This document shows, piece after piece, positions 1-64,000 of a stretch of 64,000 nucleotides of DNA. The notes beneath the pieces are model-generated. The model had not been told where the DNA came from. It saw nothing but the letters and a program-made list of their open reading frames with translations, and made no database searches. A program made the position numbers and the translations under genes. The stretch comes from Cyanophora paradoxa CCMP329 (taxonomy: Eukaryota; Plantae; Glaucophyta), in assembly GCA_004431415.1 (NCBI GenBank), contig QPMI01000072.1, positions 1 through 64,000 on the forward strand. Reading direction: 5' to 3'. Position 1 is the first letter of the stretch. Each line of letters opens with the position of its first letter.

Positions 1-3000
1 CGTCCCGGAACTTTGCATTCAATTGGCAGGCTCGTTGTCCAGACAGAGGGTAAAACGTGTCCTTTGCGCCGTCTTTAGGAGGGGCACCGAATGCCAGAAG
101 AGTAGAGACGGTGCTACCTCCAATGTTAAACGATGCAACACCAGTCCAGGACATGAGCAGAACCCCTCCGTTGCCACACGGTTGGGCCATGTTGGCATGA
201 TCCCGGCTCCATTGCATCATATATTTTACAATCGTCTTGATTAGGAAAGACTTCCCTGTACCGCCTGGTCCGACACACGCCACATGTAAGGGTAGTTTGG
301 GAGAGATGGCAGGGAGTTCCACTTGTCGGCAAGCTGGCATCCCGGCATTCGCAGCTAGCTTTGCATTGTAACTATGCAACCGGAACCAATCAGGTCATTA
401 TAATAAAAATAACGAAAGCCAGCACACTCGGATTGAGAGGTGTAGTGTTTTTCGAGCCGACTAGTCATTTGACGGACGGCAACCATCAGCTCCCGTTGTC
501 GGGGCTTCAATTTCGTTTCCATGTCTGGCAGGCTCATTGAATCAAGATCATGCAAATCGACACTTGAATTCGACGTAGCCGGGACGGGTGGCTGAATCGA
601 ACTAGGTGGCTCAGAGTTGGCCGCCTCTGGTTCCGAAGGGATAGCAGCCGGTGCAATGTTTGGTCCACCACCTTGCGCTCCCGCAGGAGGAACGGAGTCA
701 TGAGGGAGCATTTCGGCATCGACCCCCTGGACTCCTTCGGGTGCACGGGGTCGCACATGGGACGTGGATGATGCTGTGCCAGTGGTCGAGCGATTATCAT
801 GGTGCAAATCTCTCCCAGCAGCCAATCGCGCATCCCTGTCGAATTTTTGGAGAGATCGTTCGAGACGTGCAGCCATATGACAGTGAGTAAACTGTATGTT
901 GTACTCTATAGTTGCACGGTGACGGATGACGGCGGCGGATATAACTTCTGGAGTAACGTCATCCTCAGACTCGACCCCCAGCAGATCGCGCAGTTCGTTC
1001 CGGAAAGGGACATGCATAAAAAGAAGACTGTACAAGCTGTCCGGATCGCCATCCTTCGGAACCCGAACCCGAATTGCGCGCGGTCGACGACGCTGTTGCA
1101 GCACGTGCCGATGGAAAGGTTTGCCCATCGAGGTCCGTGGACACACGCTGGTAACGGAAATTTATGATTACCAGTTGTGTGAAATGCAAGGATCCGATTA
1201 AAAACAAATATACCCGGAGGCAGCAATTTTGGGTCGAAGTGGTGCTGTTGTCTGCGGATGTTGTTTCCGGATAGCCTCATTCGACCATGCCGGATTCGGC
1301 TCCCAATCATTCAAATTAGTGCCATTGTCCATTCCATCGCAATCCACATCCTCGCTTGTGAGATTCGAATCAGGGCCGGCGCCCTTTGGGGCATCACCAA
1401 GGAAATGTATGTTGAACCAATTCATGTACTGCATGAATGTCAACGATTCGAATATAGGTGGCGCATCTAATACATCCATCAGTTCGAACGGTCGTAAAAA
1501 AACCACCCCGAAAGCATGCACGTACCAGCAGGGTCTTTGGTGCGAGCCATATAATAATCGATCTGATCGTCGGCCCATGCATCTTGATCTTCAGGATTCT
1601 TCTGCATCCTGAATTCAAGATCTTTTTTACGACGCAGATGTTTGGTGCGCTTCGACGGAAGATAAGCCCCCACTGAGCATGATGTCCTTGATGAATAAAA
1701 TAAAGGGAGACCTGCCAACAGAAAATGCATATTCAGGTAAATCAAAGTGGAATGATACAATTCAATTAATTCGAAGCCAAGGAAGTATAGGGTACAGACC
1801 CAGGCAATATAATCCTGCTTCCTGTTTCGACATTGTCCGACACCCGAGCATAGCATTACGCATCTATATGAGGGGTCCCGACAGTCAGCGTCATGTGTAG
1901 CAAGGAATCCAGGCACGCGATGCAGCATGCCTTCAGAAGATCTGATTAGTCGACGCCTCATCCGGCAAGTCGCTCAATACGGCCTCCACAGCTTTCATCT
2001 CCTCCGTTCATCCTTAGTCATATAGCGAGAATATACGCGGCTATCTGTAAGGGTTCGTCACTACTTGAATATCCATATTGGCCTGCAGAGCTGGATGATG
2101 ACGTCGTGAAAGTTATTCGTGTAACGATCGTCCTGCGTTGTTCGCCGGAAGATCACCTCTTGTCACCACGGCACATAAATCGCTCTTCATGCGAACTCCG
2201 CAGATGAGTCTTAGAAGCAAACACCTGGGGAAATCCGAAGCGACATTTACAGCGCTCCTTGTATTCCGCCATGAACTTCGCAATGCGGGCAGAACGGGCG
2301 ACGTGCTCAGAAGGTGCTGCTTTTCCATAGCGGCCAACTGGTCGTCGAGGACGCTATTGCGGCGAATCCGGAAGGGGGTCATGTAGTTCCGCACTGTCAT
2401 CTACCGTAGGCAATTTCCGATGACGTCGAAACTTAAAGGAAGCAGCAGGATCGATCCTGCAAGTATGAGAGTGTTTATGTCGATTGAACGGGCAACGTAA
2501 TTCTGTAAACGAGGTGTTGCCCATGGTTGAGCGAAAGGCCTTCCGTTCGAGGTTGCTGAAGTTGAATCGTCGGTTCGCGTACACATGAACGGGGGCAGAG
2601 TAAAAAATGAGGAAATCGAATGACTCACCTCGGTTTTGACGACTGTATCAAGCCACTCACAAACTTGCTCGGCATTGAACGTGGGATCCGAAGGGTCCAA
2701 GTTCGGTGGCGGTGTTGTCACACCATCTCGGATGCGCTCACCCAACCAGATTACCAAATGAGCATGCAGCGATCCACGACTCTGTACCTCATACCTTCGA
2801 TTACATTATTGGCGAGAATTAAGTACGGTATGAACCTAACCGCGAACCGACAAAGAAATCAACCACCGGCCAACCAAATAAGACCTCCCCGCCTCCGATT
2901 GGAAGAGATCAAGCATGGCACGGACAACGCTCGTCGAAATGTTCAGCCACGATTCCAGGGTTATCGTTCAGCAATTTAACAACCTCGTCACGATTCGCAG

Positions 3001-5353
3001 TGAACGCCGTTACATCTGCACTGGACCGGAAACGAATAGATCGATTGCACGCAATAAGTCCGGCCAATGAAGGTCGTCGCTGGAGAGAGTCATGTAGATA
3101 TGAGGAAATCCAATCGTAGTGAACATGCTGTGTAATTTATTTCTCGCGTTGATCCAATACGCGGCTGTACCGCGCACCTAATTGAACACCACTTTGGTCA
3201 GCACAGCAGAGCAGTAATATATACAAGGGCAAAGACGTGAACGTGCGTTACGTGTCATTGTACGGTAGCACCGCGTACGAATGGCCAAAGCGTCGAGGGA
3301 ATGGTCTTCCACAGTACTGTTTATTAAATTTAATGCGTCGGCAACAGTCAAGGGGCATTGGAAGCGACATTGTGGGTGTCACGATTATCGGTTGACATAG
3401 CATTGACTATATGATCCCGCACAAAATTGAATCCACGCCATGCATCATCATCCAATATAATTGACACGGAATTCAGAAGAGCAGCAGGATCTCGCTGGAA
3501 GGAGCAGATGATGCTGCAAGGCATCGGTGTGAAAAAATTCACGGGCCGTGAGTTCGATTGGCCTGGCGGGATCATGCAGGCCGTGCGTGCCTGAAGTAAC
3601 TAACTTAATCTCGGGCGGCACGGTTTCAAATAGCAAATAGCTTACCTGTAGGATAAACTGACAAGAAGGAGCAGACGTCTGTTTCGGGCGCATGCGCACG
3701 GATAATACGGCCGGCGTTTACAGGGAGAGTGCTAAGCGAAGTTCCTTTCAGATTCACGGCGACAGAAGGGCAGATCGGACGGTTCAGAGGCGAGGAGTCA
3801 GAGACTCCGTCATCCGAATCATCACTATCCGAATCATCGGCCTCGCGTGGGTTAACGACATTGTCAGTAGTTCCAGCATTCCATTTCTCAATTTCGGCCA
3901 GTAGCTCGGGATCGGTTGGATCACGCAATAGAATATTCTGATAATACAGGTGCTTGGTGGTATTCCGCAGGCATTCGAGAACTTCGAAGCAGCGATCCAG
4001 CCTAACGCGGTTGTACCAAGTCTCTCCACCTTTCGGCTTTCGTTGATTCACCAAGCAAACCTTCCCTCTTGGTGGAAGTGGGAAAATTGCTTTGATATTG
4101 TTGATGGGGTTGCAGGGTACAAAAATCACTCGTCCTTGAGAACTAGTTGCCCTCCACCCATCCTGCGACCATTCTGCCCTTTTGGTCCTCGAACATGAAT
4201 TAACTGAGATAGCATACGAAATTACATGACGGTAAATGAGAGTGACAAATAGATATCACCTGATAGTTATTAACCGCTGACACATCAGCAATTCCGGGTA
4301 CGTTAAATCAGACAAAAGACGTCGCGTACTTTCATCGACCTCCACACAGTGCAGACGATTCTGGACAAAATCTGCTTTAGCCGGGTGTGTCGATAAGTAT
4401 CCAATAACACATACCAAGCGCGAGAAGGGGCAGAAAGGTCGTTCCGGAGTGCATTGAAAAGCATGGCACCGGGTACAAAATTCGACACTTGCCTGATCAA
4501 CGGGTATTCCATGCAGACGCAATACTGAACACGGTTGACAGCACACATCTGTAAGTACACACTGACAACTCGATTCATGATGTCGTAGCGGTGAAGCATT
4601 CCCAGAAGACACACATTGGCAGCGATGACATGCAATTTATCTGACCGCCTTGACTCTGTGCAGCAGCTACACAGTCGCCGGATGCAGTATAGCTTGAGAA
4701 AAAATAACCTGGCAGCATCCTTTAATGCTTGGTTTGAAATCTCGTTCCAGAACTGAATCGGTTCATAGCTGATGCAAGCATATGCATGAGAAGTAGACGT
4801 GCGTACACGGAAACGCAAACTTACTCGGACAATAAGGTGGCGAAATCCGTGTGAAGTTCCAAGAGACGTTCAGTCTTGTTGCGCCTGCTACGACTTGCAC
4901 TCTTCGCGTGTTCCGAGGGTCTGAGAGGATTCGACGCATGGCGAGCTGCAGGAAAATAAAACAGAGATAAACGGACATGAAAAGAAAATTCAAATGTCAC
5001 CCCGCACGTACCCGAATCATAATCACGCAATAATTGCCTGTCAGAGTCAGGGAGCGCATTTCTCAGGCGACCACGGTACGAATTCTCTGAAAAAGCGCCC
5101 GTCATGCCAGTTCACTAAGGGTTGCAAGTTCTAATAAACACTCACTTGTTTGTCTGCTAGGCTGGGTCGATCGGTGAGCTATAGACCGATGGGCCTCCCA
5201 ACAAGGACGATCAGCGAGTACGGTGCCACACAGACCACATGGAAATTTGTCGTCCAGTGTAATATCGTGGGCACCAGCCAAGTGGTATCGCCATTCATTC
5301 TCGGTCCGAAATGCAGCCCTGCATGAGGCGGCACCGACACAACGGTACGCAAA
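1..5353 (-). CDS. Helitron2/Helentron-type Rep/helicase (RepHel) transposase; multi-exon, several 1-bp frameshifts, truncated at left window edge inside the PIF1 helicase
   Basis: Manual minus-strand translation. Rep motif 1 region GTAAYW...KLHSMFTTIGFPHIYMTLSSDDLHWPD (~3059-3180). HUH motif EVQSRGSLHAHLVIWL (2743-2790). HKHSHTC (~2460-2480). NNF...ANMDIQVV...YIL.YMTKDE tyrosine motif (~2005-2120, frameshifted). RTMSKQEAG (~1812-1840). PIF1 Walker A GPGGTGKSFLI (248-271) and motif Ia TGVASFNIGGSTVSTLL (~95-145). Upstream VIFVP...RVRLDRCFEVLECLR...LYYQNI segment typical of these elements. Two C2H2 fingers at 5146-5353. GT-AG introns. True start may lie further upstream (~5700-6000). Confidence 0.93.
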
Positions 5354-6125
5354 CTATAAAAAAGATGCACGCAAATTAGCGAGAGGCAAACGGTCCGAAA
5401 CAAAAATACCACTTGCATGTTGAGCTGGGGTTGCATGCACGAATCGATGGAGAAGAGGCGGAGTTGATAAAGAAGACTGCGACAGATGGCACGGTCTAGG
5501 TGCAATTTTAGGAAAACGTTGCACCTAACATGGCAGCGACGTTACACCGGAATATAATACCCATATTATTCAGCACGCACAATTTCGAGAAAACGTGAGG
5601 GCGTGAATGATGAAGAACCGGTAGAGGTTATAGGCAAATTGCACATCGGGCGGTGCAGCCCCGCCATGAATATATTGACTCGTTCAACCTGCGTCGACAA
5701 ATGTAAGAACATTCCACGTCTCCACGCAACAGCACATATTCGGCAGCAGCGCGCAGAGGGCCTCCGAGATCTTGACACGATACGCACGGGCCAAATTCGA
5801 GGACGCGCCCCGGCCGCGAGAAGCCCTTGCGTCTAAAGCCTGCAACGCGTACGCTCTCGGCGCCCTGCCTCGGCAGGAAGGGACGTACAGCGGCGCACGC
5901 GACGGGAGCACCAGGGCGACGTGCGGCCGTCAAGGACACACCGCCGGCCGAAAGTCCACGATGGTCCACGTGTACCAGGGTAGCTGAGCACGCTAGACGC
6001 CAACTGGGGATGCAGTTCCTAAAGAAGATGCTAGGCGGCAAGACTAACCGTACTAATTCAACGACCACCCACAGGGGTATCGCATAAAAAACACAGTAGT
6101 TGGAAGCAGCACCAGCTATATTAAG

Positions 6126-6709
6126 ATGTCTAGCGGGAAGACGATCGCCATATCCAAGGACCTTGTCGCAAACGCGACGCAATACGCACAGAGAGCATAC
6201 GATAGCGTATTACGGGATGTTAGACAGGATGCCGTTGCCAATCTCGGAGACTTCCCCTCGGAATGCAGGGCCGACCTCGTAGAGCTGGAATACACAGCAT
6301 TGCAGTTAACCGGCAAGCGGCTGATCACGAATCGACAGTTCAATCGACTCGTATGGGCGGCGGAGGTGTACGCGCAGTTCGCCGAAGTTGACCGGTGTCT
6401 GCAAGCAGAAGCTATGGAGATTAAGCGTGACAACGAGCCTAGTCAGTTCTGCGGCGTATTAAGCGTCTCCCCTTTTCAGCCGGGACACGATGGCGAGTGC
6501 TAGCTTTGAAACGGAAGTGGAATTGGAAACTGAAGGCGACTGACGAGAAACACGTGGAAGCAGCGGCAGCTCAAGATCGGGACATCGAAGATCTGGAAAT
6601 ATACGCAACAGTATCAGAGGCAATCGCTGCAGTGGAGACTAGGATCGCAGATATTGAACGCGGAGGGCAACGAGCAGCGGGGACTGTAATAAGGCTGGTG
6701 GGTTGGTAA
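6126..6709 (+). CDS. Small alpha-helical/coiled-coil hypothetical protein (~181 aa), divergent from RepHel; one 38-nt intron (6442-6479)
   Basis: ORFs 6126-6503 and 6497-6709 join in frame by removing gtcagt...ttttcag, giving ...DNEP-T-GTRWRVLALKRKW...; heptad-like C-terminus (VSEAIAAVETRIADIERG). Confidence 0.65.
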
Positions 6710-7225
6710 GCATGAATTATCTGTACATGAACACAATAACGTATGCGTGGATTTGAACTGAAACATGCAATCGGATGCAGTGAGGAGTGTTTGGAGGTCC
6801 GGAGAAAGAAGAAGAGCGCGTGGGGAAAATGCAGCAAGCATGCAATTACACGGGACCAAACCTCCAAGATTGACAGTACAAATTGTAGGCAGTAACTACC
6901 AGTTGTTCAGCAGGAATTAATATACATCATTCTAAGATGATATCCAACTTTAACTGGTGAACTTGCAAGGCAGATTCCAGAGCCTGGCAGATGCAAGGCA
7001 GTGGCATGGCAGCAGACGAACATGAGAGATGCCACAGTGCAGGTTCCGCAAGCCAGAAGCAGGTATATATACGGAAGGAACGAAGGGCGGGGGGCCAACT
7101 GGATGCATATGCGGGTTGGATAGAGGCAGGGAGAATTAGGGAAGCTGAAGGAAAATGCGATGTAAGATGTAAGAAACGCGTGTGTAAGAAACACTCATCG
7201 ACAAAATTGGGCGAACCTGGAGCGA

Positions 7226-9258
7226 TCAGTCGTCAAGTACTATTTCGTCGACGACCTCGAAAGGGTGGTAGCCGGCTCGTGACCGAGACATCTCTTCGAC
7301 GAGGACGGTAATACGAAGCGCGAGCCGGGCGGATCGATCGAGGATGGCAGCGAGAGTCTCAGAGGCGCCCATGGCTGCCGCGTGCACCGCCTTGACCGAA
7401 TCCTCATCGGCCCACTGGATGATGTGAGAGGCACGGTTGCAGATGCTGGTGACCGACCGGAGCCCCTGCTGTATGTCGGCCACAAGGCCGCTGCGCTGAG
7501 ACCGAGCAGCGAGAAATGCCTGGAAGTGGCCGGCCACCGCGCGCGTCACAGTGACAACTCCAGCGACCGATGGCGTGTCGTAGAAGACCTCGGCGAGACT
7601 GTTGGACGCACCGAACGCTGCAGCAGCTGCAGAAGCTGCATACAGTGGAATACGGCGGGAGGACAAGAGGAGGCCACCGACAAGCCCGAGAGCGGCAAGC
7701 CGAGGGCAGTTGCGGGCGACTTGTGCTATAGAGCTGACCAGAATGCCGTGCACTTCAGGCGCGGGGGCCGCTATAGGAATCACGAGGCGCTCGAGGGTGT
7801 CCGATGAGAGGCGCATAGCAAAGTCCGATACGAGACGCGTATTGTACTTGTGATCGAAGATGCGATGAGCAGAAAGGTCGAGGGATACAAGATATTTGAG
7901 ATTGTGGATGAGGTCGGCGACGTGGATGAGTTTCTCGGGCAGCACGGGGCTGCGCAGAACCTCGAGGGACCACGGTAGGTAGTTAACATCTATGCACCCG
8001 CCGGGTACTGACGGGATCGAGTTCTCAAAGTGAGTAATGTGATTCTGCAGATGGTCGTCCATCCACTCAAAATCAAACAGACTGCGGAGATTGACACGCA
8101 TGGTTGACGGGGCCGCCACTGCCGGCGACGGCACCACGTGCGTGCGCGAAGCCCATGACTCGTAATCACCAAAGATGTCGAAGCTGACCATCGGAGAGTC
8201 GCACTCAAATGTGATCTCGACGGGCGCTCGCAACAACGGAGGTATGAAGTACAGCCCCTCGTGTGCATGACCCACGGGAAGGACCCTCGGACGATAACCG
8301 ACCGAGCATCGAGCCGCGACTCGACGAAGTGACAGCTGTTGGTTGCGCACTGGTACGCAATGGCGCCCGTAGATATCTCGAGCCGGTCAAGGAAGAACGG
8401 ACCAAGGGACCAGCCTCCGAATCTGCGACGAGTGCATGTGATTAAAATGCAGGATCACTTGTAAAAGTAGAACAGGAGTAAATTTCGCTGTTGCTTCAAA
8501 GATACCAGCGATGAGACGGCGAACCTATCAACATAGCAGGAGCGGGGGGCAGTGGTGCCAGGCAGCGGCAAAGGCTTGAAATGCAGAGCGTCCAGGCCTT
8601 CGAGCTCATTGGATGCCAGATCATCAAAGACGAGCACCTTGGCCGACGTGTTCTTGGCGACGACGTACCATTTGCCGTGCACGGGGCGCGCGTTCCCCGG
8701 GTGGGCGGCGCTAGTGGACAGGGCGAGTGACCACTGATCTGCCGGGATGGCTGCTGGCCCATCGAAATCGGAAGGCCGAAAAGATTCGTTGACGATAACG
8801 TCCAAGAACTTCGCGATGTACGGATGCCGACGGGGCGGGACGTCGAAGATGCGCGATACGACGCGGAGTAGGCTGCTCTTGCCAGAGAGGAGGTGGTGGA
8901 CCCAGCGACCGAGGAAGGCAAGAATAGGCGCGGTGTGCTGTTCACTAGAAAGGGGCTCCGCAGGGTTGACGTAGCCAACGTCGCGGAGCGCCGCGTCGAG
9001 GTCGAGAACGACGCCGCGCTTCCCGTGATAAGGGACCACGGACGACGACGACATGAAAATACTGCGGGCCCGCCGATGCGTGTGTGCGAACGCCACAGCC
9101 GAACGGGGGTCTGATCCGAGGTGACGCATGATTTCGGCCATCACCAGGTCTGGGAGCCCGTCCAGAGGAGAGAACCTGGAACGGATAGTGGTCGTGTGAT
9201 AATCAGTCCGTACGCGCTCAGCGGCCGGAGGTGGTCGGGTGCGGGGCGCTGGAGGCAT
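7226..9258 (-). CDS. F-box protein with LRR-like C-terminal region, copy 1 (intron 8423-8524; 1-bp frameshift near 8275); extra upstream exons likely to ~9950
   Basis: F-box-like LDGLPDLVMAEIMRHLGSDPRSAVAFAHTHRRARSIF (~9055-9165). LRR-like LVSLDLS, LERLVIP, NCPRLAALGL. Collinear with the paralog at 12316-14399. Confidence 0.7.
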
Positions 9259-10981
9259 AGGGTGGGGTAGAAGCAAAGAGTGCAGTCTGGAAGCGTGGGG
9301 CCTGGGCTTGAGGGTGACGGGGAGTTGAAGGGGGGCGGCCGGGACGAGGAGCTGGAGGGCAGCAAGGGAAGGGGGTCTGGGTGCGGCAGAGCAGGTTGAT
9401 GGAAGACTCGGCCCGGGGCGGGGCGAGCAAAGACGACGGGGGCGAACAGCGGAGCACAGGGAGGGTTTGAAAGGCCCATTTGGAGTTTCGGTGAGGGCTT
9501 TAAACTAATATTCGAAGTACAGTCCAACAGTGCGCACGTGCACGGCTCCGCGGCCGCCGGAGCGACATCCGGATCCGCCGGGAAGACTCTCGCTGGATCT
9601 TCAGAAGGAGGACACGCCGTGCCAGACGTAGAAGCAGATACAGGGGCATCAGCTGAAGAGAACCTGCTGAGCGATGAGCACAGCCGAATTTCGGACAACC
9701 GTCTAGCTGCATGCGCCATGCTAGCTGGATGCACGTGCGCACCCAATCGGCAAATCCGGAGGTGATGCAGCTGCTCCTGCAGATGGGGCATCTGTGGCTC
9801 ACCTAAACGCAGCTGCAGATCCATGGGGGACAGAATAAAGGGGCGGACCGGGCAAGCTGTTCGTAGTGCGATTCGCAGGTCGACCACGCTTTGAGGGAGG
9901 CCTGCGAGCGAGATTGTGCAGCGTGTCGAGACGGACTGAGCGGTAGGGCGCATGGCGGGGCGCGCAGCGTGCAGCGCACCCTACGGGGACGCGAACATCG
10001 GCGATGGGATTTGCTTCAACGTCCGTCGACTCCGTAGACTTCGGTTTGCAATGGCGGGCCCTGCGGCAACGAGAGTAGACAAAGTACATGAGTGCGTGCG
10101 GAACAAGACGAACAGGCCCGATTCAGGCGCGCGGGCACCGAGTCTTCACCATGACCGCGCGTCCGATGGCTACAGGTGAGAACGGCCGGGCGACGGCAGA
10201 TTTTTGTAATATGCGATCAGCCGCAGAGGAGGCCTGATTAGCACGGGGGGTATCATTAAGGCGGCAAAACTGGCAATAGAAACCGGCTGCGATCCGGCGG
10301 CGAAACAGCCGTAGGGAGAGCAGACCCACCTGTTAAATTGGACGGGTACGTGCGGCCAGGTAGACATGAGCCGCCGATGATCTGCAGATTCGTGCACAGT
10401 CGCTGACCTGGCTGTAAGCGCGACGGCGAAGCGCGAGCTCGGCGCCTGCAATAAAACTACATGGAAGGATGCGGTGCTACATCTGGTGACCCCCAGGGTG
10501 CGGGCTGTCACACGCACGACCGGCGAAAGCGCGCGCCGCTGTCAGAGGAAAATTAATTCGGTGCACAAACAGAGTACACGATTGACACGGAAGATCACAA
10601 GTTCCTTCGGAAGTCCCAGTGATGCGGGAGAGCACTTCGCGCGCAGCGCCGACTTCCGAACTTGGCACAACGGACAATACGGTGACTGTGTACGTTCATA
10701 TATGGCTTCCGAATAACAAACATTCACTTATAATAATGCTCAGGATCGAAGAAGCACGAGAAAGCATCGATAATTCAAATCCATCGCCAAGCCACGTGAC
10801 GACCTCGGACGACAATTCTGGTGGGTATATACCCTATAAATCAGAAGTCATGTGGATATGGTGCACTAAACCAAATTGTCATGTCAGCCCCGCCCCGAAT
10901 TCTGCAGCGGCGGCTACTTATATAATAAAATATATTTGACATGACAGAAAGCACCGCAGCCCCTAATCAACAGTCCTATAG

Positions 10982-11700
10982 CTAGTAGTCTTCAGACGAA
11001 TCATATCCACATACATGGTCATCGTAGCAGTCCATTTCATTGCAGCAGAGACGATTGCAGATTTCGCCGCGGTCCTTGCCGTGTGTAAGGTCCTCTCCTG
11101 GCGCTGCTGGTGGTGCATGTCTCTCATTCCTGGCACGAGGATCGCCGTATCCCGATAATGAATGTTCCGCTTCAGAATCCGCCGACAGCGTATAACTGTG
11201 TGATTGGGGCAGAAGGTTGTGACAAAGAAGTAATCAAGCGCGCCCATGCGGGCATGAGCCCATGTTCGATCGGTACAGACATCGCATTTTATCATCTCGC
11301 TGCTATGTTCCTCACAGTAGAGGCTGCACAACAAGGGCGTCAGCTCCCGTCAGATATGTTGGTTTTGTGAGTAGGGTTGCAATTGAACACTTAAACGTCA
11401 GATATACACCACGCGAACCTGCCACAATCTTCCGATGAGCAACGGTATACCGTATGCTGACGACCGCAAGTACTGGCCATGGAGGGTTCGTGCAAGTCGT
11501 CATTGCAGAAAAGAATAGGACAGCCAGTGACGGATGAACACTGAGCAAGCCGGCACGTTCGTGCGGGTTCGAGCGGGCATGGGCCGTGCATACCGTCGAT
11601 GGCAGGGCACGGTCCGTACGCATGTGCACACGCGACGGCAATCTCATCCCCGGAACACGCTGCAGTCGAAGTAGGAGGTGGAACGGCTTCAGCTGACGGC
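10982..11700 (-). CDS. Cys/His-rich putative zinc-binding protein (spliced; one apparent frameshift ~11170)
   Basis: Joined reading ...CPILFCNDDLH...RCSSEDCG|SLYCEEHSSEMIKCDVC...FCPNH...ICNRLCCNEMDCYDDHVCGYDSSEDY* with a gttcgc...tgtgcag intron; stop at 10982-10984. Confidence 0.55.
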
Positions 11701-12315
11701 ACCATTACTATATGCTGGATCGAAATAACGTACCCCAAACGGGTACCCTAGTCGCTTCATGGCTCAGATCCATACATGACCCAGGCTCCATGCATCTACT
11801 TAAGCTTGCCTGCGAGCATGCCGGGCTTGCCGCCCGCTCTTCCTCCGCCTAGCCCCCGCCCTTGCCCTTTGCCCCCCTGCCCCGGCCCCGCCCCTCCTCC
11901 CCCACCGCCGCCGCATCCTCATCGTCCGCGGTCCTTGCCGCGCGGATATGAGAATAGCGTACATACACATAGCGGGATGCAGACCTGGATTAATCAGTCG
12001 TCGAGTACTACCACATCCAATTTCAAAAGGGCTATATAGTCCCAGGGGGGCTTGACATATACTTGCACATCGCGCCTTAAAAGCTTGTATAGATAATCAC
12101 ATGATGTGCCATGAGGAGAGTGTACAACTGAAGAGAGGGTACAAATTGCATCACGGGAATGGCACAAGTCACGCAGGAGGCAATAAACAAGTACGTGTGT
12201 ACTGAACTAGCGACCGATAGTTCAAGCAGTTGATATATCTGAAGCGTAAAGGATGTCAAGTGCGTGGATATGCGAATCACGTAGATACACATAGCCGGGC
12301 GCATACCTGGGTTGA

Positions 12316-14399
12316 TCAGTCGTCGAGCTCGAGGTCTATCACTTCCAATCTTGGAGGGGGTACATCGTAGACGAGCTCGAATGGGTGGTAGCCGGCTCGT
12401 GCCAGTGTCATCGTATCGACGAGATTGGCATTGGTACGCGCAAGCTTAGCGGAGTGCTCGTAGGCTGCCTCGAGCGTTGTTTTGGCTGACTTGGTTGCCT
12501 CGTGCATCTCCTGGACAGCATCCTCGGTGGCCGATGCGCTCAGATGGCAGGCTTGTTGGCAGAAGTCGGAGACGGCACGTAGCCCCTTCTGGATCTCGGC
12601 GACTATTCCGCTGCGCTCCTTCTCTGCGGCGAGATACGCCCGGAAGTGGCCGGCCACCTCACGCGACACAGATATCACGCCAGATGTCGCCGGGGTGTCG
12701 AAGAAGACCTCGACGAGACTATCCGAAGCACCGTACGCCGCAGCGGCAGCTGAAGCTGCGTAGGGAGGGATGCGACGGGGTGACGAGAGGAGGCCACCGA
12801 CGAGCCCCAGTGATTCGAGGCGATGACAATTGTGGACGATATGCTCGAGGGAGTTGAACAGTATGACGTGCTCCTCAAGAGCAGGGACCGCAACGGGGAT
12901 CACGAGTCGCTTGAGGGAGTCCGAGCCAACGTGCTGGGCGAAGGACTTTATGTGGCTCGCACGGTACTTGTGGTCGAAGATGCGAGCAGCAGAAAGGTCG
13001 AGGGAGACGAGGGCATCGAGCGCCTTGCTGAGGCCGTCGCCGAGGTACGGGAGCGTCGAGGGGAGCACGGGGCAACGTAGGACTTCGGTGGTTTTCGGTA
13101 GGGCTCGCACGGGAAGGCACGCGCCGAGCGCGGACGGGATCTCGTTCTCGAAGTGGGTAATGTGGCTCTGGTAACCGCCGCCGCGCATGCCTGGACGATA
13201 CAGACCGTTGAGATTGATGCGCATGGTCGATGGAGCCACCACCGTCGACGAGGGAATAATGCGAGTGCGCGGAGGCCAACTCTCGTACTCTCCGACGGCG
13301 TCGAAGAGGACGATCGAAGAGTCGCACTCGAACGTCAGAGAGAAGGGTGCACGGGGCAGTGGTAGTATGAAGCAGTGCCCCTCGTGGCTGTGACCAGGGG
13401 GGATGGACCCACTGATGATGACTTCACGAGCATCGAAACGCGTCTCAATGAAGAGACCGACGTTCGTCGCGCACTGGTACGCAATGGCTCCACAGGAAAT
13501 CTCGAGGCGTTCAAGAAAGTACGGACCAGCGGACCAGCGTCCGAAACTGCGCAGAGGGCATGAGGGGAAGATACTTGGAGATCGCGCATATTGTTTACGA
13601 TCAATTTAAAATCACAAGTAAAAAAGTTCCGGTTCTGAGAAGGCACCAGAGCTAACAACGAGAAGGCGCACTTGTCAATTTGGGAGAATGTGGGGACGCT
13701 GATGCCAGGAAGCGACGGAGGGTCCAATTGCAGGTCGTCTAAGACGTGAAGCTCATCGACCGGGTGATCGTCGAAGACGAGCACTTTGGCTGACACCTCC
13801 TTGGCAACGTGGTACCATTTGACGTGAACGGGGCGCGCGCGCTCCGGCGGGACGGCGCGAGTGGACAGCGCAAGCAACCACCGATCTGACGGGATGGCTG
13901 GAGACTCCTCGGAGGGGCAAAAAGACTGCTTGACGACGGCGCCAAGGAACTCGGCAATGCGCCGGTGCCGCCAGGGCGGGACGTCGAAGATACGCGATAC
14001 GATACGGAGTAGGCTGCTCTTGCCAGAGAGGAGGTGGTGGACCCAGCGACCGAGGAAGGCAAGAATAGGCGCGGTGTGCTGTTCACTAGAAAGGGGCTCC
14101 GCAGGGTTGACGTAGCCAACGTCGCGGAGCGCCGCGTCGAGGTCGAGAACGACGCCGCGCTTCCCGTGATAAGGGACCACGGACGACGACGACATGAAAA
14201 TACTGCGGGCCCGCCGATGCGTGTGTGCGAACGCCACAGCCGAACGGGGGTCTGATCCGAGGTGACGCATGATTTCGGCCATCACCAGGTCTGGGAGCCC
14301 GTCCAGAGGAGAGAACCTGGAACGGATAGTGGTCGTGTGATAATCAGTACGTACGCGCTCAGCGGGCGGAAGTGGTCGGGTGCGGGGCGCTGGAGGCAT
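12316..14399 (-). CDS. F-box protein with LRR-like C-terminal region, copy 2 (intron 13547-13671; reading frame intact); extra upstream exons likely
   Basis: Same F-box motif (~14195-14306). After splicing the frame reads D-N|FGRWSAGPYFLERLEISCGAIAYQCATN... continuously into ORF 12316-13242 (LVSLDLSAARIFD, NCHRLESLGL). Confidence 0.75.
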
Positions 14400-14444
14400 A
14401 GGGTGGGGTAGAAGCAAAGAGTGCAGTCTGGAAGCGTGGGGCCT

Positions 14445-15895
14445 GGGCTTGAGGATGACGGGGAGTTGAAGGGGGGCGGCCGGGACGAGGAGCTGGAGGG
14501 CAGCAAGGGGAAGGGGGTCTGAGTGCGGCAGAGCAGGTTGATGGAAGACTCGGCCCGGGGCGGGGCGAGCAAAGACGACGGGAGCGGTGAGCGGGCGGGC
14601 AGTGAGGATGACGGCTAGGAGTTGCAAGAGAGTGGTTGCAGGAACAGGGTCTTATACGTCACAAATGGCCTTAGAAGCGAAGTAAAAGAGTGCGCACAGG
14701 CACAGCTCTGCAGGAGCGTCGGCGGGATCCACATGGAGGGCCCTCGCAGGATCCTCAGCTGCAGGAGCTGGTTCCGCAGTGCCGGACGTACTCACGGATG
14801 CAGGGGCATCGGCAGGCGAGCACCTGCTGAACGATGAGGAACGGCGAGCATCGGACACACGCATGAGGGCCCGCGGCATTGCGGAGGCGAGTGTGTACCC
14901 GGTAGACGCATCCGTAGGTGCAGCAGACACAAGGCCCGAATCCTCGGCGTCGAAGGAAGGTGGCGGACTGTGCACAGTATCCGTGGTGCGAGACGCAGTA
15001 CGGGCACGCTCCAACAAGGACCTGCGCACGCAAGCGTGTAGGGAGACCAACTCAGTGATCATTCGACCGTTAGTGCCAGTCGGATACGATATACGCAAGT
15101 GCGGGGAGCTGGTGGCCAAGGGTGGGGGCCGGGCGAAGAGTGCATAGAGCGGGGCGGGGTGCTGGATGCACGTGGCGGAGGCGGGGCGCCGGATGGCGGA
15201 AGAGGCACGGCGCCCTAGACCTAGAGTACAGGAGGAGTGCGGTAGGCACCGGGCGAGGACAGAGGACGGAATATGGCGGGGCGGATGGGGTTGAGGGGGA
15301 CGGAGAGTTGTAGGGGGGCGGAAGGGGTGGGGAGCTGGAGGGCAGCAAGGGGAAGGGGCTCTGAGCGCAGCAGGCAGGTTGATGGAGAACTCGAGCCGGG
15401 GCGGAGAGAACTAAGACGAGGGAAGCAGTGAGCAGGCGGGCAGTGGGGATGACGGCTAGAAGTTGCAAGAGAGTGGTTGCAGGAACGGAGCCTTGTACGT
15501 CACAAATGACCTTATAAGCGACGTAGAAGAGTGCGCACGGGCACAGCTCTGCAGGAGCGTCGACGGAATCCACCTGGAGGGCCCTCACAGGATCCTCAGC
15601 TGCAGGAGCGGGTTCCGCAATGCCGGACGTACTCGCGGATGCAGGGGCATCGGCAGGCGAGTACCTGATGAACGATGAGGAACGGCGAGCATCGGAAACA
15701 CGCATGGGGGCCACGGCATTGCGGAGGCGAGTGTGCACCCGGTAGACGCATCCGTAGGTGCAGCAGGTCCAAGGCCCGGGAAGCTGCTGGAGGTAGCGTC
15801 CTCGGCGTCGGAGGAAGGTGGCGGACTGGGCACAGTATTCGTAGTGCGAGTCGCAGTACGGGCACGCTTCGAAACGGACCTGCGCACGCAGATGC
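14445..15895. repeat. Direct duplication of a ~600-bp module (~14445-15035 and ~15290-15895); older homolog at ~9300-9800
   Basis: Shared blocks such as gttgcaagagagtggttgcaggaac, gatcctcagctgcaggagc and cccggtagacgcatccgtaggtgcagcag in both copies. Confidence 0.9.
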
Positions 15896-17116
15896 GCAGC
15901 GGGACCGAGCCTTGGAATGAGCAGTAGTACTCGTGACGTGGCACGTATACGTAGCGAGCGGCGCACTCGCGATCGGCGGGAACGCGATCAACATCGGTAG
16001 GACCTACAATCGCGTCAGCCGGCCCCGCAGGCTTGCGGGCCCTGCGGCATCACATGTGGTCATCAGTGCAGGCATGGCAAGATGAACGGATGCGATTGCG
16101 ATTGCTTCACGCGGGCACCGACGTTTGGCCATGAAAGCGCTTCTGATAGCTACATGGAAGGTTGGCCGGGCGAGGACAAGTTTTTGCTTGCACCAGTTGG
16201 CCGTCGACGCCTCCCGACTGGCACGGGGGGGTACCTGGCAGTGGGCAGGCCCGACTGCAGGACTGAGAAGGCCCCGTACAGCCTGCCCTGCGCAAGGACG
16301 ACAAGTCCGTAAGCCGCTACGGTAGCAGCACAACAGGCATCCACATCTTTTCCCGCCCCGCCCCAACCCGCGTCCCGGAACGGCGCGGAGAGGCGGCGGG
16401 CGGCGGCGCGGCTCGCCGGCGAAAACAGTGGCACGGCGGGCGACGGCATGGCTCGCCGGCAGGTGTGGAAGCGCGGCGGGCGGCGGCACGGCTCGCGGGA
16501 CGGTGCGGAGAGGCGGCGGACGGCGGCGCGGCTCGCCGGGCAGGGCGGAGGCGCGGCTGGCGGCGGCGCGGCTCCGAGGCTCGCGGCCGGGGCAGGGATA
16601 CAGCGGGCGGCGGAGCAGCTCGCTGGGCGGGGCGGCGGGGCGGCGGGCGGCGGCGCGGCTCGCCACCGGGCGGCCTAGCCCTACGCCTAGCGAACGTTCG
16701 GCTGATACGTATACCTTTAGATGCTGTCTTTCAGCTAGAGTCTGTAGTTTAGACCCCACCATGCACATCCTAAGACGATTAGGGAGAGAAGGCCACGCAC
16801 AGCCTGCGCTGCGCAGGGACGACAAGTCCGTAAGCCGGTACGGTAGCGGCACGACAGGCATCCACCCCTTTGCCCGCCCCGCCCCGGCCCCCGTACCCTC
16901 CTCCCCCACCGCTACCGCCTTCTCCTCGTCCGCGTCGGGGTCGGGGTCGGGGTAAGGGGAATGCGGCGCGGAGGGCAGCAAGGAGAGTGCCGCGGCGGGG
17001 GCCGGGAGGCCCGGCGGCTTTCATGCCGGCGGAGATGTAGAAGGCGAGTTAGGCCGCAATGAGGCCGCCCCCTGTCCCCACCCAGCAAACTCTTTAATTA
17101 CAGGGATCGAGGCATA

Positions 17117-18931
17117 TTATGATTCGTACGTAATATGCCCTCCACACCGTATAACTGGAAAACTAAAATTATAGATAGTGCTGTTCCGCGGATCGTTTGC
17201 GATAACGCAGCAATCACGCAGCACAAGTTGCCGTGGAGGGCAACATTCCAGCAATGACACAATTCCTGTCTCGATCATAACACCCGCAATGTGCGTCAAA
17301 TTCAGCCTGGACGAGTTCAGCCCAGTTCAGACACGCAAAGCAAAAAAAGAGACATGCACCCCTCAAATGTTAGAATCAGTGGAGCAGACATTTTGGACAA
17401 AATCAGTTTCAGCAGATGCAAGACAAATCGAAATTCCCGAAACTCCAGCATCGTCCGTTCCTACGAAAGGAATCAATCAAAAACCCAAGCCAGAGAAACA
17501 AGAGCATATACACATTGCAAGTACTTGCAAATATTCCCAAAGAAACCGCGCCGGAATTAGGGTCCGGCATCATTATCTTGCACACTGAGTCTGCAAGGTC
17601 ACCCTTGATTTTATCATAATACTGTTCTGCGTTGGGCAACATCATGCATTCCTCATTCAGCGGACTGCAATGCAAAGGGCAGTCCGCATCGATGCGAATG
17701 TAAAATCCAAATATCCTGAGTTGGTCCGATATAGTTGAAAAAAACTCCGACAATCGGACAGTTTCTGCTTCAATTGTTGAGTGGCGCCGTAGTGCACCTA
17801 GTGACACCATAGAATGATAGGACTGCAATACTATGCCGCCCAGAAACAATGGCTTCTTTCGTTCCTCCAGAACGGTCTGAAGGCGCGCAAGATCTGATTC
17901 CCTGGCATTCAAACAGATATCCAGCTGTGCTTCGAATAGTAACGGACACGCCTGATTTCCTCAAGCGTGAAATAAAGTTTCGCACCCGTGAAATTAGAGC
18001 AGACGGATAAGGACCGCAAAATGGGAGGTAGGCAATACATCTCTCATCAGCTGATTTAATGGTTGGTCCTTTGCGCAGAGGAAACGCAGTAGATATTGAA
18101 ACACCCAATTCACTGAGGATTGACTGGTTGGCCACCTCGTTCAAGGAATTCAATAATTTACTGGAAAATTCCTTCAGAACGACATCCATACACGGCCGAT
18201 TTTGCTGTTCACTGGCTGTCTGTGACGGGAAAGAAAAGGATCGCTTCAGAATTAGATGGACACGTCACAGTGTAAATCAGATTCACGAACCAACGCGTTA
18301 TAACTGCTCGATGGGGATCCGTACACGAAACTCGACGTTCCCGAACCAGGCACAATTCGACAAGTAACTCATCCGCACGCCCAGAGTGACTGATGAGACG
18401 AGGCAGTTCTACCAGTATTTCGTCCGTGGGTGCTGTGATAAAAACCATCCTCGTAACACTTCCCAAAACCTAGACGAGGACGCAGGGTGTAAGATATGTA
18501 TAATACGTGTCCTCGGCATCATAAGACGCGCACGTGCTCAAGAAGACCATTCTTAGGGTGCGACACTAGCATCCCAACAGCCTGTAACGGTTTATAAGCT
18601 TGAATTGCGCTCATTGCGTTCCCCATGAACAAAAAGAGACGCACTTTCGAGAATGACTCAACACTTATATGAATGAGACCATTAGGTTTCCGCAAAAGGC
18701 CGCATCCATCTCGCACGAAGAACACAGCTTTGACGGGTTTGAAATTTCGAGCCTAAATCACAGGGGAAATTAGATTGAACCACTGCCAATGCAAAATACA
18801 TCATGAACATCATCACGTACGACTCTTCTCCAGCTTTGACAGATTCTTCCGAGCACACAGACGACGGCCCTGTATTGATTGTTGCAGATAAAGTTCGCAA
18901 TTATAAGGAAAATTCCAGGATTCTCGAACAC
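17117..18931 (-). CDS. Third, unrelated F-box protein (multi-exon, at least one frameshift)
   Basis: Exon 18931-18821 reads VFENPGIFLIIANFICNNQYRAVVCVLGRICQSWRRV (F-box-like). Three consecutive phase-0 GT-AG introns link it to ARNFKPV..., AVGMLV... and VLGSVTRMVF..., then ORFs 17770-18189, 17409-17912 and 17117-17299. Confidence 0.62.
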
Positions 18932-19089
18932 CTGCCCGAAAGCAGTGACGCTACAATTTTACATGATATAGAAGTATGTTAACCTGCTGCACTAGGTCCC
19001 GCATACGTGACCCTAGGCAAGGGGTCACACAGCGTGACATAGACGACCGCAACAGAGCAACGTACGCGTTATCCGAGTGGAGATCATTG

Positions 19090-19713
19090 CAAGGCAATAG
19101 GATATAATTCCAGGAGTAAACGTAGGCCGTTGAGGACACGCCGCCGGTCGCGAGCATACGCGGATCCAACTCCGGCGGTCAACGATGCGCGTGAGATAAA
19201 AGCAAAGCGGCGGCAGGCATGAGCACGAGATTGCGCACAGGACGGAGGCGGTGAGGGCGGCGGACGACTACGATGCAGTGACGGTTACGGGCGGGATCTG
19301 AGCCATATTCCTGCAACACCTGTAAGCTCTGGCCGACCACGGACCACTACACAAGAAAGTCTGCACCCGAGCAGCCTAAAACAAGGTAACGAGCACGCAC
19401 TTCGACAAGGCAATAAGACTTAATTCCGGGAGTAATCGTAGGCCGTTGAGGACACGCCGCCGGTCGCGAGCATACGCAGATCCTACTCCGGCGGTCAACG
19501 ACGCGCGTGAGACAAGCGGCGGCAGACATGAGCACGAAGCTGCGCACAGGACGGAGGCAGTGAGAGCGGCGGACGACTACGATGCAGTGACAATTACGGG
19601 CAGGATCTGAGCCATATTCCTGCAACATCTGTAAGCTCTGGCCGACCACGGACCACTACGCAAGAAAGTCTGCACCCGCGCAGCCTAAAACAAGGTAACG
19701 AGCACGCACTTCG
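19090..19713. repeat. Tandem duplication, 2 x ~310 bp
   Basis: gtaggccgttgaggacacgccgccggtcgcgagcatacgc ... cagcctaaaacaaggtaacgagcacgcacttcg present twice head to tail. Confidence 0.93.
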
Positions 19714-19899
19714 GAAATAAACAGCACCTACGGACGGACCGGAGCAAATCCCGGACGGCCGGGAATGCCTGCAACCCTGTAAAGGTGTACCGGGCGGCAA
19801 TTCACAGGGTATACCCCCAGTACATACCGACGGACGTACGTACACAAAAAGTGCACATCCAGGATCCAATGCACAGCGAGCCGGCCCCGGAAATGCACA

Positions 19900-20744
19900 G
19901 CTTGATGTTCCGCAATGCGAAGTTGCTTCGTTGTCGCTTCCGCCTACCTTCTCCTGTACGCGTGTCTACATCCCATTGCACGCCCAACATGCAGCCTATA
20001 CCGATGCAGGCGTCATCAAGCATTCACAACCCAGATACGAATAGAACGGTGGCTCAAGCCGAAGAGTAGATATAAGCACAGATTTTTGCAGGGAAAATAG
20101 ACAGCTCGCAACCCGGCATATGCTTAATTTACGAGGTATGAGTGCATACACAAGGCACAAGGCAGAGAGTATGTCGTTCAACATCAGTTCCCTCGATTCA
20201 AATGTGACGGTGGTCTACTTACTATTACTAACCGGAAAACCTACTGCCAAGTTATGCTCTGACAAAAACGACAGTTCGGGGGGGGACTTCTTCTTCGCAA
20301 ACAATGAAGCGACAGATCTAGACGAATCAGCTGCATCCAGCTTGTCCACTATATCCGAAATGGACGGCACATTTACTAAGTGTCGCAGATAGTCATAAAT
20401 CTCTCTCATTCCAACCCCACTTGTAAAGGGAGCAGCCAGTAGCGGTACTAACATCTCCTCCCGGGTCGCAAGCAGATATCCAATCTGAGACCCAAATTAA
20501 ACACCGAGTGACCATGAGCACCCATGCCAGGAAAAAAAAGCACCTCGTATAACGTAAACGTCACGTCGGCCCTCGAGATATCAAACCCAAAGAAATTGGA
20601 ACATGCAGCATTAAATCTAGATTTCTCGGCATCGACATCCTGAAACGAAGTCAGAACAACATCAGCAGGAGAGTAGCAAGTCGAAAAATTACGAATACCT
20701 GTATCGATGATCCAGAGCTTGACGTACCGGCAGCCTAGTCGCAC
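19900..20744 (-). CDS. Hypothetical spliced protein (orphan)
   Basis: Protein-like ORF pieces 20448-20744 and 20215-20454 with plausible GT donors; no recognisable motif. Confidence 0.35.
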
Positions 20745-20989
20745 ATTAATTTAAATTGTACCCACGAGGCGAAAATTAAACGTTACCTGTACATGAGTCG
20801 ATGGCTCTAGACTCGGCATCCCCGGAGGCAGAAAGGCTGGAAACACGGGCAGCACCCCGCCATGCCTGCAAGACGTGCGAGCTCGGACGTCACCATGTCA
20901 ACTATAAGCAAGAGGCGACTCACGAAAAGGGGACGGCGGGGACAGCGGCCGATATCGGCGTGCCGACGGCCGAGAGCGGTGCCTGAGCC

Positions 20990-21530
20990 GAAGGACTGCA
21001 ACGCGTCTAAGCTCGAAGAACGGAGAAGGCTGGCGAAACCGAGAGGCGGCGCACAGAACCAGGGCGGGAGGAGCTGCATTCGTCGAGTGCGCGCCGACGG
21101 CCTCGAGCTGCACCTGGGCCGGAGGACTGCAACGGGCGTAAGATTCTGCGCCCGACGCAACAGGCAAAGGGGTCGAAGCCTATAGGAGGCTGGCAAAAGC
21201 GAGAGGCGGCGCACAGAACGAGAGCGGGAGGGGCTGCATTCGTCGAGTGCGCGCCGACGGCCTCGAGATGCACCTGGGCCGGAGGACTGCAACACGTTTA
21301 AGCTCGAAGAGGAGGAGGCTGGCAAAAGCGAGAGGCGGCGCACAGAACCGGGGCGGGAGGGGCTGCATTCGTCGAGTGCGTCGAGTGCGCGCCGACGTCC
21401 TCGAGCTGCACCTGGGCCGAAGGACTGCAACGCGTATAAGCTCAAAGCCCGGAGGAGGCTGGCAAAAGCGAGAGGCAGCACACAGAAGCCGGGCGGGAGG
21501 GGGTGCATTCGTCGAGTCCGCGCCGATGAT
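20990..21530. repeat. GC-rich tandem repeat, about 4 diverged units of ~130-165 bp
   Basis: Recurring gagaggcggcgcacagaac...ctgcattcgtcgagtgcgcgccgacggcctcgagctgcacctgggccggaggactgcaacg. Confidence 0.9.
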
Positions 21531-21639
21531 GGACGACGGACGCGAGCCTCCTTCCATGAGTGGCACCGGCACCAACGACCTGCAACGCACGTGAAATTGG
21601 CACCCCGCCGCGACAAGCAAGTGAGCAGGAAAGCGCATG

Positions 21640-22870
21640 GGACGAACGCGGTCGACGTCTGCGTCACGCGGCCGGCCGCAATCATGGGTAGAATGGAAGA
21701 CACATCTAAACCCTCAAAATATTGTAGCATAGGACGTCGAATGCGTAGATCAAGCAGTTTCTCACGAAATACTTTCCAGTGTCTTGTGCACATATTCTGG
21801 CTTAACTGTACGTTTAGATCAGCAGGCGCGTCGATTTCGTCATGCTTCCGCTTCCTCGAAGTAGAAGGATTCGAGTTGACCGGAAGATCCGTAGGGAGAG
21901 GAACGAAAGGCTCCAAGTCTGTGATTGTAATAAATCGAAATATCAGCACAACGAGACATATAGGAATAAAAGATAAACACACTCAGTTTCCACCGAAGAA
22001 AATCGACTCTGACGAAATAACACAACGACGCAAGCATAAAAAGCCCAACCAGTCTCGAGTGTTCAATATACAGTGCTGTGAGGGACAGCAATGTCGTTTC
22101 CGTTGCGCACTCTCGAAGATGATCAGAGATGTGTTTGCCGACGTTGAACACAAGAGACGGCACTTCACCATCGATACGGACGCCAGAAGGAAGGGAAGGG
22201 GACAAAACAGGATGAAACATAGTCGCGATAGACTCCCCGACTTTACGAGCAGTATCCAAAACTGCTTTCACCTCGGAAATGTTGGCTGAAAAAACTCTCG
22301 CCATCCGCTGGACCCTTGAAACCTCTTGTGTGAAGATCACCGATGTCTGCTTGTTAGCAGAAAGATCTGAAGTCCCCTCCACAATTGCTTCCGCAACGTG
22401 TACAGATCCCATGCCCATCTGCAGGAGCACCACAGGCACAATCAATAATAAGAAAGGTACAGCCATTAAGGTGAGCACATACCACATCACTGTCGTTCGA
22501 TTTTGGTTGAGGAATGTCGATATCGTGCAACACACGTGCCTTCGTTCATCGTTAACTACAAAACAAATAATAAAAGGGGGAACGTACCGCATCAGAACCC
22601 GATGGACCCTGACAATCGGAAGATTCAGCAGGTCTCTGAGAACCATGCTTAAGGTGAGCACATACCACATCACTATCGTTCGATTTTGGTTGATGATTGT
22701 CGATATCGTGCGACACACGTGCCTTCGTTCATCGTTAACTACAAAACAAATAATAGAAGGGGGAACGTACCGCATCAGAACCCGATGGACCCTGACAATC
22801 GGAAGATTCAGCAGGTCTCTGAGAACCATGCTTGTTTCCCTTCTGTCTGCCCGCACTACTTCCATGCCAC
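21640..22870 (-). CDS. Hypothetical spliced protein (orphan) with NLS-like RKRKH
   Basis: Long minus ORF 21840-22865 plus a downstream exon DLEPFVPLPTDLPVNSNPSTSRKRKHDEID...; no family recognised. Confidence 0.4.
22466..22833. repeat. Near-perfect tandem duplication, 2 x 183 bp
   Basis: ttaaggtgagcacataccacatcact starts at 22466 and 22649; only a few substitutions. Confidence 0.95.
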
Positions 22871-23427
22871 CTCACTTTCGACACTTCAGGCTTAGTTCGA
22901 TAAGGAGACGGATAATCTACAACCGCAATGACGTCCGATTCAGCTGCAGCATACACAAACTTCAAACACACAGAACAGAGGAGGAATCGGAATGCGAATT
23001 CCACATACCCTCCGAAGATGAAGAAGCTCCCGAATTCGAAGGCGACGGTACGGGGGCCGCAAGGGATGCAGCCGGCAGAGGCGCGCCAGTTCCCGCGAGC
23101 GACGACTGCCCAGTACCCCTGCGACGCGATAAGGGTATCCAGCAGCGCATGAGCTCGGAGGCAAACATAAGCATCAAGTGCACGAGGGTACGTACAGAAC
23201 GGGGGCGGAGGGACCGGCAGTCGGACCACGGGCGGCAGGGCCAGCGGCCATCATGGCCCCGCCAACCGACGGGAGAAGCTCCTGCCCAAAAGAACTGCAA
23301 CGCGACGCACGCACGGTCGCCCGGAGAACCAACATGGCAGGCGGAGGGACTGTGAAGCGCACGGGGCTGATGCAGCGAGAGAGGCGGTTGAGGGCGCGCC
23401 GCTAGGCCGGAGCAACTCCTGGTCAAG

Positions 23428-23990
23428 AGGCCTGCGAGACGCGTGACCTCGGAGATACGGTAAGGCAGACAAAAGCACGAGTAGGCGAACAGGCAAGGGG
23501 CGGCAGGACCGGCGGCCAACAAGGACTCGCCGACAGCTGCAAGTGGACCCTTGCCCGGAGAGCTGCGACACAAACACGTGCGCTCAGACGCGTGACGAAG
23601 CACGAGGAGGCACGAGAAAGCGCACGGGGCGGGGGCAGCGAGAAGAACCGTGGAGGGCGCACCGCCAGGCCCAAACGACTCATTATCCGGAGGCCTGCGA
23701 TGGAGTTTAGCTCGGTGCTTGAGATCGGAGACACGAAGAGACAGGCAGGGACACGAGGTGACGAACAGCCCGGGGGCAGCAGGGACGGCGGCCGTCGAAG
23801 ACTCGCCGAAAGCTGCAAGTGAACCCTGCCGCGGAGACCTGCGACGCATAGGCCTGCACGTTCGCTCAGATTCACGACATGACAGGATGAGACACGGGGC
23901 GGCGCACCGGGCCGGGGGGGCGGGAAGGGACAGAGGGGGCGTGAGGCTGGACCCGACCGACGCTTCATCCGGAGGTCTGGAACGCGTGTT
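23428..23990. repeat. Diverged tandem duplication (~270-300 bp units)
   Basis: gaggcctgcga...gactcgccga(c/a)agctgcaagtg...cggaga(g/c)ctgcgac...cgctcaga occurs twice. Confidence 0.75.
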
Positions 23991-24189
23991 AGCTCGGCAC
24001 GCAACAACAGCAAGATAGTGCAAAAAGCAACGCACGGAGCTAAAGCGACAGATGCGACGGGGATTGCGCAGACTGATGTCAGAGGCTCTTTGCCAGCCAC
24101 CGCCCTCCGATTAGCTTCTGGTTATAACCACCAAAAATCAGAAAGTTGTAGACTAAATTAAGAAGATAAGCACTGAAACAAACAGACCT

Positions 24190-25305
24190 TTTTCTTTCCA
24201 AACTAAATCGTCGACCGCAGCGCGATCACGAGTACGGAAATCGGCCCACCATGACTGGGACTGTACGACAAAAGAATACCACTCAAATACAAAAAGGGAG
24301 TGAAAGGAAAAAAACAACAGGTAATCATACCAGAGATCCCAGTAAGGAAACTGCAAGATTTGTCGATCTAATACTGGTACCTACGCAGAGAATTAAAAAT
24401 CACGAATGAAAGCACTATAGAAAGTAAGATAGATATGCACCCGAAGACTGCCCCTGTACCGCAGAAACTCTAGCATTCAAAATCGCAATCATCTCTTGTT
24501 TACACGAAAAGACCATATCCATGACTTTCGCAACGGCATCATCCAGCAACGGCTGTAGACCTTCCAATTCCTCCTTCTGCGCATCGACTGTAGAGTGCAG
24601 TTTGGGATACGCCTCCTTCGGAAAACGAGATATTTCATCATCCTCTGCAGGAAACAGAGGCTGCGACTGCATCAAGTCCGTAAATTCAAGGTGCAGCGCC
24701 CAAGTCTCCATGCCATGAACGAAGGCCTTCTTTCCAGCCGCAAACATAGAATTCACGTTGACGCCCTCTTCACCTGCGTTTGCAAGAACTCGAAATTCTA
24801 TGCAGGCATTGAAGGTCAACTTGTACAGACTCCATGTCCGATAGTAGCTGCATAACAAAGCTGCGTATTTTGATGACTCCGTTATCAGCAGGTCAAGGTC
24901 AACTATGTAGTCTTCACCAGCAGCCTTAGGTCCGGCCAAAAATGGTCCCAGAGCATCATCTGGCCCCAGAGCATCGACTCCAATCGATGGCATCTTACGC
25001 TTGAAGGATGAGATCTGTTTCTTTACAAGGTCCTTGATTTCGAGTAGTGTGCCAGAAGTAAAAAGTCCTTCTGTAATGAAGGGTTCAAGGAAATCGTCGA
25101 TGTCCGATTTAGCCGTATCCTTTGAACGCAAAAGCTCCCAAGCCAGGCGCATGCGCCGATGTAGCGGGATGCTTGCTACTTTGCATGCACTCAGATAGTG
25201 GTCATCATCGTAATAATGAGCGCACTGAGCTGATATATGCTCCAGTACATTCACCAGGATAAGAAACTCAGACACCCGTCCCCAGCTCATGACGCGATGC
25301 TTCAC
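24190..25305 (-). CDS. Hypothetical all-alpha protein (orphan); ~290-codon exon plus probable downstream exon(s)
   Basis: Uninterrupted 296-aa ORF 24415-25305 with natural composition and amphipathic helices. Confidence 0.6.
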
Positions 25306-26819
25306 TGCGTATCATACATCAGAAGAAGCCAGATAAGGTAATGCAAAGGTACAGAAACATCATTGGGCATACATATACCTCGAATAGGAGATGCAGACAA
25401 AGCAACAGACATTCACAGCGGGCACCCCGAGATGCACACCTAGTATGAAGGGGCAAACATCAGACAAAGCAGTTACACAGTCGTCGGGAGGCAGTACAAC
25501 CACTGAAAACAGCGTACCAAGGACGGATACAACACAGAATGCAGACCGAGAGGAAGCAAAGTGGGACAAAAGAACCACTCAACGCCCCGACTTGAAGGCC
25601 ACCCACGCGCTGGAGAGCGAAATAAGATGATAGCTAAACCCTCATTATGGGCAGGAGGGATGGCGCATGGGACGGGCGACGCACCAGAAATGTTAGCGCC
25701 AAAAAGAAGGGAAGACAACCAGGGCAGCAGACATAAAAGGCTTTAATCCGATGACCCCTACAGATCGAAGAGCCATACATTAGCAAGTGCGGTCACCGCT
25801 GAGAGCCGCGATGCAGGATCTGAGCTTATAACAAGTGCGTACCGATTTTCGTCAAAACCGAAGCTGCAGTCAGTAAAACGACGGTGACGGTGATGGCCGG
25901 CAAAGGAGCGGAAAAGTCCCAACCCTGCGTAAAGCCACACATCAACTCCATGGCTCGCAACTGTACTATGCGCGGCGAAGGCAGCACGGCCTCACGCTAG
26001 CCGGGGCGCTACTAGCGATAGAATCGCTAATAGTCAATAGGTGGTCTCTAGCACCGCATGCGCAACTGACTAACCGCGGCAGTTACGGTTGCATGCAACT
26101 AACCGCGAGACCAAGGGCCCCAAGTCCAAACATTACGACCGGCGAGCGACGATAGATGTAGAGAAAGCGTGCACGTACCAAGCACTATGATCGTTGCTTC
26201 TAGGACCCAGCCGAGCCACGGACGACGCAAGCCCGGAGCGATGAAGCTGGCGCACGAACGAAGCACGCCTGGCCAAGCCAGGATAGCGGGACAGCTCTTT
26301 CCACTTGAAGCCGAGCAGGCCGCGAGGCCACCGCCCGCGGAAGCTGATCAGACTTGAGGCCAGGCACGCCAGCGCCACGCCAGGGATTGACTGATGTCCG
26401 GGTACAAAAACAATGCAGGAGATCAAATTCTACGGCCTTAGTGGCGCCCGTACGCGTCGGACGCCGTCACTTAAAAGACTGCAGCACTTTAAGCACAGCC
26501 ACGACAGTACGGCGCTGGCCTCGACGACTCTCGCGCGCGCGCCGAGCCTAGCACAGGAAGGAATCCCGCCGGCACCCTGGCCGGCGCCACCACCAAGCCG
26601 CACAAGCGGGACAAAAAACATCACTAACAGACTCTGAGACCGGGGCCGGGAATCAGAAAGGCCGGCGCCGCCGGTCGCAGCAGCTGATACGACTTCGACG
26701 TCGACAGACAGCAGCTTCATTCAAGACAAGCAGAGAGTCCAACGCCTAGATCCCCTGCCATGAGCAGCAAGAACAAATTCAACATGCAAATACAATGACA
26801 TACACACACACAGCTACCT

Positions 26820-29800
26820 AGGCGCGGCAGGGCGGGGGGCTGCGCGGCGGAGCAGGGCGGCGGACCCGGTGCAGGCAAGATGGGTCCACGGCGGATGCGA
26901 AGCGCAAGCGCGGCCGCCCGGCGGATCCCGGAGCTGCTGCAAGCAGAAGCGGGCGCAGTCAAACCGGGGCAGCTGGGGACGGGGCGGCAAAGGAGCGGCG
27001 TCGCGGGGCGGCCCCTGCCACCTGTACGGGGGCCCGGATGCATAGCGTCGTTCCAGGGGCACAAAGTTGTAGGGATGGGAAGGGAGAGGAGGGGGGGGGG
27101 CGAGGCCTAGGGCTGGGAAGCGGACGCTGGAAGCCTAGGGCTGGGGTGCGGGCGCTGGAGGCCTAGAGCTGGGGCGCGGGCGCTGGAGGCCTAGGGCTGG
27201 GGCGCGGGCGCTGGAGGCCTAGGGCTGGAGCGCGGGCGCTGGAGGGGGGCGCGGGCGCTGGAGGCCTAGGGCTGGGACGCGGGCGCTGGAGGCCTAGGGC
27301 TGGGACGCGGGCGCTGGAAGCCTAGGGCTTGGGCGCGGGCGCTGGAAGCATAGGGCTGGGGTGCAGGCGCTGGAGGCCTAGGGCTGGGGTGGGAGTGGGG
27401 GGGGGGGGGGGGGGGGGGGAGGGGCGCTGAGGTTTCATTAACGTGAGCGATGCGCGTTGCATCCTGCACATGGCGTCAGCGGGATGCGGGCAGCAGGGGG
27501 TACAGACGCGCGGACCAGAGGCCAGAAAGCTCGAGAGACTCGAAGACCGAGAGGTGCGCGAAGGCCGAGAGGTGCACGCGCCTGATTGCCTCTCCCGTCC
27601 AGGGCATGCAGCCCCTCCGGCCTGCCACCTGCACGGGGGCCCGGGTGCCTAGCGTCGTTCCAGAGGCACAAAGTTGTAGAATTGGGAAGGGAGAGGGGGG
27701 GGGGAGGGGGGGGGGGGGGGCGAGGCCTGGGGCTGGGGCGCGGGCGCTGGAAGCCTAGAGCTGGGGCGCGGGCACTGGAGGCCTAGGGCTGGGGCGCGGG
27801 CGCTGGAGGCCTAGGGCTGGGGCGCGGGCGCTGGAGGCCTAGGGCTGGGGCGCGGGCGCTGGAGGCCTAGGGCTGGGACGCGGGCGCTGGAAGCCTAGGG
27901 TTTGGGCGCGGGCGCTGGAAGCATAGGGCTTGGGCGCGGGCGCTGGAGGCCTAGGGCTGGGGCGCGGGCGCTGGAGGCCTAGGGCTGGGGCGCGGGCGCT
28001 GGAGGCCTAGGGCTGGGACGCGGGCGCTGGAAGCCTAGGGCTTGGGCGCGGGCGCTGGAAGCATAGGGCTGGGGTGCAGGCGCTGGAGGCCTAGGGCTGG
28101 GGCGCGGCAACGATACTGCGGGCGGAAGCGGGCGCACTCAAATAAGAAGGATGGAAGATGTCGCGCCAATGCGCGACCGCCCGGCAGCGCTGCTGCAGGC
28201 GTAAGAGGACGCGATCAATTCGAGGGAGCGGGGGACGGGGCAGCAGGACAGTGGCGTAGCCGGACGGCGGACCAGGCGCAGGCGAGAGAAGTCCACGGCA
28301 CGTGCGGGGCTCGAGCGCCGGCGGCCACCGAAGCTGCTGCGGGCGGGAGCGGGCTCGATCAAATCGGGGCAACGAGCCGTCAGGGCGGTAGGAGAGCGGC
28401 AGAGCCAGGCAACGAACCCGGCGCAGGCAAACTGGACCCACGGAAGGTACGGGAGCGAGCAATTCGACCGGCGGCCCTGCTGCGAGCAGGAGCGGGCATG
28501 ATCAAATCATAAGAACATAGGACGGCGCGGCAGGAGAGCGGCGGAGCCGGGCGGCAGACCCGGTGCAGGCAAGAAGAATCCACGGCGGGTGCGAAGCCCA
28601 AGCGTGGCCAACCGGCCCAGCTGCTGCAAGCAGAAACGGGCGCGATCAAACCGGGGCAGATGGAACGGGGCGGCAAAGGAGCGGCGTCGCGGGCGGCGAA
28701 CCCTGCGCGGACGAGAAGAGGCCGGCGGCGGACCAGGCGCAGGCGAGAGGAGTCCACGGCACGTCCGGGGCCCAAGCGCCGGCAGCCACCGAAACTGCTG
28801 CGGGCGGGAGCGGGCGCGATCAAATCGGGGCGACGAGCCTTCAGGGCGGTAGGAGAGCGACGGGCTAGGCAGCGAACCCGGCGCAAATCATAAGGACGAG
28901 GGACGGCGCGGCAGGAGAGCGGCGGAGCCGGGCGGCGGACCCGGTGCAGGCGAGATGGATCCAGGGCTGGGAAGCGGACGCTGGACGCCTAGGGCTGGGG
29001 TGCGGGCGCTGGAGGCCTAGAGCTGGGGCGCGGGCGCTGGAGGCCTAGGGCTGGGACGCGGGCCCTGGAGGCCCTGGAGCGCGGGGCGGCGAACCCTGCG
29101 CGGACGAGAAGAGGCCGGGCGGCGGACCAGGCGCAGGCGAGAGGAGTCCAAGGCACGTCCGGGGCCCAAGCGCCGGCGGCCACCGAAACTGCTGCGGGCG
29201 GGAGCGAACGCGATCAAATCGGGGCGACGAGCCTTCAGGGCGGTAGGAGAGCGACAGGGCTAGGCAGCGAACCCGGCGCAAATCATAAGGACGAGGGACG
29301 GCGCGGCAGGAGAGCGGCGGAGCCGGGCGGCGGACCCGGTGCAGGCGAGATGGATCCACGGCGGGTGCGGGGCCCAAAAGCGGCCGCCTGGCAGCGCTGC
29401 TACTAGAACGCGATCAGTTCGAGAGAGCGGGGGACGGGGCGGCAGGACAGTGGCGTAGCCGGGCGGCGGACCAGGCGCAGGCGAGAGGAGTCCACGGCAC
29501 GTACGGGGCCCGATCGCCAGCGGCCACCGAAGCTGCTGCGGGCGGGAACGGGCGCGACCAAATCGGGGCGACAAACCGTCAGGGCGGTAGGAGAGCGGCA
29601 GGGCCAGGCAGCGAACCCGGCGCAGGCAAGCTGGACACACGGAAGGTACGAGGCGCGAGTGTGGTCGACCGGCGGCCCTGCTGCAGGCAGGAGCGGGCAT
29701 GATCAAATCATAAGAACAGGGGACGGCGCGGCAAGAAAGCGGCGGAGACGGGCGGCGGACCCGGAGCAGGCAAGATGGGTCCACGGCGGGTGCGGAGCCC

Positions 29801-30480
29801 AAGCGTGGCCGACCGGCAGCGCTGCTGCCGAGGGAAAACAACGCGATCAATTCGAAGGAGCGGGGGACGGGGCGGCAGGACAGTGGCGTAGCCGGGCGGC
29901 GTACCAGGCGCAGACGAGAGGAGTCCACGGCACGTGCGGGGCCCGATCGCCAGCGGCCACCGAAGCTGCTGCGGGCGGGAGCGGGCGCGACCAAATCGGG
30001 GCGACAAACCGTCAGGGCGGTAGGAGAGCGGCAGGGCCAGGCAGCGAACCCGGCGCAGACAAGCTGGACACACGGAAGGTACGAGGCGCGAGCGTTGTCG
30101 ACCGGCGGACCTGCTGCGGGCAGGAGCGGGCATGATCAAATCATAAGAACGGTGGACGGCACGGCAAGAGAGCGGCAGAGACGGGCGGCGGACCCGGAGC
30201 AGGCAAGATGGGTCCACGGCGCGTGCGGAGCCCAAGCGTGGCCGCCCGGCGGAGCTGCTGCAGGCAGAAGCGGACCGGATCAAACCGGGGCAGATGGGGA
30301 AGGGGCAGCAGAGAAGCGGCGGCGCAGGCAAGCTGGACACACGGAAGGTACAAGGCGCGAGCGCGGTCGACCGGCGTACCTGCCGCAAGCAGGAGCGGAC
30401 GCACTCAAACCGGGGCGGATGGGACGGGGCGGAAAAGGACCGGCGTCGCGGGGCGACGAACCCGGCGCAGACGAGAAGTG
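26820..30480. repeat. Compound GC-rich repeat field: 28-bp minisatellite arrays (27105-27390, 27720-28105, 28960-29075) plus shuffled longer units (28100-30480)
   Basis: 28-mer ctagggctggggcgcgggcgctggaggc in tandem. Longer blocks recur several times, e.g. ggaccaggcgcaggcgagaggagtccacggcacgt, ccaccgaagctgctgcgggcgggagcggg, cagggcggtaggagagcg, gatcaaatcataagaac. Confidence 0.95.
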
Positions 30481-31589
30481 GCCCTGCATCAGCGGCGGCG
30501 CTGATGCAGGCAGACAATCACCTGATGACCATTAAACGCAGAAGCGCACAAACAGCAAAACCGCCGCTCACCGTGGAACAATCGGCCGCATATACGCGAC
30601 TTCCGCGCCGCTGCGGATGGTCCGCGCTGCCGGCGATCGCTCCGGGATCACATCCTTCGATCGATCTGCGGCGGACAACATGATTCGACAACCACAGCCC
30701 AACCTCACACTTGAGGCCGGGCAGGCCCGACCTCACAAGGATCACACCGCGTAACGGGGGGGTACACTACCACAACCGAACGACCGTGGCCCACGGTCGT
30801 TCGACGAGGGGGGGTACACAGATATGTAGACTTTCCGCAAGCCGACACTGTCCCACCCGCGAACGCCGTCCAGTCTGGCACACACGAGATGCCAATGCCA
30901 TGGAAAATACCGGTACTTACCCTCCGAGGCTCACGCGCGGATTTCCTAATACCACACTTCCGCCTCGCACGCGGCGCTCATATCTACCTTCGCTGATCTT
31001 GCCACGACACGACAGACCCACGAGGACGACCTCGGCAATTGGTGGCGCCATTGGCCGGTCAAGCTAGCAAGGAGGGCCTTTCGAAAGCAGCGGCGCACGC
31101 TCCAACCAGGCGAGCTTCGTGTAACACGGGCATCCATGTGCGTACACTCGCTCGGCCAGGAAACCCGACAGGCGCCTGAAAGTAGCGCAGCAAACGCGAT
31201 GCACGCTACTATGTTAGATGCTGGTGTCGGGAATGGAGTACAAAAGAGCCACCAGCATGGATCAAGTTCAAAAGACGTGCGCCACATACCTGCACCCTGA
31301 AGACCCCTGACATCGACCCAATTCTGATGATGGCCGCATGCACAGCCCTCATTTATGCTACATGGATAGAAGGAAGACTGTCACTACTCGAAAAACACGG
31401 CCGTATCCCTTGAATGCAGCGAGTGCTACTTATTTGGAACCGACCGCACCAATTCAAACAGTACTATTCAACAGCAGAAGCTTGCTTCTCCTGACCATCA
31501 AGCTTCTCGAGAGATCATAAACATGACAACTAGCAATCCATCTTAATTTCAAGAACTCAAAGCTCATAGCTGTAATGGAGGCTCACCCT

Positions 31590-33077
31590 AACCCTCAGCA
31601 TGCTCATCGGGAGCCTCTTCCAGGGACGGTGGCTCTGAACAGCATAACGTCCTGACAGCAACACCTGTGTCCATAACGACAGCGCTAGCATTGCTTAATC
31701 TATCAAAAACGCATGCACAGCACTCATATATGATATGAGGATGACTGCCAGCCTGCACCTCGAGAGTTCTGCAGCACAGTGCAATCGTGATTGCCGCAAT
31801 CATAGTTCTACTTAGTACGCCTATAAAAAGTACGCTTAAAAACAGATTATGCCATGAACCACGGGTTCGGCCGGTACTACTTGCTATTGCTTGTGAGACA
31901 ACTCAGCGACGAGTGCACCTGCCTCCTCCACGAGGGACCGAACCTGCTCCTTCGTAAGGGCATCCTGTAGAAACAGATACGGCGATCATATGTCAGTCGA
32001 AGACAGATACGGACAGCAAATGACACCGGGATTCCCACACCTCAGCCGCAAGAGCTTCAGTCCTCCCCGCTTCCTCGTTCCGACACCAACATGCTCCTTT
32101 TCGATAGCAGCCATAAGGACCCTAGCCTGCATAGTTCGGATTACAGCTGGCAATCGCAGGTGCACAGGATTTGCAATAGCCCACCTTAGACGCAAGATCT
32201 TCATTCCTCCTCCGAAGGACTCCAGGTACTCGTCCCTGTGCAAGGGCCAAATGAGCAACATCGAAGGGAGACATGTAAAAGCATACGTAAGGCTCACCTC
32301 GACTTCTTGTGAGCCACAACGATGTTATTAAGACGGACAATATGCCAGCATAACACCGCGAACGAATCCCGGATACGGTCATCAGCACCATGGCAGAATC
32401 AATCAAGACATCTGCATCATGAAGCTGAGAGGCGGAGAGAAGACCCGAGCTGTCGTCCTGGAGGTCCTTCTTCAGCTCAGGAAAACATGGCATGACTTTG
32501 CTGATTTCACCCAGAAGCACGTCAAAGTATTCAGCACTACCAGGCATACTGCCCGGCAATGCAAGCAAAGCAAGCGACCCTGAGGAGCTAAAGCACAAAT
32601 CAAACACAACCGGTAGTGCCCAAAGAAATAACGAATGACAGAGTACAAACCCGTTACAGGGCATTCAATCCGTTGACCGTCTTCTGATCTGAGCGAGCAT
32701 TCTGAATGCTGCAGTTCTTCATGGTACAGATCGTACACCCGAAGCAGGCTCTGTATATGACTATCGAGCACTCCCCTGTGTACGACAAGTACAAGCCGAA
32801 GGAAATCAAGATTCTTGGCTACAGTCCGAATCGCTTCTTTACCAGGACTCGTTGGTCTGACCCGCTGCATGATGATAGCACGGACCAGGGGCGCCAAACG
32901 ACACAATGAATTCAGATGCGAGTGTATGGATCGGCTCCAAAGACGCCATACACCGCCTGCTTCCATCACGCTTGATAGGCAGCTGCGGATCCAATCCACG
33001 AGGTCGCTTACATGACCGGACTTGCACGGGCAAGCAGGGAACTGTAGAACCATTAGAAATTTGAAAAACATGCGCAA
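31590..33077 (-). CDS. Hypothetical spliced or frameshifted helical protein (orphan)
   Basis: Overlapping protein-like minus ORFs 32472-33077, 32122-32664, 31986-32297 and 31588-31803; no motif recognised. Confidence 0.45.
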
Positions 33078-34443
33078 CGATCAACACGTACATGATGGGA
33101 CTCGCACTGAGAGATAGAACTCGACACAGGCGGCATCCAGCAGGTACAGTTTACACCTGCAGCGATACACCAGGTCATTAGCATTTAGACCGCATCAGAG
33201 CGGACCCGGAAACACGAGCATGCGCACGGAGCAAGAGCACCAGGCGCGCAGAGCGCTCACACGACGACTGAACGGTAGTAGGACCAGGGCGCAGGCGTCT
33301 GGCGGGCAACGATGGCAATGCAAAGAAGTCAGCAGCAGGCCAGCGCATATAACAAGCAGGACAACAGTGGCAGGGCAGCGCGTACAGCGGTCCGGTCTAG
33401 ATCCGACAGGCAGCGATGGCCTGAAGTACAAAAGCAAAGGAGGACTTGCGGCCTGAATGCGCCGCACACCGAGAGAGGCTGGACGCGACCAGGGTGCGGT
33501 TGTGAGCGAAGCGGAGCATATAACGAGTCGGGCGCCAAAGACAGGGCGGCACGTACAACGGAACGACGGGAGCTCCAGCTAGGGCGACACCAGCACGGCC
33601 GCCGGGCCAATTCCGAAAAGTGGAACGAGGACGCTAACAACAGCTAAGATGCAGCGGCCGCAATGCCAGGACGTGCGGCCAGAAGGGTATACGCAACACC
33701 ACATAACCGGGTACACCAACGCCAAGTAGTCGATCGCGAGCGATCGCGAACGTCCGACGTCGACGTCGACTGCCGATCGAGACAAGTCAACTAGGACCCC
33801 AAGCAAAGACCCGATCTCGGAGACTTCAAAAATCATGTACCCCCCCAGAATCTCATAACAATAGTACATAGGTCGCAGAGCTTTTAACAATGGGCCGTAC
33901 AATTGCAGACCTTTACAACTCGAAAGTCCGACAGGTACTCCTTAAACGTCATTGGATGGAAGCAGGTACTACTCGATTGACGGGTCACGAGTCGGCAGTA
34001 TAGCCTCTGGTCTCTTCTTCCCTTCGGTCAGAATTGAGACCCGAGGCTGATTTGCAAGCTTGATTTAAAATTGGTCAAGTTGGGTCAACGTCGACGTCAG
34101 CGGTTGAAATCGATTGCTGTGGCGGGGTACAACAGCTTCACAACCTGGAGCACTTTTAGAGCTGCAGGAGCCTGAAGGCTCCAGCCGAAGGCCCGTAGCT
34201 GCGCCGCGAGCGCTCTCACGACCAACGGCAGCCGCCGGCACGCACAGCCGCGCCCCCCAGCAGCGCCCTATGGCCTAGCTGGCGCACGCGCTCATGATCA
34301 AAGAAGCGGCTCTCATGGAGAGCAGCTGTCACCTCCTCAGGCCTCTCGACAGGCGCAGCTAATAGCGCAGCCGCCTGCACCGCCAGCCCAGGGCCGCTCG
34401 GTTCCTTCCCCAACACGAAACGGCCGCTGACGGCGACCTCCAA

Positions 34444-37400
34444 ATGGAGGGAGACGCGCCTGCGGCAGCAGCGGCGCAGCCTCGGACGCCGCGCTCTCTC
34501 CCTGCAATCGCCAGCGGCAGCCGGATCAGATCTCGCTCCCTTCTGGCGATTGACGCGAGCGCGGGGAGCGATGCGGAACTCGCTTCCCTCTGCAAGCGCC
34601 TCCCAAGCTCCCTGCTCGCCACGGACGGCCTTGGGATGTTGGCGTCGGCAATGGCGGCCGCAGCCGACGCACCCGCCCCGTCTCTCGCCGTCCCTGGAGC
34701 CGCTCTCATCGTGGAAGGTGCGGAGCGGGGCAGCCGCGCCGCCGCCGCCGCTCCTAACCGCCGCGCGCTCACGCGGCCGCAGCGGATGGCGTCAGCGCGC
34801 TGGCGCGCGTGCTGTCGCGCTCGCACGCGCCGGCGGAGGCCGCGGGCCAGGCGCGCGCCCCCGCGGCCGCCTTCAGCTTTCGCGCCGCTCACTCACTCGC
34901 TCGCTCGCTCGCTCGCTCGCTCACAGCTGTCGAGCGCCCTGGAAGCGCTGCTGGCCGGCATCGGAGGGCGCCTGCATCGCCACGGCGCCGACCTACTCGC
35001 CCTCCACGGCCCGCCGGTGCGCCCCGCCGGGCCGGCCCCCTCCCGCGGCCGCTCGCCGCGCGCCTCGCGCCTGCGCTCCGCCCCCCTAGCCGCTGCGCTG
35101 GAGCAGCAGGGGTTAGGGCACCCTGGCCCTCCCGGAGTCCCGCGGCCGCCCGCCCCCCGCCCCTCGCCCCCCGCCTCGGTCTCCTTAGGACGCCGCGGGG
35201 CGCCCCGCAGCGCTTGCCTTCGTTTCGGCGCGCGGCGGGGACGGAGGCGGCGAGGAGGCGCTGCGCGAGGCGGCGGCGGCGGCGCTGGCGGCCGCGCGGG
35301 AGATCGCGACGGTGGAGGTCGACTGGGCGGGTCACCGCCTAGCCCTCCGCCTCGCCATCGGTGCGTTCGCCTGAACGTTCGTTCGCCTGAACGGCCGGGG
35401 CGGGCGAACCAACGAACGTTCGTTCGCCCCGCAGGGGTGGGCACGCTCGAGGTGCTGTGCCTCCGGCCCGGGCCCGGGCCCGGGTTCGGGTCCGGCGAGG
35501 AGCTCTTCTTCGGAGGCGATGCCGTGCTCCAGGCCCGGGGGGCCCAGCGCGCCGCCTGGGGTACCGAGCTCCTTCTCTCCCCAGAAGCCGCCCAGATCCT
35601 CGGGTGCGGCATACCCCCTTTCTCACCCCCCCTCCTTCCCTTCTCATTCCTCGTACCCCTGCAGGGACTTGGCCCCGAGCGAGCCGCTACCCGCGCCCTC
35701 GCCCCTCCGGCGGGCGCTCCGCGTACCCCCCTCCGCAGCGCCGCCGGCCCCCGCCGGCGCCGCCGCCTGCTCGTGCGGGTGGATCCTGTCCCCCCGCCTC
35801 GCGACCGGCCCCCGCGCCCGCTCCGCTCTCGTACCCTACTTGCCGATCCTCCGCCGCCTGGCCGCCCGTGCGCGCCCCGCCCAAAACCGCCTCGCCAGAA
35901 GCGAGCGCCCTCCGCGCCCGATACCCGTCGGCAGCCGCCCCGCCGCCGACGCCCGCCCCGCCTCTGGAGCTCCGACGCGCCGCAGTCCTCGCCGGTGCGC
36001 AATATTAGATCAGATAGATCAGATCAGATCAGATCTGAGCGATCTGGTGATTTCCCCATCGCAGCTGCGCTCGGCGGGTGGCACCCCTCCGGCTCTCCCC
36101 TTTCGGGTGCGTACCCGGCGAGCTCTCCCGGCTCAGATACGCGGCTCAGACTCATATGATCGCGAGCAGGCTCGCATGCGGGCGCCAGCAGCCTTGGAGG
36201 GGTACGCCCGGACCCCGCGCGCCTCTCGCTCTCTCATCTGATCTGATCTGATCTGATCTGATCTGATCTGATCTGGCGTTTTCTGATCTGAGCAGATCCT
36301 GGGCGCTCTGCTGTCGACTGCTAACGAGCACGGCGGCCGATTCGGCGGCTTGTGGCTCGACGAAAGGGTGCGTGTACCCCCCGGGTGCTCCACCCTCCCC
36401 CTCAACCCCTCTCTTCCCGCCCCTCTGCAGTCCCCCGCGGCGCTGCTGTGGTTTGGACTGGGTGGCGTACCCCCAGAGGACGACCCGGGTACGCGTTTGC
36501 TCGAGGCCGGCTCCGGCTCCCGTACCCCTGATTATCACCCCCCGCAGAGCGCGCGGTGCGGGCCGCGCTCGCCCTGCAGGCCCGGTTCGAATCCGCGGGG
36601 GCGCCATTCTCCTGCGGGGTACCCCCCCTTCCTCCCCCCCCTTCCCCCGTTCCTCACTTCCGCAACCACCTCAGGTGGCGGAAGGATCGATGTACCACGG
36701 GACGGTCGGCCACCGTTCCCGCCTCCCCCCCTCCCTAGTAGTCCCTACCCCCCTCCCCCCTCCTAACTCCTCCCCTTCCTCTCAGGTCGGCCCCCCTTGC
36801 CGCCTGGCCTACACGCTCGTTGGGGACGCTGTTTCCCTGGCCGCACGCCTCATGGAAGAGGCGAAACCCTCCAGCAGCAACAACAACAACAAGGTACCGT
36901 ACCCCCTTCCTTCTTTTTTTGATGACGTTCGATCTCGTTTGTTTAACGCTTCATTTCGCTCGCAGGGCCGCTCTGTTCTCTGCAGCGGGGGCCTGGTCCA
37001 GGCCATCGCGGCCCGCGGCCGGGCAAGGCGCGCGCATTCAAATTTGAATTTGAAAATTTGAATTTGAACTTGGGTCGAGGCTGGGGCGCTTAACTTCGTT
37101 CGCAGCTCCGTGGTCTTCGACGAGGCGGCCTCGGTACGGGTAGAGGGATTCGAGGGCCCCGTGCGGGGGTTCCGCCCCTCCTCCCGCCGCCCCAGCCTCG
37201 TTCCGGTACCCCCCCACGCATCCCCCCTCGCCCGCCCCGCCCCCTTCCCGATTTTCGCCGCAGGGGACGGGCAGTCCGCAGCGGCGCCGGTCCCTGAGCT
37301 CCGGCCCGCCCCGAGCACTCTCGGTCTCCTTTCGGGTTCGCAGTACCCCCCTCCCCCGGCGCCCACTCCCCCCCCAGTCTCTGAGCCCCGTACCCCTCGC

Positions 37401-40400
37401 AGCGTCACGCGCGGGAATTTGTGGTGGAGGGCTGCTGCGGCCGCGAGGCGGAGCTCACCCGGGTACGCCCTTCCGGAGGGGCCTGGAGCTCTCGCCCTTA
37501 GAGCCCTTGGGGGGTAGCGAGTTCTCAATGCACCTAGGCCTCTCTAGCCCTAGTACCTAGGCGTAGAGCCCTCCGACTTCTACCACTAAAATTCTAAGAA
37601 GCTCAACGCACCCTACAGCTTCTCTCCCCGCCCCGCCCCGCCCCGCCCCGCCCCGCCCCGCCCCGCCTTGCCCCGCCTTGCCCCGCCCCGCCCGGCGCCT
37701 TGCCACTCTATAACCGCTCTACCCGCCCCGCCCCGCCCCGCCCCGCCCGGCGCCTTGCCTCATGTCTCTCTTCCCCGCCCCACGCCCGCCCGCCCGCGCA
37801 GGTGCGGGTCGCCCTGGACGCCCTCTGCGGCCCCGGCCGCCGCGGCTTCTCCCTTGTCCTGGAGGGTACGAGTAATAAATGGGGATTCTCTTTTCCTTAG
37901 AGCTGCGGCGGCTTTGCCGTGGGAGATTCTAGGGCTAAAGCGAATTATCCCCCATCGTACCTTCGAAGGTACGAATCGAACCAAAGCTCGAGCTATTCCA
38001 GGCGAATGAAAGCGAAACCTTTTCTAAGCCCAAACGCGTGTTAGCTCTCCGTGCCTTCGCGCCCCCGCCCGCCTAGCGCTCCCGCCCCCTGCTTTTCCCA
38101 CCATTAATCTCGCGCGTGGGGGCTTCGCCTCGGGTTCCCGTCTGCTCGCTCGCTCGCGGAGGGCCGCCGCGTCTTCTTCTGAAGGCCAATTCACCGATCT
38201 GAGCTTAGCTAGAGCCCCGAACCAAAGCTTCTCTCCGGCTTCGCCCTACAGAAGAAAGATTCTAGAACCAGAGCCAATGCCTCCTCCCTCGCAAGCATTC
38301 CGAAAGCTCGACCCCCTCTGACCTTGATCCTCTCATCTCCTCTGACCTCCCTCCCTCCCCCAGGCGAGGCCGGCTCTGGCAAGACGTGCTTTATGCAGCA
38401 GGTGACCGGCCCGAAGGGGGGATCGAGAGGGGATCAAGAAGGGATTTTTATCCAGAGATTAGAAGCGGATCAGAAGCGCGATTCTTAAGGGATTAGAAGC
38501 GGATTATCAAGGAAGGATTTAAGGATCTAAGGAGCTCCGCCTCAGAGAATCAGCGCAAGAATCGCCCCCCTCTCCTCCTCCCCCTCCTTATCGGGCCTGA
38601 ACGCGCCCGAAGGGATCGCCCGCCCTCCCGCTCCCCCCCCCTCCCCCCCCCTCCCCCCCCTCCCCGCTCCCCGCTCCTTCGTATCGGGCCTGAACGCGCC
38701 GCCCTCGCCCCCCCCCTCCGCTGCAGGTCAAGAGGGAGTGCGAGGCCCGCGGGGCCGCCGCGCTCTGCGCCGCCGCCGACCCCGAGGCAAGATTCTATAA
38801 AATTCTATAATTAGATTCTATAAGATCCTATGAGATTCGTATAATTAGATTCTATAAGATTCTATGAGATTCCTATAAGAGAGTGCCGACCCCGAGGCGA
38901 GCGCCCCGCCCTCCTTATAAGATTCTATAATTAGATTTCTATAAGACTCTATAACATTCTATAATTAGATTCTAGAAGATCCTATGAGATTCCTATAATT
39001 AGATTCTATAAGATTCTATGAGATTCCTATAAGAGAGTGCCGACCCCGAGGCGAGCGCCCGGCTCCGTAGCCCCCTCCCTCCCTCCCTCCCTTTTGCGAC
39101 CGACACGCACCCCTTTTCCTTCCTCCCTCGTCTTCTGGCCAGTGCTCGGCCCCGTAGTCCCCCCCCCCTCCCCCCCCCCGCGAGTGCTCGGATAGGTCCG
39201 GCCAGGCAGGGAGGGGGTTGCCCCCCTCCCCACGCGCCTCTGTTTCCAGCGGCTCGGCCGGACCGCACCGGCCCCATACTCCTCCCTTCCTTCCTCGCCC
39301 CCATCTCTCATGAAGACGCGATAAACCCCCTCTTTTCCTTCCTTCCTCCCCCGTCTTCTGACGTCGTGCTCCTTGCAGGACGGGGCGCCGCTGGCCCCGC
39401 TGCGGCGGATGCTGCGGCGGATGGCCGGGCCCGGCGAGGTGCCCGGCTCCCCAAGCATCGATATCCCCTCCCCTTGCGCCTCAAGCCTCTGATCCCTTCT
39501 TAACGCCTGCCTACCCCCTCCCTCGCGCAGGACGAGGCGAGCCTTGCGGAGCTGCTGGCGGCGCGGGGAATCCTCCCCGAGCCCGACGCCGCCGTCCTCG
39601 CCGGCCTCTTCCGCGGTCCGCTCCTATGAGATTCTATGAGATTCCTAAGACTCTAAAGCTTAAGATTCTATGAGATTCTATGAGATTCCTAAGACTCTAA
39701 AGCTTAAGATTCTATGAGATTCTCTAAAGCTTAAGATTCTATGAGATTCTATGAGATTCCTTCCCTCTTCAAAGACTGGGGGGCGCTGGGGCGCCCGGCC
39801 GGACGAGAGGGGGCGCGAGGAGGCGCCCGGCCCGGCCCGGCCAGGCTAGAGGAGGAGGACATCTCAAGGCCTTCAGCCGCCGAAGCGGAAGGCTCGAACG
39901 GCTGAGAGAGCTTCTCACCCCTTCTCACCCCCCCCCCCTCCTCCTTCTCACCCCTTCTCACCCCCTTATAGAAACCTTCTAGAGTCTTACAGTAATCTAT
40001 AGAAAATCTTAGGAGTCTAATAGGATCTAATTCCCTCCTCCTCCTCCTCCTCCTTCGGCAGGCGCGAGCACGCGGAGATTCGCGTCGCGTAGGGGCGGCC
40101 ACGGGCCCCCCGCCTCCCACGCCGGGCTGGGCGGCCTGGCGATGGGCATCCGAGACGTGAGCAACGTCCAGGTGAGTGAGGAAGGAAGAGAGAACAGCCA
40201 GCGGTCCCTTTGCCGTGGCCTCTATTGTAATTATACAAGAAAGAAAGAAAGAACAGCTAAACATTTCGTCTTCTTTCTGTTCTCTTCGTCGTGGCCTCTA
40301 GTCTACTTTGTTCGAGAGCTAACATTCTTCTTGTGCGCGCGCACCAGGGCTCCTTCATCGGGTCGGAGCACGTGCAGCTCGCCCGCGCGGCGGAGGCCTT

Positions 40401-43400
40401 CGCCCGGTGCGCCCTGGCACCCCCCCGGCCGCGCCCTCTAAGCTTCTCACGCTTCTGATCATGAGCTTCTTATCTGAGCGAATCTCACCTGAGCGTACCT
40501 GAGCGTACCTGAGCTTCTTGCGCGCCTCACTTTGTCTGTTTCGCCGCAGGATCTTCGCGGCAATCGAAGAGGGCCGCCTGCCGGTGACGCCCCGGGGCCG
40601 GGCGCGGCCCCTCTCGCCCCCGCCCTCCTTCTCGCTGGCGGACGAGGCGGCGGGGGCGGCTGGGGCGGCGGAGGCGGCGCCCAGCGCCGTCGCACTGCTC
40701 GTCGACGACGCCCACCACCTCGACAGGCGCGCCCGCCCGCGCCGAGCTTCCGGCTTCCTTCCTTCCTTTCAAGCCCCCTTGGCGTCTTGAGCTCCCTCTA
40801 AACCGCTGATCATGAACTCTTCTTCTGACCGCCGCCTGACCGCCGCCCCGTTTCGCTTCTTTTTCGGCGCAGCGGCTCGTGGTACATACTGGAGGCCCTT
40901 CGCGAGGAGTGCCCCCGCCTCGCAGTGCGCCCCTCTAGGCCCCTCTGGGCCCCTCTAGGCCCCTCCTCCCCCGTCCCGGCCTTGCTGGAACTAGTATCGC
41001 TAGAGGCGGGGCCCCTCTGCGAGGCGGGGGCACTCCTCGGCCCCTCTGGGCCCCCCCACGGGGCCCCTCGCGCGGCCCTCCTCCCCCTCGAGGGGGGGGG
41101 GCCCGCCCTCCTCCCCCGCCCCCGCCCTAGCGACCGAGCGCCGCCCCCGCCTTGCTTGAAATACTAGAAACTAGTATTTCTTGCTTGAACTAGTATTTCC
41201 CGTATTTCAAGCCCCCGCCTTGAACTAGAGTTACTTTGTGCCCCCGCCTCGCCGTGGGGGCCGCCCCCGCCCCCGGCCCCAGCGCTAGGGACAGAACGCC
41301 GCCGCCGCTCCCTAGGAATTCTAGGGAAAATACTAAAGCTAGCATGTGCCAGCGTCTCGCCGTGCGCCCCCGGCCCCTCTAGGCCGTATTTTCTATAGCT
41401 AGTATGTGCCAACTAGATTAGTATACATCCTAGACTAGACACATTAGTTCTCCTGGAAGCGCAAGCCAAACGGCTACTGGAATTTCTCACCCGCTCGCTC
41501 GGCGCAGCTGGTGCTGACGGCGCGACCGACGGCGAACCCGCCCGTCGCCCTCGCCCTCTTCTCCGGACAGGTCCGTACCCCCCCGGGCGCCGGGCGCCGG
41601 CCCGGCCAAGCGCCGGCCGAGCTGTCTAGGGGGGAAGGAAGGGAGGGAATGAGGGAATGAGGGAGCTGGGTCCACGTCCCTCGCGGGTGTGGCGGAGGCG
41701 CTGGGCCAGCGCCAGCGCCGGGCGACGGCCAAGGCCTCCCTCCCCGGTTTTAGAAGGTCTAGATATAGGGACATAGATACATAGATGGCAGGCCCCTGGA
41801 GTTGGCTGGCCCCGGCCCGTCTAAATATAGGGCTAGATTGGAGCTCCCCCCCTCCCTCCTCCTGACCTCCAGCGCCGGGCGACGGCCAAGGCCTCCCTCC
41901 CGACCTCCTGACTGACCTCCCGCTTCGTGGCAGAACGCCCCCGCGGCGGCCCCGCCGCCGGCCGCCAAGCCCCCCGAGGGCAACGTGAACGGTGGCGGCA
42001 ACGGCGAAGCCGAGGTGCCCCCTCCTTCTAGACGCTTCATTTCGCGCCTTGAGAAGCTTAAGCTCTAGGGATATATAAAAATATAAAGGTACAAGGCCCC
42101 CGCTCCTCTCGGGAGTTAGCTAGCCCCGGCTTCGCTCCGCCGCCGCCGCCGCCGCCGCGCGTCGTAGGCCTAGGCCTTAGCGACCGCCGCACTCCTAGAA
42201 TCGAAGGCCCCGATAGATACAGATAGATAGATAGAAGGCTCCGGCCCCGCCCCGCTCCTCCGCCGCGCGTCGACGCTCTAGGCCTTGTATTATAAATTAG
42301 CCACCGCCGCACTCCTGTCTAGATCTGCGGTACCGCCGACGCTTCCGCTCCGCTCCGCTCGGGAGTTGTAGTCCCGGCCCCGCTCCGCTCCTAGGCCTTA
42401 GCGACCTGTCTGCGCACTCCTGTCTGCTGTGCCACCCGCTCGTCCCCCGCGCAGCAGCAGCAGCACCCGCCTCCGACTTAAGATAGAGAGAGAGATTGAT
42501 ATTAGCGTCCTAGGCCCTCTATTAGCGAACAGGCCTGATATAAGCGACCGGCGCACTCACTCCTGCCCCCTGTACCGCTGACGCCGACGGCTCGTCCCCC
42601 GCGCAGCAGCACCCGCCGCCGCCGACGTACCGCTCGCGGCGGCCCTCGGCGGCCTCGGCGGCCACGGCGCTGCACGTCGCGCTGGGGCCGCTGCCCCCGG
42701 GGCCCGCCCGCGAGCTCCTCGACGTGCGCGAGACTTCTCTTAAGACTTCTCTTAAAACTTGAGATAAATAAGAGACCTTATCGACTTTGATATGAGATTC
42801 CTCTTAAGAAACTCAAGAGATAGATTCCTGGGCCCGCTGGGCCCGGGGCCCTCCCGCGAGCTCCTCGACGTACGCTTTCTCTCTTTGATTTGGGATTCCT
42901 CTTGAGACATCGTTTGTTTTGTTTTCTTGTAGGGTCTCACGACGACCCTCGGCATCCGCTGGGCCCCCGTGCGTCCTCCTTCTCCCCCCCTATCCCCCCC
43001 CCTTCGTTCTCCGAACGAACGTTCCCCCAGGGGACCGTCGAGGCCGCCGTGGAGGCCTCTGGGGGCTCCCCCGTGTACCTCGTCGAGGTGAGCGTTCCTT
43101 CGTTCCTTCCTTCGGGCGAACGCTCCCCCGCCCGTTCCCCTCATTCCCTTCCTCCCTTCGCCGCCTCTCCCAACTTGCCTTGTTCGCCTTCGCCTTCAGG
43201 TTGCGAGGCTTGCGGCGGCGCGGGGAGGGCTGGGGCCGGGGGACCTGCCCAGCACCGTGCGCCCGCCCGCCCGCCCGCCCCCAAAGCGATGATCTTCTCT
43301 TCGCTCCTTACAACTGAGCCGCTTCGCGCCAAAAATAGATCGGAGGCATCGCGCTCGCGCACCTGGCGCTCCTCCCCCCGGCCGCCCAGGCGCGCCGCTC

Positions 43401-46400
43401 GGCTGAGCTCAGATGAGCTGAGCTCAGATTCGCTTTCCGTCTGGTGACTCGGGGCCGGGCCCGGTTCGGGGGGGGGGGTACAGGCCGTCGCGCGGATCGG
43501 CGCGGTCACGGGCGGCGGCTTCTCGATCGACTCCGTGCGGGCCCTCGACCCCTCCGGCGACGCCTCCTTCGCCCGGGTACGCCGTTTCCTTCGTTCTCAC
43601 TTCGGAATTTCTTTCGCACTCCAACGCGCTTCGTTCGCCGCCCCAGGTCGTCGCAGGCTTCCTCCAGTTGCGCCGGGCCGGCCTCATCCGCGTGCGTATA
43701 CGTACCCCCCGCGCCCCGAACCGAAACGGGACTCGAGTCCCGCATCGTCTGCGAGACGTAGACGCTGGTTCCTCGCGCCTCGCCTCGTCTCCTCTCGCCC
43801 CGTCTCACGCCCCGGCGTGCATACGCAGGAGGGCGGGGTGGAGGGCGGGGGCGGGGGCGGGTCGGAGGGGTCCGGCGGGGTGGCCTCTGACGAGGAGCGG
43901 TGGCCCGGCGCCTCGAGCGACTTCCGCTTCTCCAACAAGCTCGTCCAGGCGAGCCGGCCAGCCAGCCAGCCAGCCAGACTCCTAACTATCTATAGCTAGA
44001 GCCTAGACTCCTAATTATGGTATCCGGTGTGTATCTATCTATCTATACACCCTCTACCTAATTGGAGTACAACAGACTCCTATCCACCCAGATTCTCCAA
44101 CAAGCTCGTCCAGGCGAGCCCACAACTAGAACTAACTAGACTAGATCTAGACCCCTTACTCGACTCCTAACTAACTAACTAATAGACTAGACTCCTACCT
44201 AACTAGACTACGCCTTCTTAGTTCCGCTTCGCCAACAAGCTCGTCCAGGCGAGCCGGTCAGCAAGCCAGCCGGCCTTTGTTTATCTAGATATTCCTGCCT
44301 GCCTCGTCGCGTCTCACACGGCTTCTTGTAGCCATTTTCCTGGCTATGTGTACAGCTGTCTCTAGCCCTAGCACAAGCCTTGTTGATAGCTATCTAGCCT
44401 CCTAATTTCAATCCACTTTCCTTCCACTGATGATCGACCTCCTTCCCTTTGCCCCTCGCAACTGCAGGAGGCGGTGTACGAGGCGGTGCCGGAGGGGACG
44501 CGGCGGGACGTGCACGCGCGCTACGCCTCCTGGATCGCCGCCCGCGCCGCCACCGAGGGCGCTGGCGCCGCCGCAGGCATCGCCTCCCGGTGCGCGCGCG
44601 CCAGAAGTAGATTGAAGTGTGAAGTCCGGTCCGTAGAGTGAAGGGGGCTCCTATAGCTAGATCCAAGACCTAGAACTAGCATCAGCATTCTAGACGAGTG
44701 AAGCTCTTAGATACAAGATCTAGATCTAGCAGTACTAGAAGAAGAAGGAGGTCCTTCCATCGGAAGGAGATCCGGTGGACCGTCCCGCCCCCGCGCGCCC
44801 GATGACCTTGCCCACCGCCCCTTCTTGCTCCTCCGGGATCCCCCCCCCCCCCCCCCCCCCCCCCCAAGGAAGCATCAGATGTAGGAAGATTCGCGTCAGC
44901 ACCCTAGATCCATCGGACCTTAGCTTTCCTTATCGCCCGATGACCTCGACCTTGACCAGCGCCCCTTCTTGCTCCTCCCCACCCTTCCCGCGGTGACTGA
45001 CCGGACCGCCCCGCCCGGCGCTGGCAGGCTGAGCGCGGGCTCCGGCGGGGACGACGCCGGGGCCGGGACGGGGGCGCCCCCGCGGCGCCTCTCGGCCTTC
45101 TCGTCTCGGGACTCCATCGCCAGCGTCGTCGTGGACGGGGCCTCGCGCGCCAGCCCCGCCCTCCTCGCGTGCGCCCGCCTCCTCGCTAGAAGAACGTTAG
45201 AAGAAGGAATATTGTTTAGACAATCTCGCTATCAAATCTCGATCTAGGATTCCACGAAAGTAATTCTAGAAAGATTCGCCAGAAGAGACCCCCCCTAGAA
45301 GAGACACCCGCCAGCCCCGCCCTCCTCGCGTGCGCCCGTTTCTTTAAGATCCTTGAAGACCTCCTCACATTAGGAAGAACATCCTAAGATCTCAAAGAAA
45401 TTAACCCGCTTTAAATCCTAAGATCTTGAGATCCTTGAGATCGTTGAGCTTTGTCTCGGGAGCTCTGAACCCTCGCCGCCCGGCCCGGCCCCCGCAGGCT
45501 CCACCTCTGCCTCGCCGGGGACTTTGGCGCGGCGGCGAGCCAGCTCGAGGCCGCCGGTGCGTGCGCGCGCGATCCGAGCGAACCAAGCGGAGCGGAGCCG
45601 AGCCGCGGCCGACGCCCTCCCGCCCGCCCGCTCTCTGGATTCGAACGCCTCTGACTTCGCCCCGCCCCGCAGCGGACCAGGCGCTGCAGTCAGTGGCCGT
45701 GCCGGAGGCGAGGCAGACCCTCGCCGAGATGGTGCGCCTCGCGCGCGCCCCCCGCCGATACATACGGCCCCCCACATTCATTTCCAAGAGCAATACCACA
45801 GCCGCCTCGTTATGTCGTTATGCTATCGGACGCTTTCTGATTCCTGGCGCTGACGCCCCTTCCTCCTCCTCCTCATCCTCCTCCTTCTTCCTCCTCTAGC
45901 TAGCTTCTTCTAGCTAGTTAGTCTTAACTTTAAGTTTGCAAATGACGCTGACGGCGCCTGGGGGCGGCGCCTGGACGTTCGTCGTCGGCCGCTCTAACTT
46001 TGCAACTGACGCCCCTCCTCCCAGGTGCTGGTGGTGGATGCGCTGGCGCTGGCGGGCCCCGCCGTGCCGCCCCTCCCGGAGGCCCTCAGGGCGGACGCCC
46101 TCCAGCTCGCCGGGCCCCGCTCCCGAAAAGTCCGTCCGGGATCCGCCCCGGGCTTCTTCTTCTTCTTCTCGGATTCTGATATAGATAAAACACACGACCC
46201 GAATTGTTGTTGTTGTTGTTCAACTCCTCGGCCCTAGCTTTCCTTCCTTTGATTTGATTAACTCTTCGGCCCTTTCCTTCCTTCCTTCTTCCCTCACTGC
46301 CTCCGGATCCGCGCAGGCGCTCGCGGCGGCGGGTTCCTCGACCCGCCTGCCCGGAGACGCCTTCGTTGGAGCTCAGGCGCAGGCGCGCTCGCTCGATCTG

Positions 46401-46836
46401 ATCCGATCTGATCTGACCTGATCTGATCCGGTCCGATCTGATATGATGTGATGCGCATGCGCAGGCCCGCTGGCGCGCCATGCGTCTCCAGGTGCGCGGA
46501 ATTTCACCGAGTTTCACTTCGTTTCACCGAGTTTCACCAAGTTTCGCTTAGCTTCGCTGACTGGGGGTACGCTTTTTGCGCGTGCGCAGGCGCTGAAGCA
46601 GTGGGGGTACGTTGAGTACGTATTCGGCCGCGTGGAGCTCGCCTCGTCCATCGCTCAGGCGCGCCCGATTCAAATTCGATCCGCTCATATGAGCCTCGAA
46701 TCGAACTCCCGTCCCACTCGCTGATCCCACTGATCCTATTATCTCAGGCCGCCCTGGAGGCTATCGGGCAGCCGCTCCGCCCGCGGGCCCCGACACCCGG
46801 TGCGGCTTTGCTTTTCTTCGGCTTGGCGTTCATCTT

Positions 46837-46918
<82 letters not shown>

Positions 46919-49900
46919 TATAGATAGATAGATGGCTATAGAACCCTCCTTCTCGCAACCCTTCACCTTTGTTCATTGATTTGATCCGCGCGGCCTGGCA
47001 TTGCCTCAGAATTTTCATATAGAGATATATATACTTCTCTTCTTCTCTACCTCACCTGACTTCATTGATTTGGCGTTAATCTTAAGATAGATACCAGTAG
47101 ATAGATAGATAGATGGCTATAGAACCGTCCTTCTCGCAAGCAACCCTTCACCTTTCTGTCTTCATTGATTTGATCCGCGAATTCGCAGCGCTGCTCTTCG
47201 AGGCGTGGCGGCTGGCCTCGAGGCTCACGTCCGCGCACTCCGGCGCGGCGCGCATTGTCCCGTACCCGGGGCGCGGGTGCCCCCGCACCCGCCCACCCAC
47301 CCACCCACCCCGCTCTCGACTCACCTCTCTTCTCTCGGCGCCAGCGGCGCCGGCGGTGGAGGCGGGCAGGGCGAGGGCGAGGGCGAGGGGGAGGGGGAGG
47401 AGGGGGGGGAGGACGAGGGCCCGGCGGAGGACGACGAGACGGTGGCCGCCCACTGTGCCGTCCTCGTCGCCTGGTGCGCTGTATCTAGGACACGGAGCAG
47501 AGCTTATCCGTCCATCTATCCATCTATCCATCTACATCCGAGTCTCCTTCTCCCTTCCCGTCGCTCTCCGCCGTCGGTTTCTGGCCCTATAGCTAACCAA
47601 CCCCGGGCGGCCCCGGCAGGTGCGCGTCGAAGCGGGTGCTGGGGCGGGCCCGCAACGAGACGTACCGGACCGCCATCGGCGCCGCCATGCGCGCCGCCCA
47701 GCTCGTCGCCGCCCGCCGGTGCGAAGTTCGATGGAAGACTCGGAAGCTTTAGAAAAAACTTCCTAGCCATAAATAAATGCTCAAGGTCCCAAGGTCCTAT
47801 TGATGGGGAATAAGAATCTCGATAAGAAACAAGCCTAAAGGGCGGCCATTGAGCTCGTCGCCGCCCGCCCGCCGGTGCGAATACCGTCCTAGAAGCTTGA
47901 GGCTGTATGGAAGAAGCTTAAGGAGAACGTGCCTAGAAGCTTAAGGGTTAGCGCTTGCGCTGTCGGGCCCGGCCCGTCGCCGCCCGCCGGTGCGCCCAGC
48001 TCGAAGAAAACTTTCCTAGATGAAACTTTCCTAGATGTTCAAGGTCATACAAAAGCCGCGCTCTTAAGCATTCCGAATCTCACCCATGACGCCCCAATCC
48101 TCCGAACGCAGGGAGGCGGGCAAGCCGCTGGGCGCCGCGCACGTCCGCGCCTGCGCCGTCTTCAGCACCTTTCTCCGGGGTGCGCGCCCGTGTGACCCCG
48201 CCCCGCCCCGCCCCGCCCCGCCCCGCCCCGCCCCGCCCCGCCCCGCCCCGCCCCGCCCCGCTCTGCTAGAAGCCAGAAGCCCCAAGTGAACCTAGATCTG
48301 GAAGGATAGAAAGCCGAGTCATCTAGGGCTGAGTTCTAGGCAAGAATCAAGCGCGTCAAGCTTTTCCGAGTGCTGGAGCGCCTTCTAATCTAGAAGAACA
48401 GAAGCAACTCGCGCCCGAAGCTAAAAGAAGAAAAATAGAAAAGCGCCCCTTCTAATCTAGAAGAATATTTTTCCCCTAGGGGCACGCCCCCGCCCCCACC
48501 CCTGACGCGGGCCCCTGCCCCGCCCCCCGGCTGCAGTGGCGGGCCTGCGGGGGGCCCCTAAACCGCTTTCTAATCTAGAAGAATAGAAGAATAGAAGAGC
48601 CGCTTTCTAAAACGCCTCTAAAAGAACAGAAGCCAGAAAGGTGTCGCCCCTGACGGGTGCTCCGCCCCGCCCCCGGCTGCAGTGGCGGGCCTGCGGGGGG
48701 CCTCTAAACCGCTTTCTAATCTAGAAGAATCTAATCTTTCTAATCTTTTTCTGACGCGTGCCCCTGCCCCACTCCCTGCAGTGGCGGGCCTGCGGGGGGC
48801 CTCGCAGGCGGTGCTGCGCCTCGGGGAGGAGATCGCCGCCTCCAGTGAGGAGAAGAGCGTGCGCAGCCTTCCGAAGGGGAGGGGGGGGTGTGGGGGGGGG
48901 GGAATTGGGGGAATAGGGGAATTGGGGGGGGGGGGGGGGGGGGAAGCCGCCTTCCGCCTTCCGCGCTACGGCTGAATAGCTTTGAAGCCTTCAGCGAGGA
49001 GAAGAGCGTGCGCCCGCATCCCCGTCCGCTCGTGAGGGAGGAGTGGAGGGGGGATATATAGGGGCGGGGCGGTCTGGGAGTTGGCGGAGAGTTGGCGAAG
49101 AGGGGGGGGAGGTGGGGGCGGGACCGCCCCCGCCTCTCACCCGCGCCGCGCCTCGCCGCGCAGCGCCGAGGCTGACGCGGGGCCGGACCGGGCCGGGCCG
49201 GGCCGAGGCTGCTTGAGATAGAGATAGCTTGAGATAGCGCCGCGCCTCGCCTCGCCGCACGCCGAGGCTGACGCGGGGCCGCGCCGGGCGGGGCCGGGCC
49301 GTGCGCAGGGCTGGGGGGCCATCCTCACCATCAAGGGATTCCAGGCCGCCATGGCGGGGAAGTGCGCCCTATTTTTAGACCTGCTTGCTCTGTAGGTAGA
49401 ACCTATAGAACCTAGAACTCATCCTGACCATCAAGGCATTCCAGGCCGCCATGGCCGGGAAGTGCGCGGCCCTTCTTTCTGAGCTTTTGCTCTGTAGGGG
49501 GTTTAAGATCCTATACAACCTAGAGCATGCAGTATTTTAAGAACCTATAGAACCTAGAACCTGTAGGTTTTTAAGGGCTTCCAGGCAGCCATGGCCTGGA
49601 AGTGCGCCCTATTTTTAGCTCGCTTGCCCTCCTCTCTCCTCTCTCCGCCCTCGGGCGGGGCGGCTGAGCGGGGCAGGCTGAGACTTTATGGGCCTTTAAG
49701 TCCCGAGTCTCCCCCTCTCCCTCCCTCCCTCCGTCGGTTAAAGTCCTGAGTGAGAGTTAATGAGAGGCCTTCTAAGAGCTTGAGCTGAGGTTCGCGCTCG
49801 CTCGCGCTCATCATCCCCCCAGCCTGCGGGAGGCGCACGAGGCGTTCGAGCGCTCGCTGGGGTACCACGCCGCCGCCTCCATCCACCCCGTGCGCCCCCC

Positions 49901-52647
49901 CCCCTCTCCCCCCCTCTCCCCCCCCCTCTCCCCCCCCTCTCCCCGCCCCGCCCCGCCCCGCCCCGGGCCGACGTGGCCGGCAGGTGGAGACGACGACCTC
50001 GTGCTGCCTCCTCCGCCTCCTCTCCGTGCGCCCGCGACCCCCCTCCGCCCCTTCGATGGCTGAATTAGAAGCCTTCTCATAAAAGCAAAGGCCAGAAGCC
50101 TAGAAGCCCTCTCTAGAAGCCCTAGAAGCCAGAAGCCGCCCCCCTCCGCCCCTCCGAAGGCTAGAAGCCAAGCTTAGGAGCTTGAAAAAGCTTAAACCGC
50201 CGACCCCCCGGTTCCTCGCACTCGCCCGCGCCCCCCCATCCGCCCCTCCGAAGGCTGGGAGCGTGACTTGAAGCTAATTGTAGCTTCTTAAATCGCTGCC
50301 TTCGAATAATTTTCAAGTCTAGAAGCTCAGAAGCTCAGAAGCTTAACTTAGAAGCCCCCCCCCCCCCCCCCCCCCCGCCCCCTTCTCACTCACTCTTCCC
50401 TTCTCGCCGCCCGCTGCCCCCGTCCTGTTCTCCTCGCTCACCCCTCCTCCTTCTACTCCCCGCTCCTCGCTTCCTTCGATTGATTCTTCTCCCGCTCACT
50501 CCCCGCCGCCCCTCGCTCACCCCTCCTCTCCTCTCCTTCTCCCTCTTCAGGGCCGGTTCGGGGAGGCAGAGGACCTCGCCCGGCGCTCGCTGGCCCTCAT
50601 GTCCCGCATCGGCTCCCGCGGCTTCGGTGCGGTCCCCGAGACTGAGGCCGGAGAGGCTTAGAGGCGTAGAGAGACAGCTTAGAAGCATAGAGAGACTCAG
50701 AGGTCTAGATATACAGCTAACTATCTAGAGGCTTCGGTGCGACTGGAGAGGCTTAGAAGCATAGAGAGATCTAGACTGGATGAGACCGGAGAGGCTTAGA
50801 AGCATAGAGAGACCCAGAGGTCTAGCTTATATATGTATAGCATACAGCTAGCGCATCGGCTCCCACAAGGGCTTCGGTGCGGTTCATAGCACAAGGCTAG
50901 GACAGAAACATAGAGAGACTAAGTAAGAGATCTAGATCTAGATCTAGCGCATCGGCTCCCGCGGCTTCGGTGCCGCAGTGCGGTCCCTGAGGCTGGAGAG
51001 GCTTAGAAGCATAGATCTAGAGAGGCTAACTTAGTAAGAGGCTTCCTTAGTAAGAGAGGCTAACTCTAGTAAGGAGACAACTTATAACTTAGTAAGAGAT
51101 CGCCTCCCGGGGGTTTGGTGCGGTCCCTGAGACTGGAGAGGCCTAGAATGAATGCGTGCAATCGCTTCGGTGCGGGAGAACGTGGAGTATAACGAAGAAG
51201 TTATAGCTCTTTCGTGCTCTATCTCTAACGAACTTGTCCAATCTCGCTTCCTATCTAACTCCAACCAACTAACTAACCGTGCTTACGCGCGCTTGCAGGG
51301 AGCGTGGGCTACCGCGCGGTCTCGGGCTTCGCCGCCCTCCTCAGAGGCCGCCCCTCCGAGGCCGAGAAGCTCGCCGCCGGCGCCGCCGCCGCCGTGAGCT
51401 CCCCGCACAGCGTCTAGGGCCGGATTGATTATTAGACACTAGGATAGGAGCTCGCCGCCGCCGCCGCCGCGCCGCGCCCGCCCGCTCAGAGCTTGAACTC
51501 GCGCGCGGCCGCAGGCCGAGGCGTCGGACTTCTGGATGCAGAGCACCCTGCAGGTGCGCCCCATTTCAATGCTTGAGGCCTAGAAGCTTCTCTTGAAAGG
51601 CCGCGCCCTGTAATAGAGGCTTAACGCTCGAAGGCACAACAGCAGCCTGCAAACAAGCTACAAGCGTTGAGATTCCTGACGCGGCGCCCGCCCTCCCCCG
51701 CAGTTCGTGGCGGGGGTCGCGCGGTGGCAGCTGCGGGGGGACCCCGCCGAGCTCGCGGCCGCCGCGCGCGCCTTCCTCCCCAAGTGGCGCAACGACGTCG
51801 GCGCCGCCTCCTGGCTCGCCGTCCGTGCGTCCTTTGTACCCGCTTCGAATTCGAGCTTATTGCATCATGAGCTGAAGTTGGCGTCCGTCTTGATTATAAC
51901 CTGCGTCTCAATTTCTTAAATGGATGTCCGGCAGTGAGCATCCTTAGCTATAGCCGGCGTCGGCATACACATAATCACATAATCAAGCTTATAACATAAT
52001 CAAGCGTTTTATGTGTGAGCGCCGAAGCTGACGACTTTTGCCCCGCAGTGAGCATCTTCTGCTGCGTGGAGTACGCCCAGTGGGCCGAGGCCGACGCCCG
52101 AGACCGCCTGGACTGCGCTCCCTTCGAGGGAGGGCGAGGAAAACCGAGGCTGAAACCGCTGCCGCTACTCTGCGGCGGCCTGGGCCCGGCGCCGGGCGCC
52201 CCGTCCGACGTCGCCGCGTACGGCGCGGCTCGCGCCTTTGCGAGGGAGGCCGTCGCCGCGCTGGCCGAGACGCGGCGGCGGCGCCTGCCGCTTCTGGCCC
52301 CGTTCTGCGACCTCGCAGCCGGGTCGGACCCCTGCGCCGGCCCCGCGCACGCCGCGCGGCTCCTGAAGAAGGCCCGCGCCGGGTTCGAATCCGCCGGGCT
52401 CCCCTTCTTCGCGGCGCTCGCCGGCGTGCGGCTGAGCCGGGCCGAGCTGGCGCACGGGGCGCGGGCCGAGGCGGAGGCGGCGCGGGCGCAGGCGGCGCGC
52501 ACGGCGGCCGCCCTCGGCTTGGTCCTGCCGGCCCTCGGCCGCATCCCAGCGGCCGCGGCCGCGGCGCCGACCGGCGCCGAGGCCGCCGCGGAGGGGCGCG
52601 GCCAGGAGACGAGGGGCCGCGTCCATTTCGCCTCGATGTGGGTCTAG
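34444..52647 (+). CDS. Soluble adenylyl cyclase (ADCY10)-like protein: tandem degenerate class III cyclase domains + STAND/AAA NTPase + helical C-terminal region; highly intron-rich
   Basis: Exonic motifs: HGGRFGGLWLDERG, LWFGLGGVPPEDDP, RAVRAALALQ, VGPPCRLAYTLVGDAVSLAARLM (36786-36855), Walker A LVLEG|EAGSGKT (37852-37865 + 38364-38386), Walker B LLVDDAHHLD (40696-40726), SGGSPVYLVE, ARIGAVTGGGF, FRFSNKLVQ|EAVYE...RRDVHARYASWI. Last exon ends VHFASMWV* at 52647. Confidence 0.85.
36235..36275. repeat. (GATCT)n microsatellite; related runs at ~36006-36045 and ~46395-46445
   Basis: Directly visible pentanucleotide run inside introns. Confidence 0.9.
37626..37695. repeat. (CCCCG)n microsatellite; second array at 48196-48260
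   Basis: Directly visible. Confidence 0.9.
46839..46932. repeat. (GATA)n microsatellite
   Basis: Directly visible, about 23 units, intronic. Confidence 0.97.
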
Positions 52648-54692
52648 GCATGGATCTAGGCTAGCGTATGTTGCCAATTGCAAGTACTAGTATCTTTCGA
52701 TTTCGATATTGGTCGTCTTCTTCAGGTTTCAGCAGCTCAGTCGACTTTTCGTGACTCGCAGTTAGTCTAGCTTGGCAGATACCTGTTCATGTACATATGC
52801 ATGTTCTTCCACTTCGTCGGAATTTCAGCAGCTTAGTCCAACTATATACTATGATAACTCAATAAAACGCACGTACTCTGCCGGCAGCTCGTGTATCCTC
52901 TGAGAATGTGCTCTCTCCAGATCTGTCGAAGAACGGCCTGACCAAAAGAAAGGATCGTTAACGTTTAGCATTCGAATGGTCGACGTCTACTCTGACGTAC
53001 GCCGCTTCGAATTCCGTACAGTAACAGTGCACGTGAGCCTGTCCATGAGACATTTTTAATTTGCGCATGCGCAGCGCTCAGCGGCGGCTCCACAAGCGGC
53101 GAGGGCGAGGGCGGGAGGGCGGGGCCACGTGCACGACTCTCGGCGAGTCGTTATAATGCTATATAGGAGATTAACTAAGATAACGTTGAAGGCTTACTAC
53201 TGCGGCAGACTCAAAATGCCAGCATTCTAACTGACGGAACAGTCAAAAATCGATGTGGGGCTTTTTGCATGGGTGGTCGAGCCTGGCCGTGAACAGTCAT
53301 GCCAGTGAATCTGGTAAGTGGGGAACTTATGAATTGCCGGCCAATACTAGATTTGATTCTTTCATTGGGTTTCTGAATCTTATCCTAAATGAAGGCTGCC
53401 AGGAAGGCCTTGACTCACTAGGTTTGTCCAGCGCCTCTGGCATTTCAACAGTCGCTGAACAGTCACGTAAATGTAATTGGTCGCCGGCAAAATGGCAGAA
53501 TCTGCCAGCTCTAGGCTCTAGCTAGCCCTCCCGGCCCTCCGCTGCCGGACCAATAAGCCAATTGCGTACTGGTTTAAAATCACCGTACCCATATACGTAG
53601 TGCTATAGCTAGCTACCGGTACCGGGTACTCGGCGGGTAGGCGCCGCGCCGCTAGTAGCCCGCTAGCGCTTCACTACCCGGCATATACCGGACCTATTAC
53701 CAGTACTATATTTTTTTTTTGGTGAATTACCGGCCACAGTCTCTAGACACCAGCACTGCGGGGGCTATATAGCTACTTGGTTCGGCCGCGGTAGCACATA
53801 TACCGGGGTAGCTGCCGGGGGGGTGCGGGGGGGGCGGAGCCCCCCCTGCTTGTTAGCTGTATATAGTCTCGTGGCTAGCTGGCCCAGTGGTCGAACGTCG
53901 AAAACGACGTCGCCAGGGCGGGCGCTCGGGGTGCCGGCGATCGCGAGAATCTAGCGCGTGGGCGAGGCCTCGGTTCCGGGGATCCGGGGATCCGGAGGCC
54001 CGGCTCAAGGGAAGACAAGCTTCGGATCCGACTCGGCGAGCTAGCCTAGTATCCTGGGCAGGTGAAATTCCTTTTCTAGTCGGTTTACCGTAGTACTTGT
54101 TTGTTTGTTGCTGAAGAAGGCACGGCTCTCGATTTGATTTAGATGACAAATTGCGCTCTCAAGTGGACATCGGACTCTGGATGGGATCCCGGAAAGGCTA
54201 TATAACTAGTAGCGCTACATCCGAGCTGGACCGCACGCGCATGCGCACATGTACCTTCGCACTACGTGAACAATCGACGCAACTGGTACCGTAGTGCAGA
54301 AAGGAACTGCGGCAGCCAAGGCCTGCTACAATTGCGACGCTACTATCGAAGAAAGAAAGTGAAATTTAGTGTTAATGGCGACCGTGCACGTGCTCGCGAT
54401 GGAGGTCGAACATGGAATAGGAATAGCTATGCGCGGAACTATGCAGGCGACATATGGACATATGGCAACTTACAGCTATGCGCGGCGGAACTATTGAATG
54501 CAAGCACACCAAGCATATGCAACGAACTTATTTATGCGCGGAAACTCTAATTAAACACATCTAAGCTAGAGTTCGGCGATGAACAGGGGCGGACGCAGGG
54601 AAATAACGCGATTCAATCACAAACTATATATAGAAAAGAGTCCGATGACCTAACGATGGAGGTCGAGGCGTGCTACAAATAGTAGGGGCTAA

Positions 54693-57600
54693 TTAGACGC
54701 CGTAAGCGGGAACCGAATCCGCGCTGGCGCCCGAGGCAGAGTTGGACTGGACGTGCACGGTGCGGATCTCGGTGAGCGAGGCCGGCGGCATGGCGGTCGC
54801 GTTCTGCGATGCGCATGCCGCCAGTGAGCATAAGGAGATTCGGGATCGGGCGGATGGAAGCTTATAATTAAGGAACAACAACAACAGCGGACCGCGTTGC
54901 GGGCGGTGGTGGCGGCGATGGTGACGTCGCGGACCTGCTTGCGCGTGATCACCATCGCGGCGGCGATGGCGCCGACTGCGAGGCCCGCGATGCCGACCGG
55001 CACGGCTGCGAGGTTAAAAGCACCGGTCAGCTTTACTCTCAAGCTTAAGCTTAAGTAAACGGAATGGCCCGCAGGCTGCAGCTGGCGGCACGGACCGATG
55101 GCGACGGCGAGGAGCGTGTTGGACGTGCCGGCAGAGGCGGCGGGGGCGGCGACGCCGGCAACGCCCGAGGACGAGGCGCCGGCTGCGACGCCGGCGGAGG
55201 CGTCGGCGCCCGCGGCGCCGGCGTCGATCCACATGTTCGTGAGCCGGAGGCTGCCGCTGCCCGACTTGCCGTACGGGCCGCGCCACGGCTTCAGGTTCGT
55301 GCAGTAGAGGCGGTCCTGAGGCTCCGCCGAGTTCTTCCGCCCGTAGGTGTTCGCTGCAAAGGCGTCGTGGTCAGCGGCGGCAGATTCTGAACAAAGAAAG
55401 CATTGAGAGCGATCAGAAAAACGCTTACAGGGCTGGAACCACGGGGCCGAGACGGTGCCCTCCATGAGATCGCCAAGGTCGTTGAAGTGGTTCGGAGTGC
55501 AGCAGCCGGCCGAGTTGCAGAGCTCGACGAACATGGTGTAGCAGTGCCTTTGATTATTAAGCATACGGTTAGCTGAATTATATTAATTTCTACGAGATCA
55601 ACAGTGAGAGCGCACGACGGCTGCACGTTGTTCGCGAGGGTCGGCGCGTAGTTGAAGCCCGGCATGGGGAACGGCCCGGACTGCGCGGCGCTCGCGGCTT
55701 CAGCGCTCGCGCCGTGGAATGAAACTAACAGATAAATTTGAATATAACTCGCCTCGAAGACTTGGTACTTCGTGTTGTCGTAGCCGTTGATGCCCTTGAT
55801 GTAACGCTGCAGCGTCAGGTTGTACGTGTACACTGCGCGCGCGCGCGCCCGAGTCAGACAATGTTAACTCTGCCACAGTCAGACAGGCAAGAAACGTGTA
55901 CGCACGGGACGGGTCATCGCCGCCGCTGTAGGACATGCTGGGCCAGTACACGACGGCGGTCTTGAAGCCGAGGCTGTTGAGGTAGACCTCGTCAAGCTGG
56001 AGGGTCGGATCCGTGGCGTTGAGCTTTGCCTCGAGGGCCTGCAGCGCCCGGATGTCCTGCACGGTCGACCCGCCGTAGAGGCCGGTCGTGTATGCGTTGT
56101 GGGGGTTCTGGAAGGGCTCCGGGGCCGGGAGAGGGATGCCACAGACAGGCGCCACGACTGCGGAAATATTGAGGATCGCGTTAATATATTGATGTTGACA
56201 TTACAGCGGATTCGAGGGGAGCGAATTCGAACCCGGGACCGTGATGGAGACGGTTGCGTTATTGCTGCAGCCTGCTGTGTTGCAGGCCTGCACCTTGAAC
56301 TCGTACGTCAAGCCTGCGCGCGGTCCGGGCGCGTGAGCCATTTCTTGCGACCAACCATTCTGCAATCATCTTGCTGAAATTGCGAACCGGGGCACAGCAG
56401 GGTTTCGATCAAATAGTCGGTGGCTCCATTCTCGGCTTCTCCGTTGGCATCGAAGTTATCGGCGGTAGGGTAACCACCGCCCGTAGTCGTTCTCGGGCAG
56501 TCGCCCAGGCTGCTAGGAAGGACCAGCGCCAGCTTGTACTGCGCGGTTTCGCACGCATAAGCAAACTTGCAATTGAAACACGCATGTCAATGCAGGCGTG
56601 TGCGGCGCACCTTGTTGATGAGAGCACCGCCGTCGTAGCTTGAGCGGTTGAACGTGCCATCCGTCTCCAAGCCGGACAAATCAGCCGGGGTGAACACGAA
56701 GTCGCTGCCGAACGAGAACGGAGTGTTCCATGCGGGCACAGTCGGGGGAACCTCTGCCGGAGGCGGTACATGTGAGACACGTGTTTAGTTTCATGATCAG
56801 AATTTGAAACATTTCTGGCACCGTCGGGAACGAATTCGTTCGCTGAAGAGTCGCAATCCGAAGGATTCGCAACGAGGCATGCCTTGAGCGTGACTTCGTA
56901 CTTGTAGTCTGCGAAAGAAATGTACATAAGCAGGTTATAATTAGTACAGTGACGACTCTAGGCTGGAAAATCTGATCATGATCATGAGAAGTCGCTGAGC
57001 GCACTGGGGCAAAGGTGGGGAAGATAAAGGGTGCCGCCCGTGGTGGAAACGGTGCCAGAGGACCCAAACACGAAGTCGGACAGGGTGCCGCCGCTCGTTG
57101 TCTTGTACTGGGTGACGAAGGGACAGTCGTCGATGCCAGTTGTGCGCTTGGTGGGCGTCGCGATCGTGATCTCATACTGCGCACGCAACGAATTCATGAT
57201 CATGATGATCAGATCAGCAATGAGAACCACTTCGAGCGCTAGCTATAGCTATAGCCGGGGGTCGCACAGTAACGCCGGTCGCGGTGGCCCAGGTCAGCTC
57301 CGCGGGGTAGCCCTTGCCGGGGAGGAAGTCATCCACGGCAGGGGTCGCGGTAGGCTTGTAGTAGATATACTTCATCGTCGGATCCGGAGCGGTCACGGTG
57401 CTGTCGGTGCCCGCGTTGCAGCCGGTACCGTCCTTCTTCCCGAGCACAGGGTTGACGAACTCCCAATCGTTCTGACAAGACGCTGTCACCCCCCCAACCG
57501 TCGCAGTCTTTTGACCCTGTAGCATGCAAAGAATCATGATCATGATCAGCTGCAGCAGGAGCGCCCGCTGCCCCACGTCAAACGAAGCGCTAGCTACCTT

Positions 57601-58975
57601 GACATTGTTCTTCATGTTGTCGTAGTCACAGAAGACGTCGGCCGGTGCAGTGATCGTGTACTGGATCTTGGTGACTTTCTTCACGCTCCCGCCGCTGCCA
57701 ACGTCGATGTTCGATGCCAGGATCGCCAGCGAGAGGGTGAAGGTCCCGGCCACAGCGGTGTCGCCGGTGGCCTGGTTCGTGAAGGGCTTCGGGGTTGTCG
57801 TCGCTTCGAATGTCACGAACGGAGTGACGACGATCTCCTTGTTGGCATTCGTGCCTGTGATCTGGAATGCCAGCTCAATCCCATCGTACTGCGAAGAGCT
57901 GCATGCAGACAGGGTGTACGTTTGAGCTTGGCACAAGTAACACAGTCATTAATCGTGCAACAAAATCACGAACGCGTCGACGAGGGCGATGCAAGTGACG
58001 GCGTTCGGCGTCTTGGTGCAGCTCTCGCCGTCGTTGATCCCGAAGTTCGAGAAACCGGGCACTGCGCATGCACATAACGATACAATCAGTAGAAGCTCCA
58101 TAGAACACCCGTCTAAATCTGCTAGAGCTAGATACGAGGAAATAAAACAATAAAAAGCGCACGCTTCCACGGAGAGTATTCGCCTGGGTGCGGAAATCGA
58201 TGCGAATGTATTAGGTCACAAAAAATGGCCAAAAATAAAAACCAGAATGGCTTACATGCGCAGGCTGGAGTCCTGTGCTCATAAACCGCAAAAGTGGAGA
58301 ATGTGCCGTACTGGCAGCCACTCTTAGAGAGTTTCCCCTTTACGTGCGAGAACAAAGCGCTTCAGGGGCTGCGAACATTCGAATTCGCGAAAGAGCGACC
58401 GAGGGACCGAGGCTCCGCACCCTGATTCTGAGCTGGATTGTCGAACAGTCGAAGGTTTTGCTGGCGGTGAAGACGAGCTGCCACGGCGACGAGGTGGTTG
58501 TCAACTCGAAGGTGCCAGCGACTGTCTTCGAGCCGGCCACGGCCTCGAAATCGTATTGCTCGGCTCCCGCAGGGCTGCGCGCCATGATGGTTAGGAATAC
58601 CACATGTACATGCAGGCAAATCTGACGAGGCTCACTCCACGGTAGCCTTGCAAGTCAGGGTCAAGCCGTTGTTCGACAGGGTGCATGGCTCACTCTGAGT
58701 GGCGACGACAGTCGCTGCGACGCGCGCGGTGGACGGTTAGTTGGCTGTTTAGAATGCACAAGACACCGAGGCGACGACTTGAGGGGCGAGGAAGAGCACT
58801 TACGCTTGGCACCTGCGGAAGAGCAACCGTCGTTAAGGTCAATTTGCAAGGAGGGCACGCTCATTAATATCGTTGTATGTAAGAGTTAATTGAAGGGCGC
58901 ACATGACTGGGAGAGCGCTACGGCCACGAGGGCCGCCAGGACGAGGGCAGCGAGGGGAAGATTTCCGCGCCGCAT
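54693..58975 (-). CDS. Type-I membrane/cell-surface protein with signal peptide, beta-rich Cys-containing ectodomain including fibronectin type III-like segments, one TM helix and short tail; many short introns
   Basis: Start MRRGNLPLAALVLAALVAVALSQS (58975). Fn3-like strand motifs DYKYEVTLKAC and LTYEFKVQACNTAGCS. Ala/Ser-rich stalk, TM AVPVGIAGLAVGAIAAAMVIT followed by RKQ. Last exon ...DSVPAYGV* (54693). GC-rich exons alternate with ~45-70 nt AT-richer GT-AG introns. Confidence 0.8.
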
Positions 58976-60061
58976 CGTGAACTGCGCGAGCCGCGGGCGC
59001 GTCCGGTCAGCGACGGGCCGGCCTCGAGCTCTGGGCGGCCCAGGCCGGCCGGAAGGGCTCCATGGCCAGAACGTGTTTAACGCTAACGCCCGCGGCTTGC
59101 GGCCGGAAAATCTAACACGCGGACCGCGGTCCGACCGTCGCGCGGCCGGGCGGACTTTAAGAGCGCTAACGGCGGCGCCCGCGGCCGGCCGCGCGTGGGC
59201 GGGGCGGGGCGGGCTTGCGTCCGCTGGAGACGGAGACCGACGCCGCGCGCGTTCTCGGCCTTAAAAGCGGCCCGCGCACCCGGGGAAACTTGGGCGCGGG
59301 CCCGGGCGCGCAGAGGCGGCGCACCTTGTCTGATGCTCCAGGCCGCGCGCGCGGGGCCGATGGGAGAAGTCCGACGCTCGGCGACCGTCTAGATCTAGCT
59401 GCTAGCGCTGCGGTTGCAGAATGGTGCGCGACTGTGTCTGCAAGCGCAGCTGCAGCCTGAGCAGGGGGGGTAGGGGCAGCGTACGCGTGGGGCGGCACTG
59501 GGGCCACTGGACGAGCCTCGAAATCGCGCAAATCGGCATTCGCATGCATATGAGGCGCCGGCTAGCGTTGACGTTCTGCGATTGACCGGCGCGGGTTGAC
59601 CTGAAATATCACAAGATTCACAACCAGCGTTTTTTTGCTACCGTTACTAACCTCCATCGGACTTTTCGGAGCTTTCTGCATTTTTAAGAGCGGGGCAAAT
59701 TATACTTTCACCTAGTATTTATTGTGATATCTTTACTTAATGGGGAAGATTCGCGATCGACATATTTGCAATTGATTCCACAAGACAAAGAAATTTGTAT
59801 ACGATAAAACAGCCTTAATAAAAAGGCCACCGGCCATTTTTATTCAAATTCTTGCACTATCGAACGCTATCATGCAGAGGTTTTATAGGCGCCTTTTCAT
59901 GATTCGATTGGTCGTCGTCGACTCGTCGACGTGACGCGACCGTCGCGAGACTCGCGACGACGTCAAAGTTGTCGGAGTTGAACACACGCATCATGTACAC
60001 GGTACACCGTACACGGTAGTATGTGACGGTACATCACGGTACATCACCGTACATGTACGTA

Positions 60062-60311
60062 CTGGAGAGCTAGAAATATTCAGTGGGCTGCATATTTATA
60101 GTACTAGAAGTTTTTGGGCGATCTACTAAATATTTCCCGCCTGCTAAAGCCGAGAATTTGTAGGGGTAGTCCCGTCTCCGCCATACAAAAGCCCGGCCTG
60201 GGGCCGGCCAAGACTGACCTACTAAAGTTTTACCACCTGCTAAAGCTTTTTAAGTGGCAGTTTTGGCGAAGTACTAATTATTTTCCTGCACTAAATTAAC
60301 TAGTTCTCCAG
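60062..60311. mobile_element. 250-bp MITE, TA target duplication (Tc1/mariner-type)
   Basis: TA|ctggagagctag ... ctagttctccag|TA: 12-bp TIR with 1 mismatch and weaker inverted similarity further inward. Internal direct repeat ctactaaa...cctgctaaagc. Confidence 0.7.
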
Positions 60312-60547
60312 TATACACGCAAATTGACGCAATTGCAACTTGCAACTTCAGTTGCAAGCTTTTTAAGTTTGCGAGTTGAATATTAAATTCAGCAGCACGT
60401 TCAATGCACAGTGCGTACATTGAAGTTGATTGAACATTTACATGTGTTCATATCAACTTCATAATCCATTTGCTTCACAAATAAATTAATGTTCAGTCAC
60501 TGAGTGTTCAGTGTTCACTGTTCACCAGTAGTAGTCTAGTACTAGTA

Positions 60548-61486
60548 CCGTGTAACACAAAAATATGGCTGACAGATTTATGTCGTTATAAAACTTGACC
60601 CTTCTCTTGGTGAAATATGACGGTACCAAATTATGTCGTCATGAACTTTTCAGGCTTGTATGGGGCGGTAAATTGTATGGGGTACCACTGAGAGTAACCC
60701 ATTAGTGAATTCGCACACACCGAGACAATACGGCTAATGATAGAACTGAGGAGTCCGTAAAGTGTCAAGTCGAAAGATGAGCCTACTGGTTACGCCGGGT
60801 AGGGAACCTATCAGCCATCGGACAGGGTGGAGCTAGTCAAGGAGACGTAAACTAAAGCAAAGCTAACCCAGAGCAGAGAGCTACTACCTATACATCTAGC
60901 CTAGCTTAGGACTAGGCTACCGAGAGGACTACCCAGGGTCTACGAGAGGGAGGTAAATTAAAACACTACTACTGCTAGTGCTGCCTGCCTAGGGACCGTC
61001 GGGACGTCCGGAGCTCGCGGCTGTTCTACTGTACGGTAGGAAAGCCAGGACGGACCCGCGGTCTAATCTGCCTACTCTCGACGCGGCCGCGACTACAGCT
61101 AGCGCGGCGGGCTCCGCGTCGAGGGGGCCGCTCGCCCGAAGCGCGGGTGGAAGCACGTCGGCGTAGAGGGGCCGAGGGGAATGAGGCGAGGGGGGACGTT
61201 GCGGGGAAGAAGTGGGGCGGGACGGAGAAGGTCGGCGCCGGCCGTGGCGGGGAGGGGGAGGGTCGGATTTCTCGGTCAGCAGGGCTTCCAGCCTCGAACC
61301 AGCCGCCGCACCCCCGCCGCGGGCAATTGCGAGCCCCCCTCCGCGGCGGTCCTTCAACCCACGGTCCTGGTACCACTGAGAGTGTCCTACTATGACGGTC
61401 CAAAATTATGTCGTTATTTCACGTCCGAAGCGACATAAGTTGGTACCGACATAGTAAAGTGCCCGTCATATTATTGTGTTATACGG
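60548..61486. mobile_element. 939-bp non-autonomous Tc1/mariner(pogo)-like element, TA target duplication
   Basis: TA|ccgtgtaacacaaaaatatggc ... gtcatattattgtgttatacgg|TA: 22-bp TIR with 3 mismatches. Subterminal repeats atgacggt...aaattatgtcgt and ggtaccactgagagt near both ends. No transposase ORF. Confidence 0.85.
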
Positions 61487-62139
61487 TAGTAGACTAGTAC
61501 TCAGTGACTAGTACTGTGTACAGTGTACAGTGTACGTAGTAGTCATGTCATTAAGTTAGGCGTCGCTTTTCTTAGACGTTTGCCCACCCCGGGCCACCCG
61601 TCGTGATAGACTCTGAGACGTTAACATTCGAATTCATGCACAAAGATAGACGAGCTGCTGGTCGCTCCATACAAGCGTTACTATGGCATACCCCCTTTAG
61701 GCACAGTTAGACGGGGTTGAAGTCAGCGAATGGGTGAACTCGTCTATCCGCGCCTAACTTTGTCCGAAGTTTGTCGTCGCCTAACGTTAACTTTGTGGAT
61801 TGACATGTATACGTACATTGTACAGTACTGTTCAGTGTTCATGATCAGTGTTCACATGCATAATATCAAAAAAAGCTTTGGCGTATATACGGGTATATAT
61901 ACCTCTTTTTTTGCGCCACTCTGATACTAGTACCCCCGCCGGCGAATTGGGCGCTACTAGTACGCCCCCTCCTCTCCCCCCCCCCCCCCCCCCCCCCCCC
62001 AGGCCTCCCTCAAGCCACGGCCAATTCTCGTCGGCTAGCTACATCACAGCCTACATGCAGCCGCTGAGCCACACTACTCAGCCGACGGGGCGGGGACGCC
62101 CGGCGGGGTCCAGCGTCATGGCCGGCGCGGGCGCTGGCC

Positions 62140-64000
62140 TCACCCCCCGCCCCCGCCCCTGCCCCTGCCCCGCACGGCCGCCATCGCTGCTGCGATCCGC
62201 CGCTCGGCCGACGTCGACCGCTGCGGCGACCGCTGCGGCGAGCGGCCGGCGCCGCCGCCCCTTCTGCCCTCGCGCTCGGCGCCGGGGCCGGAGCCTCGCC
62301 CCACAGCTGTGCTTGCTCGGGGCGGGGCTGTGGCGCGGCGCCCGGCGGCGCCGGCGGCGGCGGCGGCGCCGCCGCTTATGCTAGCGCCAGCCGCGGGGGC
62401 GCCCCCGGCGAGCGTAACCGCCCTCCCGCGCCCCGCGGCGCCGGGTGCGATGCGAGCAGCGCCGGCGGCGGCCCCCGCCCTGGGCTGTAGCCCGGCGCGC
62501 GCCAGCCGGCGCCGCACCTGAAGAGGAGGAGGGGTCATGATCAAGAAGAGGGGGGGAGGTAGGGGTAGGGGGGGGGTACCGCGAAGCCTCGCCAGTGGGC
62601 CTGGATGCGGACCGCGGCGCGCGAGAGCCGCACCACCTCGTCGACCCCTGTACCCCACCCGCGCCGCCCCGAGTCAGAGGAAAAGAAAGAAAGGGGCCGA
62701 GCACTAGTGCCGCCGAGTCATCAGAGGGGAAGAAAGCTCAAGATCGAGGGCCGCTAGCTGACGCTGGTGCAGCTAGCAAGAAAGAAAGGGCTGGTGCGCT
62801 TTTGTGAGGCTGGAAGGAAGGGCCGCTAGCTATAAATAGCTAGCTATAAAAGGGTCCCCTCTAGCGAGAGGCTCTAGTACAGTCAGAGGGAAACAAAGAA
62901 GGGGTCCAGTACTAGGGCCGCCGAAGAAGAAGAAGAAGGGTCCAGGGCCGCCAGCTATATATAGCTCACGCCGGTGGAGCTAGCAAAAAAGAAAGGGACG
63001 GTGCGCGTTTGTGAGGCTGGACGAAAGGGCCGCTATCTATAAATAGCTCACGCCGGTGCATGGCGGGGTCCTGCAGTGCCCCCTAGGTGGGCGGCCTGTA
63101 CCCCTGTATATATAGCTCTAGGCGCTAGCTATATATAGCTCACGCCTGTACCCCTGTACCCCTGTACCCCACCCGAAAGGGCCGCTAGCCAAGTATAGCT
63201 CACGCCGGTGCATGGCCGGATCCTGAAGCGACGAGATGACGCTCTGCAGCAGCGGCATCGCCCCCTGCAGCGCCCCCGCCTGAAGGGGGTACGGGTACCG
63301 AATTAGAATAAGGGAGGGGGGGGAAGAGGAGGGGGTACGGGTACGCGGCACCCGGCGGCGGCGCTCCTCGTCGTCGGCGGCCTCCCATTCATCGTCCTCC
63401 GCCGAGCGGGAGGGGGCCCGCCCAAGCGGGGCCGGCCGCTGCGCCGCGGCGGCGGCGGGGGCCCGCCTGCGCGAGGGCGCGTAAATAAGGTCCAGACGGA
63501 GGGGAGGGGAGGGAGGGCGGGCAGGCTGGCTCGTGTCTAAACGGAGGCTCTGGGCAAGGTCTCAATATAAGGTCTAGTACTAAGGTCTAGGCTAGGTCCT
63601 AATTATAAGGTCTAGGCCGGTGGGGCTAGGTCCTTGGGTCTGGGCGGTCCAAAAGGATGGTCCACGGTCTAGGAAGAGGGGAAGGGGGGGGATGGGGGGG
63701 AAGGGGGGGTAGGGAGGGAGGGGTAGGGAGGGAGGCCTCCGAGCGGTCCAGAAGGACTGGGCGAGCCTCGGCGGATGGTCCACGGTCTAGGAAGGGGGGG
63801 GGGGGGAAGGGGGGGGGTAGGAAGGGAAGGTGTAGGGAGGGAGGGGTAGGGAAGGAGGTCTCCGAGCGAGGATGGAGAGAGAGGGGGGGTACGCACGGCG
63901 GCACGGGGATGGCGGAGGGCTCGGGGGGTACGTCGATCGGGGACGCCGAGGCGCGCGGCGGCTGCGGCTCGGGGACGGGCGCCTGCGCGGGGGAGGTACG
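62140..64000 (-). CDS. 3' part of an IQ-motif (calmodulin-binding) protein with low-complexity C-terminus
   Basis: Spliced reading ...SSLQDPAMHR|RVDEVVRLSRAAVRIQAHWRGFA|VRRRLARAG...* with consistent intron phases; IQxxxRGxxxR consensus matched across the intron at ~62520-62580. Confidence 0.72.

Follow-up and report, generated by a model that had tools for sequence, protein, structure and literature searches.

A probable giant Helitron2-type element carrying whole accessory genes in Cyanophora paradoxa

Introduction

The window analysed here is a 64,000-nt stretch of Cyanophora paradoxa DNA, which opens with a gene for a Rep-helicase (RepHel) and continues with a long run of other genes. A first-pass annotation had read the left part of this window as a single rolling-circle transposon with its own multi-gene cargo. 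Full-length gene capture by Helitrons is exceptionally rare and fragments are the norm (PMC6431247). The question here is whether the block at positions 1–34,050 is one mobile element or several unrelated pieces side by side. It is quite probably a single giant HLE2 (Helitron2-type) element read on the minus strand, of which the window contains the 5′ 34 kb; the insertion lies in the promoter region of the host gene with its start at 34,444.

Results

The Rep-helicase gene is of the HLE2 type

Two genes lie head to head at the left of the block:

1–5670, minus strand: RepHel of HLE2 type, intron-rich, with C2H2 fingers, Rep motifs 1–3 and the start of a PIF1 helicase; runs off the window
6129–6760, plus strand: orphan gene without a Pfam match

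The RepHel gene of the first-pass annotation was borne out and lies on the minus strand at 1 to ∼5.7 kb. Rep motif 1 was located at 3093, motif 2 at 2790–2758 and motif 3 at ∼2040–2007, the PIF1 Walker A motif at 271–248 and a C2H2 finger at 5239, and single exons matched the Pfam families PF05970 (E = 0.001) and PF14214 (E = 0.06). Both His and both Tyr residues are present in the translation, giving the combination of HUH Rep motifs 1–3 and a PIF1 helicase that defines a Helitron-like element. Motif 2, FVR-YEVQSRGSLHAH when read across one intron, carries both Rep diagnostics of the Helentron/HLE2 group, namely F/Y-x-R preceding motif 2 and the Ser of RG(S)xHxH (PMC4067079); the strict Helentron hallmark is an AP endonuclease fused after the helicase, whose C-terminus falls left of position 1. 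HLE1 elements have Leu in RG(L)PHxH and lack a 5′ hairpin, whereas Ser and a 5′ hairpin are present here, and only the A^TC junction (see below) is HLE1-like. The exon at 3647–4180 resembles DUF6570 by eye only, without a Pfam match. Exon-by-exon searches, one of them with a query containing intron sequence and one with a length window, returned no RepHel homologs. The frameshifts, those in RepHel among them, are probably assembly errors.

The 5′ terminus lies at 34,050

The right end of the block is defined by three overlapping features:

34,002–34,050, minus strand: element 5′ terminus, with a TCAG start at 34,050 and a 49-nt hairpin (outer stem from the first bases, inner CC-GAA-GG core)
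33,898–34,050, minus strand: high-copy terminal segment common to many shorter family members, as judged from bin depth and loose ends
33,039–34,009, minus strand: terminal kilobase in about four near-identical copies (contig depth 474/17.9)

An HLE2 5′ end starts with T and has a hairpin built from the first bases, and both were found at 34,050. The terminal hairpin has a folding z of −4.5, none of 200 shuffles being as stable, and its TCAG start and CC-GAA-GG core are those of the FoHeli1/2 ends (PMC5148889). Other T-started hairpins of similar z occur in the block at 17,703, 5,528 and 30,804, so that folding alone leaves room for a head of another family. Contig ends and depth fix the boundary independently. 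The junction reads AAA^TCAG, which in this register is A^T rather than the T^T of HLE2, with the boundary uncertain by 1–2 nt.

The outermost ∼150 bases are common to many more elements than the rest of the block: bin depth over 33,898–34,050 is 4110 in DNA run X7 and 131 in run X1, against 474/17.9 in the adjoining DNA. Contigs have loose ends in this segment at 33,915, 33,972, 34,002 and 34,035. At 15 nt into the head, one loose end resembles the FoHeli 3′ end (ATATTT), which suggests that a family member inserted into a head. No second head or 8-bp inverted copy of the head was found between 34,050 and RepHel, and no 3′ asymmetric inverted repeat with hairpin within the window; the 3′ end is expected left of position 1. 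The head sequence was absent from the metagenome contigs searched. A hairpin at 30,483–30,510 followed by CTGA was considered as an HLE1 3′ end and rejected, as it sits within a spliced exon.

Copy number and a deletion derivative

Depth was taken from public short-read contigs of the two DNA runs (X7/X1), made twelve years apart, and the data cover the window from ∼30 kb rightwards. Leftwards from the boundary the block has a depth of 474/17.9, then 339/13.1, then 238/9.3, diverged single contigs have 107–113/3.6–7.4 and host DNA from 34,023 has 70.8/5.28, contig depth not being equal to copy number and GC bias lowering the host value in X7. The block is multi-copy, with roughly 4, 3 and 2 near-identical copies in nested steps leftwards, and host DNA is single-copy from about 34,050. 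The sharp boundary expected near 33.7–34.4 kb is real, and depth and contig ends place it at 34,050. A further two features lie within the block:

12,278–12,302, plus strand: left breakpoint of a deletion derivative, a loose end with an exact unique match
30,777–30,803: perfect 12-bp hairpin between the ends of divergent RNA contigs (30,772, minus; 30,811, plus)

A copy-number step lies at 30,804. In both DNA runs contigs break at 33,039/33,068; on its right side the derivative breaks at 33,039. A junction contig joins 12,302 to 33,039, with 12,303–33,038 (20.7 kb) removed and a 5-nt filler copied from 33,051–55; its overhang of 35 nt equals k−1 plus the filler, the length that should result where a deletion allele rejoins the shared path. 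The far end and the inner cargo therefore belong to one element family. A mobile unit is characterized by several copies with different flanks and one sharp end in common, and this pattern is seen here in the step in depth at 34.0 kb, the loose contig ends there and the derivative.

The same data bear on the possibility that several elements inserted independently side by side, or that an island of orphan genes underwent a recent segmental duplication, with the head at 34,050 belonging only to a short non-autonomous element. The stepwise copy number and the diverged paralogs of the 31-kb plus-strand gene in other contexts would fit such an origin. However, the multi-copy DNA stops exactly at a transposon terminus, the four-copy contig spans the head and reaches the first cargo gene, and the junction unites points 20.7 kb apart, which largely refutes this explanation; we regard it as highly improbable.

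The junction ties the head only as far as 12.3 kb, which leaves a second explanation to be weighed: the head and cargo to ∼7 kb could be a large non-autonomous or chimeric Helitron2, and RepHel could come from a second, nested or adjacent element whose head is of another family or decayed. Helitron2 elements do self-insert, forming multi-headed composites (PMC5148889), the GC3 of the F-box pair is above that of RepHel, and the T-started hairpin at 5,528 is a candidate RepHel-proximal 5′ end. That hairpin, however, falls within what reads as a RepHel intron, RepHel and the gene at 6129 have a common head-to-head promoter region, no same-family head or 3′ end was found in between, and RepHel has the same GC3 (0.50–0.53) as cargo 30 kb away. 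No second locus joining RepHel to cargo was seen, the RepHel homolog searches being blank. On balance this explanation appears unlikely.

The structural claim of a giant Helitron2-type element with whole accessory genes is well supported, because there is a terminus at 34,050, depth is single-copy from there, the derivative links the terminus to 12.3 kb and there is no same-family terminus at ∼6 kb. Neither of the results that the first-pass annotation had named as refuting it was obtained, one being a 5′ terminus just upstream of RepHel and the other a cargo that is single-copy, syntenic in relatives and never linked to RepHel elsewhere.

The cargo consists of whole genes

Besides RepHel the element contains about twelve genes, which are whole and part of which are transcribed. 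From right to left, the remaining ones are:

31,880–33,667, minus strand: 9 exons, at least 349 codons, without a Pfam family
30,811–31,500, plus strand: spliced gene with 3 introns, convergent with the preceding gene
26,000–30,772, minus strand: transcribed gene with an amplified exon-intron unit
24,100–25,290, minus strand: orphan gene with a 281-codon first exon, predicted all-helical (low-confidence single-sequence fold)
21,600–23,200, minus strand: orphan gene in which a 183-nt exon is duplicated internally
19,100–20,900, minus strand: orphan gene or genes, with a 309-nt tandem duplication at 19.1–19.7 kb
17,200–19,000, minus strand: third F-box-like gene, multi-exon, with a weak N-terminal F-box-like motif at 18,930–18,827
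12,316–14,399, minus strand: F-box/LRR-like gene 2 (EukProt tig00000282_g23833 is its C-terminal model)
10,985–11,705, minus strand: Cys/His-rich gene, 2 exons, without a Pfam family
10,100–10,850, minus strand: probable small gene
7226–9258, minus strand: F-box/LRR-like gene 1, paralogous to and in tandem with gene 2

RNA-like runs contain 40–65% of the words of 7.2–13.7 kb. Three cargo genes were examined in RNA-like contigs and all three are spliced, one with an intact 349-codon frame. This is the gene at 31,880–33,667, whose GT-AG introns are seen in RNA-like contigs of runs X17 and X19 and whose frame is open once four single-base exonic gaps are filled from Illumina contigs. The plus-strand gene beside it has two diverged paralogs elsewhere. 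In the gene at 26,000–30,772 the introns 30,380–30,461 and 30,522–30,571 are spliced, and the array consists of 144/289/433-nt repeats with recurrent 80–82-nt introns, plus 28-nt repeats.

The block differs from host DNA in composition. AT skew is +0.195 over 1–34,050 and −0.086 in the neighbouring host gene on the right. Codon GC differs as had been proposed: GC3 is 0.50–0.53 in RepHel and five cargo genes, and the two paired F-box genes together with one gene on the plus strand have 0.65–0.71, compared with 0.78–0.94 in host exons. The statement that nearly all genes follow the RepHel strand agrees with the one-strand AT skew but has two exceptions, the plus-strand genes at 6129–∼6760 and 30,811–∼31,500. 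Introns in the block are short (50–90 nt), as noted earlier; this is not unique, the host gene at 54.7–59 kb being alike, and the GC-rich amplified exon-intron array at 26.8–30.5 kb departs from the plain pattern.

Low GC3 and orphan, F-box or Cys-rich genes are common in endogenised giant-virus regions, so the block could be imagined as a viral fragment that happens to hold a Helitron. Such a fragment would have hallmark genes and dense, intron-poor ORFs, whereas the genes here have many introns and are spliced. The searched ORFs include neither a viral hallmark gene nor a match to a viral Pfam family, no relatives were found among the viral contigs searched and the boundary is a Helitron2 end. 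Endogenised giant-virus fragments have been reported in C. paradoxa (PMC12344493); for this block, we find such an origin barely credible. Individual cargo genes might nevertheless have come from viruses.

F-box/LRR-like genes

Of the three F-box genes originally proposed, two are a tandem pair with sub-threshold matches of both genes to PF00646 (E = 0.021; 15.2 bits, cut-off 20.5), while the third has a weak motif only (PF12937 E = 0.29; 11.4, cut-off 24.3). An F-box look-alike at 10.8 kb gave no F-box match and is unsupported. Genes 1 and 2 form a 5.14-kb tandem unit, with a 344-nt identical tract over the F-box and ∼55% identity in the LRR part. Gene 2 recurs on two further contigs, as a near-identical copy on tig00021273 and an 87% paralog on tig00020553, one of these contigs bearing a gene model with 100% identity to it; no sequence homologs of the F-box/LRR genes were found outside Cyanophora. 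Language-model neighbours of the F-box genes are F-box clusters, at low recognition. The predicted structure of gene 2 has low confidence (pLDDT 44), with repeated strand-helix units at 330–480, and the best Foldseek matches of this model were TIR1, COI1, NLRC4 and SKP2 (E 2e-4 to 1e-2, TM about 0.2). The predicted architecture would thus resemble F-box/LRR proteins of the SKP2, TIR1 and COI1 type, with an F-box-like motif at the N-terminus and then an RNI-type LRR solenoid.

The likeliest role for the two proteins, which we hold with somewhat less than even confidence, would be that of Skp1 adaptors that benefit the element by routing host proteins to degradation; otherwise they are passengers. 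The weak F-box motif and the predicted LRR-like fold are what might suggest modulation of host defence in the manner of P0 or VANC, and the silencing machinery as their target is a guess that we consider doubtful. Repeats in C. paradoxa are silenced by CpG methylation (PMC12344493), which makes transposon-borne ubiquitin-ligase adaptors a concrete, testable counter-silencing hypothesis.

Discussion

From known Helitron biology, RepHel would nick at the TCAG end, the strand would be peeled off through all cargo genes up to a 3′ hairpin and inverted repeat left of the window, and the resulting circle would integrate elsewhere. Since nothing beyond RepHel and the two ends is required, genes in the interior would be free to duplicate, as in the 5-kb F-box unit and the exon arrays, or to be lost, as in the 20.7-kb derivative and the short non-autonomous members. 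Mostly RepHel-like codon use and introns suggest that the cargo has long been resident in the element family and was not freshly captured from flanking host DNA.

If this reading is correct, a Helitron2 of >34 kb that encodes RepHel and carries about a dozen intact genes with introns would extend what rolling-circle transposons are known to hold as cargo, and its recent near-identical copies would show one way in which whole genes can be moved and amplified in an alga. Many of the ‘orphan genes’ in the Cyanophora annotation may be transposon genes. More speculatively, and we would not expect it to hold, Cyanophora might host a still-mobile class of 35–40-kb autonomous Helitron2 elements, counterparts of Starships with their own whole-gene sets, whose F-box/LRR adaptors recruit SCF against silencing or defence factors.

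The closest likeness in the termini is to FoHeli1 and FoHeli2, Helitron2/HLE2 elements of Fusarium oxysporum, which have TCAG, a terminal hairpin and the CC-GAA-GG core; the ATATTT-like 3′ end of a Cyanophora family member and self-insertion near the head are also alike (PMC5148889). However, FoHeli elements are 5–6 kb with one gene (PMC5148889), compared with >34 kb and about twelve extra genes here, and the Cyanophora element has a longer hairpin (49 nt) and a flank that is not TNAT. Helitron2 elements of Chlamydomonas, also algal, have whole, spliced and expressed accessory genes (PMC3627910; 10.1101/2022.06.16.496473): CRe-1/2/3 carry Fanzor (PMC3627910) and Helitron2-2/-3_cRei carry TET/JBP (10.1101/2022.06.16.496473). 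Single accessory gene types are described for those families, whereas the Cyanophora element is larger with more genes, among which no Fanzor or TET type was found.

The giant maize Helitrons, of up to 39 kb, are similar in size, but are HLE1 elements with up to nine gene fragments, and HELPO elements of Pleurotus, of up to 14 kb, have captured expressed genes (PMC6431247). Unlike the maize giants, the Cyanophora block holds RepHel and whole multi-exon genes together, and it is unusual in having whole genes as cargo where rolling-circle transposons normally take up gene fragments. By analogy it may be compared with Starships (PMC9156397) and Polintons, giant cargo-carriers in which the gene for mobilisation sits at one end and is accompanied by a set of accessory genes; these use a tyrosine recombinase or integrase, whereas the Cyanophora element has an HUH Rep-helicase.

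The right boundary of the element

Contigs of two DNA-like short-read runs (X7, 2024; X1, 2012) and two RNA-like runs were aligned to 30,250–34,800. Contig depth, which is not itself a copy number, was 474/17.9 (X7/X1) over 33,039–34,009, 318–339/13.1 over 30,804–33,068 and 238/9.3 over 30,322–30,833, with diverged single contigs at 107–113/3.6–7.4. Since the depth ratios agree between the runs, we infer about four, three and two near-identical copies for these steps. The sharp boundary predicted near 33.7–34.4 kb is present, the 5' end lying at 34,050 and the depth falling to that of a host contig (70.8 in X7, 5.28 in X1) from 34,022/34,023. The bin 33,898–34,049 reaches 4110/131, has loose ends at 33,915, 33,972, 34,002 and 34,035, and is a terminus common to many short family members.

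This 5' terminus (the head) begins TCAG on the minus strand at 34,050 and folds, first bases included, as a 49-nt hairpin with a CC-GAA-GG core (z = −4.5; 0 of 200 shuffles). Hairpin strength by itself is insufficient to place an element end, which was fixed by the reads. In this register, uncertain by 1–2 nt, its flank reads AAA^TCAG rather than T^T. At 34,035 an ATATTT end on the minus strand abuts head position 16, consistent with insertion of a family member into a head.

A deletion copy joins the head to the inner cargo

The loose end before 33,039 matches 12,278–12,302 of the window exactly and nowhere else; after this match come five bases copied from 33,051–55. One copy therefore extends from the head as far as 33,039, then resumes at 12,302 towards RepHel (the Rep-helicase transposase gene), with an internal deletion of 20,736 nt. 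At the breakpoint both DNA runs break contigs and drop by about one copy of depth. Because this copy joins 33,039 to 12,302, the terminus is tied to the inner cargo.

The first-pass annotation held that a Helitron 5' terminus just upstream of RepHel (~6 kb) would refute a single element. No second head of the same family lies there or anywhere between 34,050 and RepHel, and the head does not recur there in inverted orientation over 8 nt or more. Searches for a second locus with RepHel beside the cargo were blank or uninformative.

RepHel and element class

Features of the window
Beyond position 1 to ~5.67 kb, minus: RepHel, many exons; C2H2 finger, Rep motifs 1–3, PIF1 Walker A
6129–6760, plus: cargo gene, by-eye model
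30,811–31,500, plus: cargo gene, from RNA-like contigs
34,444–52,650, plus: very long host gene, introns repeat-filled
54,690–58,980, minus: host gene, short plain introns, high GC3

The RepHel gene reported at the left end of the block was recovered on the minus strand, with its finger (PF00096, E = 0.0009), Walker A (PF05970, E = 0.001), Rep motif 1, motif 2 (FVR-YEVQSRGSLHAH, split by an intron) and motif 3 with both tyrosines. Two residues in motif 2 are diagnostic of Helentron/Helitron2 proteins (PMC4067079), and both are present. By these Rep diagnostics and its 5' end, the element is classed as Helitron2 (HLE2).

RepHel carries several single-base frameshifts in the assembly, which is haploid and PacBio-derived (PMC6704402). 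They are probably assembly errors, because in the one part of the block covered by the read comparison five single-base gaps in 600 nt (32,064–32,601), seen against all Illumina contigs, were all filled by both DNA runs. Multi-copy regions are poorly polished, and apparent pseudogenes there are therefore suspect.

Composition and cargo

The cargo comprises about twelve genes, whose models outside 30.3–33.7 kb were drawn by eye. The AT skew computed on the window is +0.195 in the left 34 kb, which is thus one-sided, and −0.086 in the host gene spanning 34.4–52.6 kb. Nearly all genes lie on the RepHel strand; the exceptions are the two plus-strand genes, which the first-pass annotation did not mention. 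Codon GC also changes at the boundary as proposed, block genes having GC3 of 0.50–0.71 (0.50–0.53 for RepHel and five cargo genes, 0.65–0.71 for the two paired F-box genes and one of the plus-strand genes) and host exons 0.78–0.94.

In Helitron transposition, RepHel nicks the 5' end, displaces one strand as far as the 3' signal and inserts the resulting copy. Interior genes would ride between the two ends, free to duplicate or be lost, and since cargo codon use is RepHel-like, most of them would be long-term residents.

The outermost cargo gene has eight introns with RNA support and is open for 349 codons with read-supported bases, 217 without. The 26.8–30.5 kb repeat array is an amplified exon–intron unit of a transcribed gene. 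A perfect 12-bp hairpin (30,777–30,803), flanked by GTACCCCC direct repeats, separates two divergent spliced RNA contigs whose ends are only 38 nt apart, and is also found at a second locus (loose end at 30,813); it is possibly a compact two-way promoter. Two expressed paralogs of the plus-strand cargo gene (31,012–31,504) occur elsewhere, diverged (about 82–87%), stopping short of the neighbouring gene and unequally represented in X1 and X7. Beyond the F-box genes, an exon-by-exon search of the cargo returned no Pfam family.

F-box/LRR-like genes

Three F-box genes had been proposed. Two are the long genes of a 5.14-kb tandem duplication (7.2–10.2 and 12.3–16.3 kb, 75% identity), with an N-terminal F-box-like motif below cut-off (PF00646, E = 0.021); the third motif is weak (E = 0.29). 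The pair's nearest language-model neighbours are F-box clusters, weak by the method's own measure. The C-terminal half is LRR-like in the predicted model (pLDDT 44 overall, 60–80 in that part), for which the top Foldseek matches are TIR1, COI1, NLRC4 and SKP2. Across the F-box the pair is identical for a 344-nt tract, with about 55% identity in the LRR parts, as expected if the adaptor end were converted and the substrate end diverged; assembly collapse is a possible source of the tract.

The ORF at 12,319–13,605 matches three Cyanophora paradoxa proteins in EukProt, tig00000282_g23833 (99%), tig00020553_g10719 (88%) and tig00021273_g19902 (100% over aligned parts), and nothing else there. The RNA-like runs, whose nature is a guess and whose contigs are spliced, contain 40–65% of the words of 7.2–13.7 kb, which suggests transcription. 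It is plausible, though tentative, that the pair act as Skp1 adaptors in the element's service; silencing machinery as their target is an improbable guess. The literature search returned no paper describing F-box anti-silencing factors encoded by transposons. Upstream of cargo genes, at 11,850–11,950 and 16,260–16,930, lie GC-rich segments of host-like character; duplicated along with the 5-kb unit, they may be promoter or intron DNA captured from the host.

Host DNA right of the element

The head lies ~390 nt upstream of the host gene starting at 34,444. By eye, a nucleotidyl-cyclase-like motif (36,786–36,872), a P-loop (near 38,365) and a TPR-like end suggest the soluble adenylate-cyclase/AAA/TPR type; the short exons tried gave no Pfam match. 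Its introns at 38,770–51,180 repeat copies of its own exon ends, with AT-rich filler. The gene at 54,690–58,980, likewise lacking a Pfam match on the exons tried, probably encodes a protein with beta-rich repeats that is either secreted or membrane-bound. The AT-rich segment 60,550–61,490, with 23-nt inverted arms (60,616–638/61,431–453, 91%), is probably a small non-autonomous DNA transposon.

Comparison with known Helitrons

Our literature search returned no paper on Helitrons in Cyanophora and, with Repbase reports and theses outside its scope, no description of a RepHel-bearing Helitron2 that exceeds 34 kb and carries about twelve whole genes. Algal Helitron2 elements with single whole accessory genes are already known, and HELIANO catalogues about 20 captured domains. 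FoHeli1/2 of Fusarium start TCAG or TCAGT and share the CC-GAA-GG core with the Cyanophora element; their end is ATATTTT (PMC5148889), compared with ATATTT at the 34,035 junction. Helitrons of up to 14 kb are known from fungi and of up to 39 kb from maize; they carry gene fragments, whole-gene capture being termed exceptionally rare (PMC6431247), whereas the Cyanophora element exceeds 34 kb and bears RepHel with about twelve whole genes.
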